Part shown: one piece after another, positions 1 to 64,000 of the stretch
Numbering within the stretch: position 1 is the first letter of the stretch
How the letters are laid out: the number at the start of each line of letters is the position of its first letter
Virus record (IMG/VR): IMGVR_UViG_3300047089_000307
Span: 64,001 to 128,000 of that record
DNA: 64,000 nucleotides
Reading direction: 5' to 3' (one strand)
Origin: a virus
The notes under the pieces: generated by a model
Databases searched by the model: none
Told to the model about the DNA's origin: nothing
The model's input: only the letters and a program-made list of their open reading frames with translations
Translations under genes and position numbers: made by a program

Positions 1-2180
1 ATGCCCAGGGCGGCGGCGGAGCTGCCGTAGGCCCGGATCAGCGGCTGAAGCCGGGACTGCTCGGTATCGCGCTGGCCCTGGAGGGTCGTCAGCGCCGCCT
101 GGAGGTCCTTCACCTTGGCCGTCTGCTCGGCTATGGCGTCCCGGGCGCCCAGCACGGTCGGGACGTAGTTCTTCCCGGAGGCGACGTACTGGGTGGTCTG
201 GCTGTTCACGGCGGCCTGGTCGATGGCGAGCTGCTTCTGGGCCGCGGACAGGTCCACGGCTGCGGCGGCTGCCGCGCGGGCGTTCGCCGCCAGGGACTGG
301 GTGATGGGGGCGGCGTCCGCCAGGGCGACGATGTCAGAGGCGAGGTTCCTCGTGGCGCTGGAGCTGTGGTTCAGCCAGAGGACCAGGGCGGTCAGCCCGG
401 CTATCGCCAGCCCGACCCAGGCCACGGGCGAGACCCGGGACAGCAGGGCGCCGGCCGCCGCGGCAATTCCCTCGGCGGCGGCCATCCGCTGGAACATCAC
501 GGCCGCGAAGGCTGCCCGCGCCCCCGCGTTGACCAGGGCGCCGGTCAGCGGGACGAGGACCCTGGCGTACAGGGCCGTTCCCAGCGTGACCGCCAGGCCG
601 ATGTAGATGAACGCCCCGTGGATGGCCAGGCCCCAGCGCAGCACCGGCTCGATCATCGCGGTGAAGTTCTCCAGCAGCCGGGTGACGACCACGCCGAAGG
701 CCAGCAGCTTCTGGGCGTAGTCCGGCACCACGTTCAGGATGTTGCCGATGGCGCCGAACACGTTGCCGAAGGAGTTGCCGAGGCCGAGCAGGCTGTCGGA
801 GGCGTTCTTGGTGAAGACGTCAAAGGCTTTGCCGTTTGACAGCGCCACGGTGATCCGGGCGGCCAGGTAGTCAACGACCGGCCCCGTCTTCGCCACGATC
901 TTCTGGAAGTCATTGGTGCGGCTGCTCATGACCGTCAGGGCGTCGCCGAAGATCTGGTACACCTGGGGCCGGACGGCGTTGTGCAGCTTCTCCATGGTGC
1001 CGGTCAGCGGGAACATGGACTGGTTGGTGGCGTCTGCCGCGGTGTGCAGCGCCTGCATGCGGATGAAGATCTCCTTCGCCGCATCGGAGCCGGCGATGCC
1101 GAACGCGGTGGCTGCGATGGCAGCGCCGCCCCAGACGGCGATCAGCTCGACCAGGATGTCGGCGGCCAGGTGCATGACGGTGACGTGCGTGGCCCAGGCG
1201 GGCAGGATTCCCTGGAGCAGGCCGCCGAACAGGGTGACCTTCGCGCCCAGCACGGCGAAGATGCCGCCGAGCCAGCCTCCGGTGACGCCGAAGGCCCGCA
1301 TGCCGTTGTTTCCCTGGACGATCAGCGGCGGCACCTTGCCCAGGGCGATGCCGAGCAGGTTCTGGGCCACGGTGACCTGCGTCGTGGCCGCCGCTGCGCT
1401 GGCCGCCGCCGCCGCGGCCTTCTGGAAGGCGCCCTCCAGGCCGAGCAGCGCCGAGTTTGCGGCGGCCAGGCCCGCCACGTCCACGTTCATCCGGATGTCA
1501 TGCGCCTGCGCGGTCAGGGCATCGATCTCTGCCCTGACCTGCGTGATGGCCGCGGTGACGGCGGAGGTGTCCGCCAGGACCCGGGCCGTCACCGGATGAG
1601 ACTTCAGTACCCGCAGCTTTGCCTCGACGGCGTCGAGCTTGGTCAGCGTGGCCGCCAGCTGCACGTCATCGATCACGCCGCCGAGGTTGATGATCTTGTC
1701 GAAGCCATTCAGGGTCTTCTCCAGGTTCTTCGCCTGAAGCTCCAGGGCCGCGATCTGGGCGATGGCCTGCTTGGTGTCCGCGTCGATCTGCAAGTGCGAG
1801 GACTTCTGCACCAGGGCGGCCAGCTTCGCCCGGAGGGCGGCGACCTGCGCGTCAATCCTGGTGGTGTCCGCGCTCAGCGTGAGGCCGGTGACCGTCTTGG
1901 CCAGGGCGAGCAGCCTGGCCTGCAACCCGCTGATGACGGCCTGGGCCTGCTTGTCGTCAGCCCCGATGGGGATCGTGACGAGCTGCCTGGACAGCGCGTC
2001 CATCCGGGTTTTCATGTTCGCGACCGAGGCCGCCAGCCCGCCGGAGTCCGCGGTGAACTTGACGCTGACCTCAGGCTTGATCCCGGCCAGCGCCGCCTTG
2101 ATCTGAGCGTCCAGCTTCACGCGGAAGCCGGTGGCATCGGGGCCCACCGTTACGAAGGCATCCCCTAGCTGGCGGGCCAT
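1..2180 (-). CDS. Tape measure protein (N-terminal part; runs off the window start)
   Basis: Manual translation from ATG at 2180: MARQLGDAFVTVGPDATGFRVKLDAQIKAALAG..., an Ala/Leu-rich helical sequence with no stop seen through to base 1; lies downstream of the tail tube and chaperone genes. Missing from the ORF track because the 3' end is open. Confidence 0.9.
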   Translation of the reverse strand, partial: MARQLGDAFVTVGPDATGFRVKLDAQIKAALAGIKPEVSVKFTADSGGLAASVANMKTRMDALSRQLVTIPIGADDKQAQAVISGLQARLLALAKTVTGLTLSADTTRIDAQVAALRAKLAALVQKSSHLQIDADTKQAIAQIAALELQAKNLEKTLNGFDKIINLGGVIDDVQLAATLTKLDAVEAKLRVLKSHPVTARVLADTSAVTAAITQVRAEIDALTAQAHDIRMNVDVAGLAAANSALLGLEGAFQKAAAAAASAAAATTQVTVAQNLLGIALGKVPPLIVQGNNGMRAFGVTGGWLGGIFAVLGAKVTLFGGLLQGILPAWATHVTVMHLAADILVELIAVWGGAAIAATAFGIAGSDAAKEIFIRMQALHTAADATNQSMFPLTGTMEKLHNAVRPQVYQIFGDALTVMSSRTNDFQKIVAKTGPVVDYLAARITVALSNGKAFDVFTKNASDSLLGLGNSFGNVFGAIGNILNVVPDYAQKLLAFGVVVTRLLENFTAMIEPVLRWGLAIHGAFIYIGLAVTLGTALYARVLVPLTGALVNAGARAAFAAVMFQRMAAAEGIAAAAGALLSRVSPVAWVGLAIAGLTALVLWLNHSSSATRNLASDIVALADAAPITQSLAANARAAAAAAVDLSAAQKQLAIDQAAVNSQTTQYVASGKNYVPTVLGARDAIAEQTAKVKDLQAALTTLQGQRDTEQSRLQPLIRAYGSSAAALG

Positions 2181-2181
2181 G

Positions 2182-2529
2182 TCAGAAAGTCCCCTCCAGC
2201 GACCACAGGCCGGTGGTCAGGAAAGGCTCCTTCACCCGGTCAACCCGGGGGTCCTCCAGGAAGAAGGCGGGGTCGCCGGGGGCGTTGGCGCTGGCCCAGA
2301 AGAAGCCGGCGGACGTGTGCCCGCGGGCCGTGTGGATGGCCGCCTTGGTGAACCCGGGCGGGCGGGCGTTGCTGCGCGAGCTCCAGGCCGGCGTGGCGCG
2401 CACGGGCACGACGGCGCGGGCGACGATCGCGGCCTGGCCGGCCAGGTCCTGGATGAACAGGCCGACCGGGCCGTCTTCGTCGTTCACGTACGCGTGGATG
2501 GCGGCATCATCAAGACGGACGTCGCTCAC
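2182..2529 (-). CDS. HK97-gp10-like tail/neck component
   Basis: Pattern ARAVVPVR...G.TKAAI...A.FLE...EPFL; GTG start overlaps the upstream stop (GTGA). Confidence 0.6.
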   Translation of the reverse strand: MSDVRLDDAAIHAYVNDEDGPVGLFIQDLAGQAAIVARAVVPVRATPAWSSRSNARPPGFTKAAIHTARGHTSAGFFWASANAPGDPAFFLEDPRVDRVKEPFLTTGLWSLEGTF

Positions 2530-2870
2530 TGCTTCATCCACTCCCCCGGGATCTCCTCGTCCCGGCTCCCCAGCGGGGCCGCAACGGGGGCGTCGGGATC
2601 ATCGAAGGCCATGCCCTGGGCTTCCTGCCAGGCGCGCAGCGCGGCCAGCGCGCTAGCCTCCGGGCTGACTCGCATGCCGATGTCCTCCTCGAACTTCTCC
2701 AGCGCCGCCGCGTCCATCCCCGCCGCGAGAGTGACGAAGGCGACGTTGAGCAGCTGGCGCGGGGTCAGCGCCTCGATCCCCTTCCCCGTGCCGTTCTTGA
2801 GGAGCTCCCCGTCGAGGCGCGCCGCGTTCGCCGCTGACCAGGCGAGGAGCCAGCGGGCGGCGGCGTAGGG
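2526..2870 (-). CDS. Tail assembly chaperone, frameshifted C-terminal extension (gpGT-like)
   Basis: Open -1 frame PYAAARWLLAWSAANAARLDGELLKNG...LTPRQLLNVAF...EWMKQ, beginning at GGC CGC CCT ACG of the upstream chaperone gene. Confidence 0.6.
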   Translation of the reverse strand, partial: PYAAARWLLAWSAANAARLDGELLKNGTGKGIEALTPRQLLNVAFVTLAAGMDAAALEKFEEDIGMRVSPEASALAALRAWQEAQGMAFDDPDAPVAAPLGSRDEEIPGEWMKQ

Positions 2871-3466
2871 CGGCCGGATACCAGCTCCAGGACCTTGGCC
2901 ACGACGTCGAGCAGGGCCTCCGCGTCGGCCTTGGTGATCATGGCGTGCTCTTCGAAGGCGTTCCAGTCACCGCGGACGTAGGACGCGCAGGACCGGTCGT
3001 TGCCGGCCTCGCAGTCCGCGCACTCCCCGCAGCCAGGCTCGCCCGCGTAGATGCAGTCCCGCAGCAGCGAGTACATGGCCGACATTGCCCGCGGGTCGCT
3101 GGTGTCCACGTCGGCGGCCGAGGAGAACTTCAGCAGCGGCATGAGCCCGATCCGGTCCGCGATCCGGAACGACTTGCCGAGCAGCTCGACCTGGTCACCC
3201 GCGTCGGCGACGACGCCGGCCTTGACCTCGTCCTGGCTGGCGTCCCGGTTCGCCTGCCGGGCCGCCGTGCCCTGGATGACGGCCAGGTCGCGGTCCGTCT
3301 TCGCCGGGATGTCCGGGCCGGTGCCGTCCTCGTCACGGTCGTCCGGCTCATACCGGGGGATGACCTCCCGGGTCGCCCTGGCCCTGGCCGCGGCGCGCGG
3401 CGGCGGGAGGGGGGCAGCCGGGGCGTCGTCCCAGTCGATCGTGTAGTCAGCCTCTGCGTCCGGCAT
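2765..3466 (-). CDS. Tail assembly chaperone (gpG-like)
   Basis: Lies between tail tube and tape measure genes; ends in GRPT followed by a Ser/Arg-rich tail, typical of frameshifting chaperones. Confidence 0.7.
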   Translation of the reverse strand: MPDAEADYTIDWDDAPAAPLPPPRAAARARATREVIPRYEPDDRDEDGTGPDIPAKTDRDLAVIQGTAARQANRDASQDEVKAGVVADAGDQVELLGKSFRIADRIGLMPLLKFSSAADVDTSDPRAMSAMYSLLRDCIYAGEPGCGECADCEAGNDRSCASYVRGDWNAFEEHAMITKADAEALLDVVAKVLELVSGRPTPPPAGSSPGQRRTRRASTGSSSRTARGRGSRR

Positions 3467-3469
3467 CGC

Positions 3470-3805
3470 TCACGCCTCCCCGAGCTGCGCGGTCAGGCGG
3501 GCGATCTGCTCGCGGGCCCAGGTCTCGCCGTCACGCGTCTCGTTCTCGGTCGCCGCCAGGACCCGGTCCTCCAGGTCCGGCGCGTCGTTGCCCTGGTGGT
3601 GGCGCATTGCGTTCACGATCGTGCCGACCAGGTTGTAGCGCTTGGTCCGGTGCGTGAACAGGGTCATGTAGAGCAGGCGGCGCGTCTCGTCCAGGTCCTC
3701 GGCATTCGAGGGCCGGGCGGAGCGGGTGCCGTCCTGGGCGACGTCCTGGTCGCGTGCCGTGAGGTTGTCCTGCATTTCCCGGACTGCCTCGTCTTCCGTA
3801 GCCAT
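3470..3805 (-). CDS. Hypothetical protein in tail operon
   Basis: 111 aa ORF co-oriented with and tightly packed against the tail genes. Confidence 0.6.
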   Translation of the reverse strand: MATEDEAVREMQDNLTARDQDVAQDGTRSARPSNAEDLDETRRLLYMTLFTHRTKRYNLVGTIVNAMRHHQGNDAPDLEDRVLAATENETRDGETWAREQIARLTAQLGEA

Positions 3806-3928
3806 TCGTTCCGTCCCGTATCAGGTAGAAGGGCGCATACTCTTGAAGACCGGGTTGTGGTGACCCTGGGCGGAAGGCGCGCGTGCGGCAGGGTGACCTC
3901 GCACGCGCGCCTTTCCCGTGCCCGGGGA

Positions 3929-4363
3929 TTAGGTGCCGGCGATGCCCGTGGTCGGGTACCGGGAGATCCTGGTCGCGGCATTCCAGGTGGACTTCAGCGA
4001 CACGGCCGCGGTCACGCCGCCGGCGAGAGAGTAGTCCGGGAGGATCTGGCCGAAGAAATACTGGCCAGGGGCCGCGCCCTGCACGCCCAGCGTGCTCGGG
4101 TACAGGTAGAAGTTGCGCGGCAGGCCGTCCGTGGCGGCAACGTACGTCTGCGCCGTGGCCGTGTCATAGAAACCGCTGAAGTCGCCGGAGGCGTCAGGCA
4201 GGCCAGCCACCCAGATCAGGTTCTGGTCGCCCATGGTGGTGACGTCGACCTTGTTGACGACGAAGTTGATCGACCAGTCCGACAGGAAGGCCATCGGGGC
4301 GGCCAGGTCGGCCGGGTTCACGCCGATGTAGGCGATCCCGTTGCGACCATGGATACGACTCAC
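3929..4363 (-). CDS. Major tail (tube) protein
   Basis: MSRIHGRNG.AY...DWSINF...VDVTTMGD...VAGLPDASGDFSGFYD tail-tube pattern; GAGGAG RBS; position in the tail operon. Confidence 0.8.
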   Translation of the reverse strand: MSRIHGRNGIAYIGVNPADLAAPMAFLSDWSINFVVNKVDVTTMGDQNLIWVAGLPDASGDFSGFYDTATAQTYVAATDGLPRNFYLYPSTLGVQGAAPGQYFFGQILPDYSLAGGVTAAVSLKSTWNAATRISRYPTTGIAGT

Positions 4364-4456
4364 AGTAGCTGACTCCTCACGAACTGTGTGGGGAGCCGGC
4401 TCCGGGCATGGCCGCGGCTTTATGCTGGCAGCAGCGTATACCAGCTAGTTTGGTAA

Positions 4457-4753
4457 GTGTCGCATGAGGAGCGATGGCTCCCTGTTCCGGGATACCAGGG
4501 CTGGTACGAGGTCAGCGACCTGGGGAACGTCTACGCGATGGCGCGGCCTTTCACGCGCGGTGGCTTGCTGAGGGCGCAGCTGAATTCCGCGGGATACCGC
4601 ACCGTGCGGCTGAGCAAGTACGGCCGCGTCCGGACGGTTACCGTAGGGCGGCTGGTGCTGGCGGCATTCCGCGGGCCAGGAGGGGAAATGCGCGCCCGGC
4701 ACGGCCCGGGGGGCAGGCAGGATGACTCGCTGGGGAACCTGGAATGGGGATAA
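4457..4753 (+). CDS. NUMOD4-HNH homing endonuclease-like protein, short and possibly degenerate
   Basis: WLPVPGYQGWYEVSDLGNV (NUMOD4) followed by RLVLAAF.GP...RH...D.SLGNLEWG, then an immediate stop. Confidence 0.75.
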   Translation: MSHEERWLPVPGYQGWYEVSDLGNVYAMARPFTRGGLLRAQLNSAGYRTVRLSKYGRVRTVTVGRLVLAAFRGPGGEMRARHGPGGRQDDSLGNLEWG

Positions 4754-4954
4754 GACCGGGTGATACGCTAATCCGCATGAGAGAGCAGCCTGCAAGCGGT
4801 TACCGGCGAGCGCTGTCCTGGCACTGCGACCCGCCGCCACGGGGCACGCCCTTCGTGGTGGTCGCCGAGGGCTGGACGATCGCCGGCGGCATGGAGATCC
4901 GGGACATTCATGCGATTGAGGCCCTGTACCCAGAGGAACCGGACGAAGGACAAT

Positions 4955-4992
4955 AAAAAAGGCCCCGCCTCGTGAAGAGGCGGGGCCTTTTT
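4955..4992. terminator. Bidirectional intrinsic terminator
   Basis: AAAAAAGGCCCCGCCTC-loop-GAGGCGGGGCCTTTTT between convergent ORFs. Confidence 0.85.
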
Positions 4993-5512
4993 ACTTTCCT
5001 TTCCTCAGGAGGCTGCCTTGCCCGCCGCTTCCTGCGCTTCCGGCGGGATCGCCAGGCTGTAGCAACTGGCGAAGTAGAACGTCACGGGACCGCTGAGCGG
5101 CCGGTGCAGCTCGATCGTCGGCGGCGGGACAAGCCCGTCAGGGTGCTGGACGTTCAGCCACGCCTTGCCGTCCTGCGTAACGTACGTCGTTACCGGCTGG
5201 CTCACGGGGCTCACCATGAATTAACCTGAGTGTTGCCGTTGCCGAACTGGACACCGCGCGCCCCGGTACCGGCGTCCGCCTCCGGCGCCTTAGCGCACCT
5301 CGTAACGGAGATGGCCCCGTCCGCGCTGACAGTGATCGTTTGATCACTGCCCAGGTGCGCGCCGCCCGCGTTCACGGTAATTTTCTTGCCGCCGGCCATG
5401 GTGACCGTGACCGACTGCGGGACTTCCGCTTCCGGGCCGACCGTGAAAACCCTGGCGTCTCCTCCCGTGGTGATAGTGACGCTCTCGATCCGGGCGTCCT
5501 GCTGGCCAGTCA

Positions 5513-6445
5513 TCACTTGCCCGCCGGGATCGTGTTCGGCGCGCCAACGTAGATCGTGCACGTCTTGCACTGGTCCGCCAGGTCTTGCAGGCCCAGGAAG
5601 TACTGCGCGTACGGCCCGTACAGCTTCTGGGCTGCGGCCAGCCGGGCGGCGTTGACGCTCAGCGCCTGCTCCGCCGCGATCTGCTGGTTGTACAGCTGCT
5701 GGACGGCCGGGTCGGTCGGCGTCACGTTGTCGACGGTCACTAGCATCGGGACGCAGTTCGTCACCGTGCTGGCATCGCCGCAGAAGTAGGGAGCCTTTGT
5801 CCCTGCTGCCACGTCTAGCTCAGCATTCAGGTCTTGCGCGATCTTCGCGCCCAGTGCCGGCCAGGAAACCGGGTCGGTCCACAGTGACGGCCCGAACTGG
5901 CCGATGACGTCATTGGTGGCCCGGTCAACGGCCGGCCCCATGTTCTCGGCCAGCATGGCGTTCCAGCCGGGAGTGGAGGAGTGCGGGTTCAGCGCCACGC
6001 TGGCGTCCGTCTGGTCCGAGCTCTCCGCGCAGCCGTACTTGAGGCAGAACGCGAGGAAGGCCGGCATCACCTTGTCTACCTGGGTAGGCGTAAAGTACAC
6101 CGAGGTCCAGACGTGCACGGGCATGCCAGGAGTGCCGTCCTTTCCGGCGCCTGTCCGTACCGACATCGGGTTGTTACGGTCGCCGCCGGACGGTGAGGTC
6201 CGGTAGTTCCGGGCGTCGCACGGGTAGTACCAGGCCGTGTTGTCGTTGCCGATATTCACGTACTGCCCCGGGTGCGCGATGGCCACCACGTTCTGCGTCC
6301 CGCTGGCGTAGCCGTGACCGGTGACGATCGCGCACTGGGAGATGGCGGGCTGGGCGTGCGTGCACGATGCCAGCGCCGCCAGGCCGGCCGCTACGGCCGT
6401 TGCGCTCACCAGGATCGTCCCGGCAAGCCTCCTGCTGATCCTCAA
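5513..6445 (-). CDS. SPFH/Band-7-like membrane lipoprotein
   Basis: Signal/lipobox-like N-terminus (LAALASC); WNAMLAENMGPAVDRA segment; C-terminal short coiled coil. Confidence 0.5.
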   Translation of the reverse strand: MRISRRLAGTILVSATAVAAGLAALASCTHAQPAISQCAIVTGHGYASGTQNVVAIAHPGQYVNIGNDNTAWYYPCDARNYRTSPSGGDRNNPMSVRTGAGKDGTPGMPVHVWTSVYFTPTQVDKVMPAFLAFCLKYGCAESSDQTDASVALNPHSSTPGWNAMLAENMGPAVDRATNDVIGQFGPSLWTDPVSWPALGAKIAQDLNAELDVAAGTKAPYFCGDASTVTNCVPMLVTVDNVTPTDPAVQQLYNQQIAAEQALSVNAARLAAAQKLYGPYAQYFLGLQDLADQCKTCTIYVGAPNTIPAGK

Positions 6446-6958
6446 CTGATTTCCCTTTCTTGCAGTAGCCTGCCGAGCGCCTCATACGCGGGCAGGGCCA
6501 GCTCCCTGGTGCTTCCTGATGCCAGGGAGTCACTGATTGCCGTGGCGAGCGCGTCCTGCGCCAGCTTCAGGGAACGGCGCTGCGCATGGACGGCGCACCG
6601 TTCCCGCTGGTAGCCGCGGATCTTCCGGGTCGCCCAGAAGCCGAGGGCCCCCATCCACACGGTCGCGACCAGCAGCGACGGCAGCGTCACGCTGACAAAG
6701 AACCGGATCATTGCGTTCCCAGGTAGCCCTCGATCACGGCCAGCTCCCGGCGGAGATCCAGGGCCAGCACGCGGGCACGGGCCTGGTCGGCGGCCAGTTC
6801 CCCTTCCGTCTTGCGACCGTAGCCGCTCAGCTTCACGTCCGCCCACCGCCATCTCCCGGGCGGGCAGGGCACGCTGAGGTCATCTGCCGCCCTGATCCGG
6901 TTCCGCAGCGACCAGCAGTGATCGCGCAGGACCTTCCGCGCCTCCTCCGGCAGGGTCG

Positions 6959-7831
6959 TCAGCCCCATGCGGCGCACCCGCCATCGCATTCATTGCACCC
7001 GGCCACGGCCACGGCCACCGGGTGGGCTGCCGCGTTCACGAGCGGGAACTCGAATATGCGCCGGGAATCGATGTCGGCGGAGCAGCTGACCTCGCCGTCC
7101 TGGGCGCAGCCGGCGTTCACGAGCACCCGTCCGCCGTTCTCCCAGCAGTCCTGGTCGTTGACGCCGTCCTCGCAGCCGGCCGCGCGCACGCGCTGCTCCG
7201 TGCACTCGCTGAGGGCCGCGTCGTCGGCTTCCTCGCAGCCAGCCGCGCGGACGGCCCGGCCATTGCCGCTCTCCCAGCAGTCGCCGCGATCGTCGGCGTT
7301 GTCACAGCCCGCGCTCACGACCCGGGCACGGGCCGCCCGCTTGTTATCGTCTTCGGCCCAGCAGACGTAGTCGTCGCAGCCGGCCCCGGTCAGCCACGGC
7401 TCGCTCTCGCTGACGCTCACCCGGGTCACGGCGGGCTGCGAGAGTGCCTGCATGCGGTCCCACGCCTGCTCGCCCTCCGGGACGTGCGCGTGGAAGGGGG
7501 CGGTCCAGCGCTCTGCATCCGGGTCCCACGTCCGCAGGAACTCCCGGTCCTCGTGCCCGGTGAGCTCGTGCCGGATGAATCCCAGCAGCCGGAACAGCAG
7601 CGCTTCCGTGCTCTCGTAGTCGCTGGCGCTCACCCGGATGAGGGCGCGCTCGGTGAGCGGGACGCGGTACTCCCCGCCCCGGGTGATGAAGCTGGAGTCG
7701 ACGGTCTCGATCTCGATGCCCACGTGCACCCGGTCGCCGTCACCCGGCGCCGGCGCGGCGCTGATCCTCCATCCCGGGCGGAAGATCGTCCTGCGCAGGA
7801 CGCCGACCGCCTCGTGCTGGCTAATGCTCAT
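6959..7831 (-). CDS. Hypothetical protein with C-terminal Cys/Asp-rich repeats
   Basis: N-domain PGWRI...HEDREFLR...PFHAH, followed by repeated AGC-x(n)-C(W) units. Confidence 0.6.
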   Translation of the reverse strand: MSISQHEAVGVLRRTIFRPGWRISAAPAPGDGDRVHVGIEIETVDSSFITRGGEYRVPLTERALIRVSASDYESTEALLFRLLGFIRHELTGHEDREFLRTWDPDAERWTAPFHAHVPEGEQAWDRMQALSQPAVTRVSVSESEPWLTGAGCDDYVCWAEDDNKRAARARVVSAGCDNADDRGDCWESGNGRAVRAAGCEEADDAALSECTEQRVRAAGCEDGVNDQDCWENGGRVLVNAGCAQDGEVSCSADIDSRRIFEFPLVNAAAHPVAVAVAGCNECDGGCAAWG

Positions 7832-8603
7832 TCCTTGTCATCCTTCCTTGACGATGACCTGCTTGGCCGCGCGCTCGCTCATTACCAGGTCACCGTGCAG
7901 TCGGGCTGGTAGCAGACGTGCGACCCGGGATGGCTCGCGCCCTTCTTGCCGCGCTCGCCCATGACGATGAGATCGCAGCGGTGCGTGAGGTGCGGCTGGC
8001 CGCCGGTTTCCTCGTGCGTTGAGCCGCACTTCTTGTTCCCGGCGTCGCGGCCCTGGTAGGCGCCCAGCCCGGCAAGGCACCCGATCGCGTGCTTCTTGAT
8101 CGTGCCCCCGCACTGGTCACAGGGTGCTGCCATTTTCCTGCCTTTCCAGGCTCATGTTCGACATGCTGAGGACATGGAACCCGGCCCTCTCCCGGCCCTT
8201 TCCGTGGCCCTGCTCCCGCATGGCTGCATAGAACCTCGTGAGCGCGTTGGGAACTGACGTGGCCTGGATGGTCATGTGGCTTAGCACGGTGGGATCATCT
8301 CCGGCCAGGTGCAGCCAGGTAACACGGAACTCATGCTGGGGCATCTTCGGGTTCACTGTCTCCCCTTACCTGCCACGGGCCGCCTTCCGTCTCCGGAGGG
8401 CGGCCCGGCTGGATCAGCTGTCGGCGGCGTCGTCCCAGTCGCCGGGCCCGGTGCCCTCAGCGTCCTCCAGGCTGGCGATCATCCGGCGGAAGGCCAGGAT
8501 CGCCGACAGCGCGGCAGCCCCGGCAGAGGCCAGGATGAGCCCGAGTTCGATCTTCCTCATTTTCTTTCCCTTTTCTCTTTCTTTTGCGGTGGATGGCAGT
8601 GAG

Positions 8604-8696
8604 CGGAAAGGAGCGGACTCGAACCGCTTGCCCGGGGATATTCATCCCGGTATGCGCCTGCGCCTTTCCTGGGCGTCCCCGCCGTATCACCCTTCC
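8604..8696 (-). tRNA. tRNA-like element or pseudo-tRNA, anticodon unassignable
   Basis: Acceptor stem GGAAGGG/CCTTTCC, perfect T-arm AGCGG-TTCGAGT-CCGCT and a long variable-arm-like hairpin; D and anticodon arms are non-canonical. Confidence 0.5.
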
Positions 8697-9090
8697 GTGC
8701 GCCCGTCGATGAAATGCCTCCTGTGCGCACCCGAGGCAGGGATGCTGTTGTAACCGGGGAGAAAGGTTAAGCCCCAGCCGGCGGGGAGCCTGCCTCCAGT
8801 TCTACCCTGCCGGAGTCCGGTGGGCCGCCTCGCTCAGCAGGGGGAGCCTCCCAGGCTTCGACCGCGCGCACGGCGATCTCCAGTCCCTCGGCTATGCCCA
8901 GCTCCCGGTTCCTGGCCTTGATCGTCCGGGCGCCCAGGGCCGTCTCGCGGTGCCCGGCGGCCAGGTTGCCCAGGTGCGTGCAGAAGCCGGCCTTGTCCGC
9001 GATGATTACCTGCTTCACGTGCCCTTCCTCTCCCGCCCCGCCGGCCGGGTCACTCCGGTCAGCGGGGCGGAGCCTTTGGTTACGGCGTGC

Positions 9091-9537
9091 TCACCCGTAA
9101 TCCTTGTAGTCCACCGGGCCCTCGGGGGTCCAGAACCGGAACGTCCCGTGGTGCGGGCCGGCCAGCACGATCGTCGCGAGCTTGCCCGTCACCTGCGTGA
9201 TGGTGTGCGCCTGGCTGCGGCGCAGCAGGTACGGCCGCCACGGACGGTGGTGGCGGGTGACCGGCGGCCGGGACATGTCGCGAGTGTCCCAGACCTTCTC
9301 CGTGTACCCGCCGCTGACCGCGACGGAAATAAAGGACCGCGCGTGGTCGTGCGGGTCACGCCCGCTGTCCGGTCCGAAGATCCGCGTTACCAGCAGGGTG
9401 AGCGCCGGGACGGTGAGCAGCCGCCAGCGGTCGATGAACACGTCATCGCCGACGCTCACCTGGTAGTGCCGGACGCCTGCCCAGCGCGGGGTGCGCGGGG
9501 CGGTCGCGGTCGTGCGGTCTGGCGCTTCAGTGCTCAA
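9091..9537 (-). CDS. Cupin-like phage protein
   Basis: PHDH.RSFIS...SGGYTE and a later H motif. Confidence 0.5.
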   Translation of the reverse strand: MSTEAPDRTTATAPRTPRWAGVRHYQVSVGDDVFIDRWRLLTVPALTLLVTRIFGPDSGRDPHDHARSFISVAVSGGYTEKVWDTRDMSRPPVTRHHRPWRPYLLRRSQAHTITQVTGKLATIVLAGPHHGTFRFWTPEGPVDYKDYG

Positions 9538-9732
9538 GGCTCTCAGGCTCCTTCCTTTCCTCCAGGTCTTCTGCCTCAGCGGCGAGTCCTCCGTCAGTCG
9601 CGCCGGCCAGCGCGAGCGTCGCGTGGACTTGCGCCCTGGTCAGCACACGCGGCGTGATCACATGGCCGCCATGGCTGGCAGTTGCGTACTCAGCGAGCAG
9701 CCGCTCGGCTTCGCGGTAATGCCAGGCCGCGT

Positions 9733-10899
9733 TCATGCCAGCGCCGCCTCGCGGGCCAGCTTCGCGGCCTTTGCCTTCAGCGGCTCGGACTTGAGCAGGT
9801 TGCGGTTCAGCTTGCTCTCCCAGGTCCGGGAGGTCCGGGCGTGGTCCAGGTACTCGCCGGCTGCCTGCACCAGGCCGTACGCGGTGCCGCCGATCCCGGC
9901 GCCCTCCACGGTCGGCCCGTTCAGGAAGCCGAGCACCGCGGCGCGGGCCTCCTCGATGTTGGCCATGACCCGGTCGGAGATGATGCCGTCCGGGGGCGCG
10001 GGAATGAATTCCTTCAGCCACATCTGCTGCTGAGCCGGGGTGACCTTGATCCCGAGCAGGTCGCTCATGGCCGTGACGTACTCCGCGTTCTCCTGCCGGG
10101 CGAACTGGAGTGCCCCGCGGGCTTCCTCCAGCCGGTCCCGCCAGTTGCCGCGGTGGCTGAACGAGAACACCGCGCCGGTCCGCTTGCCCTCCGCCTCGGC
10201 CGCGCCGAAGGTGTTCCCGCAGACGATGCGGACCTCGGTCAGCCGGGCGCAGCAGCTCGCGTTACCGGTGTGGTCACTGGTCACTCCCAGGTACGGGAAG
10301 CTGTAGGACGCGTCGATGCGCCCGCCAGCCTGCACCTGGTGCGGCTCGTCCAGCCGGGCGAGCATCCAGACCTTCTTGCCGCCGGACAGGCTGCCGCCGG
10401 TCTCCAGCTTCACCGTGCCCGGCTCAGTCCCGAGGATCGCGTCGATGATCTCACCGAACGCGCTGTTGGGCACGATGTGGTAGCTGTCGCGCTGGTAGGA
10501 GAGCGTGGCCCCGGTGTCGCTGCGGGCGATCCGGCTCCACTTCTCCTGGGCGGCGTCGCTGACGATCGTGCCGGTGAAGGAGCCGAACTGCACGGCGCCG
10601 ATGACCCCGGCGGCCTTGTCCGGGTTCCGGAAGGAAGCCTCCCACAGCCGGGTGAGCTGCGCCGCCGTCTCGGCCGTGGGCTGGCCGTTCTCACGGAGCA
10701 GGATCTCCATGGCGTGCTGGCGGAACTGGTCGGGGGACAGGAGGATATCGGCCGGCACCGGGTGCGCGACCGGGTCCCAGTCCAGGCCCGCGAGGACGCG
10801 GGCCTCCTGGAAGCTCTGCGGGTAGTCATCGAGCACTTCGCCCTGGCGATGCCATGGCATCTCTCGTACACTAAACATCTTTTCGACGTCTGCTGGCAC
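9733..10899 (-). CDS. DUF932 / TIGR03299-like phage protein
   Basis: MFSVREMPWH..G, AGLDW, ETGGSL.GGKKVW, SDHTG, VRIVC.NT and GTAYGLVQA motifs. Confidence 0.85.
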   Translation of the reverse strand: MPADVEKMFSVREMPWHRQGEVLDDYPQSFQEARVLAGLDWDPVAHPVPADILLSPDQFRQHAMEILLRENGQPTAETAAQLTRLWEASFRNPDKAAGVIGAVQFGSFTGTIVSDAAQEKWSRIARSDTGATLSYQRDSYHIVPNSAFGEIIDAILGTEPGTVKLETGGSLSGGKKVWMLARLDEPHQVQAGGRIDASYSFPYLGVTSDHTGNASCCARLTEVRIVCGNTFGAAEAEGKRTGAVFSFSHRGNWRDRLEEARGALQFARQENAEYVTAMSDLLGIKVTPAQQQMWLKEFIPAPPDGIISDRVMANIEEARAAVLGFLNGPTVEGAGIGGTAYGLVQAAGEYLDHARTSRTWESKLNRNLLKSEPLKAKAAKLAREAALA

Positions 10900-11135
10900 T
10901 ACTGCCCTTTCTTCCGTGCCGTCTCATGCCGGGCTGGCGTGAGCGGCCTCTAAGCTACGCTTAGCGTATCATAGAGTATAACAAGAGGCGCTGGATGTTT
11001 ATTCCTAAAGGTCAAAGGTATCTTTTCGAACAAACGTTCTATAATGGCAATTCGCGTCCGCAGCGAGAATCTTGCCCTGACGCACGCGCTGGCTCCTGTT
11101 ACGATACCCGCAGATACTCCCCAGGAGGAGAAGCC

Positions 11136-11465
11136 ATGGAAATCCCGAGGCTCGCCAGCCCGGCCACGAACCCCAACGGCTACCTGGCCGCGGTCGGCGC
11201 GGTGCTCGCCGCCGTGGTCATGATCTACAACGCCGTCAATCACCGCGGCCCGGTTGACGCCACCGTGATCGTCTCCGGCGCCGGCGCGCTCCTCGCGCTG
11301 CTCAGCCGTCAGTACGTCACCCCGGTCAGCGACCCGCGCGACGGCAACGGGAACTCCCTCGCGGCGGTGCCCGCTCCCCTGGCACCGGTTCTCAGGACGG
11401 CAGCCGGCTTGAAGAGCACCAGTGACCTGCATGCTGCTGAGGACACGCCGCCGGGCCAGCCATGA
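11136..11465 (+). CDS. Holin-like small membrane protein
   Basis: Two hydrophobic helices and a C-terminal VTPVSDPRDGNG motif; GGAGGAG RBS. Confidence 0.55.
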   Translation: MEIPRLASPATNPNGYLAAVGAVLAAVVMIYNAVNHRGPVDATVIVSGAGALLALLSRQYVTPVSDPRDGNGNSLAAVPAPLAPVLRTAAGLKSTSDLHAAEDTPPGQP

Positions 11466-12355
11466 GCGATCTCGCCGGGGACGCCCCGGGCACGATCATC
11501 GTCGCCGGGGACTGGCACGGCAATACGCCCTGGGCGCTGCACGTCATCGGCGTGGCAGCGCGGCTGCTGGAGGGCGAGGAGCAGCCGGTAATCCTTCATT
11601 TGGGCGACTTCGGTATCTGGCCTGGCCCCGCGGGACAGCGGTACGTGCACGAGGTCAGGCGAGCCTGCCGGGAGAAGGGCGTGACGCTGTGGTTCATTGA
11701 CGGCAACCACGAGGATTTCACCCGGCTGCACCGGTTTGACATCCGCGAGGGGACCGCTGAGCCGGCGCCCGGCATGTGGTGGCTACCGCGCAACACCCGC
11801 TGGACCTGGCACGGCCGTACGTGGCACGCACTGGGCGGCGCGGTGAGCGTGGACCGGGCGATCCGGCACGAGGGCATCAGCTGGTGGCCGCAGGAGGAGA
11901 TCACGAGGTCGCAGGCGCGCGAGGCCATCGCGGCCGGCCCGGCGGACGTCCTTGTCACCCATGACTGTCCCGCAGGCGTGCGGCACTCATTCGGGCCGCC
12001 GCCGTCCTTCTGGGATGACCGCGACCTGGCGCGCAGTGACGCGCACCGCGAGCGGCTCCAGGACGTGGTCAGTGCCGTGCAGCCGCGGTGGATCATGCAC
12101 GGGCACCTGCACCGGGCCTACCAGCGCAACTGCGACTTCGGCTACGGCCCGGTAGAAGTCACCGGCCTGGACTGCGATGGCAGTGACGGAAACTACGCCG
12201 TGCTAGATGTGCGCACCATGGCATGGGAGCGGTTACGGCCCTGCTGCCCCGGCCCTTACGGCAGTCCCGCTTCCCCGGCTGCGCTCTTTTCAGTTACGTT
12301 CAGTGACAGAAAATCACCGAAGGTGGATTCCGTTACCGTTGCGCCAGGCGCATGA
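11462..12355 (+). CDS. Calcineurin-like metallophosphoesterase
   Basis: GDWHG, LGDFG, DGNHE, THDCP and HGHLH motifs. Confidence 0.9.
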   Translation: MSDLAGDAPGTIIVAGDWHGNTPWALHVIGVAARLLEGEEQPVILHLGDFGIWPGPAGQRYVHEVRRACREKGVTLWFIDGNHEDFTRLHRFDIREGTAEPAPGMWWLPRNTRWTWHGRTWHALGGAVSVDRAIRHEGISWWPQEEITRSQAREAIAAGPADVLVTHDCPAGVRHSFGPPPSFWDDRDLARSDAHRERLQDVVSAVQPRWIMHGHLHRAYQRNCDFGYGPVEVTGLDCDGSDGNYAVLDVRTMAWERLRPCCPGPYGSPASPAALFSVTFSDRKSPKVDSVTVAPGA

Positions 12356-12383
12356 TCAGGGAAGCACCGTCAAGGAGGGGCAG

Positions 12384-12911
12384 ATGACAATCAACGGACT
12401 CCTGCCAGGGGACGTCCTGGCTACCCGCACCCCTGGCGCGTGGCCGGACACGATGATCCGCCTGGGGTCAGCGCTGCTGGACAAGCCGAACCTGAGTAAC
12501 CACGTCGCCGTCGTGCACCACTGGGATGCCAGCGGGACGCTGTGGGTCATCGAGGGACGGCCCGGCGGGGTCGGCTGGCGGAACGCGAGCGACTACCTGT
12601 CCTCGCGGTGGACGCTGTCCAACGTCGCCCAGCCGAAGACGGACGCGCAGCGCAAGGTCATCACGGACGGCGCGGTGGCGATCCTCGGCATGCCGTACGA
12701 CTGGGCGGCCATCATCGGCGACGGCCTGGACGACCTGCACCTGTGGAGCCCCGTGCACGGCCAGGTCCAGGGGCACGCGGTGTGCTCCGCGGTGGCGGCG
12801 CTGCTGTACGACAAGGCGGCCCTGGCACGTCCCGCGGGAGATGAAAGGCGCATCCAGCCCGCGGACTGGGCAGAATTCGTGGTCACACAGGGCTGGGCGG
12901 TGGCGCGGTGA
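12384..12911 (+). CDS. Permuted papain-like (YiiX/YaeF-type NlpC/P60) enzyme
   Basis: PGD.L, NHVA, G.PYDW and CSA, with the His preceding the Cys. Confidence 0.65.
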   Translation: MTINGLLPGDVLATRTPGAWPDTMIRLGSALLDKPNLSNHVAVVHHWDASGTLWVIEGRPGGVGWRNASDYLSSRWTLSNVAQPKTDAQRKVITDGAVAILGMPYDWAAIIGDGLDDLHLWSPVHGQVQGHAVCSAVAALLYDKAALARPAGDERRIQPADWAEFVVTQGWAVAR

Positions 12912-13092
12912 GGGTGCTCATCGACTGGGACGATCAGTACCCGGCGCTGTACCTGCGGTTCGGGGGCTACGGGACTGAAGGAGAGACGGAAGTGCCCGAT
13001 GACGTCGCTGAGCGATGGCGCGCAACGTGGGACGCGTGGTGGGAGCTGGCTGACGAGGTCCGCGCCTTCGAGGCGGAGCGGGGCGTGACTCA

Positions 13093-13374
13093 GTGAGTCT
13101 GACCGATTCAGAGCTGGAGGAACAGGTCCGCAGGATGCGGTCGATCGGGATGTCCACCCGCAAGATCGCCGAGACGATCGGGGACGTCAGCCAGTCCACC
13201 GTCGTGCGGATGCTCCAGAAGATCAACTCCGGCCCGCAGCCGATCCTGCGCGATAAGCCCCCGCCTGGGCGGATGGTCACGACCGCATGGGTCACGATCG
13301 CGGTCGTCGCGGTGGTGATGGCGGTGGCGTTCATCGTGCTGACCGCTGCCGTGGCCACCATCGCCTGGAAGTAA
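13093..13374 (+). CDS. HTH protein with C-terminal transmembrane helix
   Basis: GMSTRKIAETIGDVSQSTVVRML followed by a hydrophobic tail. Confidence 0.6.
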   Translation: MSLTDSELEEQVRRMRSIGMSTRKIAETIGDVSQSTVVRMLQKINSGPQPILRDKPPPGRMVTTAWVTIAVVAVVMAVAFIVLTAAVATIAWK

Positions 13375-13525
13375 CGAATCGATCACGGGTCAGGGCTGTG
13401 CGGCCCGGGCTCGTGATTCATTCGTGATTCACTCGCCGTTCTGCTTGTGCGCTTGCAGATGCACGTGCTTGGCTTCTGGATGTTTCGGAGTCTTTCCCCG
13501 TCTCAATCCAGGAGCGTGATGCGCC

Positions 13526-14365
13526 ATGAGGTGGCGCCGTTACCGGCCACAGCCCTCGGCAGAGGCAGGCACGATGCCGCTGCCGCGGGCAGCAGGTCCT
13601 GCTGACTGCACTACCCCGATGCCCGCGGTTCGCACATCGCGGTTCCTCACCCCGGCCCGCACGGGAATTGCGGCCCTGGCCGTCGCGGCCGTTACCGCCG
13701 GCACCGCGCTGGCGCTGGTAGCCCCGGCCAGCCCCGCGCTCGGCGCCGCCGACGCGCTTGCTGTCCCTGCCGCGGCTGCCATCCCGGTCACGTACGCGGA
13801 TACGGGCAGTCCTGCCCTAGACAAGGCGCAGCGGGCCGCGGCTACGGGCCTGGCCACCGCGAAGGCCGACGCCCTGGCCGTGCACCAGGCTCACCTGTCT
13901 CACACGACGCACCTGGCAGTACTCACGCGCCTGGCCGCGCAGAAGAAGGCCGCGGCAGCCGCCGCACGGCAGCTCCTCATCGAGCAGGCTGCCGCGAAGA
14001 AGGCGCACAGCGTCGCGCCTGTCGCGCACCACCAGCCCGCAGGCTCCTCCGGAGGGTCCTCCTCATCCGGGTCATCCGGCTGCTCTGACCCGTCCGGTCA
14101 CCTGACCGCCTCCCAGATGAGCATGCTCTGGCTGTGCGCCGGCGGCCCGTCCTGGGCGGTCAGCCACGCGCTGCGGATCGCCATGTGCGAGAGCGGCTGG
14201 AACACCTTCGCGCACAACCCCAGCGGCGCGACCGGCTTGTGGCAGATCCTCGGCCAGGTCACCGCCTTCGGGGGCAGCTTGCGCGACGCGCACGTCAACG
14301 CGCTCAACGCCGTGGCCAAGTTCCGGGCCAGCGGCGACACCTTCGCCCAGTGGGTGTGCCAGTGA
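13526..14365 (+). CDS. Secreted lytic transglycosylase / lysozyme-like protein
   Basis: Signal-like segment, Ala and Ser linkers, and C-terminal IAMCESGWN...ATGLWQI. Confidence 0.8.
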   Translation: MRWRRYRPQPSAEAGTMPLPRAAGPADCTTPMPAVRTSRFLTPARTGIAALAVAAVTAGTALALVAPASPALGAADALAVPAAAAIPVTYADTGSPALDKAQRAAATGLATAKADALAVHQAHLSHTTHLAVLTRLAAQKKAAAAAARQLLIEQAAAKKAHSVAPVAHHQPAGSSGGSSSSGSSGCSDPSGHLTASQMSMLWLCAGGPSWAVSHALRIAMCESGWNTFAHNPSGATGLWQILGQVTAFGGSLRDAHVNALNAVAKFRASGDTFAQWVCQ

Positions 14366-14777
14366 CCGCCATGACCGCCGTCATCTCCTCCCCGGTGACG
14401 GTCGCGTCCCTCGCGCTGATCGCCGGGATCATCGGGTGCTGCGGCGCCTGGCTGCTGGGCGGGGTCCTCGGTTACAAGCGGGGGTACTCACGCGGCGCGT
14501 TCGAGGCCAGCCTTGACGCGACCGTGAGCGCCATGCCAGCCGCCCGGCGCTCTGCGGAGTGGCGTCCCCCCGTCACGCCGGACGGCTGGGTGAGCCTCCC
14601 GCCCGTCAGGCAGCGGATCACCCCGGTCCAGGCCACCGCGCTGCTGCCCCGCGTCGCCGAGCCCTACCGGCAAGGCCCGGTGAACGTCACCGCGCCTCAG
14701 CCTGCTATCGGGCTGTCCGACGCCGAATGGCTCGATCAGATGGCCCGGCAGGCTGAGGAGTTCCGGGAGAAGATGTC

Positions 14778-15575
14778 ATGCCCGTAATGGAGAGGAAGAC
14801 CTTGATCAAGCGCATCCTGGCTGTCCTGGCGATGTCCGCCGGGCTGGCCGTCCTCCCTGCCGCGCAGGCCCTGGCAGCGCCTTCAGCGCCAGCGGCCACC
14901 GCCGCGGCTGCCTCGCAGGCCACCGCGCTCCCCGAGCTGGCGGCCCCGGCGGGACTGCGCGCGGCGGTCGCCCCGCACCGGGCAGTCCTGCGCTGGAACG
15001 CCGTCCGCGGCGCCAGTGACTACGAGCTGCGCATCACCGGGCCATCCCGCTTCGACCGGGTGGTGCCCGATGGCCTGCGGCATGCCGGGGTCACTGTCGT
15101 GCTGGCACCGGGACGGTACTCTGCCGCGGTGCGCGCCGGGCGGTCAGTCCATGACGTGCACGGGCACTGGTCGGCGGCCCTGGGCTTCACCGTGCCCGGC
15201 TCGCACCCGGTGACGACCGGGTCATCCCTGGCGGCCCGCGCGCTGGCCTGGGCATTCGCTCAGGCGGGCAAGCCGTACGTATGGGGCGGCTCCGGCCCTG
15301 GCGGATTCGACTGCTCGGGCCTGGTGATGGCCGCTTACCTGCACGCGGACGGCATCTCCCTGCCGCACAACACGGTGGCGATGCTCGGCTCGGGCAAGCT
15401 CGCGCGCACGTACAGCCCGCAGCCGGGAGACGCGGCCTTCTACGGCACCGGCCACGTGGAGCTGTACGTCCGGTCAGGGGTGACGTGGGGCGCGCACCAC
15501 TCCGGCACGGTGATCGGCTTCACGTACTACGCCGGGAGCTCCTGGAGGCCCACCGCTTTTTACCGGGTCGTGTAG
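14778..15575 (+). CDS. Secreted NlpC/P60 peptidase with FN3-like domain
   Basis: GKPYVWGG.GP.GFDCSGLV and GHVELY; signal peptide. Confidence 0.9.
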   Translation: MPVMERKTLIKRILAVLAMSAGLAVLPAAQALAAPSAPAATAAAASQATALPELAAPAGLRAAVAPHRAVLRWNAVRGASDYELRITGPSRFDRVVPDGLRHAGVTVVLAPGRYSAAVRAGRSVHDVHGHWSAALGFTVPGSHPVTTGSSLAARALAWAFAQAGKPYVWGGSGPGGFDCSGLVMAAYLHADGISLPHNTVAMLGSGKLARTYSPQPGDAAFYGTGHVELYVRSGVTWGAHHSGTVIGFTYYAGSSWRPTAFYRVV

Positions 15576-15592
15576 CCCCCTCCCGGTAGACA

Positions 15593-15631
15593 GGAAGGCC
15601 CTCTGCCCTCCCCCCCAGCAGAGGGCCTTCC
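15593..15631. terminator. Hairpin, putative terminator
   Basis: GGAAGGCCCTCTGC...GCAGAGGGCCTTCC inverted repeat after the NlpC gene. Confidence 0.6.
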
Positions 15632-15707
15632 GCCTGCCCGGACGACCGCAACAGACTTTTATAAGGTACGCTGCCTCTCGCAGGCAATCACCTCTGAAAG
15701 GCAGCAA

Positions 15708-16424
15708 ATGACCTTGTCCGGAAAGCGCCTCGCGGCGGCAGCCGTTGCGGCCATCGCCCTCACGGGAACAGCCGCCGGAGCCGCGTACGCGGCAGGCGCC
15801 GCCACCGTCATCCAGCCGAAGGCCGTGTACGCCTGCGAGGGCAGCGGGCACGTCGCGGTGACGTTCCTGTCCACGCCGTCCGCAACCTGCCCGGCCGGAA
15901 CCACGTCCATCATCGTCGGCGCGCAGGGACCGAAGGGCAGCACGGGCGCGGCCGGCCCGCAAGGTGACGCCGGAGCGCAGGGACCGTCCGGGGTAGTAAG
16001 CGCGGGCGTCCACGATCTCGGCGCCGTCGCCAGCGTGCCGACAGGAGGCGGGTTCGTCGCCAACTCCACGGAAGTCGGCACGGTCAGCCTGCCCGCGGGC
16101 ACTTACCAGCTGAGCCTGGCCGCCAAGGCCACCCCGCCCTCCGGCGGCACCGGGGCAGTCGAGGAGTTTCCCCAGTTCTTCGTCTACGACCAGGTAAAGA
16201 ACAGCGGTTTCACCGGGGACCTGCTGAATGCCGGCGCCGGCGCGCTGGAGTCCGGGACGCACGCCACGATTGACAGCTACTTCAGCGGGTCCGGGCTATT
16301 CACGCTGAGCACGGCTACCACGCTGCACGTCTACGCATTCGGCTACGACTCCGATACTGGCGCGGGCAGTTATGTCCTGGACGACCTGGCAATTACGGCG
16401 ATCCAGGTCGTTCCCGCAGCCTGA
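15708..16424 (+). CDS. Secreted protein with short collagen-like repeat
   Basis: Signal peptide and GAQGPKGSTGAAGPQGDAGAQGPSG. Confidence 0.7.
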   Translation: MTLSGKRLAAAAVAAIALTGTAAGAAYAAGAATVIQPKAVYACEGSGHVAVTFLSTPSATCPAGTTSIIVGAQGPKGSTGAAGPQGDAGAQGPSGVVSAGVHDLGAVASVPTGGGFVANSTEVGTVSLPAGTYQLSLAAKATPPSGGTGAVEEFPQFFVYDQVKNSGFTGDLLNAGAGALESGTHATIDSYFSGSGLFTLSTATTLHVYAFGYDSDTGAGSYVLDDLAITAIQVVPAA

Positions 16425-16446
16425 GCGCGTACGCCGCCCCTGTGCC

Positions 16447-16490
16447 CGAAGGCCCCTCGCATGGCGACGTGCGAGGGGCCTTCGCCTTTT
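16447..16490. terminator. Intrinsic terminator between convergent genes
   Basis: CGAAGGCCCCTCGCA...TGCGAGGGGCCTTCG followed by CCTTTT. Confidence 0.8.
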
Positions 16491-16900
16491 CAGTGACCGT
16501 TCTCGTCGCGGGATAGCTGCTGCTGATCGGTCAGCCCGGGGGTGAGGCGCCCGTCATGACGGGGATTAGGGTAATCGGAGTGCTTGCGGGCTCCCCTGCG
16601 CTGCTCGAACCAGATCATGACCGCCCGCCAGGCGACGATGCCGACGATTGCCGAGAGGAAGAAGGCCGCGACCCACTGGAGTACGTCGGAGGAGATCCCG
16701 AAGTCAAGGAACAGCCACGAGCCGAAGAGCGTGCCGGCGATGCACAGTTCCAGGATGACGATGTTGCGGCCCCACCAGGACTGCCACCAGGGCCAGTAGA
16801 CGGACGTGACCGGGACGAACAGCAGTGACGTGATGAACGCCGCGTTGATGAGCACGTGGTCGATGACCGTGAGAACGTGATCCTGTGGCAAACCCCTCAC
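16490..16900 (-). CDS. Three-TM membrane protein (holin-like)
   Basis: Hydrophobic helices and PWWQSWWGRNI; last gene of a small overlapping trio. Confidence 0.6.
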   Translation of the reverse strand: MRGLPQDHVLTVIDHVLINAAFITSLLFVPVTSVYWPWWQSWWGRNIVILELCIAGTLFGSWLFLDFGISSDVLQWVAAFFLSAIVGIVAWRAVMIWFEQRRGARKHSDYPNPRHDGRLTPGLTDQQQLSRDENGH

Positions 16901-17094
16901 CCTCCCCGGTGCCGGGCCGCCCGCGTGATGAGGACATCAAGCCGGGCTGACACGTGGTTGTCCTGCCGCATCTCGCTGAGCGGGACTACCACATTATGCC
17001 GTGCCGCACGCAGCCGGGCCTCTGCCGCCTCGCGGGCCTCTCGGGCCTCGCGGGCGTCATTGCTCTCGGTCCGCACCCAGAATCTCCACCTCAT
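16897..17094 (-). CDS. Small hypothetical protein of the membrane trio
   Basis: Overlapping start/stop on both sides; L..MRQDNH.S motif. Confidence 0.55.
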   Translation of the reverse strand: MRWRFWVRTESNDAREAREAREAAEARLRAARHNVVVPLSEMRQDNHVSARLDVLITRAARHRGG

Positions 17095-17348
17095 GGGCCT
17101 GGCTGCTTCCCTGCCTCAACTGCGATGCGCTTCATCGCGGCAAAAAGCTCCTTGGCGGCGCCACCCTGGTCAAGTACCTGCTCGGCGACCTTCTGGTTGA
17201 GCTCGGCGGCGGCCTTCCAGTCATCACGCTGCTTGCGCATGTCGTCCAGCTCGCCCTTGCGGACAACCTGGCCTGAGATGAGAAGGCCAATGAAGACGAC
17301 GATCGCCCCGCCGTTCTCCAGCAGGGTGATGATGTCATGCGCTCCCAA
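17091..17348 (-). CDS. Small membrane protein (one TM plus coiled coil)
   Basis: N-terminal TM followed by G.VV...E...QRDDWK. Confidence 0.55.
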   Translation of the reverse strand: MGAHDIITLLENGGAIVVFIGLLISGQVVRKGELDDMRKQRDDWKAAAELNQKVAEQVLDQGGAAKELFAAMKRIAVEAGKQPGP

Positions 17349-17750
17349 CCCACTACCTCATCTGCCCTGACGCGGAATTCGTAGTCCAGGGAGATGCCGG
17401 CCGGAAGGCGCTCAGCTCCTTGCACGGGAGTTTACGCCGGGAGCCGTGCTTAAACGAGGACCAGCGTTACAGGAGGGCAGTCTCCAGGCGCGACGGCCCG
17501 CAGGAGGAAGGGCAGTAATGACCCGCCCGGTCGAAGGTGACGGCGCACCCGGCCGCGATGACGGCCTCCTCGCGGGTGGCGCTCAGGCCGCCGTTGAGCC
17601 GCTGGCCGTCCAGGTACAGGTGCCAGTACCAGCCGGCCTCGCCCATGTCGGTGATCCGGCGCTCATACTCCCCGCGGTGCCGCGCCTCCGTTCCCCGCCG
17701 CAGGGCGACAGCCAGCTCTGCGGGCAGGGAAGCGGCCGTCGCGTCCTCGC

Positions 17751-18173
17751 TCACGCCGGGCCGGCGCACCCGGGCTCGTGGCCGGAGAGCGCCTCGCACC
17801 GCGGGCAGGGAACGCGGAACACGGGCTCGCGGAACACGGGGATCACGCTCCCGGGGGGCAGGAGGTCCGCCGGCTCGCAGCCCAGCGCGTCGCACATCTG
17901 AGCGAGGGTGGCGGTCTTCGGCCTGCGGTGGCCGTTCTCGATCTTGGCGATGGCGTCCGGCGTGATGGTGTACTTGCCCTCACTCGGGCACAGTGCCTCG
18001 TGGCTGTACGGCCGGCCGCAATGCGAGCACGGGCCGTTGCTCATCGCCTCAGCCAGCTGCGCCCGGTTCATCAGCCTGCTCTGGCGCATGCGGACAAGGC
18101 GGGCGCGGTCAATGTCGATTCCCGCGCCCGGTCGCTTGATGGCAGTGGTCCCTGCCCTTCCGCTGCTGGTCAT
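17751..18173 (-). CDS. XRE-family HTH regulator with Cys-rich insert
   Basis: IAKIENG.RRP...TLAQMCDALGC; CxxC motifs. Confidence 0.7.
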   Translation of the reverse strand: MTSSGRAGTTAIKRPGAGIDIDRARLVRMRQSRLMNRAQLAEAMSNGPCSHCGRPYSHEALCPSEGKYTITPDAIAKIENGHRRPKTATLAQMCDALGCEPADLLPPGSVIPVFREPVFRVPCPRCEALSGHEPGCAGPA

Positions 18174-18441
18174 CCCGTCATGATACCCCTTCAGACTATT
18201 TTGAAGATCAGCAGCATCCCGGGTAACAGCGGCGGCCACCCTGCGGGGCGCAGCAGGTTGTACAGCTCCGTCAGCAGGCGCGGGTCAGTGCGCCAGTTGT
18301 GGTTCCCGTTAGAGAAGGCTTCCGGTGACGTGCACCGGCAGCAGCTCCCCATGGCGCCCAGGACCTCGCCGAGCGTCTGGGCGATCATGTCCGCCTCAAG
18401 CCGGGGGACCTTGATGGTGACCTCGGTCTGCTGGGTGACGT

Positions 18442-18957
18442 TCACGGTCGAGGTGCTTCTCCGGCTGGCAGGTCGTAGATGGTGACCGGGACGCCGCGCC
18501 GGCACAGGGACCACTCGATGACTGGCCGTACCTGGTCCCAGCGGCCCCCGCCCAGCCCGCAGCCGATCCGCGGCATGTGCACGGAGGCACCGGTCTTGCG
18601 GGCCTCCTCACCGACCGCCCGCAGCGCGCCGCCGAGCTCGGCGTACCGGACCGGCGGCAGCCCGTCGCCGGCGGGCGAGCTGGCAGTGCCCCGCTGCGCG
18701 ATCATGTTGGCCACCACCGTCTGGTCATCGACGCGGACCAGCTGCGTGTACCCGAGCTCGAAGTGCGGCCCCTCCCGCGCCCACAGCCGGTATTCCTCCT
18801 CCGGCTCCGGCCACCGCGCGGAGATGGCCATGACGAACCCGGAGCCCCAGGCGCCGATGTCGTTGCAGACGTGCGCGATGATGCGCTGCCCGTCCGCCTG
18901 CGGCATCGTGGCGTCCCCGGTGACGTACAGCAGCGGTGCCCGCTGGATGGTGATCAT
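18442..18957 (-). CDS. Macrodomain protein (ADP-ribose glycohydrolase, TARG1/DarG-like)
   Basis: GDAT, IIAHVCNDIG.WG.GF and MPRIGCGLGGG.W. Confidence 0.9.
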   Translation of the reverse strand: MITIQRAPLLYVTGDATMPQADGQRIIAHVCNDIGAWGSGFVMAISARWPEPEEEYRLWAREGPHFELGYTQLVRVDDQTVVANMIAQRGTASSPAGDGLPPVRYAELGGALRAVGEEARKTGASVHMPRIGCGLGGGRWDQVRPVIEWSLCRRGVPVTIYDLPAGEAPRP

Positions 18958-19363
18958 TAGCAGCTCCCGAACTTAAAGGACATGAACCCGGCCTCGTCTC
19001 CGGATGAGGGGGTGAGGAAACCCAGGGCCTTCAGCCGCTGCACGTCCTCAGGCGTCACCAGCGCCGGGTCAATGTTCACCCACAGCACGTCGTGCTCGCA
19101 GACGGTCGGGCTCTCCGGATTGCCGTACTTGCGGAAGATGACCAGTGCCGCGATCAGGTCATCCATGACTCTCCTCCTGCTCTCGCCTGCGTGCCTGCCT
19201 GGCCTCCCGGCCCGAGGGGCAGCCCTGCCATGGCGCTGCCTCAACCTCGCAGACGGTGCGCCCGGCATCCAGGAGGGACTGCACGGCCATCTCATTCGTT
19301 ATCCCGTGACCTTTGACCTCACCGGGCAGCGGACTGACGACGAACCAGGACGGCTCCTCGGGA

Positions 19364-19759
19364 TCACTCCCGTGACTGATCTGCACTTTCACTTGCTTCC
19401 TCTCTCGTGTGCGCGGCCACGAAGGTGGCGTAGCGCAGGACGAGCCCGCGGTCCCTCTCCCCCAGCCTCGCGAAGATCCGGAGGAGCTCTTCCCGGGCAT
19501 GCTCGGCCACGGCGGCCTCCTCACCGAGCAGGTAGCCGGCGCTGACCTGGTAGATGCTCGCCAGCCGGCGCAGCTCCAGCCCGGTAACCTTGCGCTTGCC
19601 GTTCTCGATGGCGGAGACGACGGACCTGACGTACCCGAGCCGGGCCGCCACCTCGTCCTGGGACAGCCTCGCGGCGGCCCGGCTACCGCGCAGCCTGGCG
19701 GCCAGTGCCCGCTCGTCCTGCCGCTGGCCGGCCGCGGCGCGCAGCTCGGGCAGGCTCAC
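19364..19759 (-). CDS. XRE-family HTH regulator
   Basis: LSQDEVAARLG...VSAIENGKRKV. Confidence 0.85.
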   Translation of the reverse strand: MSLPELRAAAGQRQDERALAARLRGSRAAARLSQDEVAARLGYVRSVVSAIENGKRKVTGLELRRLASIYQVSAGYLLGEEAAVAEHAREELLRIFARLGERDRGLVLRYATFVAAHTREEASESADQSRE

Positions 19760-19934
19760 TGGGGGACCTCCGTCCCCAGGCCCTCAGCGCTGAAGCGCAG
19801 TACCCGGCCGTCATTCACGACGACGACCATGGACCCGTCATCCAGCTGGCACATGATCCCGCTGGCCTCCTCCAGGTACATGCCCTTGGTCGTCCACGCG
19901 TCACCGGTTGTCTTGTGCAGGCCGAGGTACACCC

Positions 19935-20981
19935 TCACTGGGTGACCTCCCCGGGCGGGACGCACGCGAGCATGCCCTTGAGGGTCGCGAAGACCCGGGC
20001 CTCGGGGTACATGAGGCCGAGCAGCTCCATGATGACGCCCAGCCAGGCGTCTGCGCGCTGGCGGGATTCCGCTATCTCCCGCTCGCGGTCCCCGGCCCCC
20101 TCGGCGGACAGCTCCGGGACCGCGGGCTCATACGGCGAGAGCTGCTGCCACGAGCCGTAGTACGGTCCCGGGACCGGGTCCGGGGTGGCGGCGACGTCGA
20201 TGGTGAACGCCGGCACCAGGGCGATGATCCGGCCCTTCTGCGCGCGGAATCCCTTGGAGCCGATCACCACCCGGCCGGTGCCCTCCATGATGCCGAACAC
20301 CGGGAGCTTGTCGTGCCAGGTCTGGTCGGCCATCTTCCAGTAGCCCCAGAAGCCGCAGCCGCACGAGCCCTTGCGCACGGGGTCGTACTCGACCGGCGGC
20401 TCGTGATCCTGGAAGTTCTTGCACCGGGCCTCCACGATGCCAGGCGGCCAGGCGAACCCGGTGACGCCGGTCAGCAGCGGGGGCTCGCTGCCCGGATGCC
20501 ACAGGGCCTCGGTGCAGGGCCGCTGGTCGGTGGCCATGATGGTGTGCAGCAGGGAGTCGAACGGCAGCTTCCACTGCCTCAGCCCGTGCACGCTGCCGAT
20601 GGCGAGCTCGTAATCGTCGCTGCCCTTGGCCCTGGCCCCGTCGAACCCCGTGACGCCGCCGTTCCCCAGCCGGGAGCCCTGCGCGGGGAAGCCGAAGAGG
20701 CTCGCGAGCGACGCTGAGGACGCGGTCGTCCCGGAGAAGGTCCCGCTGGCCTTCCTGATCGTGATGCTCACGCACTCCGTGCACAGGCAGTGCCCCGGCC
20801 CCGGGGTCGTGCCGCATGAGCCTGTGCACGTGCAGGCCGGGTTCTTCCGGCCGGGACAGGCAGCCTGGGTCATGCCCGTCTTTCCCTTTCTCGGCGTGCG
20901 CGTCACCCAGTGCAGGGCCGTCCCCCAGACGAGGATGAAGACCGCGAACTGGATGATGCGCATGATGGTCGTCACTGTCAC
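19935..20981 (-). CDS. Conserved hypothetical phage protein (CxCG-aromatic family)
   Basis: G.RQW, ARC...HEPP...CGCGFW and G.V.IG.KGFRA motifs. Confidence 0.55.
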   Translation of the reverse strand: MTVTTIMRIIQFAVFILVWGTALHWVTRTPRKGKTGMTQAACPGRKNPACTCTGSCGTTPGPGHCLCTECVSITIRKASGTFSGTTASSASLASLFGFPAQGSRLGNGGVTGFDGARAKGSDDYELAIGSVHGLRQWKLPFDSLLHTIMATDQRPCTEALWHPGSEPPLLTGVTGFAWPPGIVEARCKNFQDHEPPVEYDPVRKGSCGCGFWGYWKMADQTWHDKLPVFGIMEGTGRVVIGSKGFRAQKGRIIALVPAFTIDVAATPDPVPGPYYGSWQQLSPYEPAVPELSAEGAGDREREIAESRQRADAWLGVIMELLGLMYPEARVFATLKGMLACVPPGEVTQ

Positions 20982-21112
20982 GCCGGAACTTCCTCCGGCA
21001 CCCGCACTGGCTCAATGACAGGCTCTGGCGTGATCTCAGGTACCGGCTCGGTGGCCGGCATCGGCTCCAGGATGCGCCGCTTCAGTGGCTCGTCAGTCCC
21101 GATGTCTCCCAT
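20978..21112 (-). CDS. 44 aa Glu/Pro-rich peptide
   Basis: Manual translation MGDIGTDEPLKRRILEPMPATEPVPEITPEPVIEPVRVPEEVPA; strong AAAGGAGG RBS; stop overlaps the next start. Confidence 0.6.
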   Translation of the reverse strand: MGDIGTDEPLKRRILEPMPATEPVPEITPEPVIEPVRVPEEVPA

Positions 21113-21513
21113 GCTCTCTTCCTCCTTTCCTGTCATCATGCCGCCCGGGGCGGCTGGCGGAGCAGCAGGACGACGTCAGCCATCATTGTGAAAGAGGTAC
21201 AGCACTGACGTGCACCCCATGCAGATATGGCTGAACTCGCCCGGCTTCAGGCTCGCGGCAGGCTCGGACCCGATCGCGCCGTGGCGGCGGTGCCACCACA
21301 GCCACAGGCGCTCGCTCAGCCGCCGCCAGCGCTCAGCCATCGGCTGCCGGGTCCTCCTCGTCCGTCACTGACGTGCGCGAGTGCGGGTCCGGGACGATGC
21401 GACCGTGCTTGAGGATGTGCCTGGCCCAGCGGTCGTGCCGCACCAGCTGGCCGCAGTCGGAGCAGATATGGCTGCGCACCCCTGTCACCTGCCCTTCCGT
21501 GCCTCGGATGTAC

Positions 21514-21529
21514 TAGTCTCTTAGAGTAT
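21514..21529. promoter_or_regulatory. Repeated motif TAGTCTCTTAGAGTAT, putative promoter/operator
   Basis: Exact 16-mer recurs at 47480-47495 (minus); 11-mer core at 51588-51598 (minus). All three lie in intergenic regions. Confidence 0.5.
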
Positions 21530-21788
21530 CACATTCGCCGGGAAAGCCGCCTGGCCTGCTAGTAGCATAGACTCCTGGAGACTCTTACACAGTCCGGGAG
21601 ATGCTGATGATCTGTCCCGCGTGCCGGGAGCGCAAGCACGGTGACTGCCCCGAGCTGGCTCGCCAGAAGGCCCTGAACGGCATTGCCGTCCTGGGGTCAC
21701 AGTGGTGCGAGTGCCAGCACAAGGGCGCTGACCTCCAGTCGCCATCCATGCTCCAGCCGGTGTCCTCCAGCGATGATGAGGGCGGGGC

Positions 21789-22121
21789 GTGAGCGGCGAG
21801 CCCAGGCCGCGCCTGTCGGTGACGGTCACGCCCGGCAGCCGCCTGGAGGACCTGATGGCGCGCTACGACATGCTGAAGGCCGAGTACGAGGAGGCCAAGG
21901 CGAGGTGGGAGGAGCTGACGGGCGCGATCAAGGCCGAGGGGACCGCCGCGAGCCCTGGCGTCACGGCGATGACGCTGGCGGGCCCCCCGGGAATGCCGGC
22001 GCTCAGCCTCACGTACGTCGAGTCCTGGCGGCTGGACAGCAAGCGGCTCAAGGAAGAGGACCCGCGCAAGTACGTGCAGTACGCGAAGAAGAGCGCGCAC
22101 TGGGAGCTGCGCGCACTATGA
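21789..22121 (+). CDS. Hypothetical coiled-coil phage protein
   Basis: Coiled coil followed by SWRLDSKRLKEEDP..Y.QY, resembling recombinase-associated C-terminal domains. Confidence 0.5.
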   Translation: MSGEPRPRLSVTVTPGSRLEDLMARYDMLKAEYEEAKARWEELTGAIKAEGTAASPGVTAMTLAGPPGMPALSLTYVESWRLDSKRLKEEDPRKYVQYAKKSAHWELRAL

Positions 22122-22434
22122 AGGACCTCACCGGTCAGGGACCCAGTCGTGGGTAACCGGGCGAAGGACGACCTGGAGCCGTGCGGGACCCCGGCCGCGT
22201 ACAAGCGCCATCAGCGGCACGGTGAGGACGTGACCCTGTGCCCGCCCTGCCGCCAGGCCGAGAGCGTGCGCTGCAAGGGGAACGGCTCCGCGCAGCGACG
22301 GCAGGAGCGCATGGGCCCCGTCTGGCGGGAGCGCTACGCGGCCGGCCGCGCCGCCGGGCTGTCCAGCCGGGACGCGCACTCGTACTCGCGCAATAGCGCC
22401 TGGAGCGACCCTCAGGAGTGGAAGGACAGCCGCG

Positions 22435-22770
22435 ATGACGCCCGGTGAGCTGGCTGCCGTGAAGGCAGTTGACGAGTGGATCGACGCCGGCGCCTCCGCG
22501 GAGTACCAGGCGCAGCCGCTGGCCCTGCAATGGCTGCGGGTCGGCAAGCTGGCGGAAGAGGAAGGCGAGTCCATCGCGGAGCTGATCTCCGCCACCGGGG
22601 GGAATCCCCGCAAGCCGCATGACCCCGCGGCGCTGGACCGGCTGCTGAAGGAGCTGGCCGACCGGGCGTGGACTGCCATCCTGGCCATTCAGCACTGCAC
22701 GAAGGACACCGCGCGCACGGACGAGGTGCTGGGCGAGGTCCTGGCCAAGATCCGGTCCCGGGTGCCGTGA
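22435..22770 (+). CDS. MazG-like nucleotide pyrophosphohydrolase
   Basis: KLAEEEGE...G.NPRK...KELAD. Confidence 0.75.
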   Translation: MTPGELAAVKAVDEWIDAGASAEYQAQPLALQWLRVGKLAEEEGESIAELISATGGNPRKPHDPAALDRLLKELADRAWTAILAIQHCTKDTARTDEVLGEVLAKIRSRVP

Positions 22771-23008
22771 CGTCGCCGCCGCCGATGCCCCCGAAGTCCA
22801 GCGACGCCTACCTGTGGTGGTCGCTGGGGTCCCTTGACGAGGCCCGGTCCCGGGATGAGTCCCTGTCCCCGCAGGCGAGGGAGCTTCGCGAGGTCCTGGA
22901 GGCACTGGCCCGCGGCCGGCACGGAAGGCAGCCCGTCCTGGCCCGGGACCTCGTTATCACGCTGGCCAACATGTACGCCCCCGATGCCCTGCGGCGCAGG
23001 CACCGGTC

Positions 23009-23323
23009 ATGACCCTCCTGAAAGGAACGACCATGCAGGTGATGATGCCTGTCGGCTGGCGCAAGTCCAGTCACAGCAACCCGAACGGAGCGTGCGTGGA
23101 AGCCGCCAGCTGGCGTAAGTCCGCCAGGTCCAACAGCCAGGGAGCGTGCGTGGAGGCGGCAGCCTACCGCAAGAGCACGCACAGCAATTCGAGTGGCCGC
23201 GGAGAGGCCGGGGGCTGCCCTGGCATCGTCGGCGTCCGGGACAGCAAGCCTGGTGCGGCCAGCCTGGTGCTGGAATTCAGCCCCGGTGCCTGGGCCGCGT
23301 TCACGACCAGGCTGAAGGGATAA
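23009..23323 (+). CDS. DUF397 protein with triplicated motif
   Basis: Three (W/Y)RKS..S units, VGVRDSK and W.AF. Confidence 0.85.
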   Translation: MTLLKGTTMQVMMPVGWRKSSHSNPNGACVEAASWRKSARSNSQGACVEAAAYRKSTHSNSSGRGEAGGCPGIVGVRDSKPGAASLVLEFSPGAWAAFTTRLKG

Positions 23324-23542
23324 TGCCATGCTGAGCGTTGCCTGCGATGAGTGCGGCCACCTGATTACCGGCGTAGTTCACGCGCGGGGCACCATGCGCG
23401 TCCGGGACGGCGAGCTGCGCCTTGCCTCGGCTACGATGCACTACCACTGGCCGTGCCTGCTGGCCTGGGGCACCCGGACAGCGGTCCAGGAGAAGATCAC
23501 GGTTCCCATGTCCGCTGCCCGCTTACCTGGCAGGAGCTGCTC

Positions 23543-24358
23543 ATGACGATCACCCCCGCCGAGTTCATGTCCGCCGCCCCCCGGGGGATGGAGGGAAACT
23601 CGGAATGGAGCAGCCGTTACGCCCGGGAGCTGCGGGGGGTCATCACCCGGCAGGCAACGCTGGCGCCCCGGTCCCAGCAGGTGCACCTCGGTCCCTCCGA
23701 GATCGGGGTCGAGTGCGATAAGCAGGTAGTCGGCAAGCTGGCGGGCATCACGCCGACCAACCACGTCAATGACCCGTGGCCATCGATCGTCGGCACGGCA
23801 GTGCACGCCTGGCTAGCTGCCGCCTTCCACGATGAGAACGTTCGTGAGCACGTCATCCGCTGGGCGGCGGAAGTCAAGGTCACTCCCCATCCGGACCACC
23901 CCGGGACTGCCGACTTGTACGACGCCTGGGAGCAGGCCGTCGTTGACCACAAGGTGCTCGGCGCAACGTCGCTGGCCAAGGTCAAGTCGCCGGCCGGGCC
24001 GTCGAGGAAGTACCGGGTCCAGCTGATCTTGTACGGTGCCGGGTTCCGTGCGCTCGGACTGCCCGTGCGGCGCGTGGTCCTGGCAGCGTATCCCCGGACG
24101 GCATCGACCCTGGACGGGATGTACGTCTGGGATCACGTGCTCACGCCCGAGGACGACGCGCTGGTAGTCAGCGTGCTGGAGCGCACGGCGACGCGAAAGC
24201 TAGTCGCGGCCGAGGTGATGGCCGGGCGGATGAGCCTGAATCAGGTTCCCATGACGCCTGACGACACAGAATGCTATTTCTGCTTCCTGTACCGGCCGCA
24301 GAGCTCCTACGATGGCGGCCCCGGCTGCCCGGGAACGATCACGAGAGGGCGAGGCTGA
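23543..24358 (+). CDS. Cas4-like / PD-(D/E)XK exonuclease
   Basis: GPSEIG..C, GTAVH, GTADLYD...VVDHK, Q..LYG and C-terminal C.FC...C. Confidence 0.8.
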   Translation: MTITPAEFMSAAPRGMEGNSEWSSRYARELRGVITRQATLAPRSQQVHLGPSEIGVECDKQVVGKLAGITPTNHVNDPWPSIVGTAVHAWLAAAFHDENVREHVIRWAAEVKVTPHPDHPGTADLYDAWEQAVVDHKVLGATSLAKVKSPAGPSRKYRVQLILYGAGFRALGLPVRRVVLAAYPRTASTLDGMYVWDHVLTPEDDALVVSVLERTATRKLVAAEVMAGRMSLNQVPMTPDDTECYFCFLYRPQSSYDGGPGCPGTITRGRG

Positions 24359-24786
24359 CCGGGACCTGCGCGAAGATCCGCTACCGCACGCTGCTGGACG
24401 CCCGGATAGCCCTGGCCCTCATGCCGGACGTGCGCGGGAACGGTACCGGGAAGCCCGGCTTGCAGCAGCGCGCTTACCGCTGCCCCGCATGCCGCGGGTA
24501 CCACCTGACCTCGCTGCCGAAGCGCGGGAAGCGCCGGTAACTTCCCGCTCCCATGCTCTCTCCCTGGTTACTGACCGTGAATGGCCTTGCGTGGCGCTGT
24601 CCGGCCCGCTGTGGCCATGAAGTCCTTGAGGTATGTAACCGTATCACCCGGTCTGAGTTCGGCCGCTCCGCGCTGCCCCGCGGATTTTCGCAGGTCAGGC
24701 ATGCCCCGGAAAACTGGCGTGCTGGCCAGCTGAATTCCCCGGCACGCGGCGGGCAGCCTCACTGCTGAGCGCCTCATCATGGGAGC

Positions 24787-25107
24787 ATGAACGACGAGAC
24801 GCTCCGGCGGCTGCTCCACGAGATGGAGTACCGCCTTACCGGGAAAATAGGAGAGATCATGGCATCGCAGGATGACATCAACGCAGCGGTAGCGCAGATC
24901 CAGGCCACCATGGCCGACGTCAGCGCTCAGGTGACCCAGCTCGGCGCGGACGCGCAGGCGATCAAGGACGCCATCGCCGCTCTGCCCGCCGGCGTCGACA
25001 CCACGGCGCTGAACGATGCCGTGACGCGGCTCGCGGGCACGCAGGCCGCCCTCGACACGGCAGTCAGCACCGTGACCGCGGCCGTGCCGCCCGCGCCTGC
25101 GGCCTGA
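24787..25107 (+). CDS. Hypothetical coiled-coil protein
   Basis: Ala-rich heptad pattern. Confidence 0.5.
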   Translation: MNDETLRRLLHEMEYRLTGKIGEIMASQDDINAAVAQIQATMADVSAQVTQLGADAQAIKDAIAALPAGVDTTALNDAVTRLAGTQAALDTAVSTVTAAVPPAPAA

Positions 25108-25187
25108 TCCGGCCATTCCGGGCCTTCGCGTGCACGTGCACGAGCTATCATGACAGCTCGGGGAACGTCAGCGAAGGAAGTATCTTC

Positions 25188-25409
25188 ATGGATACATGGC
25201 GCAAGAGCACGTACAGCGCGACAGGCAACTGCGTAGAAGCAGGCACCTGGCGCAAGGCCAGCTACAGCGTGCACAACGGCGGCTGCGTCGGCGCCGGGAC
25301 CGGGCCCGGCGTAGTCGGCGTCCGCGACACCCAGCTCGGCCAGGACAGCCCGGTCCTGGAGGTCAGCCCGGCCGCGTGGGCACGGTTCACCGGCAGCCTG
25401 AAGGGCTAG
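25188..25409 (+). CDS. DUF397 protein
   Basis: WRKSTYS...NCVE and VGVRDT. Confidence 0.85.
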   Translation: MDTWRKSTYSATGNCVEAGTWRKASYSVHNGGCVGAGTGPGVVGVRDTQLGQDSPVLEVSPAAWARFTGSLKG

Positions 25410-25473
25410 GCCCGCCCGGGACAAGGGGACAGCCCCGGCCATGAGACCGGGGCTGCCTGGTCGTAGCTCTTCA

Positions 25474-25611
25474 TCAGTGCGGGGTCTTCTCGTCGCGGCG
25501 CTGCGTGCGCGCCGGGTTGTTACGGGTCCTGCGGTGCTGGGCGGCGTACTTCGCGCACTTGTCCTTGTTCCGCCCGATCTTGCGGCCCTTGCTGGTCTTG
25601 CTTGCTGCCAT
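25474..25611 (-). CDS. 45 aa highly basic peptide
   Basis: Manual translation MAASKTSKGRKIGRNKDKCAKYAAQHRRTRNNPARTQRRDEKTPH; GGGGGTGA RBS. Confidence 0.5.
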   Translation of the reverse strand: MAASKTSKGRKIGRNKDKCAKYAAQHRRTRNNPARTQRRDEKTPH

Positions 25612-27070
25612 GGGGTGATCTCACCCCCTCTCATGCTCGCCTTACGGCCTGGGCATGAGATGCTGCTCGCTCCTCACGGGCGGGCTCCTTTCCGTTAGCG
25701 CCGGGGCAGCAGGACGCGCTGCGCCACGGCGTCAGGGTAGCTGCGCCGGATGCGCGGCTTACCGCGCTCGGCCTGGCTCCACGTTACCGAGACATTCCCG
25801 TCGCGCACGAGGCTGACGGTCCCGGTGGTCTCCTTGCTGAACAGCAGGCTCACCTGCTGCCCCGCCTTGAGCGTCATGATGTTCCTTCCCGGTCTTCGCG
25901 GGCGTCGGCGTGCCCGTGGTCGTAACCCCGGTAATAGGCATCTTCCAGGCTCGTGCGCAGCAGCAGCTTCTTCCACGGTGACCACGGCCGCAGTCCTTTC
26001 GCCACGTGGTCCAGCCATTCCCGGACAGCACTGCCCCGGTCTGCGTGGCCGCCTTCGTCCTTCACCGCGGTCTCCTACTTCGTGTTGCTGCCCGGCCGGT
26101 GCATGCGCATCTGGCCGCCGCCCTCCTGCTTACCGGGATTGGCCCTGGTGTCCGGGCCGTGCTCGTCAAACTTCGCCTGGCGCCGCTGGAGCCTCTTCAG
26201 CTGCTTGCGGCGCTTGATCCCGCCCAGTTTCGCTACCTCCTCCCGCGCTTTCCGCTACGGGGCCGTAGATGGCCCCGAGCCACCGGCTGACGGCGACCTG
26301 GTGACCCTCGCCCAGGGCATGGCGCCGGGCATCCTGGCACAGCGTGAGCCAGTCGCTCGACCAGCCCATGAGGTCCGGTGACGGCAGCTCACCGCACTCC
26401 CGGCAGGCCACCCGGACGCCAGTGGCTGTATGCCGCAGCGTGGCGCCATCCTGGTATGGCTCACCCCGCTCGCGAATCTCCGTGGCGAGGTCCCCGAACG
26501 GGGAGTCGTCCCGGTCATCACCGTTCGGTTGCGTTGGGTTTGCGGCGGCAGCCATGGCGCCGAGCGCGCCGAGGATGAGGCGGGCGGCCTGCTGGTCGCT
26601 GACGCGCGTCCAGCCGTGGCCGCGCAGGCGGTGCTCATGGTCGTAGCGCTGGGCGGCGTTGATGAGCCTGCCTAGTTCCTCCTCGGTCACCCGCCCTGCC
26701 TTACCTCGGTCATCTTGGCTTCGATTGCTGTCATGCACTCCTCGCCGAGCGTGTCCTCGGTGCTGCTGGCAACGGCCCAGATCCAGCGCTCCAGGACGTT
26801 ACTGAACGTCTCGGGCGCTTTGAACCAGACGTTCTTCCCGTAGACCGCCTCCATGTACCGGCGTGCCTGCTCACGAGCCTTATCCACCTGGCTGCTCCTC
26901 TTGCTCACTGTCTTCCGCGTGCTCAGCATTCCCTCCTCTGGGTCTGTTGCAGTATATCACTTGTTTTCCTTCCCCCGTCCTGACGGCAGGAGTAGCGTAC
27001 GTACTCCGGGCACGCCGGGAGGCGCCCCGTCCCTGACAATGACACTGGCACTGGCAAGGACAAGGCACCC

Positions 27071-28150
27071 ATGACGTACCCGCAGCAGCCGTACTACCCT
27101 CCCCAGGCCCCGGCCCCGCAGCAGCCGTACTACCCTCCCCAGGCCCCGGCCCCGCAGCAGCCGTACTACCCTCCCCAGGGCCCGCCCTCGTACGCGCCCC
27201 CGCAGCAGCAGCAGCCGTACTACCAGCACCCTGCTGAGCCCCTTCCTCCTCCCGCTCCTGTGCCCACCGGAACGATCGATGAGTTCTACAACCAGCCCGT
27301 GGGGTCGGGCAAGTCGCTGACCTTTGACAAGAAGCCGGTCGGCTTCACGTACGCCGGCGTCGTCTCGCGCACCATCACCGGGGCTGACATCCAGGCGCAG
27401 ACCGACATGCGCGACCGGCGCATCATCCTCAAGCACCCGGACGGGCGCGTCAAGTACGTGATGGTCGTCCCGCTCCAGATGCAGCCCTCCGCAGAATTCC
27501 CTGACGGCCGCGCCGCCTGGTACGTCAAGGGCGCGGACCGCAGCGAGCTGGAGGCCGCGATGGAGCGGGCCGGCTGCAAGCCCGGCACTCCCCCGGAGAT
27601 GGGCGCGGTCGTCACCATCCGGTACATGGGCGAGCGCCCCATTCCCGGGCTGAACGCGCAGAAGATGAAGCAGGTCACCTACCAGCGGCCGAGCGGGAAC
27701 GGCCAGGCTCCCCCCGCCGCTGAGGTGCCGGCTCCTGCCCAGGCAAACGGGGCTGATCCTTACGCCCAGCCGCAGTTCACCGTCACCGGGCCGAACGGGG
27801 AGCAAACGTACGTTCCTCCCCAGTATGTGCAGCAGCAGCCGCAACAGTACGCGCAGGCTGCACCTCCCCAGCAGTACGCGCAGCCGGCATCGCCGCAGCA
27901 GTACGCGCAGCCGGCACCGCCGCAGCAGTACGCGCAGCCGGCACCGCCGCAGCAGTACGCACAGCCGGCCACCCCGGCGCAGGCACCCCAGCAGTACGCA
28001 CAGCCGGCCACCCCGGCGCAGGCACCCCAGCAGTACGCACAGCCGGCCACCCCGGCGCAGGCACCCCAGCAGGCTCCCGCCATGGGCCAGGTTCCCGACC
28101 TGGACTCCGACCAGCTGGCCCTGCTGGCCCGGCTGACCCAGCAGGGCTGA
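27071..28150 (+). CDS. ssDNA-binding protein-like core flanked by Pro/Gln/Tyr repeats
   Basis: OB-like core typical of actinophage SSBs (Q.TD...PDG..K...WYVKG...G..VTIRY.GE); lies between the nuclease and helicase genes. Confidence 0.6.
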   Translation: MTYPQQPYYPPQAPAPQQPYYPPQAPAPQQPYYPPQGPPSYAPPQQQQPYYQHPAEPLPPPAPVPTGTIDEFYNQPVGSGKSLTFDKKPVGFTYAGVVSRTITGADIQAQTDMRDRRIILKHPDGRVKYVMVVPLQMQPSAEFPDGRAAWYVKGADRSELEAAMERAGCKPGTPPEMGAVVTIRYMGERPIPGLNAQKMKQVTYQRPSGNGQAPPAAEVPAPAQANGADPYAQPQFTVTGPNGEQTYVPPQYVQQQPQQYAQAAPPQQYAQPASPQQYAQPAPPQQYAQPAPPQQYAQPATPAQAPQQYAQPATPAQAPQQYAQPATPAQAPQQAPAMGQVPDLDSDQLALLARLTQQG

Positions 28151-28272
28151 GCCGTGTGTGATTTCTGCGCAGTCGGCAGCCATAGCCGCTGCACGAATTC
28201 CTACACCGATGGGGACGGCGTAGCGCGCTGCTGCTGCGGAAACGAGAAGTAGGGCGCTCCGCGTCAACTACC

Positions 28273-28310
28273 GCCCCCGGTTCCTGCTGCGATCAGGAAC
28301 CGGGGGCTTT
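28273..28310 (+). terminator. Intrinsic terminator
   Basis: GCCCCCGGTTCCTG...CAGGAACCGGGGGC followed by TTT. Confidence 0.75.
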
Positions 28311-28747
28311 CCCGTTTGCCGGGCCTGAGACCCTGAGATACTCAGGGCAGCGAAGGGAGGCCGTCATGGGCCTGGAGCAGCGCGTGCGCGCGTACCGCAG
28401 GAGCGCGCGGGACAGCTTTTACCGCTGGCAGGCGGAATACGGGAACGCGCCCGGCGTCACCAGCTGGCGGATGCTGATCGCCAGGAAGTTCGGCATCTCC
28501 ATCGCGCAGGTGCACCGGATACTGGGCGAGGAGGAGAAGCGGTGACCAGCGGCATCCGGGCCGGGGACTTCGCGGTGACGGGGCAGCAGCCCGCGCCAGT
28601 CCCGGGCTACGACCCGGTAGAGATCCGGTGCACGCACTGCGGGACGTCCGCCATGCCCGCCGCGCGCGGGATCGCCGGGGACTGCCTCCTGCTCAGCGAC
28701 CTGCTGGACTGGGCAGGCGCGCACCAGTGCCCTCCGCCGAGCGTGAC

Positions 28748-30493
28748 GTGACCGCCGGCGTCTTCGGCGAGATCTCCGGCGACGGCGCCCACGTCGTCGT
28801 GATCGCCAGCGGGGACGACCACGAGGTGAAGCAGGCCGCCACGGCGATGCGCAAGATGACGCCGCTGTTCGAGGGCAGCAAGCCGCCGGGGGCGCTGATC
28901 GGGCCGCTGACCTGGGCCACGGTCTGCCAGCTGGGGCATACCTTCTCCGGCAACACCCTCGGCCGGTGGGTACCGGGCCCGCGGCTGACGGAGTGGATCA
29001 CCGCGGAGCTGCTGCGGCGGGCCGGCGCGGGCCAGGAGGAGCGGGAGCCGCTGAAGCTGCCGGAGGGCCTGGAGCCGAGGCCGTACCAGGACGAGGCCGC
29101 GCGGATGATCGGGACGGGAGGAAAATTCCTCTTGTTTGACGACCCCGGCACCGGCAAGACGGTCTCCGCCCTGCTCGGGCTGCTGGAGCGCCAGGCGCGC
29201 GGGCACGAGATCTTCCCGATGGTGGTGGTCGTGCCGTCCTGGGACGTCGGCGACGTGTGGGCGCGGCACGCCCAGGCGTGGGCGCCGGCCTGGCCGCAGC
29301 CGGTCATGTACGGCGGGAAGGACCGGCGGCTGGGCTGGGGCGGGCTGGCGATCACTACCTACGCCACCGCCCGGCTGGACGCCGCCGACGTCAAGGGGCC
29401 GCTGGCCCGGCTGAAGGCGAAGTCGGTCATCGCGGACGAGGTGCACTACGCCAAGAACCAGTCCAGTCTCCAGTCCCAGGCGCTGCGGCGCATCTCCCAG
29501 CACGCGGGGACCTTCCTCGGGCTGTCCGGGACGCCGATCACCCGGGACACCGGGGACATCCACCCCACGCTGTCGGCAATGGACCCGCTGAGCTGGCCGG
29601 ACCGCAAGCGCATGGTCAAGCGGTACTGCATGACGACGGACGGCGAGTACGAGGACAAGATCGAGGGCCTGAACCCCATGATGGAGCCGGAGTTCCGCGC
29701 CGTGCTGATGGGCCAGTACCGCCGGGTCGCCAAGGCGGACGTGCTGGACCAGCTGCCGCCGAAGGTCTACAGCGTGCGCCGGGTGGAAATGCCGCCGGAG
29801 TGGCGCAAGGCGTACGACGGCATGGCCGCGCAGATGCTCGCCGACCTGCCGGACGGCGAGGAGCTGGAGGTGATGAGCGTCCTGGCCCAGCTCACCCGGC
29901 TGAGCCAGCTGGCCAGCTCCGCCTGCGACGTCAAGGTCACCGTGGACTACGACCCGGAGACAGGCGAGGAGAAGAAGCACTACGAGGTCACGCTGAAGGC
30001 GCCGTCCTGGAAGGTGGACGCGCTGCTAGAGGTGCTGTCCGAGCGCAAGGGCCGGCAGGTCGTGGTGTTCAGCGTCTCCCGCCAGCTGGCCGACATCGCG
30101 GGCGCGGCCTGCCAGGAGGCCGGGTACCGGTGCGGCTACATCACCGGCAGCCAGTCCAAGAGCGCTCGCAAGGATGACATTGACGCCTTCCAGGCCGGGA
30201 AGCTGGACGTCATGATCGCCACCGCCGGCGCAGGGAGCCTGGGCATCACGCTGACCGCGGCGGGCACGGCGGTATTCCTCCAGCGCTCCTGGCAGCTGGA
30301 CCAGGCCATCCAGGCCGAGGACCGGCTGCACCGCATCGGGCAGGAGAACGACTGCGTGGAGATCATCGACATCATCGCGCTCGCCACGGTGGACGACCGG
30401 GTGCGCGAGCTGCTGCGGATCAAGGGCGGCCAGCTCAGCCAGCTCATCCGGGACCCCCGCATCGCGAGGGAACTGCTCGGCGGCTTGCGGTGA
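28748..30493 (+). CDS. SNF2-family (SF2) helicase
   Basis: RPYQ, DDPGTGKT, DEVH, LSGTP, GITLT and QAEDRLHRIGQ. Confidence 0.92.
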   Translation: MTAGVFGEISGDGAHVVVIASGDDHEVKQAATAMRKMTPLFEGSKPPGALIGPLTWATVCQLGHTFSGNTLGRWVPGPRLTEWITAELLRRAGAGQEEREPLKLPEGLEPRPYQDEAARMIGTGGKFLLFDDPGTGKTVSALLGLLERQARGHEIFPMVVVVPSWDVGDVWARHAQAWAPAWPQPVMYGGKDRRLGWGGLAITTYATARLDAADVKGPLARLKAKSVIADEVHYAKNQSSLQSQALRRISQHAGTFLGLSGTPITRDTGDIHPTLSAMDPLSWPDRKRMVKRYCMTTDGEYEDKIEGLNPMMEPEFRAVLMGQYRRVAKADVLDQLPPKVYSVRRVEMPPEWRKAYDGMAAQMLADLPDGEELEVMSVLAQLTRLSQLASSACDVKVTVDYDPETGEEKKHYEVTLKAPSWKVDALLEVLSERKGRQVVVFSVSRQLADIAGAACQEAGYRCGYITGSQSKSARKDDIDAFQAGKLDVMIATAGAGSLGITLTAAGTAVFLQRSWQLDQAIQAEDRLHRIGQENDCVEIIDIIALATVDDRVRELLRIKGGQLSQLIRDPRIARELLGGLR

Positions 30494-30626
30494 GCCAGGA
30501 GGACAGGGAGCGGCTGATGTCCCGCAGCTTCTTCCGCGCGGACCACTTCGGGCGCTGCTGGCGGGAGACTGACTGGTCGCGCCCCCATGACTACGCCGCG
30601 CAGCTCACGTCCCGGGGATTCAAGGT

Positions 30627-31601
30627 CTACCTGTACCGCCTCGCGCCGGACGATCCGGGGTACGCGGCCTGGAAGGCATCACGGCTGAGCACCGCGAGAA
30701 TCTCGTGGCACGACGATGACCGGGACATGAGGGCCTGGACGGAGGGGCACGGCCGCAGTGATGATGACGCCATCGCCATGGCCTGCGGGCGCCTGACCCT
30801 GCACCGCGAGCGAAAGGCAGCCTCATGACCGCCCGGCGCTGGCCCGGCTGGCGAACGACCTGCACGGCGCCGGCCACGAGGTCTACGTGGTAACCCCCAC
30901 CACGTCGCCAGCACCGGGCGCAGCTGCTTCCAGGTCTCGTCACTGGTGAACAGCCCCAGGAACTCGCACACGTCCCGGACCTCCTGCGGCACGCACGGCA
31001 CGACGCGGGCCGCCGCTGCCTGGTAACCGGGGTACTGGGGGAGAAGATCCCTGGTGAACAGCTCCATCGCGTCAATGGCGTCCTGCCGCTTGTCCTTGTC
31101 ACCGGGACGGCTTTCCAGGGACCGGGTGACCTGCCGCCACGTCAGCGCCTCGCGGGGCAGCCGCTCGCCAGTCTCGGCATCCATGAGCTGGCCGTCGAAC
31201 GGGAAGATCCCGGTGCGCAGCAGCTCGTGCCGGGATTCCCCCATGTCGTCACGCAGCTGGTCGGCGCTGTAGTCGATGCTGTCGTCAGTCCTGGACCAGT
31301 CCGGGTGGCAGAGCGGGCGCACCACGATGACGCTGGCCCGGCCGTGGTCAGAGGTCTCGTAGTCGTAGGAAGCGCACTCGGCAACGTCGTGCTCCAGCCA
31401 GTTCGCCTCGTGCCGGATGGTCAGCCAGTCCATGGACGGGAACGGCTTGCCCTCACCGGGCCCGTACCGCTCGTCCAGCCACCGCAGGTACGCGTGGCCG
31501 CTGTGGCAGCGGCCCTCGGCGAACTTCCAGTTAACCCGCTCGTCTTCTGGCGTGACCCCGGTCAGGGCGTACCCAAGGTGCTTCTGGATGCGGATTCCCA
31601 T
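30627..31601 (-). CDS. Hypothetical protein inserted in inverted orientation
   Basis: Has an RBS and MGIRIQKHLGY start; sequence after ...LATWWG looks like read-through into flanking DNA. Confidence 0.55.
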   Translation of the reverse strand: MGIRIQKHLGYALTGVTPEDERVNWKFAEGRCHSGHAYLRWLDERYGPGEGKPFPSMDWLTIRHEANWLEHDVAECASYDYETSDHGRASVIVVRPLCHPDWSRTDDSIDYSADQLRDDMGESRHELLRTGIFPFDGQLMDAETGERLPREALTWRQVTRSLESRPGDKDKRQDAIDAMELFTRDLLPQYPGYQAAAARVVPCVPQEVRDVCEFLGLFTSDETWKQLRPVLATWWGLPRRPRGRRRAGRSPAGPAPGGHEAAFRSRCRVRRPQAMAMASSSLRPCPSVQALMSRSSSCHEILAVLSRDAFQAAYPGSSGARRYR

Positions 31602-31671
31602 CAGTGGCCCTTCCGGGAGGCAACGGCAAGAACAGCTACCTTTATCATACTGTAAAAGACGAGGAGTTCCT

Positions 31672-32016
31672 GTGACTGCATACGGCTTTGACCTGGACGG
31701 GACGCTCGATCGCCCGGCGCTGGCCCGGCTGGCGAATGACCTGCACGACGTCGGCCATGAGGTCTACGTGGTAACCGGCGGCCTGGGCGATACAGGCGAG
31801 TGGACGCTGCCGGCCCGTGAGCGCACGCTGGCCGCGCTCGGCGTGCGCTACACGGCGATCATGCGCTGCATTGACCCGGACATCCGGCAGCTGGGCCTCC
31901 TGAAAGGCGAGCAGTGCGCCCGGCTGGGCATCGCCGTCATGGTCGATGACGACCGGCTCTACCTGGACGGCGTCGCCGCCGCGGCCAGTGACGTCGTGCG
32001 GCTGCTGGTGCTGTGA
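31672..32016 (+). CDS. HAD-superfamily hydrolase
   Basis: FDLDGTLD, VTG, K and MVDDD motifs. Confidence 0.75.
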   Translation: MTAYGFDLDGTLDRPALARLANDLHDVGHEVYVVTGGLGDTGEWTLPARERTLAALGVRYTAIMRCIDPDIRQLGLLKGEQCARLGIAVMVDDDRLYLDGVAAAASDVVRLLVL

Positions 32017-32351
32017 TGAGCGGCGTGAGCGGCGCGGACCTGTACCGGGAACTGGTCGGGCAGGCGTACGAGCGCCGCAGCGACTGGCGCAATGACCACC
32101 GGAGCCTGTACTGGGTGATGAGCCATGAGTGTCGCAATGTCATCATGCAACTGTGCTCACCGCAGGGATGGCCGGCCCTGGAGCTGTCGCGCACCGAGGG
32201 CCTGCGGGACATGCTGTTCGGCTACCCGGTCATCGCCGGGCCTGCCTACGGCCCGCCGCTGCTGACTGACGACCCGCTGGCAGCGGCGCAACGCGTGCAG
32301 CTGATCGCGCGGAACCTGACGCTAGCGGAACTGGCTAGTGAGCCGGGCTAG
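32013..32351 (+). CDS. Small protein with capsid-like WVM...LFGYPV segment and ARxLTL tag
   Basis: WVMSHEC..VIMQL...G.P...LFGYPV; ends ARNLTLAELASEPG. Confidence 0.55.
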   Translation: MMSGVSGADLYRELVGQAYERRSDWRNDHRSLYWVMSHECRNVIMQLCSPQGWPALELSRTEGLRDMLFGYPVIAGPAYGPPLLTDDPLAAAQRVQLIARNLTLAELASEPG

Positions 32352-32580
32352 CCCACGGTACGATGACTTATACTCTGCAAGACCGAGAAAGGGAGGTCAC
32401 GTGGATAGCAGGGTGACGATCTACGTGCCGCCGGAGCTAAGGGAGAAGCTCAGCTGGCTGCCCCCGCGCACCATCAGCCGGATCTGCCAGCAGGCACTGA
32501 GCGCCGAGGTGACCCGGCGGCTGACGCTGCGGGACGAGGCCGTCGAGGATGCTTTCGCCGAGGACTGAGAAAGGGACCTC

Positions 32581-32940
32581 ATGCCTGACGTCGTGACCGT
32601 GCGCAAGGACGAGCTGCTGGAGGTGCTGCGCAAGAACCGGGCCGCGCACCGGGAGGCGTTCCTGAAGGCGCAGGCAGGCTACCGGGCCCGCGCCATCGCA
32701 GAGCTGGACCGGTCCCTGGCGGACGCGCGGGCCGGCCGGGACATCCGGCTGATCGTCAGCCTGCCGGTGCCCGAGGACCACACGGAGGACTACGACCGGG
32801 AGATCCGGATGCTGGAGATGCACACCGGGAACACCGTCGAGCTGGAGTCCCGGCTGTTCGACCAGGTCGTGATGGACCGCTGGCGCTGGTCGTCCGCCTT
32901 TGAGACCACCAACTCCGCGTACCTGGGCAAGCCGCGGTGA
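32581..32940 (+). CDS. Conserved hypothetical phage protein
   Basis: V.K.ELL..L..NR..H...P.DHT.DYD..I.ML...V.D.W.W pattern; good RBS. Confidence 0.6.
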   Translation: MPDVVTVRKDELLEVLRKNRAAHREAFLKAQAGYRARAIAELDRSLADARAGRDIRLIVSLPVPEDHTEDYDREIRMLEMHTGNTVELESRLFDQVVMDRWRWSSAFETTNSAYLGKPR

Positions 32941-33223
32941 GCAGGCGGGCAGAGGTGAGGTGGCGGGCGCGGGACGTGAGCCGGACCATCGCGTTCACCA
33001 TCCGGCGCCGGCCAGCGCGGTACCTCGGCTGGATGGCCCTCCTCCTGACCGGGGAGGAGACATCGATAGCGGTGGCCTTCTTCAATCCCGTCGCGGCATG
33101 GGCAGCCGTGGCCTGCGCCGTCGCCGCCGCGATCCTGTTCTCGGCTGACAGTGCGCGGCTGCGGAAGAGAGCCCGGCAGCGGCCACTGGACGAGCTAGAC
33201 GAGCTGGGCAAGGAGTGGCCGCA

Positions 33224-34258
33224 GTGACCACGATCTCCTTCACCGCCTCCCGCTTTAACTTCGCCCCGCCGCCGTCCGTCGTGGCCAGCGTGCTGTCCGC
33301 CCGGGTGCCGCTCGCGGACCGCTACGTCACCGGGGCCTGCCAGGGCGGGGACGCCTGGATCGGCGCCTGGCTGTACGTGACCAGGCCGGCCGCTGAGCAC
33401 GTCGTGGTGGTCCCGTGTAACCGCCGTCAGGTCGACCCCTGGTGGACGCGCACCGGGAGCCTGCCGCTGGTGACCGTCATCGACATGCCCCCGGGCACCA
33501 ACTACGCCGACCGGAACCGGGAGCTAGTGGCCAGGGCTGACCAGGTCTTCGGCTTCCCGGCATTCCCGGAGGAGGACCCGCGGTCGCAGCGCAGCGGCAC
33601 CTGGCAGACGATCCGGATGGCCCGCGACGCCGGGAAGCTGAGGCTGTGGCAGTGCGTCACGCCGCCGTACCGGGGGCAGGTTGAGGCCCTGACGGGGGAG
33701 CCGGACCTCGCGGCGCCGGCCACCGTCTCCTATCGCGAGGAGCTCGCGCGGTTCATGACCGCGGAGGGCGAGGAGAAGATCCGGATGCTCTTCGCGGAGC
33801 CGGATGAGCACCAGCCGTGGTGCGGAGACGCGTCGCTGAGCCGGCCGGACGATGAGTGCACTTGCGACGTCACCCCGGAGATGCAGTACGCGCAGCGCGG
33901 CCAGTCCGAGGCGGAGCAGGCCCGGCGCGGGGATGACGGACTCACGGACGAGGAGCGCGCTGAGTACGCCCGGCGCTTCTGGGCGGTGGCCAATGCCCCA
34001 GTCTCGCCCGAGATGCGGGCAGCCACGCGCCGTCGCCTTGACTCCGCGGCCATCGGCGAGTCCCGGCACCAGGCCCGGCGCGGGGATGACGTCGAGGCAT
34101 GGCTGAGGGGCTGGCGGGACCTGCTCGGCGGCGACCCCTGGCACGCCGTGAACGGGCTGCTGGATGATTACCGCAAGCGGGCCGATCTCGGGATTGCCCT
34201 CGATGACGATAGCGAAGCAGGGCACGCCGCTGGGCACGGAGCCGGCGAGGATGAATGA
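33224..34258 (+). CDS. SLOG (DprA/YspA-like) domain protein with C-terminal extension
   Basis: FTASR, TGACQGGD, Y.DRN..LV and SGTWQTIRMA. Confidence 0.6.
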   Translation: MTTISFTASRFNFAPPPSVVASVLSARVPLADRYVTGACQGGDAWIGAWLYVTRPAAEHVVVVPCNRRQVDPWWTRTGSLPLVTVIDMPPGTNYADRNRELVARADQVFGFPAFPEEDPRSQRSGTWQTIRMARDAGKLRLWQCVTPPYRGQVEALTGEPDLAAPATVSYREELARFMTAEGEEKIRMLFAEPDEHQPWCGDASLSRPDDECTCDVTPEMQYAQRGQSEAEQARRGDDGLTDEERAEYARRFWAVANAPVSPEMRAATRRRLDSAAIGESRHQARRGDDVEAWLRGWRDLLGGDPWHAVNGLLDDYRKRADLGIALDDDSEAGHAAGHGAGEDE

Positions 34259-34601
34259 CCCGTCGCAGGTGAGCTACCAGGACCTGTGGGCGTACCTGGT
34301 CGATGAGTACTACCGGTTCCGGCTCCTGGACGCCCCTCGCCGCGGGCCCTGGGCCTGTCACCTGTGGTGGGTAATGCACCCGCGCTGGCTGCACCCGTGC
34401 CTGAACGCAGAAGTAATGAACATGAGCTACCGCATGTACCAGGAACAGCGCAAGAGCCCGGAATGGCTGCTGACCGGCATCCCGGTCCTGGAAGGCATGA
34501 AGTTCGGGGAGCCGAAGCTGACGCGGGACCCGGCCAGCCTCAGCAAGGGGCCGTACCTGCACGCCCGGCCGCTGACGCTGCGGGAGCTGATGAGCCGGTG
34601 A
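34251..34601 (+). CDS. Small protein with capsid-like WVMHP...LTGIPV segment and ARPLTL tag
   Basis: Ends LHARPLTLRELMSR. Confidence 0.55.
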   Translation: MNDPSQVSYQDLWAYLVDEYYRFRLLDAPRRGPWACHLWWVMHPRWLHPCLNAEVMNMSYRMYQEQRKSPEWLLTGIPVLEGMKFGEPKLTRDPASLSKGPYLHARPLTLRELMSR

Positions 34602-35164
34602 CCACGGTAGCGATTGACTTTGACGGAGTTATTCACCGGTACTCACGCGGCTGGCAGGACGGGTCCATCTACGACTTGCCGTTCGACGGGGCGCTGGACG
34701 GGCTACGGCAGCTGATGAGCAGGCACGCGGTCTTCATCTTCACGTCCCGGAACACCGCGCAGGTCGCAGGCTGGCTTCATGACCACGGGTTCAAGGTCAG
34801 CACCGATGACTCGGCCTTCCGGCATGACCGCGACTGGGACGGCGTGTTCTGGGAAACCCGGGGCGTGCTGCTCGTCACTAACCGGAAGCTGGGCGCCTCC
34901 GCTTACCTCGATGACAGGGCCGTCAGGTTCACTAGCTGGAAGCAGGCGCTCGCCGACCTGGGGACGGGAACTGGTCCGGAACCGGACGCCGCCGAGGCGC
35001 TGGCGCGGGAGATCCTTGAGGCGGCATGCCAGCGGGACGGCCTCTCGCTGGAGTCGGACGCGGACCCGGGGAAGCCTGCCCGCAACTACGAGCTGGCGCT
35101 GCGCCTGGGCATCGGGCACGTGTTCGGGCTAGGCCCTGCGCGCGGCGATGAGGTGGAACGATGA
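34598..35164 (+). CDS. HAD-superfamily phosphatase / nucleotidase
   Basis: AIDFDGVIH, FTSR and K..A.AYLDDRA. Confidence 0.8.
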   Translation: MTTVAIDFDGVIHRYSRGWQDGSIYDLPFDGALDGLRQLMSRHAVFIFTSRNTAQVAGWLHDHGFKVSTDDSAFRHDRDWDGVFWETRGVLLVTNRKLGASAYLDDRAVRFTSWKQALADLGTGTGPEPDAAEALAREILEAACQRDGLSLESDADPGKPARNYELALRLGIGHVFGLGPARGDEVER

Positions 35165-36352
35165 CCGCCTGGCTAAGCCCCGGAGGGGAAGACCGCAACG
35201 GGCAGGATCACCCGTGGCACGGCGCGCTGGACGTTGACGAGAGCGCGGTCGACATGCTGGTGATCGTCTTCGCCGAGTGCCGGGAGCTGGGCATCGCGAT
35301 CTCCGGCTTCATGCCGCTGGACACGCCGGCCCACCAGCGCGCGGCCGTCATGCACCTGTCCCGGCTGGTCCTGCGGGAGAAGAGGGAGCGCGGGCTATGA
35401 GCGAGACGGCCCCGAAGGTCAGCTTCACCGTCACCACGTACTGGAAGCGCCCCCGCGGCCAGCCGGGGCTAACGCGGATGGGCAGCCGGCGGCTGACGCT
35501 CAGCGAGGCCCTGGACTGGGTGCTCGCCGAGCTGCCGGCCGACGCGGTCACCCTGGCGCACGACCTGGATGACGGCCGGAACGTGGTGACCGTCACCATC
35601 GACTGGGGCAAGGTACCGATGGAGGCCAGGGACGGTGCCCGGTGAGCAAGCCCGGTGCCCGGTACGAGATCACCGCGATCCGGCGCGTCCGCTGCCCGCT
35701 GTGCGGGTCGGCGGCCGGGCAGTGGTGCACGAGCCGCAGCGCCAGCGACCCGGTTCCGATCGCGCACCCGCACCCGGAACGGATCGCAGCGGTGCTCGCG
35801 GCCAGGAAGGCGAGGAGGCAGGAGCCATCATGACCGAGTGCGGGGTACCAGGCTGCGCAAGCCACCCGGAGCCGCTGCTGACCGCGGCCGAGCGTAACCT
35901 CATCCGGGCGCTCGGCCTGGCCTACCGGCAATTCGAGGAGCTGGCCGGCCATTCCCCGCTGACGCGCGACGATGACCTGGCCGAAGTCCGGCTGCACGTT
36001 CACGCACTTCAGCGGATGATCATGGCGCAGGCCGCGGCGCGGGCGTTCCCGGGTGAGCTGCGGGCACTGGGGCTAACCGTCACTGACGGCGCGCTGGCCA
36101 ACCGGGAAGGCAGTGACCCGGGACATGAAGACCGGGCAGTACGCGGCCGGGAAGTCCAGGAGGATGGCAGGCAATGAGCAGCCTGGCTGACCTGAGCACG
36201 ATCATGGCCAGCTGCTTCACGGAGTGGCTGGAATACGAGCACGCCTGGCATGCCCTGAACGACGATGAGATGGCGATCATGACCAGGGCTTTCGGCGCGG
36301 GCTTCCTCTACGGCGGGCTGCTGCTGACGCGCGAAGAGACCGGGGAGCTGCC

Positions 36353-37111
36353 GTGAACACGCCGCTGGCCTGGGACGCCGCGCTCGGCCGGCCGCTGCTG
36401 CTCGATGCCTACTGCGGGGCTGGCGGCATAGCCTGGGGGTACTGGCTGGCCGGCTTCGCCGTCATCGGCATCGATCACCAGCCGCAGCCGCACTACCCGT
36501 TCCCGTTCTTCCAGGGCGACGCCGTCAAGGCGCTGGGCGACCTGATCGCCGGGAAGCCACTGTCCTTCACCTACCAGCCCACGGGCAGCGTCGTGCCGTA
36601 CCGGCTGAAGGACGTCGCCGCGATCCACGCCAGCTGCCCTTGCCAGTTCGCCACCGTATACGGGAACAACAAGGCGCACGTGAAGCAGGATCACCCGAAC
36701 CTGATTCCGCCAACCCGCGAGCTGCTGGCGGCCACCGGGCTGCCGTACGTGATCGAGAACGTCTACGGCGCGCGGGCGCACCTGAAGGACCCGGTCATGC
36801 TGTGCGGCACGTCGTTCGGCATCGAGGTACGGCGGCACCGGCTGTTCGAGTCGACGGTGACGATCCCCTCGGTTCCCTGTGACCACGGCCGGTTCACGGC
36901 ACGCAAGTACCCGGGCAGCTCCAACCGGCCGAACGGGCGCACCGTGTGCAACATCGGCGAGTACCGCGTCCCGCTGGCGGTCCAGCAGGCCGCGATCGGG
37001 ATCAGCTGGATGAACCTGGCGGAGATCGCGCAGGCGATTCCCCCGTGCTACACCGAGTTCATCGGCATGTTCCTGATGAACGACCTGATCCTGAAAGGGC
37101 GTGAGCCATGA
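36353..37111 (+). CDS. C5-cytosine DNA methyltransferase-like protein
   Basis: LDAYCGAGG (motif I), HASCPCQ (catalytic PC), IENV, RHRLFE and AIPP.YT. Confidence 0.8.
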   Translation: MNTPLAWDAALGRPLLLDAYCGAGGIAWGYWLAGFAVIGIDHQPQPHYPFPFFQGDAVKALGDLIAGKPLSFTYQPTGSVVPYRLKDVAAIHASCPCQFATVYGNNKAHVKQDHPNLIPPTRELLAATGLPYVIENVYGARAHLKDPVMLCGTSFGIEVRRHRLFESTVTIPSVPCDHGRFTARKYPGSSNRPNGRTVCNIGEYRVPLAVQQAAIGISWMNLAEIAQAIPPCYTEFIGMFLMNDLILKGREP

Positions 37112-40100
37112 TCGTCCGCTTCACCGGGCTCTGCGCGCCGTGCGCCGTGGGGGAAAGGTAAGGCATTGACCGAGCGGGATGCCATGGAAAGGGCCATGAT
37201 CGCCGTGCGCACGATCCTCGCGCAGTCCAAGGACCCGCGCACCACGCTAGGCCGGATGGGACCTTCCTCCGTGGCCTTCCATGCGGCCTGGGCCGCAGTT
37301 GACACGTACCGCAAGGCCCTGGAGGAAACATGAGTCACTACCTGTCCACCGCGTGCTATCACGAGCACCTGGCCAGCGACCCGGCACTGCACGACGCCTG
37401 CCGCCTGGCCTGCAAGTTCTGCGATGCGCCGTGCAGCTGCCCGCAGCACCCGCAGGAGAGCGGCAGCCCGCGCGCCGTCAGCGGGATCGACCAGGCCCGG
37501 GACATCGCCCGCGAGCTGCTGAGCTTGCTGGAGGAAGCCGGCGGGGTGCCGTACAAGCTCCACGAGCGGCTGAGCGATGACCCGCGGCTGTTCTGGCTGA
37601 GCGGGGGAGAGGCGCCGCCCGGGACGTGGAAGCAGGGGGAGGAGCAGCGGTAATGGCTGACTGCACGGCCTGGAAGGAAACCACCACCCGGCAGGTCTTC
37701 GAGCTGAGCATGCCGTCGAACGCCATCGAGCTGTCGAAGATGATCAGCTGGGCGTGCTCAGCGTATCGATCGGCGCACGGCAAGGAGCCGGCTGACGACG
37801 CGATCACCGTCACGGTCACCGATGACGCGATCATGCTGGGCTACGTGCTGGAGAAGGGCCGGCTGCAATGAGGGCGCTGCGGTGGCTGGCCTGGCTGGCG
37901 GACGAGATCCTGGACCGCGTGCCCGCCGTCGAGGACGGCCGCGTTTACTGGTACGGCGGCTGGGGCTGCCGCCTGCGGATGTCCCGGTTCTGGGACGAGG
38001 GGGATAAGCCGTGAGCGCGGGCTTCTGCCAGCACACCGGGGACTGCTGGGATGACCCGGACTGCGCGCTGCACGGCTCGGGCCTGTGCCCGGCACTGGTC
38101 GCCATCCCCGCGCAGGCCCGTGAGCGCATCCTGCGCCAGCACCGGGAGCTAGGGCAGCTCACGGCGCGGGACGAGGCGCTGGAGGGCGACGAATTGCGCA
38201 AGGTGCGGATGCGCCCCGTGAACGAAGCCGAGGACGACTGGTGAGCGCCGCCACGCCGCGCTCATTCTGGCTCGCCGTGCTCACCCGGGTGCTGGACCGC
38301 GCAGCTGACAGCGCGGAAGAGCGCGCACGCAGGTTATACTGCGAGAGACTTAGAAGGAGGACGGTGATGATGACTGCGCACCGCGGATGCCGTAGTTGCG
38401 GGAACGTCCGAACATGCACGTGCTCCGCCACGTGCGACTGCCGTTGCATCGATTGCCACTGCCATGCCTGATATCCCCATCCGGGCACGGTGCAGTGGCA
38501 TGTGCGCCCTGCACTGCGCCGGCCACGAGTACCAGGCAGAGCTCAGCTCGAAGGACGCGGACCGGCTGCTGGAGTGGCTGCGCAACGGCGACGCGGGGAC
38601 GTTCACCCCGCACTCGCCCAGCCGGCTGTTCATTGACGCCACCGGCAACGGCGGCCTCGTCATCAGGATGGCGCCGTGACCGGCGCAGTGAGCGGGCCGG
38701 CTCCCCGCAGGCCGGTGGTCCCCGGCTCCGGGCAGGCCGGCGAGCCGCGTGACCTCGCGCGCTGCCAGGCCCCGGACGGCACCGGGCACGCTTGCCGGGC
38801 ACGGGCGTCCTGGCGGGTCAGCATCGGCAGCCGCCGCAGCGACGCGCAGCTGGCCTGCGGCCGGCACCTGAACATGGCCGCCCTGGCGATGCTCGGCGCG
38901 GAGGGGCGCGCCAGCGCCGTGCTCGCCGTCACGCCCGTGGCCGGCCTGCGCGCCCTGGCGGGGCTGAGTGAGTACCTGAGCCCGGCGGAGATCCGGCAGG
39001 GGGCGCGGCCATGACCAGCGGGGGGAAGCTGCCCGAGGCCCGGCTGCTGCTGCGCATCAGGTACCGGGGGCCGTGGGAGCGGCTGGAGGGCTTCTTCTAC
39101 GGCGTCCGCGCGGACAATACCCTGCGCTTCAAGATCAGCGAGACCCCCCGCGGCTGGCGACGGGCGGCTGCCGCGCTCGGTGACTACTGCGACCGCCGGG
39201 ACAGCGCCTGGCATGACCGCCATGCACGGGGCGGTACCCGCCCGCATCGCGCCTGGAAGAGGAGAGGGCCGTGATCACGGGCGAGGAGCGGGCCGTCGCC
39301 CGCAGGCTGTGGCCGGATGACGAGGAGACGGACTTCACCGTGGCCGTCGTCCCGGGCGACCCGGCCTGGATACGGCTGTCGTGCTCCGTGCACGGCCCCG
39401 TCATCGCTGCCGTCACCTGGGACCTGGGCGAGCTGCTCGTCGCCGCCGAGCGGCACTACGTCACCCGGCACCTGCGCCCGAACCGGGCTGCCCGCCCTGG
39501 CGAGTGCTCCTTCTGCTCGGGCGGGATGGCGGACTACTGCACCTGCCCGCCGGAGGAGGCACCGTGATCAGCTTCAGTGACACTGGCCGCGCCATGACCC
39601 TCATCGCCAGCATCAGCGCAGCCAAGGAGACGCACCCGGGCTTCTGGCCGATGCTGGTCACGCGGATCGTCACTGACCTGGACATCGCCGGCGATGAAGC
39701 GGCCGTGGCGATGATCGTGAGGCTGCTCGCCCTGCTGCGGGGCCAGCTGGAGGACAGGGTCACGGTGCCCGCCAGCGCCCAGGACGTCAAGGTCCGCGTG
39801 AACCGCCTGCGCAGGATGGCCAGGCGGCAGGGCCTGCGGCTCGTCAAGTCGCGGCTCCGGGACCCGCTCGCGCCCGGCTTCGGCCGTTACCAGGTGGTGA
39901 CGGCACAGGGGGAGGAGCCAGAGCGCTTCACCTCGCCCGGGGGATGGGGCCTGACGCTCAGTGAGGCTGAGCGGCGCCTCACGGAGACCGCCGCGGCAGC
40001 GCGCACGACCTTCCGCTGGCAAGGCGAGTGCCCGAACTGCGGGGACCCCGCCGCTGAGGACCTGTGCGCCCGGTGCCAGGCCCTCATGCAGTCCCCGGCC

Positions 40101-40401
40101 ATGCGGCAGCTGCTGGCGACCCTGGCGAGCAGGGAGCAGCCGTGATCACCGACAAGCGCTGCTGGTGGTGCGGGAAGCTCTTCAAGGGCATCGACACCGA
40201 CGTCCCCGTGGGCGCAGGCTACCTATGGGACACCGACGTGAGCATCCTGTGCGACGGCGACGGCTCGCAGGACTGCGAGCGCAGGGTAAAGCGACCCTGA
40301 GAAAAGAAAAAGAAAAAGGAGAAGCACATGATGGGACAGAGCTCCTCCCACGGGGCCTCGTACTCCAACGGCCCGCTGGCAGCCGGCCAGGCCAAGCGGG
40401 A

Positions 40402-40560
40402 TGCCGGATGGGATATCCGCCCCGTCCGGCACTGGGACTTCACCGAGCCCCAGACGCTGGCCTGACCGTTAGGAAGGGTCCCAGTGCCGGACGGGATATC
40501 AGCCCGCCCGGCACGGGGACTTCACCGAGCCCAGACGCTGGCCCGACCGTCAGAAAGGCA
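40402..40560 (+). repeat. Two ~75 bp direct repeats, each with an internal hairpin
   Basis: TGCCGGAYGGGATATC...CCCGYCCGGCAC.GGGACTTCACCGAGCCC..GACGCTGGCC at 40402 and 40485. Confidence 0.75.
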
Positions 40561-40563
40561 CGC

Positions 40564-41280
40564 ATGTACCACGGAACATCCCTTACCAGCCCGGAGCGCA
40601 CGATCACCGCAGAGGTGATCTGCGCCGGGCGCCGGCTGCCCTTCTACCAGCGCCCGGCAGACGGCTACCCCTACATTCCCGGAACCGCCGGGGCCAGCTA
40701 CCTGATCGCGGTGCGGAACCTGGGCACCCGGCGCATCGAGGTGCTCGCCGCCGTGGACGGCATGAGCCTGATCACCGAGGAGGAGGCGTCCCTGGAGCGC
40801 AGCCAGGGCCTGGTCATCCCCGCGCACGGGGAGTACCGGTTCGCCGGCTTCCGCACCGGGGACGACTCCTCCCGGGAGCTGGTCTTCGGGGACCCGGCCG
40901 GGTCGGTCGCGGAGCAGGCCACCGGGTCCGCGGCAGGCTGCGGCGTGATCGGCATCGCCGCCTGGGTAGAACAGCACGCGCCCGCCTGGACCGCCGCCGC
41001 GGGAGGAGCAGCGCCCCCGGTCAGCGGCTTCGAGACCCGCGGCGGCACCCGGGGCATGACCCCGAACGCCTCCCGGGGGCTGGGCACGCACGCCGGAGCC
41101 GAGCGCCACGACCCGGTGGGCCGCACCTCGTTCACCCGCGCGCACGGGAGGCCGGACGTGCTGGTCATCGGCTACAAGGAGCTGGCGGAGCTGGAGGCGA
41201 TGGGGATCACCGGCCCGGCCGACCCGGAGCCGTTCCCCGGTGACGTGAAGGCGGCCGGGTACCGCCGGTACGCGCCGTGA
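40564..41280 (+). CDS. Conserved hypothetical protein
   Basis: Y.I.VRN...RRIEVL.AVDG...GFR...G.IG.A...GLGT.AG...SF.R; AGAAAGG RBS. Confidence 0.6.
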   Translation: MYHGTSLTSPERTITAEVICAGRRLPFYQRPADGYPYIPGTAGASYLIAVRNLGTRRIEVLAAVDGMSLITEEEASLERSQGLVIPAHGEYRFAGFRTGDDSSRELVFGDPAGSVAEQATGSAAGCGVIGIAAWVEQHAPAWTAAAGGAAPPVSGFETRGGTRGMTPNASRGLGTHAGAERHDPVGRTSFTRAHGRPDVLVIGYKELAELEAMGITGPADPEPFPGDVKAAGYRRYAP

Positions 41281-41870
41281 CAAGGCAGTTCACCATCGTG
41301 CTGACCAGCGCTGACGGGCAGGTTAACTCGCGGTTCGAGTGCGAGGCGCAGACCCCGCAGGCTGCGCTGACGGCTTTCGCCGGCGCGGGACCGAGGACGT
41401 GGCTGTACGGCCTGACCGCTGACGAATGGCTGCACCTGGCCAGCGAGGGCGAGGACAGCGAGGTGCAGCCCTGCTGCGGTAACGTCGGCGAACTGCGCGA
41501 CCTGCTGCGCGCCCTGGCCACGTTCCAGTCCCGGGATGACACGGGGTGGCAGCTCAGTATCGGCCGCCACATCCTGGAGAACCTGGACGGCGACGGGGAC
41601 GGGCACGGCCTGGGCGACGCCGCCGCGTTCCCGCTGCTGCACCGGGTGCTGGACGGCATCCGGGCGCAGCAGGCCGGCCAGGGCCCGGGCGAGGAGTCGT
41701 CCCACCGGGGGGCAGGTGACCGGCCCTGATCATCTTCGGCAAGTGCACCGCGTGCGAGGGCACCGGGGACCACAACGCCTGCGGCGGGGACGGTTGCCGG
41801 AACTGCGACTGGACGGGCACGTGCAGCGCCTGCGGCGGCCGGGGAACGAAATGACGGGGGTGGCCGCCCT

Positions 41871-42452
41871 GTGACTGAGGAAGCGCCGCGGGCCGGGCCT
41901 GCCCTGACCGCGGCACAGCAGGACCTGCTGCGCCGGCTAACCCAGGGCCCGCAGCCGGCGGTAACCTGCGTGCTCGGCGTCGACCCCGGCCCTGTCACGG
42001 GCATCGCGTGGCTGTGCTCCGGGCCGGGGCAGCGTCCCCTGGTCTTCCAGTGCAATGCCGCGGGCGCGTACCCGCTGGCGAGCTGGCTGCTGGAGGCCAG
42101 CGAGGGGCCGGCCCGGATCATCTGCGCCGGCGAGCGGTTCATCACCGGGCGCGGCGCCGGGGCCAGGGGCGCGAACGCTACCGCCACCCGGCAGGTGATC
42201 AGCGACCTGGACCGGCTCGCCAGGTGGCACTGGCGCAGCGCAGCAGAAGTGAAACCCTGGGCAACCGACGCCCGGCTGAAGGCGGCAGGGCTGCTGGAGC
42301 AGTGCCACGGCATGCCGCACGCTGCCGACGCGTGCAGGCATGCTTTGTTTGCCATGATCCACGACTGTGGCATGCCCGATCCGCTCTCGCGCAAGGCGGG
42401 CACGCTCTATGCCCGGTCACTGTCGCTGGAAGAACTGGAGGGCTTCTCATGA
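41871..42452 (+). CDS. RuvC-like Holliday junction resolvase
   Basis: VLGVDPG..TG.A, ERF, K and HAADA..HA; also carries a C-terminal ARSLSLEE tag. Confidence 0.75.
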   Translation: MTEEAPRAGPALTAAQQDLLRRLTQGPQPAVTCVLGVDPGPVTGIAWLCSGPGQRPLVFQCNAAGAYPLASWLLEASEGPARIICAGERFITGRGAGARGANATATRQVISDLDRLARWHWRSAAEVKPWATDARLKAAGLLEQCHGMPHAADACRHALFAMIHDCGMPDPLSRKAGTLYARSLSLEELEGFS

Positions 42453-42869
42453 TGCCGGCTGACGGGGAGAGCAGCTTCCGGATGGTGCTGACCTCGAATT
42501 CCTGCCCGCGCTGCGGCGCCATCACCTACCTCCGGCTGTCCGCCTCCGCAGAGGGAAGCGTCGCCGTGGCCGGCGAGCAGCCACCGCCCGTCGACAACCG
42601 GGCGCAGCACGCGGACTGGCACGAGCGGACGGGCACGTGAGCGCCTGGCGGCTAGTGGCGGGCCTGGCCGGCGTGGCGGCGGCACTCGCGGCCGTGATCC
42701 TGGCAGCCCAGGCGGTCGCCAGGGGATCAGTGCTGGAGATCGCGTTCCTGCCCGCGCTCATCGGGCTGCCCGCCAGCGTCGCGGTGATCATCCTTGAGCC
42801 GTCCTCCCCGGGCGAGGATGATGATGACGACGAGGATGACGAGCCGGGCTGGCGCGAGCGGACGGGCAC

Positions 42870-43232
42870 GTGAGCAGGCACCGGGGCCGGATAGGGTTCC
42901 GGGGCGGCTGGGCGCTGACGTACGAGGAAGACCGCTGGTGGCCGTCCTGGGAGAGTGCTTCCCGGCTGCACTGCGTCACCTGGACGCTGGACGACGTGGT
43001 CATGACGCAGGCGCAGTACGAGCGGGCCGCCGCCGTCCGGGACGACGCTCCGTACTGGCTGACCGCCATGGCAGCCGGGCTTGCGATGACGGCCGGGCTC
43101 GCGATGGTCAGCGGGATCTTGCTCAGCGAGGCTGAGGCGATGGCCATCCGGCGCGGCGCTCACCCGCTGACGGTGCTGCTGCCCCGGACCTGGGCCCGGC
43201 CGCTGACCCTGGCGGAGATGATGGGTGCATGA
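42870..43232 (+). CDS. ARPLTLxEM-tag family protein
   Basis: RGGWAL near the N-terminus; ends WARPLTLAEMMGA. Confidence 0.7.
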   Translation: MSRHRGRIGFRGGWALTYEEDRWWPSWESASRLHCVTWTLDDVVMTQAQYERAAAVRDDAPYWLTAMAAGLAMTAGLAMVSGILLSEAEAMAIRRGAHPLTVLLPRTWARPLTLAEMMGA

Positions 43233-43540
43233 GCGTGCTGGCGCAGCGAGACGGCTGGACGCTGGAGACAGGCCCGCCTTCCCCTCCTGACTTCCCCTGT
43301 GCTGCGTTCATCCTGCGCGAGCTGGCCGTGACGCAGGAGCAGTGCGCCGCCATCTTGTACCGCTGCGGCCGGACCGGGTCCTGGTTCCGGGTCCCCGTCC
43401 CCGGCGGATGGGTCATGACGCTGGAGCTGGACCGGGCGGAGGCGCACGCGATCGGGCTGCTGGGACGCGACCCGCTGACGGTGCTGGCTCCCCCGCTGCA
43501 CGCCCGGTCACTGACCCTGAGGGAGATGATGAGCGCATGA
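43229..43540 (+). CDS. ARPLTLxEM-tag family protein
   Basis: MSVLAQRDGWTL...HARSLTLREMMSA. Confidence 0.75.
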   Translation: MSVLAQRDGWTLETGPPSPPDFPCAAFILRELAVTQEQCAAILYRCGRTGSWFRVPVPGGWVMTLELDRAEAHAIGLLGRDPLTVLAPPLHARSLTLREMMSA

Positions 43541-43857
43541 GCGTGCTGGCGCAGCGAGACGGCTGGACGCTGAGCGCGTGGCGCTGGCCCCGGAGCGGCA
43601 GCCTGCTCCGGCACGTGTACCAGCTCCGGCACGTGTACCAGCTGGACGGGCTGACGGTAACGGACGCGCAGCTCCAGGCCATGACCGCCCGGTCATCGCA
43701 CATGTGGTGGGTAAGCCCTGAGTGCCTGATCATGCACGGCGTCAGCCTCACCTGGGAGCAAGCCCGCGCAATCCAGGACGGGGCAAATCCGGTAACCGTG
43801 CTGACCCCTCGCTTCCGGGCCCGGTCACTGACCCTGAGGGAGATGATGGGCGCATGA
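43537..43857 (+). CDS. ARPLTLxEM-tag family protein
   Basis: MSVLAQRDGWTL...RARSLTLREMMGA. Confidence 0.75.
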   Translation: MSVLAQRDGWTLSAWRWPRSGSLLRHVYQLRHVYQLDGLTVTDAQLQAMTARSSHMWWVSPECLIMHGVSLTWEQARAIQDGANPVTVLTPRFRARSLTLREMMGA

Positions 43858-44237
43858 GCAGGATAGTCATGAAACGACGGCTGCGGTGCGGCGCGGTGCT
43901 GACCGCGCAGGAGCACTGGGAGCACTCGATGGGCGTCATGTCGCCAGGGCACCGGGAGGTACTCTTCACGCTGCATGACCTCCCGGTGACGCCCGGAGAC
44001 GCCGAGCGGCTGATGTCGGCGCGACCGCGGCCATGGCGTCGGGGTGCAGGCAGCTGGATTACCAGAACCTTCATGCACCAGTACGGCGCGAACGTCACCC
44101 CCGTCTTGTCCCTGTCCCGGATTCAGGTCACGCCGCAGGAGGCGGACCGCATGCTGTCCGGGGAGCACCCGATGGCGGTGCTGCTGCCGCCGCTGTACGC
44201 GCGGTCGCTGACCCTGGCGGAGATGACGGGCGCATGA
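43854..44237 (+). CDS. ARPLTLxEM-tag family protein
   Basis: Ends YARSLTLAEMTGA; ATGA overlaps on both sides. Confidence 0.7.
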   Translation: MSRIVMKRRLRCGAVLTAQEHWEHSMGVMSPGHREVLFTLHDLPVTPGDAERLMSARPRPWRRGAGSWITRTFMHQYGANVTPVLSLSRIQVTPQEADRMLSGEHPMAVLLPPLYARSLTLAEMTGA

Positions 44238-44563
44238 CGTGCAGCGAGATGCTCGCCGCCCGGGACGGCTGGACGCTGGACGCGGCGTGGGAGGGCGCCT
44301 TCCCGTACGGGACCGTGTCCTCCCCGGTTCGCTGCACGCTGTCCGGGCTGCGGGTGACGAGGAGCCAGGCCCGCGCCATCACCACGGGCCGGGCCGTGCT
44401 CACCGTTGAGCACGAGTACCCGTTCGGCAGCTTCTTCCTCCTGCACCTGGAGGTCACGCCGGCCGAGGCTCACGCCATCGCGGGCGGCAGGCACCCGCTG
44501 AACGTGCTGATGCCGCCGCTGTACGCGCGGTCGCTGACCCTGGCGGAGATGACGGGCACGTGA
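44234..44563 (+). CDS. ARPLTLxEM-tag family protein
   Basis: ARDGWTL...YARSLTLAEMTGT. Confidence 0.75.
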   Translation: MTCSEMLAARDGWTLDAAWEGAFPYGTVSSPVRCTLSGLRVTRSQARAITTGRAVLTVEHEYPFGSFFLLHLEVTPAEAHAIAGGRHPLNVLMPPLYARSLTLAEMTGT

Positions 44564-45006
44564 CCCGCGTCACCGGCAGGAACGGGATCATGTACCTCGG
44601 CACGGGGCCGGGCGCGCTGCTCGGCCAGCCCGTGGCTTATATCCCGGACTGGTCCATTGACTTCGACGTCCTGCCGGCAGCACTGACCGGGGTGACGCTC
44701 GCCGAGCGGGACGGCTGGACGCTGCGGGCCGGCACCGCCCCGTACGGTCACTTCGGCGATACGCGCCCGCTGTACGTGCTGGAGAACCTGATGGTGACGG
44801 CCGGGCAGGCGAGCCAGGTCATGCGGCACCGGCCGGGGGACCTGCCCTGGCACCTGGGCCACGGCAACGGCCCGCTGCGGCCGATGAAGATGGTGCTGAC
44901 CACGGAGGAGACGGTGCGCGTCTGGCGCGGGGCCGACCCGCTGGCCATGCTGGCCCCGCCGCTGCGCGCCCGCGCGCTGACCCTGGAGGAGATGATGAGG
45001 GAATGA
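44560..45006 (+). CDS. ARPLTLxEM-tag family protein with tail-tube-like N-terminus
   Basis: MTRVTGRNGIMYLG...DWSIDF matches the tail tube N-terminus; then ERDGWTL...RARALTLEEMMRE. Confidence 0.75.
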   Translation: MTRVTGRNGIMYLGTGPGALLGQPVAYIPDWSIDFDVLPAALTGVTLAERDGWTLRAGTAPYGHFGDTRPLYVLENLMVTAGQASQVMRHRPGDLPWHLGHGNGPLRPMKMVLTTEETVRVWRGADPLAMLAPPLRARALTLEEMMRE

Positions 45007-45416
45007 GCTGGGACTGGCCGGGCTGGCGACTGGCCCGCACCTTCCACGGCAGCCGGAACGGGATGGCCCGGCGCGATAACTGGACGCTGGAGACCTGGCA
45101 GTACGAGGCGCCGCTGACCTGTTACTCCGAGTACCTCATCCCGCGCGTGACCACCGACGTGCGGTACGTGCTGTCCGGCCTGACGGTGACGCCCCGCGAG
45201 GCGGATGCCATCACCGGCCGTCGCCTGGGGCACTTCGCGCCGCCGCGGGCCAGCGTGCACTACGGCTACGGCCCTGGCCCGGTCCTGGTGATGGACGACA
45301 TTGAGCTGACCATGGACGAGGCGGCGGCCATCGTAGACGGCACCGACCCGGTGGCCGCGCTGGCGCCGCGGATCAGGGCACGGCCGCTGAGCCTTCAGGA
45401 GATGATGGGCGCATGA
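45003..45416 (+). CDS. ARPLTLxEM-tag family protein
   Basis: RRDNWTL...RARPLSLQEMMGA. Confidence 0.75.
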   Translation: MSWDWPGWRLARTFHGSRNGMARRDNWTLETWQYEAPLTCYSEYLIPRVTTDVRYVLSGLTVTPREADAITGRRLGHFAPPRASVHYGYGPGPVLVMDDIELTMDEAAAIVDGTDPVAALAPRIRARPLSLQEMMGA

Positions 45417-45664
45417 GCGAGGGCTACTCCTGGCGGGACCTGACGGGCTTCCTGGTGTCCGTCCACCGTGACCAGGCCGCCCGGCAAGAAGCCGGGGACC
45501 GCCAGGTCGCGGCACTGCGGGCGTCGGTCTGGCAGCTCCAGCGCCAGGCCGGCGTGATGACCCTGAATGAGGTGCGGGCCCGGCAGGACAGGGCGTCCCT
45601 GCCGCCCGGCACGATCGTGCTGCGCGCCCGGCCGCTGAGCCTTCAGGAGATGCTAGGCACGTGA
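45413..45664 (+). CDS. Tagged small protein with portal-like AGVMTLNEVRAR segment
   Basis: Ends RARPLSLQEMLGT. Confidence 0.65.
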   Translation: MSEGYSWRDLTGFLVSVHRDQAARQEAGDRQVAALRASVWQLQRQAGVMTLNEVRARQDRASLPPGTIVLRARPLSLQEMLGT

Positions 45665-45695
45665 CGCAGGACAACGGAAAGCGAGTGCGCACGCC

Positions 45696-46070
45696 ATGCG
45701 GCCACCAGGAATTACCTACGATGCCCCCCGGCCGCAGCCGTGGACGCTGACCCAGGTCCGGGACTACCCGGGCGGGCCGCGGCGGTGGCAGCTGGCCCTG
45801 GAGGTTACCGGCGGCGAGCAGGCCAGGGCGGTCCGGCTAGCGCGGGGCGGCAGCGGGGTGATGCGGACCCGGGACGACGGCGTCATGCGGTACCCGGAGG
45901 CTTACCTGTTCGAGTTCATCGACGTCACCGCGGAGGAGATGCTCGCCATCGCGGGCGGGGCCAGCCCGCTGGACGTGCTGCTGCGCGGCCCGGACGGGGC
46001 GCGGCAGTGGCTGTGGCCGCTGGTGCTGCGCGCCCGGCCGCTGAGCCTTCAGGAGATGCTGGGCACGTGA
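45696..46070 (+). CDS. ARPLTLxEM-tag family protein
   Basis: WTL...VTAEEM.AI.GG..PL.VL...RARPLSLQEMLGT. Confidence 0.7.
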   Translation: MRPPGITYDAPRPQPWTLTQVRDYPGGPRRWQLALEVTGGEQARAVRLARGGSGVMRTRDDGVMRYPEAYLFEFIDVTAEEMLAIAGGASPLDVLLRGPDGARQWLWPLVLRARPLSLQEMLGT

Positions 46071-46240
46071 GCCACGGGGACTACGTGCAGCTCCTGGCGA
46101 GGCTGTACCTGGCCGGGATCATCACCGCAGCCAAGGCCCGCTGCCTGCATGAGGCCGCTTTCACGCGATGGCGGGCAACGACCGGGGGGCCGCTGCCGCT
46201 GGCAGCCCGGCCACTGACCCTGGCCGAGATGCTGGGCTAG
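46067..46240 (+). CDS. Tagged small protein
   Basis: LYLAGIITAAKAR...AARPLTLAEMLG. Confidence 0.6.
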   Translation: MSHGDYVQLLARLYLAGIITAAKARCLHEAAFTRWRATTGGPLPLAARPLTLAEMLG

Positions 46241-46647
46241 TACCTGGCGATCTTCCGGACGACGAGAGCGAGTACGCCGATGATCAGGACCACGATGACC
46301 CAGGCAGCCAGGTCGGATGCCCACACGGGCAGTATCCCGGGGCCGGGGTGGTAGCAAGAGGGATCGCCGGGCCGGCCCGTGAAGCCGTGGCACCGGCCCA
46401 GTGTCCCTGCCATCAGCCCGGCCCGGCCAGCAGGTGACCGGGTGGGGCTGGGTACTCATCGCCGTGTGCGTATCGGCGCTTCTCTTCCTGGCCGCGTGCT
46501 GGGCGGGCACTTGCTCGGTGAAGGGGTGCCGTGAGCCGGTGCGGTTCCACTCGATGGCGCGGCCGGGGACGGACGTGTGCGCCCGGCATTTCTGGGAGGA
46601 ATGGGACGACGGTTACCGGTGCTGACTGACCCTGCCATGCGCGCGGG

Positions 46648-47442
46648 CTACTCCGCCTTGTCATACGCTGCCCGGATCTTCGCCAGCACGGCGTGCTCGG
46701 AGCCGCGGCCCTGCGCGGCGCCGGCCAGCTCCCAGGTGCCGGCCGCCTTCATCGCCCGCATCAGGCGCTCGTGCTCCAGCTCGGCGTTGCCCAGGGCCAG
46801 GCCCACCGCCTTGACCAGCGTCACGTTCGTGCGCCGCTTGTCGTCACCGGGGAAGCACTCGCGCAGGGCGCGCAGCGTCTCCCGTAGCCGGGGCTCGCCG
46901 CCGATGGCCAGCACGTAGGTACCCGCGCTGATGCCGATCGTGGTGGCGCTGTCGGTCCGCTGGCCTATCGTGAAGCCCTGCTCCTCGAACATGCGGTTGA
47001 CGGTGAACGCGAGGCTGCCGTCATCGAACTCGATGTCACTGCGGGCCGCCTCGGTCAGCGTCACCTTCTTCAGCCGCTGAAGGTCCTGGAAGATGCGGTT
47101 CTCCTGGGCCAGCGTCAGGCCGCGGAGCACCCGGCACGGGACCAGGTGGTTCGGGCCGAACTTCTCGTGCAGCCAGTGGTTGGAGGCGTTGCCGTCCAGC
47201 GTCCAGTACTGGTGGCTGTCAGAACGGTAGGACACGACGCGCGGGCGCAGTAGCACAGGATTGTAGTCCTGGAACGCCTTGGCCCTCGCCCTGAGCGTTG
47301 ACAGGTACCTGACGCTGTCCTCGGGGCGGTTGCGCTGCGGCCCGCGCAAGGTGGCGAACGCGGACACCAGTATGCCGACCGGCAGCATGGTGTCCTCGTA
47401 GTTCTGCGGCGGAGCCTCGGGGTAGATGACCTTCTTTGCCAA
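46648..47442 (-). CDS. ParB/Srx-like (DUF6551-like) protein
   Basis: QR, VVS.R...YWTLDGN and VPC.V..GLTLAQE..IF; TTG start after a GAAAGGGG RBS. Confidence 0.55.
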   Translation of the reverse strand: MAKKVIYPEAPPQNYEDTMLPVGILVSAFATLRGPQRNRPEDSVRYLSTLRARAKAFQDYNPVLLRPRVVSYRSDSHQYWTLDGNASNHWLHEKFGPNHLVPCRVLRGLTLAQENRIFQDLQRLKKVTLTEAARSDIEFDDGSLAFTVNRMFEEQGFTIGQRTDSATTIGISAGTYVLAIGGEPRLRETLRALRECFPGDDKRRTNVTLVKAVGLALGNAELEHERLMRAMKAAGTWELAGAAQGRGSEHAVLAKIRAAYDKAE

Positions 47443-47498
47443 CGGAATCCCTTTCAAGGGGTAGCTTCTCACTCACATCATACTCTAAGAGACTACCT

Positions 47499-48740
47499 TT
47501 ACCATCCGGCGATAGTCAGTGACCGCTCCGCCCTCGTCACCGCGGTGTACAGCCACCGGCTGCGCTCGCCAGTTCCGGGCGCCGGCCAGCCCTCCTCAAT
47601 GACCAGCACCTTCTCGGCCGAACTTCCCTGTGCCTTGTGGGCTGTGAGTGCGTAGCCATAGTCAAAGAGCGCGACATGACGGTCCCTGACGCAGGATGCC
47701 TGGAACTTCGGGTCACCGAACGGCAGCGCTGATACCGTCCCCGACCACGGGCGGAGGAGGTCCTCGCATTCGATGACAGCCTGGAATGTGGCCTCACTAC
47801 CGGGCCCTGTTACCCCTCCCACGGCCAGGATGGTCCCGCGCTGACCGTTGTACAGGCCCTCTGCGTGGTTATTGCGAAGGCAGGTCACCGTATCGCCGAC
47901 CTGCGGCGGCCCGGACCGGCCGTGCCACGCGCGCATCAGCTGGTTGTGCGCTGTCCTTGCGGCGTTAGTCGCGCAGATGATCAGGTCCGCCTCAGCCGGG
48001 TGCAGGCCGGCCAGCCCGGACTCATGCTCGGCCATCGTCAGCTTGACCGCATCCGGCCCGTACCAGCCGGGCGGCACGTGGCCCTGCTCGCGCGCCCACC
48101 GCGCCATGGTGAGGATGGCCATGCCAGACGGGCTTTCCTCGTTCTGCCGGTGGATCTTCTCCAGCCGGATATCCGGGCTGGCCATCAAGTTGAAGGACGA
48201 GCGGACGGGCGGCAGCTGGCCGTGGTCGCCGACCGCCAGCACCGGAACGCCATGGCCGGTCAGGTCCTTCCAGAGCTGCTCGGGGATCATCGATGCCTCG
48301 TCGGCCACGACCAGTCCGATGCCGGCGAGCGGCTCCGGCGCCGGCGTGAAGCTCAGCTGGCGGCGCACCGCGCACTCCCAGCCCCGTCCGGCGTGCGCGC
48401 GGCACTGAACGTCCGCCTCCTTCATTACCGTGTCACTCTCGGTGCACACCGTAACCTCACAGGCACGGTAGAGCAGCCGGTGCAGGGTGGACGCATGATC
48501 CGGGGGGACGTCACCGGGGAGCTTGCGCCGCAGCACGGACGTCGCCTTACCGGTGTAGGCGGCGAACGCGATCCGGATATCAGGCAGGAACTGCGGCAGG
48601 CAGCAGATCAGGCTAGTCTTCCCGGTTCCCGCCAGCCCGCCCAGGGTCAGCGGCGGCCAGCCCCCGGCCTCATGCCACGCCAGGATCTGCGTGAGCGCGC
48701 GGCGCTGGTCCGCGGACAGGGTCTCCGTCAGGTCAGTCAT
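47499..48740 (-). CDS. RecD/Dda-like SF1B DNA helicase
   Basis: GLAGTGKT, AYTGKA, STLHRLLY, DEASM, GDHGQLPPV, YALTAHKAQGS and WLYTAVTRA. Confidence 0.92.
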   Translation of the reverse strand: MTDLTETLSADQRRALTQILAWHEAGGWPPLTLGGLAGTGKTSLICCLPQFLPDIRIAFAAYTGKATSVLRRKLPGDVPPDHASTLHRLLYRACEVTVCTESDTVMKEADVQCRAHAGRGWECAVRRQLSFTPAPEPLAGIGLVVADEASMIPEQLWKDLTGHGVPVLAVGDHGQLPPVRSSFNLMASPDIRLEKIHRQNEESPSGMAILTMARWAREQGHVPPGWYGPDAVKLTMAEHESGLAGLHPAEADLIICATNAARTAHNQLMRAWHGRSGPPQVGDTVTCLRNNHAEGLYNGQRGTILAVGGVTGPGSEATFQAVIECEDLLRPWSGTVSALPFGDPKFQASCVRDRHVALFDYGYALTAHKAQGSSAEKVLVIEEGWPAPGTGERSRWLYTAVTRAERSLTIAGW

Positions 48741-48791
48741 AGACCCCAAGATACCGGTAACAGGGCCCGGCACCGAGTGAAACGGCGCCGG

Positions 48792-50404
48792 GCTCCCGTG
48801 CCTGCCTAGCCAGGCCCGTCCTAGCCGAGCCATTCCTGCCGGGGCGGGCCGCGCCCAGCCCTGCCTAGCCTTGCGACGCCTGCCGAGCCTTGCCCAGCCG
48901 CGCCACGCCAAGCCCTGCCTGCCCAGCCGAGCCTAGCCCAGCCGCACCACGCCTAGCCATGCCTGCCACGCCAGACCTTGCCCTGCCTAGCCATGCCTGC
49001 CGGACCTCGCCTCACCTAGCCAAGCCATGCCGCGCCTGCCCTGCCGTGCCGCGCCGGGGCCTGCCGAGCCTAGCCATGCCTGCCTAGCCGAGCCCTGCCG
49101 AGCCTAGCCATGCCATGCCTGCCAGTCCTGGCCTTGCGTCACCCCGCCTTGCCCCGCCGTGTCCATCCCTTTTACGCCGGATGCTGCTGCTCCCGTGCCT
49201 GCCCGGCCACGCCAGACCTCGCCGCGCCTAACCTCACCTGCCCCGCCATGCCAGACCTTGCCGCGCCTAACCTCACCTGCCGCGCCAGACCTCGCCATGC
49301 CCTGCCGTGCCTAGCCGTGTCCATCCCTTTGCGCCGGATGCTGCTGCTCCCGTGCCTGCCGCGCCGCACCTGGCCATGGCTAACCTCACCGCGGCTGCCG
49401 AGCCGATCCCAGCCGTGCCTAGCCGTGCCGGCCCTGACCTCGCCTGCCCTGCCGCGCCGCGCCTGACCCAGCCAGGCCACGCCATGCCTGCCGCGCCGAC
49501 GCGCGCCACCCCGTGCCAAGCCACGCCCTGCCTGCCGGTCCCCGCCTAGCCCCGCCTGGCCATGCCAGCCCGAGCCATGCCTGCCTTGCCAGACCTTGCC
49601 TCGCCGTGCCTTGCCGTGCCTGCCCGGCCTCGCCACATCGCGCCATGCCTCTCCTTGGCCAGCCTCGCCATGCCTGCCCCGCCTGGCCTCGCCGGACCCT
49701 GCCCTGCCGCGTCCATCCCTTTACGCCGGATGCTGCTGCTCCCGTCCCTGCCGGTCCCGGCCTAGCCTCACCGAGCCTGACCTGCCTGACCGCGCCATGA
49801 CGCACCGAGCCTTACCGGTCCCTGCCTGCCATGCCACGCCACCCCGTGCCAAGCCCTACCTGCCCTGCCGCGCCGCGCCCTGCCGTGCCGTGCCTCGCCT
49901 GCCGCGCCTGGCCCTGCCGCACCGCACCATGCCACGTCCATCCCTTTACGCCGGATGCTGCTGCTCCCGTGCCGGCCAGACCTGCCGAGCCATGTCGTTC
50001 CGCTCCGCGCCATGCCCTGCCTGCCAAGCCACGCCCCACCCCGCCGAACCGAGCCATGCCTGCCAGGCCGTGCCGAGCCGCGCCTAGCCACGCCACGCCA
50101 TGCCTGCCGGGCCATGACGCACCGCGCCTTGCCGCGCCACACCGTGCCTGCCCCGCCTTGCCAAGTCCATCCCTTTGCGCCGGATGCTGCTGCTCCCGTG
50201 CCTGCCCCGCCTAGCCAAGCCTTGCCACGCCGCGCCTTGCCTGCCGGGCCGGACCCCGCCGGGCCGGACCATGCCGAGCCGCACCATGCCGTGCCTGCCG
50301 GACCGGACCACGCCACGCCGCACCATGCCGTGCCTCGCCTGCCGCACCAAGCCTCGCCGGACCCCGCCTTGCCATGTCCATCCCTTTCAGCCGGATGCTG
50401 CTGC
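48792..50404 (-). ncRNA. GGY-NN pentamer array, putative guide-RNA array (VIPR-like)
   Basis: Minus strand reads GGC AA GGC GG GGT CC GGC GA GGC TT GGT GC GGC A GGC ... for ~1.6 kb, split into six blocks by a conserved ~42 bp repeat; lies directly downstream of the RAMP-like operon. Confidence 0.8.
49161..50404 (-). repeat. Six copies of a conserved repeat (up to ~42 bp) inside the array
   Basis: Plus-strand GTCCATCCCTTT(T)RCGCCGGATGCTGCTGCTCCCGT starts at 49161, 49319, 49711, 49936 and 50165; a variant starts at 50376; a partial GCTCCCGTGCCTGCC is at 48792. Confidence 0.95.
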
Positions 50405-50854
50405 CTTCTTCACCTGCGCCTCGTGCTCGGCGATGACCTCGGCAAGCTCCTGCCAGAACTCGGGGTAGTCGCGGTACCGCTGGGCCATGGAGCGGACCTC
50501 GCGGCGGATGCGCAGCAGGATCAGGCCCTGCTCCTGCGTCGTGAGCGAGGTGACGCTGGAGTACGTGCCGGGCGGCGAGGGGATGCCGATCATCCGGTCG
50601 GCCACGTACTTGCGCATCATGACCGCGCGCTGGCCGCCGGACGCGACCTCGCGGACGACGGCCACCCGGTAGCTGCGGATCAGGCCGCGGGCCTCCTCCA
50701 GGCGGCGCTGCGCCGCGGCGATGGCGTCATCCCAGGTGAACAGCCCGTGCAGCGCGCTGTCCTCCGGCCGTGCTGCCGCCACGACCTCATCGGCGTGCAG
50801 CTTGCCGCGGGAGTCCTCCAGCCCCTTCAGGGCCTTCAGTACCTCATCCCTCAC
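50387..50854 (-). CDS. Accessory protein coupled to the RAMP-like gene
   Basis: GTG start overlaps the upstream TGA; L.ADEVV.AAR.EDS.LH..F.WDD..AA...RL.EAR.LIR motif; 155 aa. Confidence 0.8.
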   Translation of the reverse strand: MRDEVLKALKGLEDSRGKLHADEVVAAARPEDSALHGLFTWDDAIAAAQRRLEEARGLIRSYRVAVVREVASGGQRAVMMRKYVADRMIGIPSPPGTYSSVTSLTTQEQGLILLRIRREVRSMAQRYRDYPEFWQELAEVIAEHEAQVKKAAASG

Positions 50855-51543
50855 AGGACTATCTCCTTGACCTCGGCGTCGTCCGGCACCCGGAACGTGC
50901 CGTAGGAGCCAGTATTGGATTCCTTGCTGGCCGGGCGCCACTCGCCGATGCCCGCGAAGCCGGCGGCGTCCACCAGCGCGATGACGGACTCCAGCGTCAG
51001 CGAGTTGCGCACCCAGACCACCTCCAGCACCGCCGACCACGGCCAGTACTCCGGCCGGAAGCGGATGTCGGCGACGCCGGTCTCGTTGCGCGCGTAGTCC
51101 TGGCGCATCACCGCGGTGGCCGGGACGAGCGCCGACTCCTCGCCGGTCCACTCCCCCCAGACGGGGACCAGCAGCGTGCGGTTCGCCTGGTCGGTGCCCG
51201 GCTCGCCGTTGACGAAGATCATCCGGCGCAGGTCCGTCATGGGCAGCTTGGAGCCCTTGAAGAACCGGGCCGCGTCCACGATGGCGGCCTTGAAGCCGAC
51301 CGAGGGGAACGCGGGGGCGCCGCCGGGGAGCAGGTGCTGGGCGTCGCGGAAGTTCTGCTCCGGGTCCTTCGGCTGGCGCTCGACGGGCTTGCCCATCTGC
51401 CGGTCGAGCATGATCTGCTGGGCCTTGGCGCTGAACTTGTTGGTGATGAGCGGGGTGAGGCCCTGGACGGGCACCCGGATCATGGAGCGGCCGAGCCGCT
51501 GGAGCGAGATCGCGCCCGTGGTGGTGGCCTTCGCTGGGGGCAT
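50851..51543 (-). CDS. Stand-alone Cas7/RAMP-like RNA-binding protein (Vipr-like)
   Basis: N-terminal strand with GLTPLI, FPSVGFKAAI (compare RAMP P.ss.KG), R.RP....W and a C-terminal Gly-rich loop GFAGIGEWRP...GSYGTF.V; AAAGGGA RBS. Confidence 0.75.
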   Translation of the reverse strand: MPPAKATTTGAISLQRLGRSMIRVPVQGLTPLITNKFSAKAQQIMLDRQMGKPVERQPKDPEQNFRDAQHLLPGGAPAFPSVGFKAAIVDAARFFKGSKLPMTDLRRMIFVNGEPGTDQANRTLLVPVWGEWTGEESALVPATAVMRQDYARNETGVADIRFRPEYWPWSAVLEVVWVRNSLTLESVIALVDAAGFAGIGEWRPASKESNTGSYGTFRVPDDAEVKEIVL

Positions 51544-52501
51544 CAGGCTTCCCTTTCTTCTTTACATGGACTGACTGATACCCCACGATACTCTAAGACT
51601 GCTATCCTGGACTACATGAGCACTAAGGGCATGAAGGGTCACGGGGGCATCGATCCGTATGCAGGCAACGGCTGGTCCTCCCTGTACTGCCACGACTGTG
51701 AGCAAACCTGCTCCCCGGCTAGCCCGTGCGACCACTGCGAGCCGGAGGTCTGCACCAGCAAGGGCCGCGTGATCTACCGGGGGCCTGAGCGAGTGCAGGG
51801 GACAGGGGGATGGGAGCGCGAGCCGTGAGCTACCAGGGCAGCAACCGCAATGACGAGAAGGCACCGGATGAGGTGACGGGCACGCTGCTGGTCACGGTCA
51901 CCGTATACGGCGGGACGCTGGCGGACGCGGCGACCGCGCTGTCCAGTTACCGGGGCAAGGGCTGGGGCCGGGAGATGACCGACCTGCTAAATGGCGGGGA
52001 GTTCGAGGTCATCGCCGCTGACGTCGCTAAGGACGTCACGGCCGGCGACGCTGATCCTGACGTCATGAGCGAGCAGGAGCTGCGCGAGGAGATCACCCGG
52101 GTCGTCCTCGCGCAGCGAGCAGACTGCGCGGAGCACCCGATGCCGTTCCCGCGGCCGTCGTGCTGGGCGTGCGCCCGCAACGGGGCCTTCCACCGGGCGG
52201 CGCTGCTCGCGGCGGGCCGCTGGCCGGCCGCTGACCCGGTGACGTACGTGCTGCCCGCTCAGCCGGGCCGCTGGCCGGCCGCTGACCCGGAAGGAGCTGA
52301 TGACGAGACGGCCGCGCCAGCCAGGCACAAGGCACGCGTGCGCAGCACCGGCCTGCGCTATGACGGCGTGCGGCTGTGGCGCTGGGCCTGCCCGCACTGG
52401 GACCAGGGCCGGAACCGGAACTGCCGCGGCGGCGACTACGGGTCCTGGGCCATGGCCGTCCGTGACGCCGTCCGGCACGCCGGGTCAGGCGGCACGGCCT
52501 G

Positions 52502-52831
52502 GTGAGTAATCGCCACGGGCTGGCCCGGGACGGCTGGGGGCTGCCCGTCGCCGGGGACGGCTGGACGCTGACCGTGGAGCCGCTGCGCGGCCGTGACAAG
52601 TACGTCCGGTTCGCGCTGCGCGGGCCGGTCGCAAACGTGACGCCCGGCGAGCGGGCCGCGCTGCGGGTGTTCCAGGCACCGGGCGGCTGGCCGGCGATAG
52701 GCGTGGACGGCGGCATCGAGGTGAGCTGGGAAGAGGCGCAGCTGATCCGGGGCGGACGCGACCCGCGGCACGTGCTGTGGCCGCCGCTGCGGGCCCGGGC
52801 GCTGACGCTGGCGGAGATGATGAGCCGGTGA
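52502..52831 (+). CDS. ARPLTLxEM-tag family protein
   Basis: ARDGW, DGWTL...RARALTLAEMMSR. Confidence 0.7.
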   Translation: MSNRHGLARDGWGLPVAGDGWTLTVEPLRGRDKYVRFALRGPVANVTPGERAALRVFQAPGGWPAIGVDGGIEVSWEEAQLIRGGRDPRHVLWPPLRARALTLAEMMSR

Positions 52832-53151
52832 ACCGCCTGCTGCTCCCGGGCCCGCGGCCGTCAGGAAGCTACCCGGTGCCGGAGGAGTACGCGCAGCGAC
52901 TGCTGCGCGCGGCCGGGTGCACCGGGGCGATGCTCCTGGGCTGGCGCGACGGGCTAGGGCCGCGCTGCCGGATGTGCGGCCGGGTCGCCGTCATCCCCAC
53001 GGCCGCGCTCTGGGAGCGCATCGCGGGCTGGCGCGTCCCTGACCCCGCGTACAGCATGCGCGAGCACGCCCGCTGGGCGCTGGCCGACCCGGAAGCCAGC
53101 CGCGCCGTCATGGCCGGGGGCGCGGTCCTGCTGGAGATGATGGCGAGATGA
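52828..53151 (+). CDS. Hypothetical protein with partial tag
   Basis: Ends LLEMMAR; overlapping start and stop. Confidence 0.55.
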   Translation: MNRLLLPGPRPSGSYPVPEEYAQRLLRAAGCTGAMLLGWRDGLGPRCRMCGRVAVIPTAALWERIAGWRVPDPAYSMREHARWALADPEASRAVMAGGAVLLEMMAR

Positions 53152-53474
53152 CCGTGACGCGGGCGCGCGACGGCTGGACGCTGCACATCGAGAAGAGCCC
53201 GCCCGGCAGCCGTTTCGTGAACCGGACCTGGCTGGACGGGCTGGCCGTCACCCGGGAGCAGGCGCATGCCATCATCACCGCGGGGGGCGCGGAGCGCACG
53301 TGGACGCTCGCGGGATACCACCAGGAGTGGCCGGCCCATGTGCTCATCCTGGACAGGGTCGGCGTGACCCGGGAGGAGTACCTGGCGATCCTGGGCGGGC
53401 GCGATCCGGTGAGCGTCCTCCTGCCGCTGCTGCGGGCCCGCGCGCTAACGCTGGCGGAGATGATGGCGCAGTGA
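53148..53474 (+). CDS. ARPLTLxEM-tag family protein
   Basis: ARDGWTL...RARALTLAEMMAQ. Confidence 0.75.
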   Translation: MTVTRARDGWTLHIEKSPPGSRFVNRTWLDGLAVTREQAHAIITAGGAERTWTLAGYHQEWPAHVLILDRVGVTREEYLAILGGRDPVSVLLPLLRARALTLAEMMAQ

Positions 53475-53861
53475 CGATGACCCGGATGCTGGCGGCGGCG
53501 CACAGTCGCAATCACGACGAGCGTCCCGGCGACTGCGGCCGGAGCCGTTGCGGTCACCGGCACTACGACGCCTGGCGCGGGACTGGCGGAAGCCGCCTGC
53601 GCCGGCGCGGGCAGCGCGCCCGGGAGCGCCGCCTCGTCACCCGTGAGCTGGCGGAGCTGATGGCGCAGTGACGCAGGACATTACCCTGGCGGTCATCTCC
53701 GGCGCGGCCAGCGCGGTGATGCTCGTCCTGGCGCGCGGGATGTGGACGCAGGCGCTCCGCGACGCGGTGAACCTCCTCGGCGGCCTGCTGGCCGTGCTCT
53801 GCGTCGTGGCTGCCATCGGCGCGGCACTCACGGCAGGATGACCTGGAGATGATGACGGGGG

Positions 53862-55118
53862 CTAGGCTGCCGAGGGCAGATCATCTAGCCGGTCGACTTC
53901 AGCCTCTTCGCACATGTAAATTGCTGCCTTATGCCGACCAGCAGTCTCAACGATGCCAGCAGCGTTTTTAGCTAGCATCTCTATCCGCTGACGATGCTGG
54001 CTAATCGTAGCCGTTCCCCAGGTAACCATCGTGCCGTCCCCGAGCGCGAACCGGGTGCTGAGCAGCTCTTCCGTTACCTCGATCCGGGTCTTCCTTGCTA
54101 CGTCAGCGATGAGCTCATCTGTCCGAAGCTTAACGGGACCTCCAGGGTAAAACGTCTGAGCTAGCCACCAGTCGTCGGGCGTCCAGCTCTCAAGCGCTGT
54201 TACCCCGTGCTTAGAGCACAAACCGCCTGCGACGCTCGCGCGATGGCAATCCCTGGGCTTCTGCCCCTTCACCGTTAGCTGCCCGGTGCATTCACGACGA
54301 CCATGCCTTTCACAGAGCCTGCTCGCCTCTCGGTTAACTTCGTTGCGAGCCAGCCGATCCCGGCGAGCCTCCTCGGTAAGAACTGCCATGTCCTCCCGCA
54401 CCTGCTGAAACCACCCGTCAAACCGGCCTGCGCACCAGCGGTGAAAAGCCAGGCTTCCTGGGAAGGTCGAACCGCTGAAGTAATCAGGAAAATACGTGTG
54501 CAACCAGCTGATTTCTGTAGCAGGATCGTCATACAGGCACTGGAAGAATTCTTCACTGCCCGCCCTCGACTCCCGGTTCTTCTGCTCCCGCTCCGCTTCT
54601 TCGCGTTCCCGGTCCCTCACTTCCTGCTCCTGCTGGCCCCGCAAGGCACCGATGGCCCTCCTGTAAGAGAGCGGAAAACCGGGGTTATCCTGGTATTGCT
54701 CCAGGAACTTTCGTGCTTGCGCGGCCACCTCTGCATTGTCGGAGTTCATGTCGTCTGTCAGCCGCTGGGAAGCTTCCTGAGCTTGCTGCTCATACTCACG
54801 TGCCCGTTCCTGCTCAGCTTCACGTCCTAGCCGCTGTCGCTCTTGCTCAGCTGCGCGGGCCTCTTGCATCCGCTTGACTGCCAGGCTTACGGCACGCTCC
54901 TCAGCTTCCCGGGCCAGTCGGCGGCGATGACTGACCACGAAGGTCGTCAGCATGGAGATGGCGAATGCGCGAAGCTGCGGTACCTCCATTTCTGCTGCGA
55001 TGTTTGCGCTCACCGTCCTCGGCTCCATGCCTGGATGCTCGTCGGCATGCTCCTCAGCCAGGGCGACATACCTGCGGTAAGCCTCTTCCGTGACCGTCTC
55101 CGTCATAGACCGCATCAT
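53862..55118 (-). CDS. Hypothetical coiled-coil protein with atypical (lower GC3) codon usage
   Basis: 418 aa ORF with many A/T-ending codons, oriented opposite to its neighbours. Confidence 0.7.
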   Translation of the reverse strand: MMRSMTETVTEEAYRRYVALAEEHADEHPGMEPRTVSANIAAEMEVPQLRAFAISMLTTFVVSHRRRLAREAEERAVSLAVKRMQEARAAEQERQRLGREAEQERAREYEQQAQEASQRLTDDMNSDNAEVAAQARKFLEQYQDNPGFPLSYRRAIGALRGQQEQEVRDREREEAEREQKNRESRAGSEEFFQCLYDDPATEISWLHTYFPDYFSGSTFPGSLAFHRWCAGRFDGWFQQVREDMAVLTEEARRDRLARNEVNREASRLCERHGRRECTGQLTVKGQKPRDCHRASVAGGLCSKHGVTALESWTPDDWWLAQTFYPGGPVKLRTDELIADVARKTRIEVTEELLSTRFALGDGTMVTWGTATISQHRQRIEMLAKNAAGIVETAGRHKAAIYMCEEAEVDRLDDLPSAA

Positions 55119-55376
55119 ACTCTCTGCCGCTCCGGGTCCTGAAGTATCTTACGGTATGCTGGCGAGATGCATGGGACTCCTGACAAGTCAGTCAGCCGTC
55201 CGCGTCGCCGCTGGGCACCCGGCTCCACGGACGAGGAGCTGATGGCCGACATTGAAGCCGCGCGCCGCGAGGATGAGGCTGACGGCGTCCTGGCCACCGC
55301 CCCGGAGAGCATTACCAGCAGCCAGGCTGCGCGGGTCGGCCGGCTCTTGCTCGCCGGGCCGCACCGGGGAGAGCCC

Positions 55377-55763
55377 GTGACCGAGACCCCCGCGATGCCT
55401 GGCAAGAGCCCGGACTGCCCGTTCTGCGACCGCGTCGCCAACGGCGAGTTCGACTACGAGGACAAGTTCAGCGTGGCGTTCCAGCCGCGCAACCCGGTCA
55501 CGCCAGGTCATTTCCTTGTCGTCTCCCGCAAGCACGTGCCGAGCGCGCTGGAGGGCCCGCTGGACGCGAGCAGCGCTACCGGGCTGGCCGCCGAGCTCGC
55601 CCGGGACATGGGACTGACCGCGTGCAACATCATCACCTCCGCGGGAGCGGCGGCCACGCAGACGGTCATGCACCTGCACGTCCACGTCGTCCCGCGCCGC
55701 GACGGTGACGGCCTGGCGCTCCCGTGGACCGGCCAGCGCAAGGACGGGGCGGCGCGCTCGTGA
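55377..55763 (+). CDS. HIT-family nucleotide hydrolase
   Basis: CPFC, PVTPGH.LV and QTVMHLHVHVV (HxHxH). Confidence 0.9.
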   Translation: MTETPAMPGKSPDCPFCDRVANGEFDYEDKFSVAFQPRNPVTPGHFLVVSRKHVPSALEGPLDASSATGLAAELARDMGLTACNIITSAGAAATQTVMHLHVHVVPRRDGDGLALPWTGQRKDGAARS

Positions 55764-55981
55764 CCGAGGCCCGTGATGCCGTCCACAACGTCCAGTTGCC
55801 GGACGGCTCGCAGACGCTGCCGGGCGCTGCGCTGCTGGCGGGCGGCGCCGCCACCGTGCCACGACTCGTCCGCGCCCGGTTGTGGTACCTGGCGGGAGAG
55901 CGTACAAGTCGAGTCCGCACCGCAGCGGGAGGGTGGTTCGCGGCCGCACCCGGCGCGAAATGCCGGCCGGGAGTGGATGCG

Positions 55982-57388
55982 TCAGTAGGACCGACCGAGA
56001 ATGGCGATTATTCCCGGCTCGTCGTCGGCGTCCGGCAGGCCGCCGTCCGGACGGAACAGGCACCGTACGGAGACCCCGGAAGCGTTCGCCTTCGCTTCGC
56101 CGTCAAGTCCGACGCGGTCCCAGGGCACCCGCGCCCAACCAGACGCCGACGCCTCGATGGCCTCGTCCACCGTGGACACGTCGACGGTCTTCGCCTCGCG
56201 GTAGGCCAACGCCTCGTCGTACAGCGACTGCTGATCTTTCTCCAATGCGGCGACCACCGTCGACATCACATCGTCGAATACGACGGGCTCCTTCGTGCCA
56301 CTGACTCGCCGCACCACCGTCACCCGGCCTTCGGCGATATCGCGGGGACCGACCTCCACCCGAATCGGATAGCCCTTCAACTCGGCATCAATCGCCCGGC
56401 GCCCGTATGGCGTGTCGACCCGGTCGTCCAAGCTGACCCGGACGCCCGCATCACGCAGTGCGTCCCGCAGCTTGTGCGCGGTGGCGACGACGCCTTCACC
56501 GGCCGTCACGGCCACCACGAGCGCTTGGATCGGGGCGAGGCGGGGTGGCACCCGCAGACCGTTGTCGTCGCCGTGGCACATGATCATGCCGCCGACCATC
56601 CGCGTCGAGCTGCCCCATGACGTCGTGTTGCAGAACTCCTGCCCGCCGGACGCGCTGGTGAACTTGATGTTGAAGGCGCGCGCGAAGTTCTCGGTGAACT
56701 CGTGCACGGTACCCATCTGCAGCGCCTTCCCGTCGCGCATCATGCCCTCGAACGTGTAGGTGCAGGTCGCCCCGGCGAAGCGTTCCTTCACCGTCTTCCG
56801 GCCGAGAACGACTGGCATCGCGAGTACGTTGACCATGTAGTCCCGGTACACCTCGTGCAGGATCCGGCGCGCGAACGCCCGGGAGTCGGCGAAGTCCACA
56901 TGGGCGGTGTGGCCCTCTTGCCAGAGGAACTCAGACGTTCTCAGGAAGATCCGCGGCCGCATCTCCCAACGCACCACGTTCGCCCACTGGTTGAGTAGCA
57001 GCGGCAGGTCGCGATAGCTCGAAATCCACTTGGCCATCATTTCGCCGAACATCGTTTCGCTCGTGGGGCGCACGACCACGGGTTCGGGCAGTTCCTTGCC
57101 GCCGGCGTGTGTCACGAGGGTGAGCTCCGGGCTGAAGCCCTCCACGTGTTCCGCCTCGCGTGCGAAGTAGTTCTCCGGAACAAACAGCGGGAAGTACACG
57201 TTTTGTGCTCCGGTCGCCTTGATCCGCGCCTCGACCTCGGCCACCATCCGCTCCCAGATCGCATAGCCGGCCGGGCGTACCACCATGGTCCCGCGCACCG
57301 GCCCGTTGTCGGCCAGTTCGGCCTTCGCGATCACATCCTGGTACCAGCGGGGAAAGTCTTCGCCTTGAGGAGTAAGTACTTGCGCCAT
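55982..57388 (-). CDS. proS: Prolyl-tRNA synthetase (archaeal/eukaryote-like type)
   Basis: EDFPRWYQDVI..AEL.D.GPVRGTMV, HVEGFSPEL, VRPTSET, QWANVVRWE.RP..FLRT.EFLWQEGHT, anticodon-binding domain and C-terminal GRSY. Confidence 0.95.
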   Translation of the reverse strand: MAQVLTPQGEDFPRWYQDVIAKAELADNGPVRGTMVVRPAGYAIWERMVAEVEARIKATGAQNVYFPLFVPENYFAREAEHVEGFSPELTLVTHAGGKELPEPVVVRPTSETMFGEMMAKWISSYRDLPLLLNQWANVVRWEMRPRIFLRTSEFLWQEGHTAHVDFADSRAFARRILHEVYRDYMVNVLAMPVVLGRKTVKERFAGATCTYTFEGMMRDGKALQMGTVHEFTENFARAFNIKFTSASGGQEFCNTTSWGSSTRMVGGMIMCHGDDNGLRVPPRLAPIQALVVAVTAGEGVVATAHKLRDALRDAGVRVSLDDRVDTPYGRRAIDAELKGYPIRVEVGPRDIAEGRVTVVRRVSGTKEPVVFDDVMSTVVAALEKDQQSLYDEALAYREAKTVDVSTVDEAIEASASGWARVPWDRVGLDGEAKANASGVSVRCLFRPDGGLPDADDEPGIIAILGRSY

Positions 57389-57560
57389 GACCGCAAAGCG
57401 TACCCTGCTCAACTTCTTGTTAAAGACTTTTACAGACAGTAATACTGATTGCCTGGTCATGAGCACACGCCTGGCGTCGACAACCACGACCCCAACAGAC
57501 CTGCGGGAACCTTGCGATTCTCCTTGCACCGCCTCGTGCACGCGGAGTACGTTCGGGGCC

Positions 57561-57749
57561 ATGTCGCTCCTCGCGCCCCCGCTCGTCTCCCTGGCCCGGA
57601 AGAAGGCCGCCTACACCAGGCATTACGGCAGCGAGGACGAGCGCGCCCTGGCCGCGGCCTCGCAGCTGCGCGTGGCCCGCCTGCTGGCCGAGATCGACAG
57701 CCTTACCCAGGACGAGCGCACGCAGCTGCTCGCCGCGCTGACCGCGTAA
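57561..57749 (+). CDS. Small helical protein upstream of primase
   Basis: LARKKAAYTRH...LTQDERTQLLAAL. Confidence 0.45.
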   Translation: MSLLAPPLVSLARKKAAYTRHYGSEDERALAAASQLRVARLLAEIDSLTQDERTQLLAALTA

Positions 57750-57836
57750 CATCACCAGCGCGCAGCCGCTCACGCGCGGGCGCGAGACACCCCGCACCCT
57801 GCCAGGGGAGGACCACGCCGTGAGCGGAGCCACCAC

Positions 57837-60800
57837 ATGAGCGCGACGGGCGGGGCAGGAGTGTTCTCCGGTGCCGCCGCGGACTACGTCCTGGCCGGCT
57901 GGCCGTGCGTGATCCCGGTCCCGCCGGACGCCAAGTTCCCCCCGCCGGCGGGATTCACCGGGGCCACCGGGACGGACACCACCACCGAGGACATCGTGGG
58001 CTGGGCCGGCAACGGGATGTCCGGGTTCTCCGTCGCGCTGCGGATGCCGGACGGCGTCATCGGCATCGACGTGGACGACTACGTGAAGAACGGCACCGTC
58101 AAGGCCGGCGCCGCCACGCTGGCGCAGCTTGAGGCGGAGCTGGGCGCGCTGCCGCCGACCTGGTCCTCGACCGCGCGGGGCACGCCGGCCGGGCCCGGGC
58201 TGTCCCGCATCATGTTCTTCCGGGTGCCCGCCGGCCGCTACGCCACCCGGTGCGGCGCCGACATCGACGTCATCCAGCGCCATCACCGCTACGCCGTGGT
58301 CGCGCCGTCCCCGCACGCCGGCGCCGGCGCCCGCTACCGCTGGTACCGCCCGGACGGCACGCCCGCCATGGACGGGGAGGTACCGCGGCCGGGCGACTTC
58401 CCGCTGCTGCCGGACTCCTGGGCCAAGCGGCTGGCGGAAGGCGCCACCACTGCCGGGCCGCCGCCCGCTGACCCCGCCAGCGGGCGGGCGCTGCTGGACT
58501 GGCTGCTCGCAGACCAGCGGATGCCGTGCGCGGAAGCCGACGAGGCGGGGCGCGCGGCGGCGGCCGAGCTGGCAGGAGCCCCGGCCGGCTCGCGGCACGA
58601 CGCGATGACCGGGCACGTCTACCACGTCATCGCCCTCGGCGCGGAGGGCCACGCGGGGGCCGGGTCGGTGCTGGGCTGGCTGGAGCAGCGCTGGGAGGAG
58701 CTGACCGGGGCGGAGAACCGCGGCGGGGAGTTCGACCGGATGCTGTTCACCGCCGCGCGCAAGGCGGCGGGCCGGGCGATCCCCGACCCGTACGCCGACC
58801 CGTGCATGGACGCCCGGCCGCTGGGCTGGGACGCGCTGGCCGCCCCGCTGGACGACGACGCCAGCGCCGACGACGCGCTGGAGGCGCCGGCCCAGTGGTC
58901 ACCGAGGCACGCCTGGGGCGCGCACCTGTTCGCCACCTCCGCCCAGCTGGACTCGGTGCTGGCCCGCGACATCCTCATGCGCACCTACCCCGGGCTGCGC
59001 TACGCCGCCGACGCCGGGACCTGGCTGCTGCGCGGCCCGCTGCGCTGGGAGGCCCGGCCGGGCGAGCAGGCCCGCTGGGCGGTGGAGGAGATGTTCTGGC
59101 TGCTGCCGCGCGGTGACTCAGGAGCCCCGGAGGGCACCGAGCCGCACGAGCAGGCCAAGCGGCGCGCCCGGTTCGGCACCAACGCCGGGGCCGGCGCCAT
59201 CGCGGCCAAGATGACGGCCCAGGTGATGGGCGGGCACCACCCGTGCTCGCTGGACATGGCCGGCCTGGACCATGACGCCGAGATCCTGTGGGCCGGCGGC
59301 TACCCCTACGACCTGCGGGCCTGCGGGAGCGGCCCGGTGCAGGCCGCGCTGAGCCTGGAGACCGTGCACATGCACAGCGCCGGGTGCGCGCCGCGGCGGG
59401 GGGCGACGCCGCTGTGGGATGCCTTCCTGGCAGCCGTCTGGCCAGATCCGGAGGTGCGCGCGTGGGCCGTCCGGGTGCTGGCGGTCACGCTGACCGGGTA
59501 CAGCGACAAGGCGCTGCCGATCCTGCTCGGGCCGACCAACCGGGGCAAGACGCAGGTGATCGCGCTGCTGATGTCGGTGCTGGGCAGTTACGCGCACGCG
59601 GCCGACCCGCGGCTGCTGGCCCCGGCCGACCGCAGCCACGCCTCCATCGTGCACGCGCTGAAGGGGCGCCGCTGCTCGTTCATCGATGAGGCGCCCCGGT
59701 CCGGGCAGCAGGCCCAGGAGCGGCTCAAGCAGCTGACCGGCGGCGGGGAGCTGACCGGCAACCGGATGGCCGAGAACCCGATCACCTTCAAGCCCACGCA
59801 CACGCTCATCCTGACGGCCAACCCCGGGTCGGAGCCGAAGCTCACGGACGGGGCCGTGCGCAGCCGGGTGCGGCTCATCCCGTGCGAGGGCGACCCCGAG
59901 GCGGTGCGCGCGGCCCGCGCGGCGATCGGCCCGCTGGCCGGCCCGGCCTGGCGCGCGGAGGCGCCGGCGGTGCTGGCGATGATGATGGCGCAGGCCGCCG
60001 CGTGGCTGGCGGACCCGGAGTCGGCCTCCACCGAGCGGGCGCCGCTGTGCGTGCGCGCGGCGGCGGACACCGCGGCAGCCGCGCAGGACCTGGCGTACGC
60101 GTGGCTGACCGAGGAGTGCGAGCACTGGGAGGCGGGCACGAAGGCGGGCCAGCTGTACCAGGAGTTCGTCGCCTGGTGCCGCCGGGTCAACGTCGCCCCG
60201 CATGACATCCCCAAGATGACGGCGTGGGGACTGCGCCTCAATGACCTGGGGTACCTGCCGCAGAAGCGCCGCGACGCCAATTACCGGCAGCTGCGCGTCC
60301 GCCTGGGCGGCTACGACGGCGGCCTCGCACCCTCCACGGTGCCCACGGCAGCACCCTCCGCGGTGCCCGCGGCAGCGCCCGTACCCTCCACACTGCCCTC
60401 CGCGGGACTCGCTGCGCCCGTACCCTCCACGGTGCCCACGGCCGGGAATCCGGCTGCAACTCCCGCGGTGCCCGCTGCACCCCCCGCGACGGTGGAGGGT
60501 ACGGCTCCTGTGGAGGGTCTGGTGGAGGGTACGTGGAGGGTTGACGGCAAACCCTCCACACTGCAAAACCCCAGGTCAAACCCTCCACAACTATCCACTG
60601 TGGAGGGTGTGGATACCCTATCGCCTGTTATACGCACGCACACACGCACACACACACACACACACGTAAGTGAATACCATCCAACCCTCCACACTCTCCA
60701 CAACCCTCCCCCACCTGCGGAAACGCATTTTGAACCCTCCACAGACCCTCCGCAACCCTCCACGCCCCCCGCAGACCCTCCGCAGCTACCCTCCACGGCC

Positions 60801-62525
60801 ACCGGGACCGTCGCCTTCGACCTGGAGGGCGGCAGCGCCGACGAGCTGTTCACCTACCGGCCGCACGACGAGCGCGGGTACGTCCGGCTGGCCGGCAGCC
60901 TGACCGCGGGCGGGGCGCCGGTCATCACGGGCGCGCCCGCGCTGCTGGAGCGGCTGGCCGCGGCGGGCGAGATCACCGGGCACAACATCCTCGGCTTCGA
61001 CCTGCCCGCGCTGGCCTGGCACTGCGGCGCGGACTTCGAGGCGCTGGCGGCGAAGGCGAAGGACACCGAGCTGATCGCCCGGCAGGCGTGGCCGCCGCGG
61101 TCGCGGGAGGGCGGGCACTCCGCGGACGGCTACGGCCTGGACGCGGTGGCGCAGCGCCTGGGCATCCCGGGCAAGACTGATGACCTGGCCCGGCTCAAGC
61201 GCAGGCACGGCGGCTACGACAAGATCCCGCTGGACGACCCGGAGTACCTGTCGTACCTGGAGGGCGACCTGGCGGCCACGGCGGCGGTGTCCGCGATGCT
61301 GGGCAACGACGCCTACACCGTGCGCGAGCACAAGCTGGCCACGCTGGCGGGCCGGATGACGCTCAACGGCTTCCTGGTCGACGTCCCCCTGCTGGAGCAG
61401 CGGATAGCGCAGGGCCAGGAGCGCAAGGCCGCGGCGCTGGGGCTGCTGCATGACGGCTGGGGCCTGCCGCTGACGAGAACACTGGCCCGGGGCCGCGGCA
61501 AGGCCCGGCATGAGGTGACGGAGGAGCTCGACTCCCCCCTGAGCGCGGAATCCGGCAGGGAGTGGCTGGCGGGCGTGCTGGAGGGCTACGGGGTGACGGT
61601 GCCGCGGACGCCGAAGCAGGGCAAGCCGGCGGTGGGCGACGAGCAGCTGAGGGCCATCGCCGCTGACCCGGCCTGCCCGCAGCCGCTGCGGCAGCTGATC
61701 GCGTGCGTGAAGATCGTGGTGGGCACGCGGACGGTGTACCAGACGGCCGCGGACTGCCTGGCCCCGGACGGGCGCGTGCACCCGGGCAACAGCTTCCGGC
61801 AGGCGTCCGGGCGCTGGTCGGTGACCAACCCGGGGCTGACCGTCTTCGGCAAGCACGGCGGGCGGCATGCCGAGCGCGACATCTTCGTCCCCGACCCCGG
61901 CCACGTGCTGCTGTGCTTCGACCTCAAGCAGGTGGACATGCGGGCGATGGCCGGGCACTGCGGCGACCCCGCCTACATGGCGCTGTTCGCCCCGGGCCGG
62001 GACGCGCACGCGGAGATCGCCGCGCAGGTGGGCATCAAGCGCCAGGACGCCAAGGCGATCGGGCACGGCTGGAACTACGGGCTGGGCGCGAACCGGATGA
62101 TCCGCAACGGCCTCGATGAGGCGCTGGTGCGCAAGTTCATCGCCGGGATGACCGAGCGGTTCCCGGTGCTGATCGCCTGGCGCGAGGAGATCCGCGCGGC
62201 GGGCAAGGCCGGCGACGTGCTGGACAACGGCTTCGGCCGCCGGATGGCGTGCGACCCGGAGCGCGCCTACACCGTGGCCCCGGCGCTGATGGGCCAGGGC
62301 GGGGCGCGGGACATCATGGGCGAGTGCCTGCTGCGGCTGGACCGCTCGCTGTGGCCGCTGCTACGGGTGATGGTCCACGATGAGATAGTCTGCTCGGTTC
62401 CTAAAGAGGATGCTGTTGACGTAGCGCGGCAAGTTACCAGGGCGATGACATGGACCTGGCGGAATGTCCCTATACTTTGTGATCTCAGTGGCGGAAGCAG
62501 CTGGGGAGAGGCGTCTGCAAAGTGA
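57837..62525 (+). CDS. Fused Prim-Pol primase / SF3 (D5-like) helicase / family A DNA polymerase
   Basis: IDVD primase motif and VVAPS; GPTNRGKT and FIDE; exonuclease FDLEG, GHNILGFD and YLEGD; polymerase motifs DLKQVDMR, RQDAKAIGHGWNYG and VHDEI. One uninterrupted ORF. Confidence 0.9.
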   Translation: MSATGGAGVFSGAAADYVLAGWPCVIPVPPDAKFPPPAGFTGATGTDTTTEDIVGWAGNGMSGFSVALRMPDGVIGIDVDDYVKNGTVKAGAATLAQLEAELGALPPTWSSTARGTPAGPGLSRIMFFRVPAGRYATRCGADIDVIQRHHRYAVVAPSPHAGAGARYRWYRPDGTPAMDGEVPRPGDFPLLPDSWAKRLAEGATTAGPPPADPASGRALLDWLLADQRMPCAEADEAGRAAAAELAGAPAGSRHDAMTGHVYHVIALGAEGHAGAGSVLGWLEQRWEELTGAENRGGEFDRMLFTAARKAAGRAIPDPYADPCMDARPLGWDALAAPLDDDASADDALEAPAQWSPRHAWGAHLFATSAQLDSVLARDILMRTYPGLRYAADAGTWLLRGPLRWEARPGEQARWAVEEMFWLLPRGDSGAPEGTEPHEQAKRRARFGTNAGAGAIAAKMTAQVMGGHHPCSLDMAGLDHDAEILWAGGYPYDLRACGSGPVQAALSLETVHMHSAGCAPRRGATPLWDAFLAAVWPDPEVRAWAVRVLAVTLTGYSDKALPILLGPTNRGKTQVIALLMSVLGSYAHAADPRLLAPADRSHASIVHALKGRRCSFIDEAPRSGQQAQERLKQLTGGGELTGNRMAENPITFKPTHTLILTANPGSEPKLTDGAVRSRVRLIPCEGDPEAVRAARAAIGPLAGPAWRAEAPAVLAMMMAQAAAWLADPESASTERAPLCVRAAADTAAAAQDLAYAWLTEECEHWEAGTKAGQLYQEFVAWCRRVNVAPHDIPKMTAWGLRLNDLGYLPQKRRDANYRQLRVRLGGYDGGLAPSTVPTAAPSAVPAAAPVPSTLPSAGLAAPVPSTVPTAGNPAATPAVPAAPPATVEGTAPVEGLVEGTWRVDGKPSTLQNPRSNPPQLSTVEGVDTLSPVIRTHTRTHTHTHVSEYHPTLHTLHNPPPPAETHFEPSTDPPQPSTPPADPPQLPSTATGTVAFDLEGGSADELFTYRPHDERGYVRLAGSLTAGGAPVITGAPALLERLAAAGEITGHNILGFDLPALAWHCGADFEALAAKAKDTELIARQAWPPRSREGGHSADGYGLDAVAQRLGIPGKTDDLARLKRRHGGYDKIPLDDPEYLSYLEGDLAATAAVSAMLGNDAYTVREHKLATLAGRMTLNGFLVDVPLLEQRIAQGQERKAAALGLLHDGWGLPLTRTLARGRGKARHEVTEELDSPLSAESGREWLAGVLEGYGVTVPRTPKQGKPAVGDEQLRAIAADPACPQPLRQLIACVKIVVGTRTVYQTAADCLAPDGRVHPGNSFRQASGRWSVTNPGLTVFGKHGGRHAERDIFVPDPGHVLLCFDLKQVDMRAMAGHCGDPAYMALFAPGRDAHAEIAAQVGIKRQDAKAIGHGWNYGLGANRMIRNGLDEALVRKFIAGMTERFPVLIAWREEIRAAGKAGDVLDNGFGRRMACDPERAYTVAPALMGQGGARDIMGECLLRLDRSLWPLLRVMVHDEIVCSVPKEDAVDVARQVTRAMTWTWRNVPILCDLSGGSSWGEASAK
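60330..60800. repeat. Iteron-like CCCTCC(A/G)C repeat cluster and CA run, putative replication origin
   Basis: More than a dozen direct CCCTCCAC-type and inverted GTGGAGGG copies around an AT-richer core with a (CA)n tract near 60635-60665. Confidence 0.6.
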
Positions 62526-62607
62526 GCAATAACTGGGACCCGGCAGCGTTCCCATCCTGTGTGACCTGAATGGCGGGAGCAGCTGGGGAGAGGCGTCTGC
62601 AAAGTGA
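62496..62607 (+). repeat. Duplicated 3' end of the polymerase gene
   Basis: AGCAGCTGGGGAGAGGCGTCTGCAAAGTGA is identical at 62496-62525 and 62578-62607; both copies encode VPILCDL.GGSSWGEASAK. Confidence 0.9.
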
Positions 62608-62619
62608 TACCCTCGTGCC

Positions 62620-62880
62620 ATGAGGGACGATATCCCGCTGGGCGCCCTGCGGTTCGTCACCGTCTCGGAGGTGGCGTCCGCGCTGCGCGTGTCGAGGATG
62701 ACCGTCTACCGGATGGTGAAGGACGGGACGCTGGACGCCGTGCGGTTCGGGCGCAGCTTCCGCATCCGCGAGGACTCGGTGGAGTCCTACCTGCGCGCCG
62801 CGGTGGTCACCCCGGGCGCGGTGGTCACCCCGGGCGCGGTGGTCACCCCGGGCGAGGTGGCCGCCGGGACCGTGGCGTGA
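62620..62880 (+). CDS. Excisionase-like (HTH_17) DNA-binding protein
   Basis: FVTVSEVASALRVSRMTVYRMV..G.L.AVRFGRSFRI; three 18-bp repeats encode AVVTPG. Confidence 0.85.
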   Translation: MRDDIPLGALRFVTVSEVASALRVSRMTVYRMVKDGTLDAVRFGRSFRIREDSVESYLRAAVVTPGAVVTPGAVVTPGEVAAGTVA

Positions 62881-63004
62881 GCGCGAGCGGGCGCCGGGGA
62901 AGCTGATGACGGCCCGGCCGGGGGGCCGCGTGGTATCTTGACGTCGTTGACGGCTGAGGCCCTTCCCGGGAGCCAGTTCGGCCCCTGGCTCCTGGGAGGC
63001 AGCC

Positions 63005-63904
63005 GTGGCGAAGGGCATTGACTACGCGAACTTCCCGCACCCGTCCCCGGCGGCCATCAAGGCGGCGGGCTTTGAGTTCGTCATGCGCTATGCCAGCCCG
63101 GCTGCCGCCAACGACGCCAACGGCAAGAACCTGCTCAAGGGTGAGCTGACGGCGCTGCTGGCCGCCGGGCTGAAGGTGGGCCTGGTCTTCGAGTACGCCG
63201 CGCGGCAGATGCTGAAGGGCCGCGTGCAGGGCGTGGCCGACGCGCAGCACAGTGACGCGGTGGCCAAGGGCCTGGGGATGCCCGGCCTGCCGGTGTACTT
63301 CGCCGCCGACTGGGACGTGGCCCCCGGGGAGCAGGCGCAGGTGAACGCGTACCTGGACGGCGCGGCCTCGGTGATCGGCAAGCCCCGGACCGGGATCTAC
63401 GGCGGCTACTACCCGGTGAAGCGGGCGCTGGACGGCGGGCACGCGGCCTGGGCCTGGCAGGCGCTGGCCTGGTCCGGCGGCCAGTGGGACCCCCGGGCGA
63501 GCATCCGCCAGCACCTGGGCGTCACGGTGGGCGGCGCCAGCTGCGATGCCGACGAATCCATGACGGCGGACTTCGGGCAATGGCCGCGCCCGGCCGTGAC
63601 GCCTCCCGTGACGCCCCCGCCCGTCATCCCCCCGCCTTCCCCTGCCTACCCGGTGCCCGCGGCCCTGACGGCCGTCGTGCGCCCGCTGGTGACGCTCGCC
63701 TGGGCACCGGGGGACCCGCTGTCCCCGCACTGGCGCGTTCAGGTGGCCGCGGACGCGGCCGGGAAGCCGGGCGAGGTCACCGTGTCGATGGTGACGACCC
63801 TCAGCCACGCCTCGATGAGCCTGCCGGCTGCCGGGAGGTACTGGGCCCGCGTGCAGGCGGCGGGCAACAGCCCGTTCACGACCTGGCAGGCGTTCACCGC
63901 GTAG
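63005..63904 (+). CDS. DUF1906 (GH25-like) peptidoglycan hydrolase / endolysin
   Basis: GIDY, FVMRY, LVFE, VYFAADWD, GIYGG and WQ..AWS; Pro-rich linker and C-terminal domain. Confidence 0.85.
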   Translation: MAKGIDYANFPHPSPAAIKAAGFEFVMRYASPAAANDANGKNLLKGELTALLAAGLKVGLVFEYAARQMLKGRVQGVADAQHSDAVAKGLGMPGLPVYFAADWDVAPGEQAQVNAYLDGAASVIGKPRTGIYGGYYPVKRALDGGHAAWAWQALAWSGGQWDPRASIRQHLGVTVGGASCDADESMTADFGQWPRPAVTPPVTPPPVIPPPSPAYPVPAALTAVVRPLVTLAWAPGDPLSPHWRVQVAADAAGKPGEVTVSMVTTLSHASMSLPAAGRYWARVQAAGNSPFTTWQAFTA

Positions 63905-64000
63905 GGTATGACGCCATGAGGCTCTGGGCTCAGAACAAGTTCCTGGTGACGCGGCGGGACGGCACGGTGCCTGAGTGGCCGTGGTTCGTCCTGGGAGCGC

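Follow-up and report, generated by a model that had tools for sequence, protein, structure and literature searches.

The window analysed here, a stretch of 64,000 nucleotides, belongs to the record of an uncultured high-GC actinophage of about 160–200 kb; the record has 158,651 bp. A sequence-only reading of the window had listed about 15 proteins with a shared C-terminal tag; all 15 of these ORFs end in the tag (Table 1), and 17 ORFs do so in the record. The partial copies that it had placed at 52828 and 53471 are both there, with the ends LLEMMAR and ELAELMAQ.

Table 1. Tagged ORFs and associated features; positions refer to the window unless marked as positions of the record.
Feature	Position	Strand	Length (aa)	C-terminal end or remark
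Non-family ORF	32013..32351	+	112	..IARNLTLAELASEPG
Non-family ORF	34251..34601	+	116 (from the 34251 start)	..HARPLTLRELMSR
Predicted RuvC-fold resolvase	41871..42452	+	193	..LYARSLSLEELEGFS; grafted tail
31-nt direct repeat, one copy	42612-42642	+		Non-tag junction (..ERTGT stop, GTGAGC)
31-nt direct repeat, other copy	42845-42875	+		Non-tag junction (..ERTGT stop, GTGAGC)
Tagged family paralog, 1 of 7 consecutive	42870-43232	+		
Tagged family paralog, 2 of 7	43229-43540	+		
Tagged family paralog, 3 of 7	43537-43857	+		
Tagged family paralog, 4 of 7	43854-44237	+		
Tagged family paralog, 5 of 7	44234-44563	+		
Tagged family paralog, 6 of 7	44560-45006	+		
Tagged family paralog, 7 of 7	45003-45416	+		
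Non-family ORF, tagged	45413..45664	+	83	
Family paralog	45696..46070	+	124	..RARPLSLQEMLGT
Non-family ORF	46067..46240	+	57	..AARPLTLAEMLG, then TAG; no overlapping gene
Family paralog	52502..52831	+	109	..RARALTLAEMMSR
Cassette	52828..53151	+		3' half of the tag only (LLEMMAR); absent from the close relative L011
Family paralog	53148..53474	+	108	..RARALTLAEMMAQ; modelled protein, mean pLDDT 77
Partial-tag ORF	53471..53671	+		..RELAELMAQ
Tagged ORF outside the window	record 20100-20396	+		
Tagged ORF outside the window	record 51434-51763	+		
Candidate capsid protein gene	record 24050-25300			

The core of the tag reads hydrophobic-x-[AV]-R-x-L-[TS]-x-x-E-[LM]-[MTL] and is followed by 2–3 residues and the stop. 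Its [TS]-x-x-E part is a helix N-capping box, from which a helix of 1–2 turns starts. The motif is present far above chance. The form R-x-L-[TS]-L-x-E-[LM] matches 15 times in a six-frame translation of the window and 17 times in the full record, always on the + strand with a stop 1–5 codons further on, and its count in codon-shuffled sequence (20 shuffles) is 0. In the predicted proteins a looser motif is terminal 17 times and internal 0 times, while 0.075 matches are expected by chance; in unrelated genomes, which were the control, a stop lies within six residues of only 2 of the 81 chance AR.LTL.EM matches. Placement is C-terminal in each of 49 tagged ORFs from seven loci, and in 45 of them 2–4 residues separate tag and protein end, whether a downstream start overlaps or not; the rarer spacings are 5, 7, 11 and 14. 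In the ORF at 32013 the core lies at 32307-32333 and the stop comes five residues later, with no overlapping downstream gene. Compared with an ssrA-like degron, in which an unfoldase recognises defined residues of the LAA type at the very C-terminus, the last two or three residues are small in many family members (A, S or G, then A or R), yet variable, and 5–14 residues follow some tags.

In the record, this 12-residue peptide is the common end of 17 proteins, whose bodies are of at least eight kinds. The attachment to unrelated bodies that had been proposed from the letters holds for five of the 15 window carriers; the other ten are tandem paralogs of one small-protein family. Matches to the family profile are confined to the last 11–22 residues in seven carriers of the record and one of L011, and the 49 tagged ORFs divide into 28 family members and 21 that match the family in the tail only. 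The tag is thus portable between bodies. The family itself has more than 100 clusters in metagenomes, its bodies are variable and the tail is its best-conserved segment. Three giant proteins also matched by its profile look like spurious repeat matches. Non-family carriers of the record include the predicted RuvC-fold resolvase and a copy of the N-terminal scaffold segment of the capsid protein, so that a fragment of the 5' end of the capsid gene has gained the tag; the capsid protein appears from its sequence to be of a putative HK97 type with an N-terminal scaffold (delta-like) segment. The tag is also found on a dCMP deaminase in a distant relative, and short tagged ORFs of 39–83 aa have no common body. 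Taken together, the carriers (a resolvase, a deaminase, a scaffold fragment and small ORFs) have mixed functions and fit no single known hub.

Structural modelling predicts an RNase H-like RuvC fold for the product of ORF 41871-42452, a putative resolvase whose top Foldseek matches are the RuvC structures 7w8d_B (E 1e-5, probability 1.00) and 1hjr. The model is of mid confidence (pLDDT 66), and its tail, residues 176–193, has pLDDT below 50 and is unpacked. Among the best 120 of 328 RuvC-like homologs (E <= 1e-5), the usual C-terminal end lies just past DPLSRK. The tagged extension is limited to the closest homologs (seven by the strict motif, all in the top 10, with 67–99% identity), which indicates that the tag on this protein was acquired. 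Some lineages have a second tail type, ..AVPD[DQ]L.EF, on the family member, and there the RuvC-like protein ends in ..IAVPxQ.

Searches of Pfam and PHROGs with ten tagged proteins gave no match except phrog_1981, a group of unknown function, for the RuvC-like protein. Scans of IMG/VR and JGI metagenomes with the family alignment found no relatives, and blastn of window positions 41000-47000 gave no match to cultured phages. Judged by the polymerase, the closest cultured phage is Actinoplanes phage phiAsp2 (42% over the PolA part), and the scanned 38.6-kb part of its 58.6-kb genome (20000-58638) holds no tag. The searches made matched the tag to no known family or fold and to no C-terminal peptide of solved structure.

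Rearrangement breakpoints lie at gene junctions. Five gene gains, losses or replacements relative to the close relatives L011 and L013 break exactly there, four of them at or in the tag, which supports the earlier proposal of the tag as a recombination junction for cassettes. Three of the five are flanked by direct repeats of the junction, 46 nt, 31 nt and ~10 nt long. The cassette at 52828 is bordered on each side by GGAGATGATG, and in the place of the partial-tag ORF at 53471, L011 has an unrelated gene of 56 aa that carries the full tag. The 31-nt repeat flanks a 78-aa gene (42637-42873) that is absent from L013; because this non-tag junction was duplicated likewise, new genes can inherit the C-terminus of a neighbour as a by-product. 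Over ~50 nt the tag DNA of the ORF at 45413 is 90% identical to that of the family gene at 45696, indicating a recent transfer of the tag at the DNA level. This near-identity, and the fact that each lineage has its own tag version, show concerted evolution through recombination, a process that could keep the tags of one genome similar even if they had no function.

The tag peptide is under selection. Where the codons for A, R, L, T/S, L and E vary, nearly every change is synonymous or falls on the third position, and usage stays near that of the genome; the codon comparison confirms the synonymous variation noted before. In distant relatives, [AV]-R-x-L-[TS]-x-x-E-[LM] persists both on members of the family and on other proteins, and one of the genes that carry it lies on the minus strand; three of these relatives (L150, L151 and L152) have 7, 6 and 7 tags per 20 kb by the pattern [AVILT]R.L[TS]..E[LM], with differing codons. 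Even between lineages that have diverged in DNA and bodies to 30–40% identity, R, L, T/S and E do not change. The Leu after T/S is not conserved in the relatives; the record phage has L-x-E near the end. The protein at 34251 and its L015 homolog share 30% identity overall, yet 8 of the last 13 positions match. The synonymous variation, and a motif kept in DNA-diverged distant relatives and where no downstream gene overlaps, bear out the view that selection acts on the peptide and not on the nucleotides of a ribosome-binding site (RBS). The Arg codon of the tag is CGG or AGG in 35 of 40 cases, against ~53% expected, so that a nucleotide-level constraint of some kind remains; codon context fails to account for the CGG bias.

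Three other explanations of the shared peptide have to be weighed. It may be a recombination scar with no function outside the family, that is, an ordinary part of a fold that was spread by insertion, fusion and conversion at near-identical 3' ends, with conversion keeping the copies alike. The indel flanked in like manner by a repeat without tag, the ~90% identity over 50 nt between neighbouring tags, the specificity of tag versions to lineages and the tag on the capsid-gene fragment all agree with this, but it is quite unlikely in view of the residues kept invariant through deep divergence, the synonymous codon variation and the persistence of non-family tags between distant relatives (34251 versus L015; the RuvC-like protein of the window versus L152). 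A signal for translation is very improbable. Here the next gene, which overlaps, would take its RBS from the tag RNA, or a pause of the ribosome at the stop, caused by the nascent peptide, would couple termination to re-initiation. The sequence-only reading had the tag DNA supply both a GGAG and the ATGA or GTGA overlap, and these are present: a codon ending in G before E creates GGAG in 15 of 17 tags, overlaps follow 12 of the 17 record tags and join the seven consecutive paralogs, and the stop lies 2–4 codons after 45 of 49 tags. The spacing, however, is atypical, since in 7 of 8 scored junctions the distance between GGAG and the next start is 11 nt, outside the 5–9 nt that is usual in this genome for a Shine-Dalgarno sequence; the genome mode is 7 nt, and 11 nt occurs at only 3 of 87 other junctions. 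Moreover, 16 of the 49 tags keep motif and spacing with no overlapping start, an RBS accounts for 4 nt and not for A-R-x-L-[TS], and the variable last 2–3 residues and the spacings of 5, 7, 11 and 14 are unlike known arrest peptides.

The tag may also be a structural element in cis, a final strand and capped helix with which each carrier completes its own fold, no partner in trans being involved. The tail, the most conserved segment of the family, looks like the two [VL]-T-x-x-E-A helix starts inside the body. In the family model the tail has pLDDT 65–68, so it is not fully disordered there, and in the family itself it may be just part of the fold. As a general explanation this is improbable, because the same tail occurs on a RuvC fold, a deaminase and the small ORFs that share no body, is unpacked in the RuvC-like model and is lacking in most RuvC-like homologs. 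Fold searches with the family model gave nothing convincing (Foldseek against PDB, best E 0.23; VIA-align wide, Z 4.6; BFVD, E 0.075). A profile of 54 tails against PDB sequences matched only an internal loop-helix of haloalkane dehalogenases (E 0.016), judged a chance structural motif. A homodimer prediction for a family member (66-row alignment, two copies, without controls) gave scores of 0.00 and 0.00, which is evidence neither way.

We propose that the tag is probably a portable docking or sorting peptide that is also a source of homology for gene shuffling. The conserved tail of the family has also been grafted onto unrelated proteins within this phage clade, and there it hangs as a flexible tail off the folded body. 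We infer that the tag binds a partner; all carriers would be docked by it to one common partner, which would more likely be encoded by the phage than by the host. Because the peptide is conserved, a near-identical repeat of 30–50 nt stands at many gene ends, and recombination from repeat to repeat would add, delete, duplicate and swap genes and hand the tag to newcomers.

As to what docking would serve, loading into the procapsid or virion is possible, if doubtful. Recruitment to the replication-recombination machinery and timed proteolysis are each more doubtful, to the same degree, and a tail-mediated assembly with the family's own bodies is unlikely. Phage-encoded SSB, beta-clamp and ClpP were sought in the record as candidate hubs and none was found, and the beta-clamp motif QL[SD]LF was ruled out by inspection. 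A DUF6551 ParB-fold gene adjoins family genes in five loci, which may be plain synteny.

A more specific and, taken as a whole, unlikely form of the docking proposal is that the tag is an address label. It would send a cargo set of ~17 proteins to one destination built by the phage (the inside of the procapsid, for co-injection, or some other assembly made by the phage), its lineage versions (..R-x-L-T-x-x-E-L.. versus ..A-V-P-D-D-L-x-E-F) would co-evolve with the receptor, and the same sequence would be the long-postulated linker for exchanging ready-addressed gene cassettes. Such a label would mark out a functional set of phage proteins that cannot otherwise be annotated, from a clade without cultured members, and would offer a way to find the receptor and a fusion tag ready for delivering proteins to the destination. 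Whatever its function, the tag is a clear natural case of a sequence selected at the protein level that also drives modular gene exchange. It joins two old ideas, targeting peptides and the linker sequences of the modular theory of phage evolution, in a way that can be tested by comparing related genomes.

Among known systems, the class III signal of type IV prepilins, [KR]-G-[FLM]-[TS]-L-x-E-[LMV], is strikingly similar to the tag in local sequence, and metagenome scans with the tag DNA pattern, used as a control, returned only pilins (ARGLTLVEMMV), alanyl-tRNA synthetases and chance matches. That signal, however, is an N-terminal leader with Gly at −1 and then ~20 hydrophobic residues, whereas the tag is C-terminal, has P, S, A or N in place of Gly and is followed in the record by a stop 1–5 residues past the motif. 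The cargo-loading peptides of encapsulins and the encapsidation tail at the C-terminus of the HK97 prohead protease are ~10–20 residues long, sit on unrelated cargo and dock inside an HK97-fold shell. Like the encapsulin-type peptides, the tag is C-terminal on diverse proteins; its sequence does not match the GSL-type encapsulin cargo consensus.

The capsid targeting sequence (CTS) of T4-type internal proteins has a proven function and is removed by the prohead protease, and its carriers are packaged in the virion. PMC3012670, citing Repoila et al. 1994, describes a short conserved terminal peptide as all that is common to a diverse, fast-evolving set of such proteins at a hyperplastic locus. 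The tag is like the CTS in being one short peptide on otherwise unrelated variable proteins (the 21 carriers that match the family in the tail only), but the CTS is N-terminal, and the tag, always C-terminal, is also carried by a resolvase and, in a relative, a deaminase. In the promoter-early stem-loop (PeSL) cassettes of T4-type phages, small boundary repeats mediate the insertions, deletions and replacements by which close relatives differ in non-essential genes (PMC2839356). Repeats at gene boundaries bound indels here too, as in the three events with direct repeats among the five relative to L011 and L013. The PeSL, however, is an intergenic promoter-terminator unit, whereas the tag repeat is coding, specifies a selected peptide and spans the ATGA or GTGA overlap with no intergenic space.

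The tag, a C-terminal peptide of the form R-x-L-[TS]-L-x-E-[LM], occurs 15 times in the window (six frames) and 17 times in the record, and every ORF listed in the sequence-only reading ends in it as described there. All 17 record copies of R.L[TS]L.E[LM] are on the plus strand, 1–5 codons ahead of a stop, and 20 codon shuffles of the record gave 0 matches. A looser motif had 17 terminal and 0 internal matches in the predicted proteins (expected 0.075). As a control, chance matches to AR.LTL.EM from unrelated genomes lay within six residues (≤6) of the stop in only 2 of 81 cases. The carrier adjoining the tail genes ends in TAA followed by an A+T-rich spacer.

The IMG/VR record is linear, 158,651 bp long and of an estimated completeness of 75%; the G+C content of the window (record bases 64001-128000) is about 70%, and genes were called from third-position G+C. 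Apparent genes for terminase, portal and prohead protease are present, identified from position and sequence only. Further products are a RecD-like helicase, a capsid-like protein that has a scaffold segment at its N-terminus, and a protein of 1562 aa that matches family A DNA polymerases in its C-terminal part; homologs of the 1562-aa protein in relatives contain the domains Prim-Pol, DUF5906 and DNA_pol_A. Since the nearest cultured phage, Actinoplanes phage phiAsp2, is 42% identical, in the polymerase part only, the clade is an uncultured group of actinophages. The relatives compared are all fragments, not complete genomes.

Features bearing on the tag (plain coordinates, window; contig and record coordinates are prefixed)
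Feature	Position	Strand	Remark
Family paralogs with tag (n = 10)	starts 42870, 43229, 43537, 43854, 44234, 44560, 45003, 45696, 52502, 53148	+	shared motifs
Tag carrier beyond window	record 20100-20396	+	98-aa ORF, scaffold-segment copy plus tag
Tag carrier beyond window	record 51434-51763	+	in plus-strand gene block adjoining tail genes
Gene absent from L011	52828-53151	+	GGAGATGATG at both borders
Gene replaced in L011	53471-53671	+	unrelated 56-aa gene with full tag instead
Cassette absent from L013	43537-43857	+	46-nt tag plus junction repeat on both flanks
78-aa gene absent from L013	42637-42873	+	31-nt repeat flanks, non-tag junction (..ERTGT stop)
Extra 54-aa gene in L013	exactly at ATGA after RuvC-like tag		
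Second tail type (..AVPD[DQ]L.EF or ..IAVPxQ)	L153:1288-1629, 3358-3861		
Second tail type	L154:4655-5005, 5779-5982, 5979-6479		in L153 and L154 shared by a family member and the RuvC-like protein, in L154 also by another small ORF

Common to the ten paralogs are an RDGWTL motif at the N-terminus, two [VL]-T-x-x-E/Q-A helix starts and the C-terminus G-x-D-P-L-x-V-L-L-P-x-L-x-A-R-x-L-T-L-x-E-M. In a search of 1.84 billion proteins, a profile built from them and two orthologs of the close relative L011 matched 105 cluster representatives, mostly of 95–150 aa and in most cases with the tail at the end; only 2–3 residues follow the motif in 60 of 71 cases. In a 66-row family alignment the tail R, L and E columns are invariant, and the nearly invariant columns are mostly within the last 25 residues, the body being highly variable. 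Family and fold searches with these small proteins gave no convincing match. In non-family carriers the profile matches the last 11–22 residues only. The earlier claim of a tag on unrelated bodies holds for a real minority, the 21 non-family ORFs among 49 tagged ORFs at seven loci, and not for the 28 family members.

A 274-aa gene on the minus strand (46648-47472) adjoins the family genes; its counterparts in the distant relatives L015 and L151 carry DUF6551 (a weak match in L151), a domain found fused to a ParB-CTPase fold, and L150 and L152 have similar-size proteins in the same place. CTP or ATP binding is reported for phage proteins of this fusion class (bioRxiv 10.1101/2025.10.10.680097). 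Region 48800-50400 is a long run of short-period repeats, which gives rise to numerous overlapping ORFs in both orientations and to a strongly negative GC skew. The second tag cluster is preceded by a 231-aa protein (51810-52505), instead of which L011 has a 55-aa ORF (L011:1863-2030) that matches only its C-terminal end.

That selection acts on the peptide, as proposed earlier, was borne out. Variation in the A, R, L, T/S, L and E codons is nearly all third-position or synonymous (GCC/GCG/GCA, CGG/CGC/AGG, CTG/CTA/CTT, ACC/ACG, GAG/GAA), codon choice at conserved positions is close to genome usage, and distant relatives keep the motif with other codons. In three of these, searched over one 20-kb stretch each from 40–110-kb contigs, [AVILT]R.L[TS]..E[LM] gave 6–7 tags per relative with the core [AV]-R-x-L-[TS]-x-x-E-L, codons and x residues differing; carriers there include a dCMP deaminase and an opposite-strand gene. 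The non-family protein 34251 has 30% overall identity to its L015 homolog, yet 8 of the last 13 positions match. Conservation due only to the RBS nucleotides, the rival explanation, fails on spacing, as 11 nt separate the tag GGAG from the following start, against a genome mode of 7 nt, and 11 nt occurs at only 3 of 87 other junctions; moreover, the tags without an overlapping downstream start (16/49) keep both the motif and its 2–4-residue distance to the end. Two features are still odd at the nucleotide level: Arg is encoded by CGG or AGG in 35 of 40 tags (record, L011, L013, L015, L150–L152), where codon usage predicts about 53%, neighbouring-base context does not account for this bias in those 40 tags, and Ser is encoded by AGC, a single step away from ACC, in 9 of 10 cases. 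The data are consistent with lasting purifying selection on the peptide, the conserved DNA of which secondarily fuels gene shuffling and concerted evolution.

The suggestion that tag DNA serves as a recombination junction was also upheld, with five gains, losses or replacements at gene junctions relative to L011 (86–94% nucleotide identity) and the other close relative, L013 (76–94% in aligned blocks). Two copies of a 31-nt direct repeat (42612-42642 and 42845-42875), 94% identical, give two adjacent small genes the same end, ..ERTGT; because this repeat flanks the 78-aa gene missing from L013, whose N-terminal part is hydrophobic and C-terminal part acidic, junction duplication goes beyond the tag. 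Non-family ORF 45413 and ORF 45696 have about 50 nt of tag DNA that is 90% identical. These five events and this identity indicate, therefore, that junction repeats do act as crossover points and that a newcomer gene can inherit its neighbour's last codons.

The RuvC-like protein of the window has a RuvC fold in the structure model, in which its tag is an unpacked tail (pLDDT < 50). Among the best 120 of 328 homologs (E ≤ 1e-5), the usual C-terminus is just past D-P-L-S-R-K, and only the closest homologs continue for 15–20 more residues, which contain the tag or a variant close to it. The strict motif is present in 7 homologs, all within the top 10 matches (67–99% identity), and the L015 copy (42%) is without it; the tag is gained and lost. 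In a sister subgroup of the small family the C-terminus reads ..G-Y-R-L-x-A-V-P-D-P-L or ..A-V-P-D-D-L-x-E-F, the RuvC-like protein ends in ..I-A-V-P-D/A-Q in two contigs with such members, and a third small ORF of L154 ends in ..L-V-A-V-V-D-D-L-R-E-Y-R. Since this second tail is common to all three, the tails of different proteins change together between lineages, as would be expected either under a shared receptor or under gene-to-gene copying within one genome.

The 98-aa carrier, 43.9 kb upstream of the window, directly follows the apparent terminase gene, and the apparent portal gene comes about 1 kb further downstream. Its residues 10–63 share 43% identity with the scaffold segment at the N-terminus of the capsid-like protein (54 residues, E 9e-6); the carrier is a copy of that segment fused to the tag.

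Three traits of the tag are typical of a short docking motif: the [TS]-x-x-E box, the flexible P-rich linker that precedes this box, and the location close to the terminus. The lineage-specific tag versions favour a putative receptor encoded by the phage rather than by the host. As partner, a replication-recombination hub is favoured by the tagged resolvase and deaminase; a degron would also be in keeping with the small residues at the end and the length of 12 residues. SSB, beta-clamp and ClpP were not found in the record. The 588-aa protein at 28727-30493 ends in ..RIARELLGGLR, superficially tag-like but without the box; L015, L153 and L154 keep this end, and the L154 counterpart is a SNF2-type helicase.

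Among known systems, the T4 internal proteins (PMC3012670) offer an analogy that, with the tagged scaffold fragment, favours procapsid loading. Soil metagenome matches to the tag's DNA pattern (L016–L029) include type IV prepilin leaders (ARGLTLVEMMV...), which closely resemble the tag in sequence but have the motif N-terminally instead of C-terminally.

Follow-up and report, generated by a model that had tools for sequence, protein, structure and literature searches.

The motif ARxL(T/S)LxE(M/L) was found to terminate 17 ORFs in the 158.6-kb genome of an uncultured HK97-type siphophage from soil, whose host is probably an actinobacterium, and 16 of the 17 encoded proteins either derive from virion proteins, are paralogous to ones that do, or are a weak look-alike. 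Fifteen of these ORFs lie in the window, meaning the whole stretch of 64,000 nucleotides that was analysed, and two lie outside it (Table 1). The main array of tagged genes is translationally coupled and occupies the replication-gene region, most tagged genes being housed in a lytic-type operon, and no sigma-70 promoter was found between positions 27000 and 46900. The tagged fragments are candidate baits that would engage host factors able to recognise virion proteins in the unassembled state; this explanation is offered tentatively and rated a little short of an even chance.

Table 1. Tagged genes and related features of the window.
Feature	Position	Strand	Basis or remark
Own intact tail-tube gene	3929..4363	-	PHROG major tail protein E 7e-5; reference for fragments
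Mini-gene, capsid A-domain fragment + C-terminal tag	32016..32351	+	Matches own capsid residues 273-354; alternative start GTG at 32013
Diverged paralogue of 32016 + tag	34251..34601	+	Capsid ancestry indirect only
RuvC-like resolvase + appended tag	41871..42452	+	PHROG 1981 E 9e-11; catalytic motifs
Core-family paralogue + tag	42870..43232	+	Sequence comparison
Core-family paralogue + tag	43229..43540	+	Sequence comparison
Core-family paralogue + tag	43537..43857	+	Absent from close relative L004
Core-family paralogue + tag	43854..44237	+	Sequence comparison
Core-family paralogue + tag	44234..44563	+	Sequence comparison
Core-family domain + tag, preceded by tail-tube N-terminal segment (residues 1-43)	44560..45006	+	Own tube E 8e-8
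Core-family paralogue + tag	45003..45416	+	Sequence comparison
Mini-gene, portal C-terminal helix motif + tag	45413..45664	+	Own portal residues about 356-387
Core-family paralogue + tag	45696..46070	+	Sequence comparison
57-aa mini-gene + tag	46067..46240	+	Portal resemblance not significant
Tag relic within ORF 51810-52505, out of register	52273..52299	+	Genome's only out-of-place copy
Core-family paralogue + tag, outside main array	52502..52831	+	Sequence comparison
Core-family paralogue + tag, outside main array	53148..53474	+	Sequence comparison

The first-pass annotation had described several tagged proteins with fragments resembling virion proteins, and the motifs it quoted are all present at their positions; profile-level similarity to structural proteins, on which it had made this description depend, was found for the capsid, tube and portal pieces. 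The shared tag is likewise real, the 17 ORFs scoring 32–43 bits and the next best ORF 10.5 bits with a matrix derived from the same 17 ORFs, and all copies are C-terminal, 2–6 residues ahead of the stop. In this genome the tag is present on each short ORF with a match to capsid, portal or tube profiles, and beyond the tagged ORFs the next match to the capsid and tube profiles had an E of about 2 among 15,739 short ORFs from six genomes. The statistical tests of the fragments were made with the tag removed and against shuffled-sequence controls. Gene-content comparison yielded no candidate tag reader.

The capsid likeness noticed earlier at 32013 (32016 in Table 1) proved genuine in a phmmer comparison with the phage's own capsid (E 2.9e-6; 32% identity across 84 aa; 0 of 1000 shuffles). 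That of 34251 stood in part: it is supported as a paralogue of 32016 (E 1.4e-3; 0 of 5000 shuffles for the whole sequence, 26 of 5000 without the pre-tag linker) and not directly against the capsid (119 of 1000 shuffles), with no Pfam, PHROG or PDB match, so that 34251 would be capsid-derived only indirectly, through 32016. The two products, of 111–116 aa, cover residues 273–354 of the 416-aa capsid and do not hold the full-length fold (P-domain, E-loop, A-domain), and neither has a Pfam or PHROG match above the cut-off. One of the tagged ORFs outside the window carries the capsid delta domain and is located between the terminase and portal genes.

For 45413 the proposed portal likeness is real but short, with a Pfam portal E of 0.04 (below the Pfam cut-off, at model positions 297–320 of 321, the G-x-x-T-x-x-E-x-R segment), and a PHROG portal E of 0.03; 18.9 bits (0 of 1000 shuffles) were obtained with a profile of the portal C-terminus selected by region, and identity to five portals is 34–39%. 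This mini is the top non-portal match among the 15,739 short ORFs (E 0.078), hhalign of its type against complete portals fell short of significance (E 0.054), and PDB profile searches with the portal-like and capsid-like minis matched no portal and no capsid. The weaker resemblance claimed for 46067 was indistinguishable from chance (228 of 1000 shuffles; no Pfam or PHROG match). Tagged portal-helix minis were also detected in two related phages, L129 (1 of 1000 shuffles) and G010 (3 of 1000), those of G010 bearing a different, N-terminal motif. The other N-tagged minis of G010, tried as portal or capsid pieces, gave 435 and 308 of 1000 shuffles, the terminase-like look of one payload was not supported, and about 15 tagged payloads of this phage have no detectable virion match.

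The tail-tube-like start that had been proposed for 44560 was borne out, its residues 1–43 being 44–51% identical to five tubes; in the AF2 model the core has a pLDDT of about 90 and residues 1–30 are under 50, and the orthologue in L004 is 91% identical. The ten paralogues of the core family in this genome are, as judged from sequence comparison, descended from the tube N-terminus: a signal of the tube N-terminal 60 residues is retained in 21 of 113 core-family homologues versus 1 of 46 controls, and hhalign of the family against the tube, using a hand-picked subset, gave an E of 8e-6, the tube signal being no longer detectable in nine of the ten paralogues here. The confident core-domain model represents a small alpha/beta domain, for which fold searches gave no clear match (best Z 5.4 at an rmsd of 4.1 for 103 aligned residues; the matches listed include no tube and thus no tube beta-sandwich), a result that does not imply a new fold; DSAD1 was not among the listed matches either, which does not exclude a DSAD1 fold. 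Related soil phages contain the core family with other tag versions, and no members turned up when viral, metagenome and genome collections were scanned by pattern and by locus, nor among cultured phages. The second tagged ORF outside the window carries a tape-measure C-terminal segment and is located after the tail terminator gene.

Under the bait explanation, the phage would keep short, diverged copies of conserved particle-protein surfaces, namely the capsid A-domain, the capsid delta domain, the portal C-terminal helix motif, the tube N-arm and hairpin and the tape-measure C-terminal segment, each joined to one lineage-specific peptide. During lytic growth these pieces would titrate host pattern sensors or assembly blockers by binding, yet leave them untriggered, and the tag would act as the handle for a single partner by which bait and catch are gathered, sequestered or degraded. 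The core family would then have arisen by amplification of a small domain, with an N-terminal hairpin that comes from the tube hairpin and varies freely, and the fast drift would reflect a chase across many host alleles. The position of the hairpin in the tube is presumed from sequence position and general knowledge, as the predicted model of the phage's own tail tube has a pLDDT of 36.

The capsid and tube pieces map onto surfaces bound by published sensors, since the capsid A-domain is bound by Avs7, Avs8 and Avs10 and the tube hairpin by Avs16, apparently on monomers, and the pieces cover the modelled binding surfaces of these sensors; with Avs11 (portal) and Avs18 (tape measure), the same four protein classes are represented (10.64898/2026.01.04.697583). 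DSR2 binds the tube loop 35–55 (PMC11087589) and is inhibited by DSAD1 of phage SPbeta (PMC10973363, PMC11087589), a small phage protein that sits in the tail-tube pocket of the sensor, and the same working mode is proposed for the fragments; however, DSAD1 is one protein whose fold is its own and for which structural homologues have not been reported, whereas the fragments are true virion homologues of several classes with a shared tag. The tagging of all detectable virion fragments, the largely virion-related make-up of the tagged set, the equal distance of the fragments from own and relatives' proteins (old copies kept open), the recurrence of portal minis, the patchiness of the module and the missing stops were also counted in favour of baits, and no paper on tagged virion fragments was found in the literature.

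Several observations were counted against baits. The Avs proteins are host receptors rather than phage decoys and recognise folded cores via large interfaces (10.64898/2026.01.04.697583), and pieces of 30–80 residues with identities near 30% may be unable to restore these; only 30–85 residues are retained from each of the source families (HK97-type major capsid, portal PF04860 and siphovirus tail tube), and none of the pieces could build the full fold. A tape-measure segment alone activates Avs18, indicating that fragments can trigger sensors (10.64898/2026.01.04.697583); Avs18 binds the central tape-measure helix, whereas the piece here is C-terminal and is not the activating segment. The low model confidence of the tube-like part of 44560, the loss of the tube signal in most paralogues, and the tags on a RuvC-like enzyme and on the non-virion payloads of G010 also weigh on this side. 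Escape by mutation from sensors of conserved capsid, portal, tube and tape-measure folds is hard, and with about 17 genes sharing one removable tag the locus represents a compact, cloneable set of candidates for how phages cope; as baits, the fragments would indicate the surfaces watched by actinobacterial defences. That phages in general counter immunity by such a design, with diversifying baits cut from their own particle proteins, one handle, one receptor-sequestering or -destroying partner and a scaffold family displaying variant tube hairpins, is doubtful.

The main rival, considered unlikely, regards the tagged genes as by-products of cassette shuffling under weak selection and, if correct, would show plainly how a portable gene end can give rise to new phage genes. 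The portable part would be the 3' end of a core-family gene (tag codons, GGAG ribosome-binding site and overlapping stop/start), which recombination attaches to captured DNA, the products then drifting under little constraint as long as the frame stays open and translational coupling is kept. In keeping with this, for most genes of the array the tag's GGAG lies 10–11 nt upstream of the start of the following gene, and the L127 allele of 32016 (dN/dS 0.69) shows 30 differing sites that all precede the tag's end, followed by >240 nt of identity. In each phage the tag is the same as the terminus of that phage's own family genes. The product of 41871..42452, which we take from its catalytic motifs to be a RuvC-like resolvase (gene dN/dS 0.24), fits the simpler model too, as its orthologues in other phages are either untagged or end in a motif like their own phage's tag, with matching ends in three lineages. 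The relic tag at 52273 and an array content unlike that of L004 point in the same direction. Pooled dN/dS is 0.88 versus 0.07–0.24 in core genes, a near-neutral amino-acid drift that suits shuffling, and because it is equal in scaffold and variable parts, relaxed selection explains it as well as a chase would. A DGR was rejected as the source of variation, as the 235 differences (62 C/G, 39 C/T) are not adenine-specific and a simple pattern found no reverse-transcriptase-like YxDD context.

Shuffling leaves unexplained why the captured pieces are mostly conserved virion surfaces, why the portal helix recurs in separate phages, and why fragments 50–70% diverged from any source keep a GC3 of 0.86–0.97 and open frames; stops and frameshifts were absent among 235 substitutions, where about 6 stops would be expected. 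Also counted against shuffling is the tag, whose Thr/Ser position is encoded by ACC, ACG, AGC and TCG (pS 0.35 versus pN 0.16, a partly circular estimate), a pattern suggesting that it is conserved as a peptide even in genes without a coupled neighbour.

A further and improbable alternative treats the tag as an address label directing proteins to the assembly site or head of the phage itself, where the fragments would help as auxiliary scaffolds or modulate the phage's own assembly. This would account for the tagged enzyme, and it agrees with the places of the delta-domain and tape-measure minis beside the terminase, portal and tail terminator genes and of the G010 portal-helix minis, which adjoin the terminase of that phage. 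Against it, 15 of the 17 tagged genes sit among replication and accessory genes, and the module is patchy, being present in one of seven near-complete relatives: the other six, whose tube is closely related, lack the core family and still build particles, and the three complete ones show no tag either. The capsid-targeting sequence of T4 internal proteins is likewise one short peptide common to otherwise unrelated phage proteins, but it is N-terminal and removed by the prohead protease, whereas the tag here is C-terminal in 17 of 17 and unrelated in sequence.

The first-pass annotation had paired the titration of sensors with the poisoning of competing phages, and the second is the weaker half of that interpretation. 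Dominant-negative poisons capping the capsid, portal or tube interfaces of co-infecting phages are very improbable, for although sensed surfaces double as assembly interfaces and a phage-encoded small protein, Tab, blocks tail assembly at the virion-protein level (PMC10884400), the fragments are 31–51% identical to own and relatives' virion proteins alike, which marks them as old copies kept open and would predict self-poisoning. Tab is expressed constitutively from a prophage with an anti-Tab partner, whereas here most genes lie in the lytic-type operon and neither a tyrosine nor a large serine integrase (PF00589, PF07508) was found in the record, 75% complete by CheckV, leaving prophage-type protection unsupported; one relative is assigned to the provirus class.

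A shared C-terminal peptide motif, ARxL(T/S)LxE(M/L), ends 17 ORFs of the phage, all on the plus strand, 2–6 codons before the stop; 15 of them are located in the window and two outside it. This tag emerged without a prior when ORF ends were scanned de novo, and with a scoring matrix built from the same 17 ORFs they reach 32–43 bits and the next ORF 10.5 bits. Since codon use varies synonymously, it is apparently the peptide that is conserved, although in most of the array the E-M codons double as a GGAG ribosome-binding site serving the overlapping gene that follows. Two small ORFs that follow the final tagged paralogue also have tails resembling the tag in degenerate form. A 418-aa ORF has no Pfam match, is common to the related genome G010 and is absent from tagless relatives; its G010 counterpart may be a mobile-element gene.

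Several tagged ORFs, named here by start coordinate in the window, carry pieces of virion proteins. With the tag removed, and among the 2,857 ORFs of the genome, ORF 32016 matched the phage's own capsid (E 2.9e-6), residues 2–43 of ORF 44560 the tail tube (E 8e-8), ORF 45413 weakly the portal (E 0.15), and a small tagged ORF (mini) outside the window the capsid delta domain, the strongest of the fragments (E 6e-9, 43% identity over 54 aa). The same tagged ORFs ranked top after the true genes when capsid, tube and portal profiles were run against 15,739 short ORFs (six related phages). In shuffle tests, somewhat optimistic as profiles were chosen by region, 0 of 1000 shuffles reached the score in the case of ORFs 32016 and 45413 and the tape-measure mini. 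The first-pass annotation had seen these capsid (from the alternative start 32013), tube and portal resemblances by eye, and all three are directly borne out. Its capsid assignment of ORF 34251 stands indirectly, through paralogy with ORF 32016, the direct similarity being reached by 119 of 1000 shuffles, and the fainter portal resemblance of ORF 46067 (228 of 1000) did not hold. The capsid piece of ORF 32016 was aligned to RcGTA capsid residues 251–325, which we take, from the HK97 fold, to lie in the A-domain. Because identities (31–51%) are alike against the phage's own and its relatives' proteins, the fragments are, judging from these sequences, old diverged copies and not recent duplications. 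One motif of the tape-measure mini is closer by eye to a relative's tape measure than to that of the phage itself.

Features of the phage record and of the related genome G010
Feature	Coordinates	Strand	Setting
Tail tube gene	window 3929-4363	-	
69-nt direct repeat (93%)	window 30827-30895 and 31708-31776		either side of minus-strand 324-aa ORF
Two small ORFs	window 53471-53865		
418-aa ORF	window 53862-55118	-	adjoins second tagged cluster
Class II aminoacyl-tRNA synthetase (PF00587 + PF03129)	window 55982-57562	-	
Tagged 98-aa free copy of capsid delta domain	genome 20100-20396 (L001:3101-3397)		between terminase and portal
109-aa tagged mini carrying tape-measure C-terminal motifs	genome 51434-51763 (L002:4435-4764)		after tail terminator gene
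Four tandem N-tagged minis	G010 161075-162074 (L098:2675-3674)		beside/upstream of terminase
Five tandem tagged zinc-ribbon-like minis, CxxC pairs	G010 65772-66751 (L093)		

Ten of the tagged genes are paralogues of one another (the core family). Searching 1.8 billion representatives with a profile yielded 115 matches, 113 of them small homologues. Many of these open as the tube does: MSRIH leads into a W(S/T)L strand, followed in some by a DVT-x-x-G turn. A tube N-terminal profile found 21 of the 113 at ≤1/100 shuffles, versus 1 of 46 control proteins. In this genome only ORF 44560 keeps the signal, via an extra, longer tube segment. AlphaFold predicted a confident core at residues 45–148 with a long hairpin (53–80) and two repeated strand-helix units, the tag forming an extended stretch and the last helix; no match stood out in a fold search with the core model. 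We read the core family as a scaffold whose hairpin would descend from the ring-stacking hairpin of the tube, a structural equivalence that we infer.

Against the close relatives L004 and L127, the array genes gave a pooled dN/dS of 0.88, and ORF 32016 gave 0.69, versus 0.07–0.24 for capsid, protease, tube and RuvC (structural genes compared with another relative), all by simple counting with an upward bias from high GC3. Every indel was frame-preserving and no stop occurred among 235 substitutions, versus ~6 expected, a count partly biased as the loci were found through intact proteins. The frame and tag are thus conserved while residues drift, and the drift is compatible with a chase or with relaxed constraint, which two alleles cannot separate.

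Core-family genes occur in soil-type phage contigs with the same neighbours (helicase, RuvC-like, primase-polymerase), and in one of seven near-complete relatives, G010 (185 kb); G002–G004 were examined and have neither core family nor tag. G010 has five family members and ~20 ORFs whose terminal tag is a different one, YRLxxVPW, to which the common 19-residue N-terminal motif of its four tandem minis is related; one of the four contains a portal helix (3/1000 shuffles). In L129 and L130 the tag carried by family genes and by minis is a closer version, and one of the L129 minis has the portal helix (1/1000 shuffles). Of the RuvC-like genes, those in three contigs have no tag, and those in three lineages bear at their end the tag-like motif of the phage they belong to. 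Intermediate endings among homologues suggest that the tags form a single diverging family. An in-frame insertion of ~360 aa, which is probably an intein, interrupts the portal genes of G001 and G010 (L113, L097).

The capsid A-domain is bound by the sensors Avs7, 8 and 10 (10.64898/2026.01.04.697583), and the tube hairpin by Avs16 (10.64898/2026.01.04.697583) and DSR2 (PMC11087589), apparently on monomers. A sensor pocket of this sort is blocked by phage mimicry in the case of DSAD1. The tagged pieces sample the virion protein classes that are sensed, and their spread is patchy, like that of accessory counter-defence genes. Given these precedents, the shared classes, the patchy spread and the recurrence in separate phages, we tentatively favour, at a little under an even chance, the reading that the fragments would act as baits sharing a common handle. 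Counting against baits, pieces so short and degenerate may be unable to restore an epitope that is read at the level of the fold, sensors might be triggered by a piece instead of blocked, and many tagged G010 payloads have no virion match. Cassette shuffling, an unlikely but substantial contender, accounts for tag spread and drift and leaves the choice of payload unexplained. The tag as an address label for the phage's own assembly fits less well than baits and is improbable; poisoning of rival phages likewise fits less well, and is the least probable. Inhibitors of the mimic type are already known, and no account of a library in which true virion fragments of several classes carry a tag was found in the literature searched; the siphophage case includes an amplified tube-derived family, and the function of the library is putative.

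The virus record (158,651 bp, window at bases 64001–128000, completeness rated 75%) encodes a terminase, protease, tape-measure gene, portal (PHROG 12, E 8e-68), HK97-type capsid with delta domain (PHROG 10, E 1e-61) and tail tube. No close cultured phage was found, the best capsid identity being <34%. A GC content of ~70%, an Rv2525c-like lysin and Ku, together with DUF397 genes in relatives, point to a presumably actinobacterial host. The phage also encodes its own aminoacyl-tRNA synthetase, and the 69-nt repeat flanking the 324-aa ORF suggests insertion into a duplicated HAD-like gene.

What the first reader, a model, noticed from the sequence alone, without database searches (positions are those of the whole stretch)
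48792..51543. Phage-encoded RAMP/Cas7-like protein with a GGY-NN array: a candidate non-CRISPR RNA-guided system
Seen: a 230-aa gene with RAMP-like motifs is translationally coupled to a 155-aa gene. It is followed on the same strand by ~1.6 kb in which an almost invariant GGY triplet alternates with a variable dinucleotide. No cas1, cas2, cas3 or repeat-spacer CRISPR array is present. Known: Cas7/RAMP proteins polymerise along RNA with a fixed nucleotide step. Inference: each subunit grips one GGY and displays NN, so the guide is read non-contiguously and could target rival phage or host DNA. From memory this matches the recently described VIPR architecture; I cannot verify that here.
Basis: partly seen in the sequence, partly recalled or inferred. 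Interest (0 to 1): 0.97.

Follow-up and report, generated by a model that had tools for sequence, protein, structure and literature searches.

The report
Phage VIPR guide-RNA system, giant array
This 158-kb high-GC phage carries a complete VIPR system, the CRISPR-related RNA-guided DNA silencer described in 2026 preprints. It is a new example of a known kind, with an unusually large array of about 36 guides.

Summary
On the minus strand, a 230-aa gene (51543..50851) overlaps a 155-aa gene (50854..50387) by GTGA. A 1.57-kb array follows (50373..48803) with 239 perfect GGYNN pentamers. All 28 perfect tracts of four or more units in the window lie inside it.

The 230-aa protein is a Vipr:
- A profile of its family hits only one protein in the PDB, the SUSP1 Vipr protein (E 4.6e-9).
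- The published GGY-reading residues are conserved (R163, E201-W202-R203).

Of 97 loci that encode homologues, 86 carry same-strand GGYNN tracts next to the gene. 73 ORFs across these loci match the partner protein (Vap).

The array has three levels. Pentamers form about 36 guides of 6-10 units, separated by 4-nt GGCA units; this is the published "staggered" form. The guides fall into six cassettes, each preceded by an invariant head element. Relatives carry that element once. Two stand-alone guide genes lie elsewhere in the genome.

I found no targets. Expression, RNA binding and DNA silencing are inferred by homology, not shown.

This scan has already noted VIPR-like loci in at least 67 other genomes. 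Verdict: a new member of a known kind, of moderate interest.

The parts
51544..51630 (.). Divergent intergenic region upstream of vipr; presumed promoter region of the operon (inferred)
   Evidence: This 87-nt gap is relatively AT-rich. It lies between the vipr start (51543, -) and a divergent 65-aa ORF (51631..51828, +), which is called as a gene on near-identical contigs. The sigma-70 consensus scan found no promoter, so the promoter is inferred, not shown.
50851..51543 (-). vipr: 230-aa minimal RAMP (Cas7-like) protein
50387..50854 (-). vap: 155-aa accessory protein, GTGA overlap with vipr
50376..50404 (-). Head element, copy 1 (GCAGCAGCATCCGGCTGAAAGGGATGGAC); overlaps the vap stop codon
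   Evidence: Read directly from the sequence. The same element precedes the array in L004, L005, L006 and L019. The arms CAUCY/GGAUG are kept while the loop ranges from 9 to 30 nt.
48803..50373 (-). vrRNA array: about 36 staggered guides of 6-10 GGYNN units, each closed by a 4-nt GGCA unit, in six cassettes
   Evidence: Tokenisation and guide list; composition. There is no coding signature: GC by codon phase is 0.70/0.78/0.73, against GC3 of 0.85-0.98 in real genes. No Rfam family matches.
50203..50373 (-). Cassette 1 (guides 1-4)
50165..50197 (-). Cassette delimiter 1 (GGGAGCAGCAGCATCCGGCGYAAAGGGATGGAC): 3' handle of one cassette plus head element of the next
49974..50162 (-). Cassette 2 (guides 5-10)
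49936..49968 (-). Cassette delimiter 2
49750..49933 (-). Cassette 3 (guides 11-14 plus one more that ends in a variant handle)
49711..49743 (-). Cassette delimiter 3
49357..49708 (-). Cassette 4 (guides 15-23), the longest
49319..49351 (-). Cassette delimiter 4
49200..49316 (-). Cassette 5 (guides 24-26; guides 25 and 26 are near-duplicates)
49161..49194 (-). Cassette delimiter 5 (34 nt, one extra A)
48803..49158 (-). Cassette 6 (guides 27-35)
48761..48802 (-). Terminal 3' handle (GGCACGGGAGC) running into a strong GC-rich hairpin; probable end of the array transcript
   Evidence: The hairpin folds at -37.4 kcal/mol, z -3.2. The U tract is weak, so the simple terminator scan missed it. L004 and both orphan vrRNA genes end the same way.

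Best explanation
This is a bona fide VIPR (Viral Interference Programmable Repeat) system in a large high-GC phage.

**Shown here**
- A vipr-vap two-gene operon is followed on the same strand by a GGYNN array.
- The protein is a minimal RAMP that is homologous to the characterised SUSP1 Vipr and keeps its GGY-contacting residues.
- The link between gene and array holds across the whole family.
- The array is of the published "staggered" kind: a 4-nt GGCA unit breaks the 5-nt register between guides.

**Inferred by homology with the published systems**
- One long precursor is transcribed from the vipr promoter through the array to the terminal hairpin.
- The precursor is cut into about 36 vrRNAs of 6-10 units.
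- Vipr protomers polymerise, one per pentamer. They bury each GGY and present each NN.
- The filament pairs with double-stranded DNA that reads NNxNNx..., skipping one base per unit, and silences transcription. The likely targets are competing mobile elements in the same host.
- Vap, possibly a winged-helix DNA binder, assists.

**My own inference**
- The six cassettes arose by tandem amplification of a whole array unit (head element, guides, 3' handle).
- The repeated head element is a processing or assembly signal.
- Guides diversify by duplication and point change.
For: **Protein**
- Profile against the PDB: the only hit is the SUSP1 Vipr protein, E 4.6e-9. The single sequence gave E 0.015.
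- The thumb Arg and the G-loop D/E-W-R that read GGY in the cryo-EM structure align to invariant or near-invariant R163, E201, W202 and R203.

**Array**
- 239 perfect pentamers; GG invariant; NN entropy 3.84 of 4 bits.
- All perfect tracts in the window lie in it.

**Family-wide link**
- 86 of 97 homologue loci carry 8 or more same-strand pentamers. The totals are 3,740 same-strand against 51 opposite-strand.
- 73 ORFs across these 97 loci match Vap.
- The GGCA stagger recurs in relatives and matches the paper's fig. S18 legend.

**Other support**
- Two stand-alone vrRNA genes elsewhere in the genome have a unique shared leader and the array's 3' handle. Solo vrRNAs are published.
- No guide matches the phage's own genome above shuffled controls, like the published no-self-targeting control.
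- NN composition (about 51% GC in a 69% GC genome) fits codon positions 1-2 far better than any register containing the wobble base. The log2-likelihoods are -717 against -801 to -900.
- G000 is a virus record and the locus sits in a phage replication module.
Against: - There is no direct evidence of transcription, processing, RNP formation or DNA binding.
- The homology to SUSP1 Vipr covers only the C-terminal third (thumb to G-loop). SUSP1 H17 and K33 could not be aligned.
- The 3' tail or pseudoknot of the characterised type II vrRNAs is absent. How staggered guides are matured is not described in the text I could read.
- The head element has no thermodynamically exceptional fold (z about 0) and shows no covariation.
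- 53 of the pentamers carry a mismatch in GGY and a few guides are fragments of 1-2 units, so part of the array may be decaying.
- A uniform model explains the NN composition as well as the codon model does.
Confidence: 0.9

Rival explanations
1. It is a VIPR-derived locus that no longer works as a guide system. The array is a decaying or runaway tandem amplification, and most blocks are not matured into working guides.
For: - 53 pentamers have a mismatched GGY, and some blocks are only 1-2 units long.
- Guides are shorter (6-10 units) than the published 9-16 and than relatives' 11-14.
- A close relative (L005, 89% identity) has lost vap and has a visibly degraded array.
- No targets were found.
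Against: - vipr and vap are intact, with strong codon bias (GC3 0.98 and 0.94) and all conserved residues.
- 239 pentamers are perfect, and the five internal delimiters are identical apart from the Y position and one extra A.
- The 3' handle and terminal hairpin are intact.
- Two separate orphan vrRNA genes are kept with the same handles.
- The target searches had little power.
Confidence: 0.06
2. The 1.6-kb region is not an RNA gene. It is instead protein-coding (a repetitive Gly/Ala/Arg-rich protein) or a structural DNA repeat (for example G-quadruplex-forming), and lies next to the RAMP gene by coincidence.
For: - Long ORFs of up to 182 aa cross the array on the minus strand.
- The transcript strand is 48% G, with GG every 5 nt.
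Against: - A 5-nt period cannot be a codon period.
- The three codon phases are flat in GC (0.70/0.78/0.73), while real genes here have GC3 of 0.85-0.98.
- The same kind of array sits on the same strand next to the homologous gene in 86 of 97 unrelated loci whose GC ranges from 0.41 to 0.73. Coincidence cannot explain that.
Confidence: 0.01
3. It is a fragment of a class 1 CRISPR-Cas system (an orphan Cas7 or Csm3) that works with the CRISPR-like array found elsewhere in this phage, not with the GGYNN array.
For: - The closest solved folds are Csm3/Cas7.
- A 12-repeat CRISPR-like array exists at G000 39,216-40,040.
Against: - That array is about 75 kb away.
- No other class 1 cas genes lie at the locus.
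- The family profile hits Vipr, and no Cas7, by sequence.
- The family co-occurs with GGYNN arrays, not CRISPR repeats.
Confidence: 0.01

Closest known systems
VIPR systems with staggered vrRNA arrays (bioRxiv 10.64898/2026.04.26.720920, fig. S18; type number not assignable from the text held)
   Same: - A Vipr RAMP and a vap gene in a two-gene operon, encoded by a virus, with no cas genes at the locus.
- A same-strand GGYNN array in which consecutive guides overlap by one nucleotide. Here that reads ...GGCA[G]GCNN..., that is, a 4-nt GGCA unit.
   Different: - This array is an array of arrays: six cassettes, each preceded by the same 29-33-nt head element. The closest relatives carry that element once.
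- It is the largest of the 98 loci compared: 185 pentamers in perfect tracts against a maximum of 143.
- Guides are short, at 6-10 units.
- Whether the paper's supplements already describe this clade or the cassette form could not be checked, because no supplementary files are held.
Type II VIPR of Escherichia phage SUSP1 / Pseudomonas fulva prophage (PDB 36pp; the experimentally characterised systems)
   Same: - The protein is homologous (profile E 4.6e-9), with conserved thumb Arg and G-loop D/E-W-R.
- GGYNN units, a vap partner, a phage setting and solo vrRNAs in the same genome.
- By inference, the mechanism: one protomer per pentamer and 1-nt-skip pairing to dsDNA.
   Different: - Only the C-terminal third aligns by sequence; the single-sequence E-value is 0.015.
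- SUSP1 vrRNAs are about 100 nt, with 9-16 units and an invariant 3' pseudoknot tail. Here guides have no individual tail. They are delimited by GGCA, and the conserved element lies 5' of each cassette.
- The Vap here has no detectable sequence match to anything solved.
Cas7/Csm3 backbone subunits of class 1 CRISPR-Cas effectors (types III, IV, VII, I)
   Same: - Polymerisation along a guide RNA with a fixed nucleotide step and periodic base flipping. This is established for Cas7 and published for Vipr.
   Different: - No CRISPR repeat-spacer array, no Cas5/Cas6/Cas10/Cas8 and no adaptation genes at the locus.
- The step is 5 nt with three bases buried, not 6 nt with one base flipped.
- Sequence identity is 9-16%.
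- The guide is read non-contiguously.
Actinophage homologues annotated as hypothetical proteins (Mycobacterium phages Saal, Donkeykong, Quico, Florinda and others; Gordonia phages ODay, UmaThurman)
   Same: - 34-41% identical Vipr homologues with adjacent same-strand GGYNN arrays, some staggered.
- A Vap homologue is detected in ODay and UmaThurman.
   Different: - They are temperate 50-60-kb phages, with the locus beside the immunity/integration cassette or in the tail-gene region.
- Arrays are small (19-61 pentamers) and lie upstream of vipr in the mycobacteriophages.
- These are cultured phages of M. smegmatis and Gordonia terrae, so they can be studied experimentally.

Membership tests
VIPR | Vipr protein: minimal RAMP fold (RRM core, thumb, glycine-rich loop) | tested here: met
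   [not shown]
VIPR | Sequence homology to an experimentally characterised Vipr | tested here: met
   The family profile (58 sequences) hits only 36pp_D, 'SUSP1 Vipr protein', among 177,635 PDB sequences, at E 4.6e-9. The alignment covers the thumb-to-G-loop region only.
VIPR | Residues that read GGY (SUSP1 H17, R138, D177, W178, R179; K33 for the skipped base) | tested here: inconclusive
   R138, D177, W178 and R179 align to R163, E201, W202 and R203. These are invariant or at least 90% conserved in the family. H17 and K33 lie in the N-terminal part, which the HMM did not align. K40 is invariant but its equivalence is unproven.
VIPR | Tandem YNNGG/GGYNN repeats (at least 4 units) next to vipr on the same strand | tested here: met
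   28 perfect tracts and 239 perfect units lie directly downstream on the same strand. 86 of 97 homologue loci show the same.
VIPR | GGY conserved while NN is hypervariable | tested here: met
   GG 100%; Y is C 83% and T 17%; NN uses 16 of 16 dinucleotides, entropy 3.84 of 4 bits.
VIPR | Two-gene operon with a vipr-accessory protein (vap) | tested here: met
   GTGA overlap. 73 ORFs across the 97 homologue loci match Vap. Which of vap1-6 it is cannot be told. The fold is only weakly winged-helix-like.
VIPR | No cas genes or CRISPR array at the locus; viral genome | tested here: met
   Neighbours are a Dda-like helicase, unknowns and a primase-PolA fusion. G000 is a virus record. A CRISPR-like array exists about 75 kb away in the same genome.
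VIPR | vrRNAs are expressed, co-purify with Vipr and direct 1-nt-skip binding to dsDNA | not testable with these tools
   This needs sRNA-seq, pull-down and reporter assays.
VIPR | Natural targets found by the 1-nt-skip rule (at least 80% NN match) in competing mobile elements | tested here: inconclusive
   - Own genome and 97 loci: nothing above shuffled controls.
- Exact scans of IMG/VR for guides 2, 3, 7 and 32, and of metagenomes for guide 3, gave 0-12 hits. That is close to my rough estimate of the chance level, and no second guide converged on any hit.
- The host is unknown, so no pangenome search was possible.
VIPR, staggered-array architecture (fig. S18) | Consecutive vrRNAs overlap by 1 nt, the end of one marking the start of the next | tested here: met
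   35 four-nt units (33 of them GGCA) separate blocks of 6-10 pentamers. This explains the TRF periods of 19, 24, 29, 34, 39 and 44, which are all 5n-1. The processing sites themselves are not shown.
VIPR type II (SUSP1 / P. fulva clade) | Individual vrRNAs of about 100 nt with 9-16 units, each capped by an invariant 3' tail or pseudoknot | tested here: not met
   Guides have 6-10 units and no tail of their own. The invariant element occurs once per cassette and lies 5' of the guides. The single-sequence match to SUSP1 Vipr is only E 0.015. So this locus is not a type II member.
[quoted passage not shown] | Hammerhead ribozymes between vrRNAs | tested here: not met
   No Rfam family matches 48600-51700 at E up to 1 on either strand.
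Class 1 CRISPR-Cas (type III/IV/VII effector) | CRISPR repeat-spacer array and further cas genes (Cas5/Cas6/large subunit) at the locus | tested here: not met
   No such genes or repeats lie within the operon or its neighbours. Only the RAMP fold is shared.

The most novel reading that the evidence does not exclude
The six-cassette "array of arrays" may be a distinct way of making and expanding vrRNAs. On this reading, a reiterated head element (GCAGCAUCC-loop-GGAUGGAC) would be a processing or filament-nucleation signal. It would let one 1.6-kb precursor yield six sub-arrays and then about 36 short staggered guides. New guides would arise by cassette and guide duplication followed by NN drift, as in guides 25/26 and 28/29/31/32. 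That would stand in for CRISPR-style acquisition. The phage would then field this large VIPR repertoire, two stand-alone guide genes and its own CRISPR-like array together.
Probability: 0.3. Interest if true: 0.5.

Novelty: new member of a known kind. Interest (0 to 1): 0.35.

Why it matters
VIPR was published only in 2026, and the characterised examples come from E. coli and Pseudomonas phages.

This locus, and the family I traced around it, show the same system in high-GC actinophage-like viruses. The family includes cultured Mycobacterium smegmatis and Gordonia terrae phages whose vipr genes are still labelled "hypothetical protein". Those phages offer a tractable model for the staggered form of the array, whose maturation was not described in the text I could read.

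The locus itself is the largest array among 98 compared, at about 36 guides. It shows how a repertoire can grow without Cas1/Cas2, by amplifying whole cassettes and duplicating guides.

It does not change the picture of what VIPR is. This scan has already flagged VIPR-like loci in at least 67 other genomes.

Tried and rejected
**1. Target search**
- 1-nt-skip patterns for all guides of 6 or more units were run against the phage's own genome, and for guides of 7 or more units against 688 kb of fetched loci. Controls were 0/2/3-skip patterns and shuffled guides. Nothing rose above the controls.
- Exact scans of IMG/VR were run for guides 3, 2+AG, 7, 32 and 2, and of the metagenome collection for guide 3. 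They gave 0, 0, 8, 12, 12 and 3 hits.
- The guide 7 and guide 32 hits lie mostly in unrelated low-GC contigs. No hit attracted a second guide, and the counts are close to my rough estimate of the chance level.
- Reading guides as peptides gives forced translations only. I make no motif claim; an earlier claim of that kind in this scan partly fell on re-checking.
- These searches had little power, because only exact matches could be scanned and the host is unknown. They say nothing against targeting.

**2. Host or relatives search.** A megablast of 15 kb of the window against the phage collection found nothing. The helicase's nearest phage relatives are proteobacterial phages at about 34% identity, which is uninformative for the host.

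**3. Structure of the delimiter.** The minimum free energy is no better than shuffles (z -0.04 to +0.9) and two alternative small hairpins compete. There is no Rfam match. I therefore call it a conserved sequence element with only a tentative hairpin.

**5. Array evolution in near-identical phages.** Contigs with the identical Vap break about 210 nt into the array, so no comparison was possible.

**6. Other points.**
- The alignment of all 58 homologues was too diverse for the search for related loci. A subset of 18 sequences worked.
- The sigma-70 promoter scan found nothing. That consensus suits actinobacterial or phage promoters poorly.
- A third GGYNN tract at G000 60,950 lies in sequence that reads like coding DNA and lacks the leader and the handle, so I treat it as chance.
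Full report
**What is there**

The window is bases 64,001-128,000 of a single 158,651-bp contig with 68.8% GC, which the tools treat as a virus record.

On the minus strand, a 230-aa ORF lies at 51543..50851. Its stop overlaps the GTG start of a 155-aa ORF at 50854..50387, as GTGA. Both genes have the strong codon bias of real genes in this genome, with GC3 of 0.98 and 0.94.

The last codons of the second gene already contain a conserved 29-nt element. From 50373 to 48803 the same strand has a 5-nt period. Autocorrelation is 0.54 at lag 5, against 0.20-0.34 at lags 1-4. A strong hairpin closes the region (48799..48761; -37.4 kcal/mol, z -3.2). A Dda/RecD-like helicase gene follows at 48740..47499.

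The locus sits in a replication module that includes a 1,562-aa primase-PolA fusion.

**Is it more than chance?**

A dynamic-programming parse gives 239 perfect GGYNN units, 53 units with one mismatch in GGY and 35 four-nt units.
- All 28 perfect tracts of four or more units in the 64-kb window lie here, on one strand.
- In the whole genome, 28 of 31 such tracts lie here. Second-order Markov simulations give about 4 per genome.
- GG is invariant. Y is C in 83% and T in 17% of units. NN uses all 16 dinucleotides, with entropy 3.84 of 4 bits.

The region is not coding. A 5-nt period cannot be a codon period, and GC is flat across the three codon phases (0.70/0.78/0.73), whereas real genes here show GC3 of 0.85-0.98.

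**Anatomy of the array**

The array has three levels.
1. Pentamers of the form GGYNN.
2. Blocks of 6-10 pentamers, each ended by a 4-nt GGCA unit. Equivalently, the G of a final GGCAG is shared with the next GGY. This -1 slip explains why Tandem Repeats Finder reports periods of 19, 24, 29, 34, 39 and 44, all equal to 5n-1. It gives about 36 blocks.
3. Six cassettes, separated by five near-identical 33-34-nt delimiters, GGGAGCAGCAGCATCCGGCGYAAAGGGATGGAC.

The 3' half of the delimiter is the same element that precedes the first cassette and overlaps the vap stop. The 5' half (GGCA-GGCAC-GGGAGC) is the same motif that ends the last cassette, just before the terminal hairpin.

Each delimiter is therefore the 3' handle of one cassette joined to the head of the next. 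The whole array looks like six concatenated arrays.

Some guides are near-duplicates: 25 and 26; and 28, 29, 31 and 32. This points to growth by duplication and drift.

**The protein**

No Pfam family matches. PHROGs gives phrog_4652, of unknown function. The word-index search found 122 relatives down to about 35% identity.

Evidence that it is a Vipr:
- A 58-sequence profile hits exactly one of 177,635 distinct PDB sequences: 36pp chain D, "SUSP1 Vipr protein", at E 4.6e-9. The single sequence gave E 0.015.
- The AlphaFold2 model is confident, with pLDDT 90.5 and pTM 0.85.
- Foldseek returns more than 100 hits below E 1e-3, led by Csm3/Cas7 subunits of type III and type VII effectors (E 6e-7, TM 0.44-0.53).
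- In the SUSP1 cryo-EM structures, G1 and G2 of each GGY are held by H17, D177, R138 and W178, and Y3 by R179. In the HMM alignment, R138 pairs with R163, and D177-W178-R179 pair with E201-W202-R203. These are invariant or at least 90% conserved across the family. The N-terminal contacts (H17, K33) could not be aligned.

**Do homologues sit next to arrays?**

I fetched 97 loci encoding homologues:
- three cultured actinophages;
- two metagenomic contigs;
- 12 contigs of bacterial genome assemblies;
- 80 IMG/VR contigs.

86 of the 97 carry at least 8 perfect pentamers on the same strand as the gene, immediately upstream and/or downstream. Summed over all loci there are 3,740 same-strand pentamers against 51 on the opposite strand. 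This holds across locus GC contents from 0.41 to 0.73.

The 4-nt stagger recurs in many of them. L022, for example, has seven very regular guides of 12-13 units.

The head element is present once in the closest relatives (L004, L005, L006, L019). The arms CAUCY and GGAUG are kept while the loop grows from 9 to 30 nt. That hints at a hairpin. Its predicted stability is unremarkable, however, and there is no covariation. No Rfam family, including hammerhead, matches.

By the same metric, this window's array (185 pentamers in perfect tracts) is larger than any of the 97 (maximum 143), within the 4-kb flanks fetched.

**The partner**

One phmmer pass finds 73 ORFs that match the 155-aa protein across the 97 loci, most directly after vipr. 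It is therefore a conserved accessory gene, a vap in the paper's terms.

A winged-helix DNA binder would agree with the paper's description of some vap genes, but this is not established.

One close relative (L005, 89% identical Vipr) lacks vap altogether.

**Comparison with what is known**

VIPR systems were described in three 2026 preprints. The published picture is as follows.
- The loci encode a minimal RAMP (Vipr), usually a vap gene, and vrRNAs of alternating GGY/NN. They are mostly viral or proviral and have no CRISPR array.
- Vipr polymerises with one protomer per repeat and buries GGY. The NN dinucleotides pair with dsDNA while skipping one target base per unit, and this causes transcriptional silencing of competing mobile elements.
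- Seven types are recognised. Array forms include "staggered arrays" whose vrRNAs overlap by 1 nt, and ribozyme-interspersed arrays.
- Solo vrRNAs are also published.

This locus meets every defining feature I could test (see Membership tests) and is of the staggered form. It is not a type II (SUSP1-like) member, because it has no per-guide 3' tail or pseudoknot and only distant sequence similarity.

I could not assign a type number. No supplementary files are held, and the main text does not name actinophages.

**Mechanism: what is shown and what is inferred**

*Shown:* the gene order, the overlap, the array grammar, the fold, the homology, the conserved contacts and the family-wide association.

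*Inferred by homology:* transcription of one precursor, maturation into about 36 guides, filament formation, 1-nt-skip pairing and silencing.

Two indirect observations fit this mechanism.
- No guide, including the two orphan guides, matches the phage's own genome better than shuffled guides do. This mirrors the published absence of self-targeting.
- The NN positions are only about 51% GC in a 69% GC genome. Their dinucleotide composition fits codon positions 1-2 of this phage's genes, on either strand, with log2-likelihood -717. Registers that include the wobble base give -801 to -900, and genome-wide dinucleotides give -760. A uniform model fits equally well at -720, so this is compatibility, not proof.

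**Targets**

I did not find them. The local searches and the six collection scans gave only chance-level results. Only exact patterns could be scanned and the host is unknown, so this says nothing either way.

**Other elements of the same system**

Two stand-alone vrRNA genes lie on the plus strand at G000 141,159-~141,255 and 144,921-~145,020, outside the window.
- Both sit in intergenic gaps between minus-strand genes.
- Both start with AGTATGCGG, a 9-mer that occurs only at these two places in the genome.
- Both have 7-9 pentamers and end with GGCA-GGCRYGG followed by a hairpin, like the array's last cassette.

**Verdict**

This is a new member of a known kind. Its notable points are the size and cassette organisation of the array, and the fact that the family includes cultured mycobacteriophages and Gordonia phages that could serve as experimental models.

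This scan had already noted VIPR-like loci in at least 67 other genomes, so the interest is moderate.

Noticed in passing
G000 141,159-141,255 and 144,921-145,020, + strand (window coordinate + 64,000; outside the window): Two stand-alone vrRNA genes lie in intergenic gaps. Both have the leader AGTATGCGG, which occurs only at these two places in the genome. Each has 7-9 pentamers, then GGCA plus a GGCRYGG handle, then a hairpin. Neither has a self-target above shuffled controls.
   Followed up: yes
G000 39,216-40,040 (about 24 kb before the window start): Twelve copies of an identical repeat of at least 26 nt recur with a period of about 72 nt, a CRISPR-like array in the same phage. I confirmed only the repeats.
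   Followed up: partly
window 55982-57562 (-): A phage-encoded class II aminoacyl-tRNA-synthetase-like protein of 526 aa. Pfam: tRNA-synt_2b (E 3e-12) plus HGTP_anticodon (E 6e-17).
   Followed up: no
window 57837-62525 (+): A 1,562-aa fusion of a primase/helicase-like N-terminal part (phrog_1156, E 5e-99) with a family A DNA polymerase C-terminal part (PF00476, E 2e-28).
   Followed up: no
L003 4617-4912 (Gordonia phage UmaThurman) and L001 3598-3844 (Mycobacterium phage Saal): Cultured actinophages carry GGYNN arrays next to vipr homologues annotated as hypothetical proteins. UmaThurman gp40 (L003 4625-4948) overlaps the array almost entirely and is probably a mis-called ORF.
   Followed up: partly
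L005 2855-4379: The closest relative with DNA in hand (89% identical Vipr) has no vap. The head element follows the vipr stop directly, and the array is visibly degraded.
   Followed up: partly
window 50760-50830 (Vap residues 8-37): The N-terminal Vap motif L-x-P-x-x-V-V-x-x-A-R resembles a single TAL-effector repeat (LTPEQVVAIAS). The PDB profile E-value of 1e-9 is a summation over 12 repeats, not real evidence of homology.
   Followed up: yes
window 47499-48740 (-): A Dda/RecD-like helicase gene starts 20 nt after the array's terminal hairpin. The paper says some vap genes are helicases. This helicase was not seen next to vipr in the relatives I inspected (Saal, ODay, UmaThurman; nothing evident in L004), so I treat it as a neighbour, not a component.
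   Followed up: partly

What the first reader, a model, noticed from the sequence alone, without database searches (positions are those of the whole stretch)
49161..50404. Conserved hairpin repeat divides the array into six blocks and overlaps the accessory gene's stop codon
Seen: on the minus strand GGGAGCAGCAGCATCCGGCGYAAAGGGATGGAC recurs at irregular spacing (blocks of about 115-355 nt) and contains a CATCC/GGATG stem. The most upstream copy is the last codons of the accessory gene (AAASG-stop, GGCTGAAAGGG). Inference: it is a handle, cap or cleavage signal defining individual RNAs, and blocks expanded by duplication anchored at the gene end.
Basis: partly seen in the sequence, partly recalled or inferred. 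Interest (0 to 1): 0.75.

Follow-up and report, generated by a model that had tools for sequence, protein, structure and literature searches.

The report
Repeated leader in VIPR guide array
A large phage carries a VIPR system (a CRISPR-like RNA-guided DNA-silencing device first described in 2026), and the repeat is a small conserved RNA element that opens the guide array in one group of these systems and here occurs six times; the system is known, this element is not described in the VIPR papers I could read, and its job is unproven.

Summary
The six copies are real and occur nowhere else in the 159-kb virus record. They lie in the GGY/NN guide array of a VIPR locus (Vipr, winged-helix-like Vap, staggered array with 32 GGCA junctions). 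The core is 29-30 nt and starts at GCAGC; the GGGA before it is the leftover foot of the array's terminal hairpin. Ten related loci (Vipr 58-97% identical, one clade) carry the same core at the array's 5' end: nine once, a 97% relative at least three times. It travels with the array, not the gene: one relative has it 22 nt past the vap stop, another has no adjacent vap. Arms are invariant, the loop is 9-26 nt, the one stem change is C-G to U-G; there is no compensatory change and the stem is weak. Guides are delimited by GGCA junctions, not by this repeat, and blocks are not copies of each other. Best reading: a clade-specific, protein-read 5' leader of the guide precursor, multiplied by head-to-tail fusion of array cassettes. 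Mechanism inferred only; no RNA data, no targets found. The scan has met staggered VIPR arrays before in other genomes. New variant of a known kind.

The parts
50851..51543 (-). vipr gene, 230 aa RAMP/Cas7-like protein
   Evidence: Profile of 40 homologues hits SUSP1 Vipr (PDB 36pp) at E=9.7e-5, the only hit under 0.4; model pLDDT 86 matches Csm3/Cmr4/Cas7 folds, Z up to 10.4, rmsd 4.1, 159 aligned
50387..50854 (-). vap (accessory) gene, 155 aa, winged-helix-like N-terminal part; ends A-A-A-S-G-stop
   Evidence: Overlaps vipr stop; homologues follow vipr in most loci; model pLDDT 91, best fold matches are winged helices at Z 4-6 only
50376..50404 (-). leader element copy 1; overlaps last five vap codons, stop codon in the loop
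   Evidence: same position in 8 of 10 related loci
50165..50193 (-). leader element copy 2 (internal)
   Evidence: also read in two independent assemblies of the same phage, which break here
49936..49964 (-). leader element copy 3 (internal)
49711..49739 (-). leader element copy 4 (internal)
49319..49347 (-). leader element copy 5 (internal)
49161..49190 (-). leader element copy 6 (internal, 10-nt loop)
48795..50375 (-). staggered vrRNA array: GGY/NN pentamers in six blocks, 32 four-base GGCA junctions, units mostly 34-54 nt (6-10 NN)
   Evidence: 28 of 29 four-base steps in clean context are GGCA; 188 of 204 in-phase pentamers start GGY
48760..48799 (-). strong terminal hairpin closing the array; the foot of its 5' arm (ACGGGAG) is the sequence that precedes each internal leader copy
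   Evidence: -43.8 kcal/mol, z -4.6; GG(C/G)ACGGGAGC occurs before copies 2-6 and here at 48802; strong hairpins of unrelated sequence close six related arrays

Best explanation
The repeat is a clade-specific 5' leader element of the VIPR guide (vrRNA) precursor. In this clade the array is transcribed behind vipr-vap and is bracketed by this element at the point where translation stops and by a strong hairpin at the 3' end (shown as anatomy). The element is most likely a small RNA stem with an expendable loop and invariant flanks that is read by a protein (Vipr, Vap or a host RNase) to mark where mRNA ends and guide RNA begins: to start loading, protect a 5' end, or direct a cut (inferred). 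Single guides are set by the GGCA one-base stagger (known grammar). In the lineage of this phage whole cassettes (leader to the foot of the terminal hairpin) were joined head to tail at a 2-base GC overlap, with loss of the intervening hairpin, giving a 1.6-kb array with six leaders; recombination then reshuffled the guides (junction shown, order of events inferred).
For: Same core at the array's 5' end in 10 of 10 related loci of one Vipr clade that have downstream sequence; 24 invariant positions while Vap proteins are 38-50% identical and flanks are unalignable. Kept outside any vap frame in L001 and L002. Where it overlaps vap, two GCA codons never change although GCA is 12% of Vap Ala codons. 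Loop 9-26 nt, with a 6-bp stem-loop inserted in L021; the only stem change is C-G to U-G in three loci. Fixed 3' register: core, then N-Y, then GG in all 19 copies listed. One copy only in a 97-kb relative and none outside the array here, so not a general phage promoter. Internal copies are intact (0 substitutions in 168 positions outside the Y, one 1-nt insertion) in two phages whose guides mostly differ, against 17 of 612 deviant scaffold positions. Blocks of 128-370 nt match whole-array sizes of relatives, about 100-750 nt.
Against: No change on both sides of any pair; covariation equals shuffles. The stem is not more stable than shuffles and in naked context its probability falls to 0.02-0.15 in the window copies; it needs the flanks held single-stranded. 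The C/U change and the one variable 5' base are also synonymous in the vap frame. Staggered arrays outside the clade (L014, L116, L027, phage Saal) lack the element, so it is not needed for guide production in general. In five relatives a GGCA junction follows 2 nt after the core, so the first guide's 5' end need not come from it. Intact internal copies could reflect recent spread or gene conversion. No RNA data.
Confidence: 0.5

Rival explanations
1. Only the first copy matters; the five internal copies are passengers of head-to-tail array amplification and act at most as 38-nt homology for unequal recombination.
For: Nine of ten relatives have one copy; each internal copy is preceded by the stump of the terminal hairpin; arrays recombine freely between strains; arrays of 2-3 kb exist with no such element.
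Against: Internal copies are unmutated in two phages with largely different guides, and one L137 copy has a new upstream flank that stops exactly at the core's 5' edge. This rival concerns the internal copies only and is compatible with a functional first copy.
Confidence: 0.3
2. It is an elongation or antitermination signal (nut- or boxA-like) that lets polymerase pass from the translated genes into a long untranslated array.
For: It sits exactly where ribosomes leave in all 11 loci (on, or 10-22 nt after, the last stop codon); the longest array of the clade has the most copies. boxA-type antitermination of CRISPR arrays is known (from memory; paper not retrieved).
Against: No boxA-like sequence; loops differ in length and sequence; longer arrays elsewhere lack it; processive antitermination would need one copy.
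Confidence: 0.15
3. It is a 3' element of the vipr/vap mRNA (autoregulatory binding site or 3' stabiliser left after the first GGCA cut), not a leader of guides.
For: Stop codon in the loop in 9 of 11 loci; GGCA junction 2 nt behind it in five relatives; Vap has a winged-helix-like fold, a fold also used by SelB to bind an mRNA hairpin, though Z is only about 5.
Against: Kept where adjacent vap is absent (L002); five extra copies far from any gene; weak stem.
Confidence: 0.12
4. It is a small self-cleaving RNA of an undescribed kind, placed like the hammerheads that separate guides in type I and V VIPR arrays.
For: Invariant unpaired bases around a short stem with a replaceable peripheral loop; position between guide blocks matches the ribozyme-vrRNA arrays of bioRxiv 10.64898/2026.04.26.720920 fig. 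S19.
Against: No Rfam match; no hammerhead core; only about 24 conserved bases; ribozyme stems normally covary and this one does not; no second helix or pseudoknot found.
Confidence: 0.08
5. It is a DNA element: an internal promoter, a Vap operator, or only a conserved AAASG peptide tail.
For: Inverted repeat with invariant arms; Vap is predicted DNA-binding; nine Vap proteins end in AAASG plus 0-1 residues.
Against: Arm spacing varies from 9 to 26 bp; no sigma-70-type match; synonymous positions are frozen and the motif persists in non-coding DNA; the 3' arm lies past the stop.
Confidence: 0.08

Closest known systems
VIPR systems with staggered vrRNA arrays (Yoon et al., bioRxiv 10.64898/2026.04.26.720920, fig. 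S18)
   Same: vipr + vap + GGY/NN array in a virus; guides adjoin by a one-base overlap (here always GGCA then GGY).
   Different: The text and legends describe no conserved leader or interspersed hairpin for staggered arrays ('leader' has 0 hits in the supplement; figures could not be seen). Units here are 6-10 NN, shorter than the typical 9-16.
Type II VIPR (SUSP1, P. fulva) with a 3' pseudoknot tail on each vrRNA (10.64898/2026.04.26.720920, .720927, 2026.10.15.759431)
   Same: A conserved structured element next to the pentamer tract.
   Different: The tail follows every guide at its 3' end; this element precedes the first guide, is missing after the last block, occurs once per 3-9 guides, and shows no pseudoknot.
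Hammerhead-interspersed VIPR arrays, types I and V (same preprint, fig. S19)
   Same: A conserved RNA element between guide segments.
   Different: No hammerhead core or Rfam match; the array is also staggered.
CRISPR leader and Cas6-read repeat hairpins (from general knowledge)
   Same: Array-specific element at the 5' end; short stem with invariant sequence suggests a sequence-reading protein.
   Different: Irregular spacing, variable loop length, no cas6, and strain variants show mosaic, not leader-polar, guide turnover.

Membership tests
VIPR system | Small stand-alone RAMP (Vipr) with RRM core, thumb and G-loop | tested here: met
   SUSP1 Vipr hit; Csm3/Cas7 fold; G-loop G-x-G-E-W-R-P invariant in 40 homologues
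VIPR system | Adjacent GGY/NN pentamer tracts | tested here: met
VIPR system | Accessory vap gene in a two-gene operon | tested here: met
   winged-helix-like model. Which of vap1-6 it is could not be fixed
VIPR system | Mostly virus-encoded | tested here: met
   G000 is a virus record of 158,651 nt
VIPR system | Guides match DNA targets by the one-base skip rule | tested here: inconclusive
   No excess over shuffled guides in the own genome or in 0.6 Mb of fetched loci; two long guides in IMG/VR gave 0 hits and 1 hit in a 43% GC contig, taken as chance
VIPR system | vrRNAs expressed and bound by Vipr | not testable with these tools
Staggered vrRNA array | Successive guides offset by a one-base overlap | tested here: met
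   32 GGCA junctions, modal unit 39 nt
Type II vrRNA 3' tail | Conserved structured tail 3' of each guide | tested here: not met
   Element lies 5' of the first guide in 11 loci and is absent after the last block
Hammerhead-vrRNA array | Hammerhead core (CUGANGA ... GAAA, three stems) between guides | tested here: not met
   No such core in the repeat; no Rfam match even at E up to 10
CRISPR direct repeat | Regularly spaced repeats with unique 30-40 nt spacers | tested here: not met
   Spacing 157-392 nt filled with pentamer tracts
Structured RNA motif | Compensatory base changes in the stem | tested here: inconclusive
   Four pairs never vary, one varies on one side only (C-G/U-G), none on both

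The most novel reading that the evidence does not exclude
The element is a previously unknown minimal processing module for VIPR guides, either a new small self-cleaving RNA or a site cut by Vipr itself, and its multiplication lets a phage stack independently matured guide cassettes taken from relatives.
Probability: 0.12. Interest if true: 0.8.

Novelty: new variant of a known kind. Interest (0 to 1): 0.4.

Why it matters
How staggered vrRNA arrays are cut from the mRNA, matured and expanded is not addressed in the three VIPR preprints I read. This locus offers a 29-nt, array-specific, clade-conserved element with natural variants (loops of 9-26 nt, one or many copies, with or without vap), which makes maturation directly testable, and it shows one way an array can grow: head-to-tail fusion of cassettes with loss of the terminal hairpin. 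If it is a portable cap or processing site it would help multiplex VIPR guides. The system itself is already known.

Tried and rejected
Rfam, window and nine relatives: no family on the element. Promoter scan: none. Small ORF from the ATG in the 3' arm: lengths 5-173 codons, not conserved; the codon after the core is a start codon in only some copies. Whole-block duplication: longest shared pentamer run between blocks 2-4, one pair at p=0.005 of 21 tests; only block 5 has a clear internal duplication. Leader-polar acquisition: strain variants L005-L019 differ in the middle or 5' part as mosaics. Diverged copies outside the clade: none above 17.4 bits in about 100 loci. Orphan copies in IMG/VR: only two known loci. 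Target searches negative. Pfam gives nothing for Vipr or Vap. By eye I found no fit to HDV-like, twister, pistol or k-turn consensus (from memory, not a test). A likeness of the 3' arm to CsrA sites or a Shine-Dalgarno sequence was noted and not tested. No complex prediction was run, since RNA partners are not supported. The tree excludes L137 (fetched later) and loci under 40% identity.

Full report
Observation. On the minus strand the repeat occurs six times between 49161 and 50404. Copy 1 supplies the last five codons of the 155-aa gene at 50387-50854, with the stop in the loop. The record is a 158,651-nt, 69% GC virus contig and holds no other copy. Two other assemblies of the same phage reproduce block 1 and break at copy 2, as expected for a true repeat.

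Setting. The gene at 50851-51543 is a Vipr: a profile of 40 homologues finds SUSP1 Vipr as its only significant PDB sequence, and the model matches Csm3/Cas7 folds. The next gene is a Vap with a winged-helix-like model (weak Z of 4-6). Behind it lie about 1.6 kb of GGY/NN pentamers broken 32 times by a four-base GGCA step into units of mostly 34-54 nt. This is the staggered vrRNA array described in bioRxiv 10.64898/2026.04.26.720920, fig. S18. A strong hairpin (z -4.6) closes the array at 48760-48799. The host is unknown; GC content, cultured homologues in Mycobacterium and Gordonia phages and one copy in a Mycobacterium bin point to an actinobacterium (inference).

The element in relatives. 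Ten related loci with Vipr identity 58-97% carry the same core, GCAGCNGCATCYGGC, a variable stretch, then AGGGATGGAY, always at the 5' end of the array. On a Vipr tree they form one clade (support 90/66; 99/91 with the sister L014, which lacks it). A covariance model separates true copies (46-67 bits) from everything else (under 18 bits) in about 100 loci, so it is not hidden in more distant systems. In nine of eleven loci it overlaps the last vap codons, but in L001 it starts 22 nt after the stop and in L002 (Vipr 89% identical) there is no adjacent vap and it starts 10 nt after the vipr stop. It therefore belongs to the array. Two GCA codons in it never change although GCA is 12% of Vap alanine codons, so the constraint is on the nucleotides.

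Structure. The loop varies from 9 to 26 nt and in L021 contains an inserted stem-loop; the one stem change is C-G to U-G in three loci. That fits an RNA stem read on the minus strand and argues against a promoter or operator with fixed spacing. It is not proof: no pair changes on both sides, the stem is no more stable than shuffles, and in naked context it is outcompeted (probability 0.02-0.15, against 0.8-0.96 when the flanks are held open, as a Vipr coat might do). Invariant arms and flanks suggest a sequence-reading partner rather than a simple stabiliser. There is no Rfam match and no hammerhead core.

How six copies arose. Each internal copy is preceded by the same nine or ten bases that precede and begin the terminal hairpin at 48802. 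An internal repeat is thus the 3' end of one cassette joined, at a shared GC, to the leader of the next, with the hairpin lost. Blocks (128-370 nt) are the size of whole arrays in relatives. The internal copies carry the non-stop loop seen in L002, not the stop-bearing loop of copy 1, so they were not simply copied from the present gene end. A phage with a 97% identical Vipr (L137) has at least three copies in a truncated array, shares three guide units with the window, and has one copy with a new upstream flank ending exactly at GCAGC. Internal copies of the two phages show no substitution in 168 positions outside the Y, against 2.8% deviant scaffold positions: selection or conversion, not decided. 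Blocks are not duplicates at guide level, and strain variants of a relative show mosaic arrays.

Mechanism. Shown: position, conservation, independence from vap, junction anatomy. Inferred: the element is a protein-read RNA leader that marks the passage from mRNA to guide precursor and serves in loading, 5' protection or cutting (0.5). It cannot be the general maker of guide ends: staggered arrays outside the clade lack it and often open with a GGCA junction close to the stop, and in five clade members such a junction follows 2 nt after it. Rivals are passenger internal copies (0.3, compatible with a functional first copy), antitermination (0.15), an mRNA 3' or autoregulatory element (0.12), a new small ribozyme (0.08) and a DNA or peptide element (0.08). 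No targets were found and no RNA data could be had.

Comparison and verdict. The locus meets the testable defining features of VIPR and of staggered arrays. The element is not the type II 3' tail and not a hammerhead. I found no mention of a leader for staggered arrays in the texts and legends of the preprints, but figures were not visible. Earlier notes of this scan report staggered VIPR arrays in other genomes. Verdict: real, conserved, a new variant of a known kind; interest 0.4.

Noticed in passing
L124:2095-2330 (Mycobacterium phage Saal, NC_023580); 33 GenBank records: Cultured Mycobacterium and Gordonia phages carry vipr homologues (34-41% identity); in Saal a staggered GGCA array lies upstream of vipr-vap next to the immunity region. 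A culturable test bed for staggered-array processing.
   Followed up: partly
L002:2855-4379: VIPR locus with Vipr 89% identical to the window's but no adjacent vap gene; leader and array follow vipr directly. The contig is only 4.4 kb, so vap may lie elsewhere.
   Followed up: partly
L001:72-4470: A cluster of 28 tRNA genes directly upstream of the VIPR locus, and a promoter-like TTGACC-17-TATTCT just before vipr (seen by eye).
   Followed up: no
L005-L013, L017, L019 arrays: Strain variants of one phage with identical Vipr have mosaic guide arrays, exchanged in 5' or middle parts, showing guide turnover by recombination.
   Followed up: partly
L027:5340-8654 and L014:6180-8400: Very long (over 3 kb and over 2 kb), degenerate staggered arrays without the leader.
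   Followed up: no
window:49191-49318: Block 5 holds two near-identical neighbouring guide units, a local tandem duplication.
   Followed up: yes
window:46648-48761: A RecD-like SF1 helicase gene (Pfam AAA_30, UvrD_C_2) and a further 274-aa gene follow the array on the same strand; the helicase is not next to the array in the relatives whose gene lists I saw.
   Followed up: partly
window:41871-53671: Many small plus-strand ORFs end in a shared A-R-x-L-(T/S)-L-x-E-M tail on both sides of the inverted VIPR block.
   Followed up: no
window:55982-57562: A 526-aa ORF that reads like a prolyl-tRNA synthetase, unusual in a phage (recognised by eye, not searched).
   Followed up: no
G000:C1:144928-144957: An isolated run of six GGY/NN pentamers far from the VIPR locus; may be chance.
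   Followed up: no
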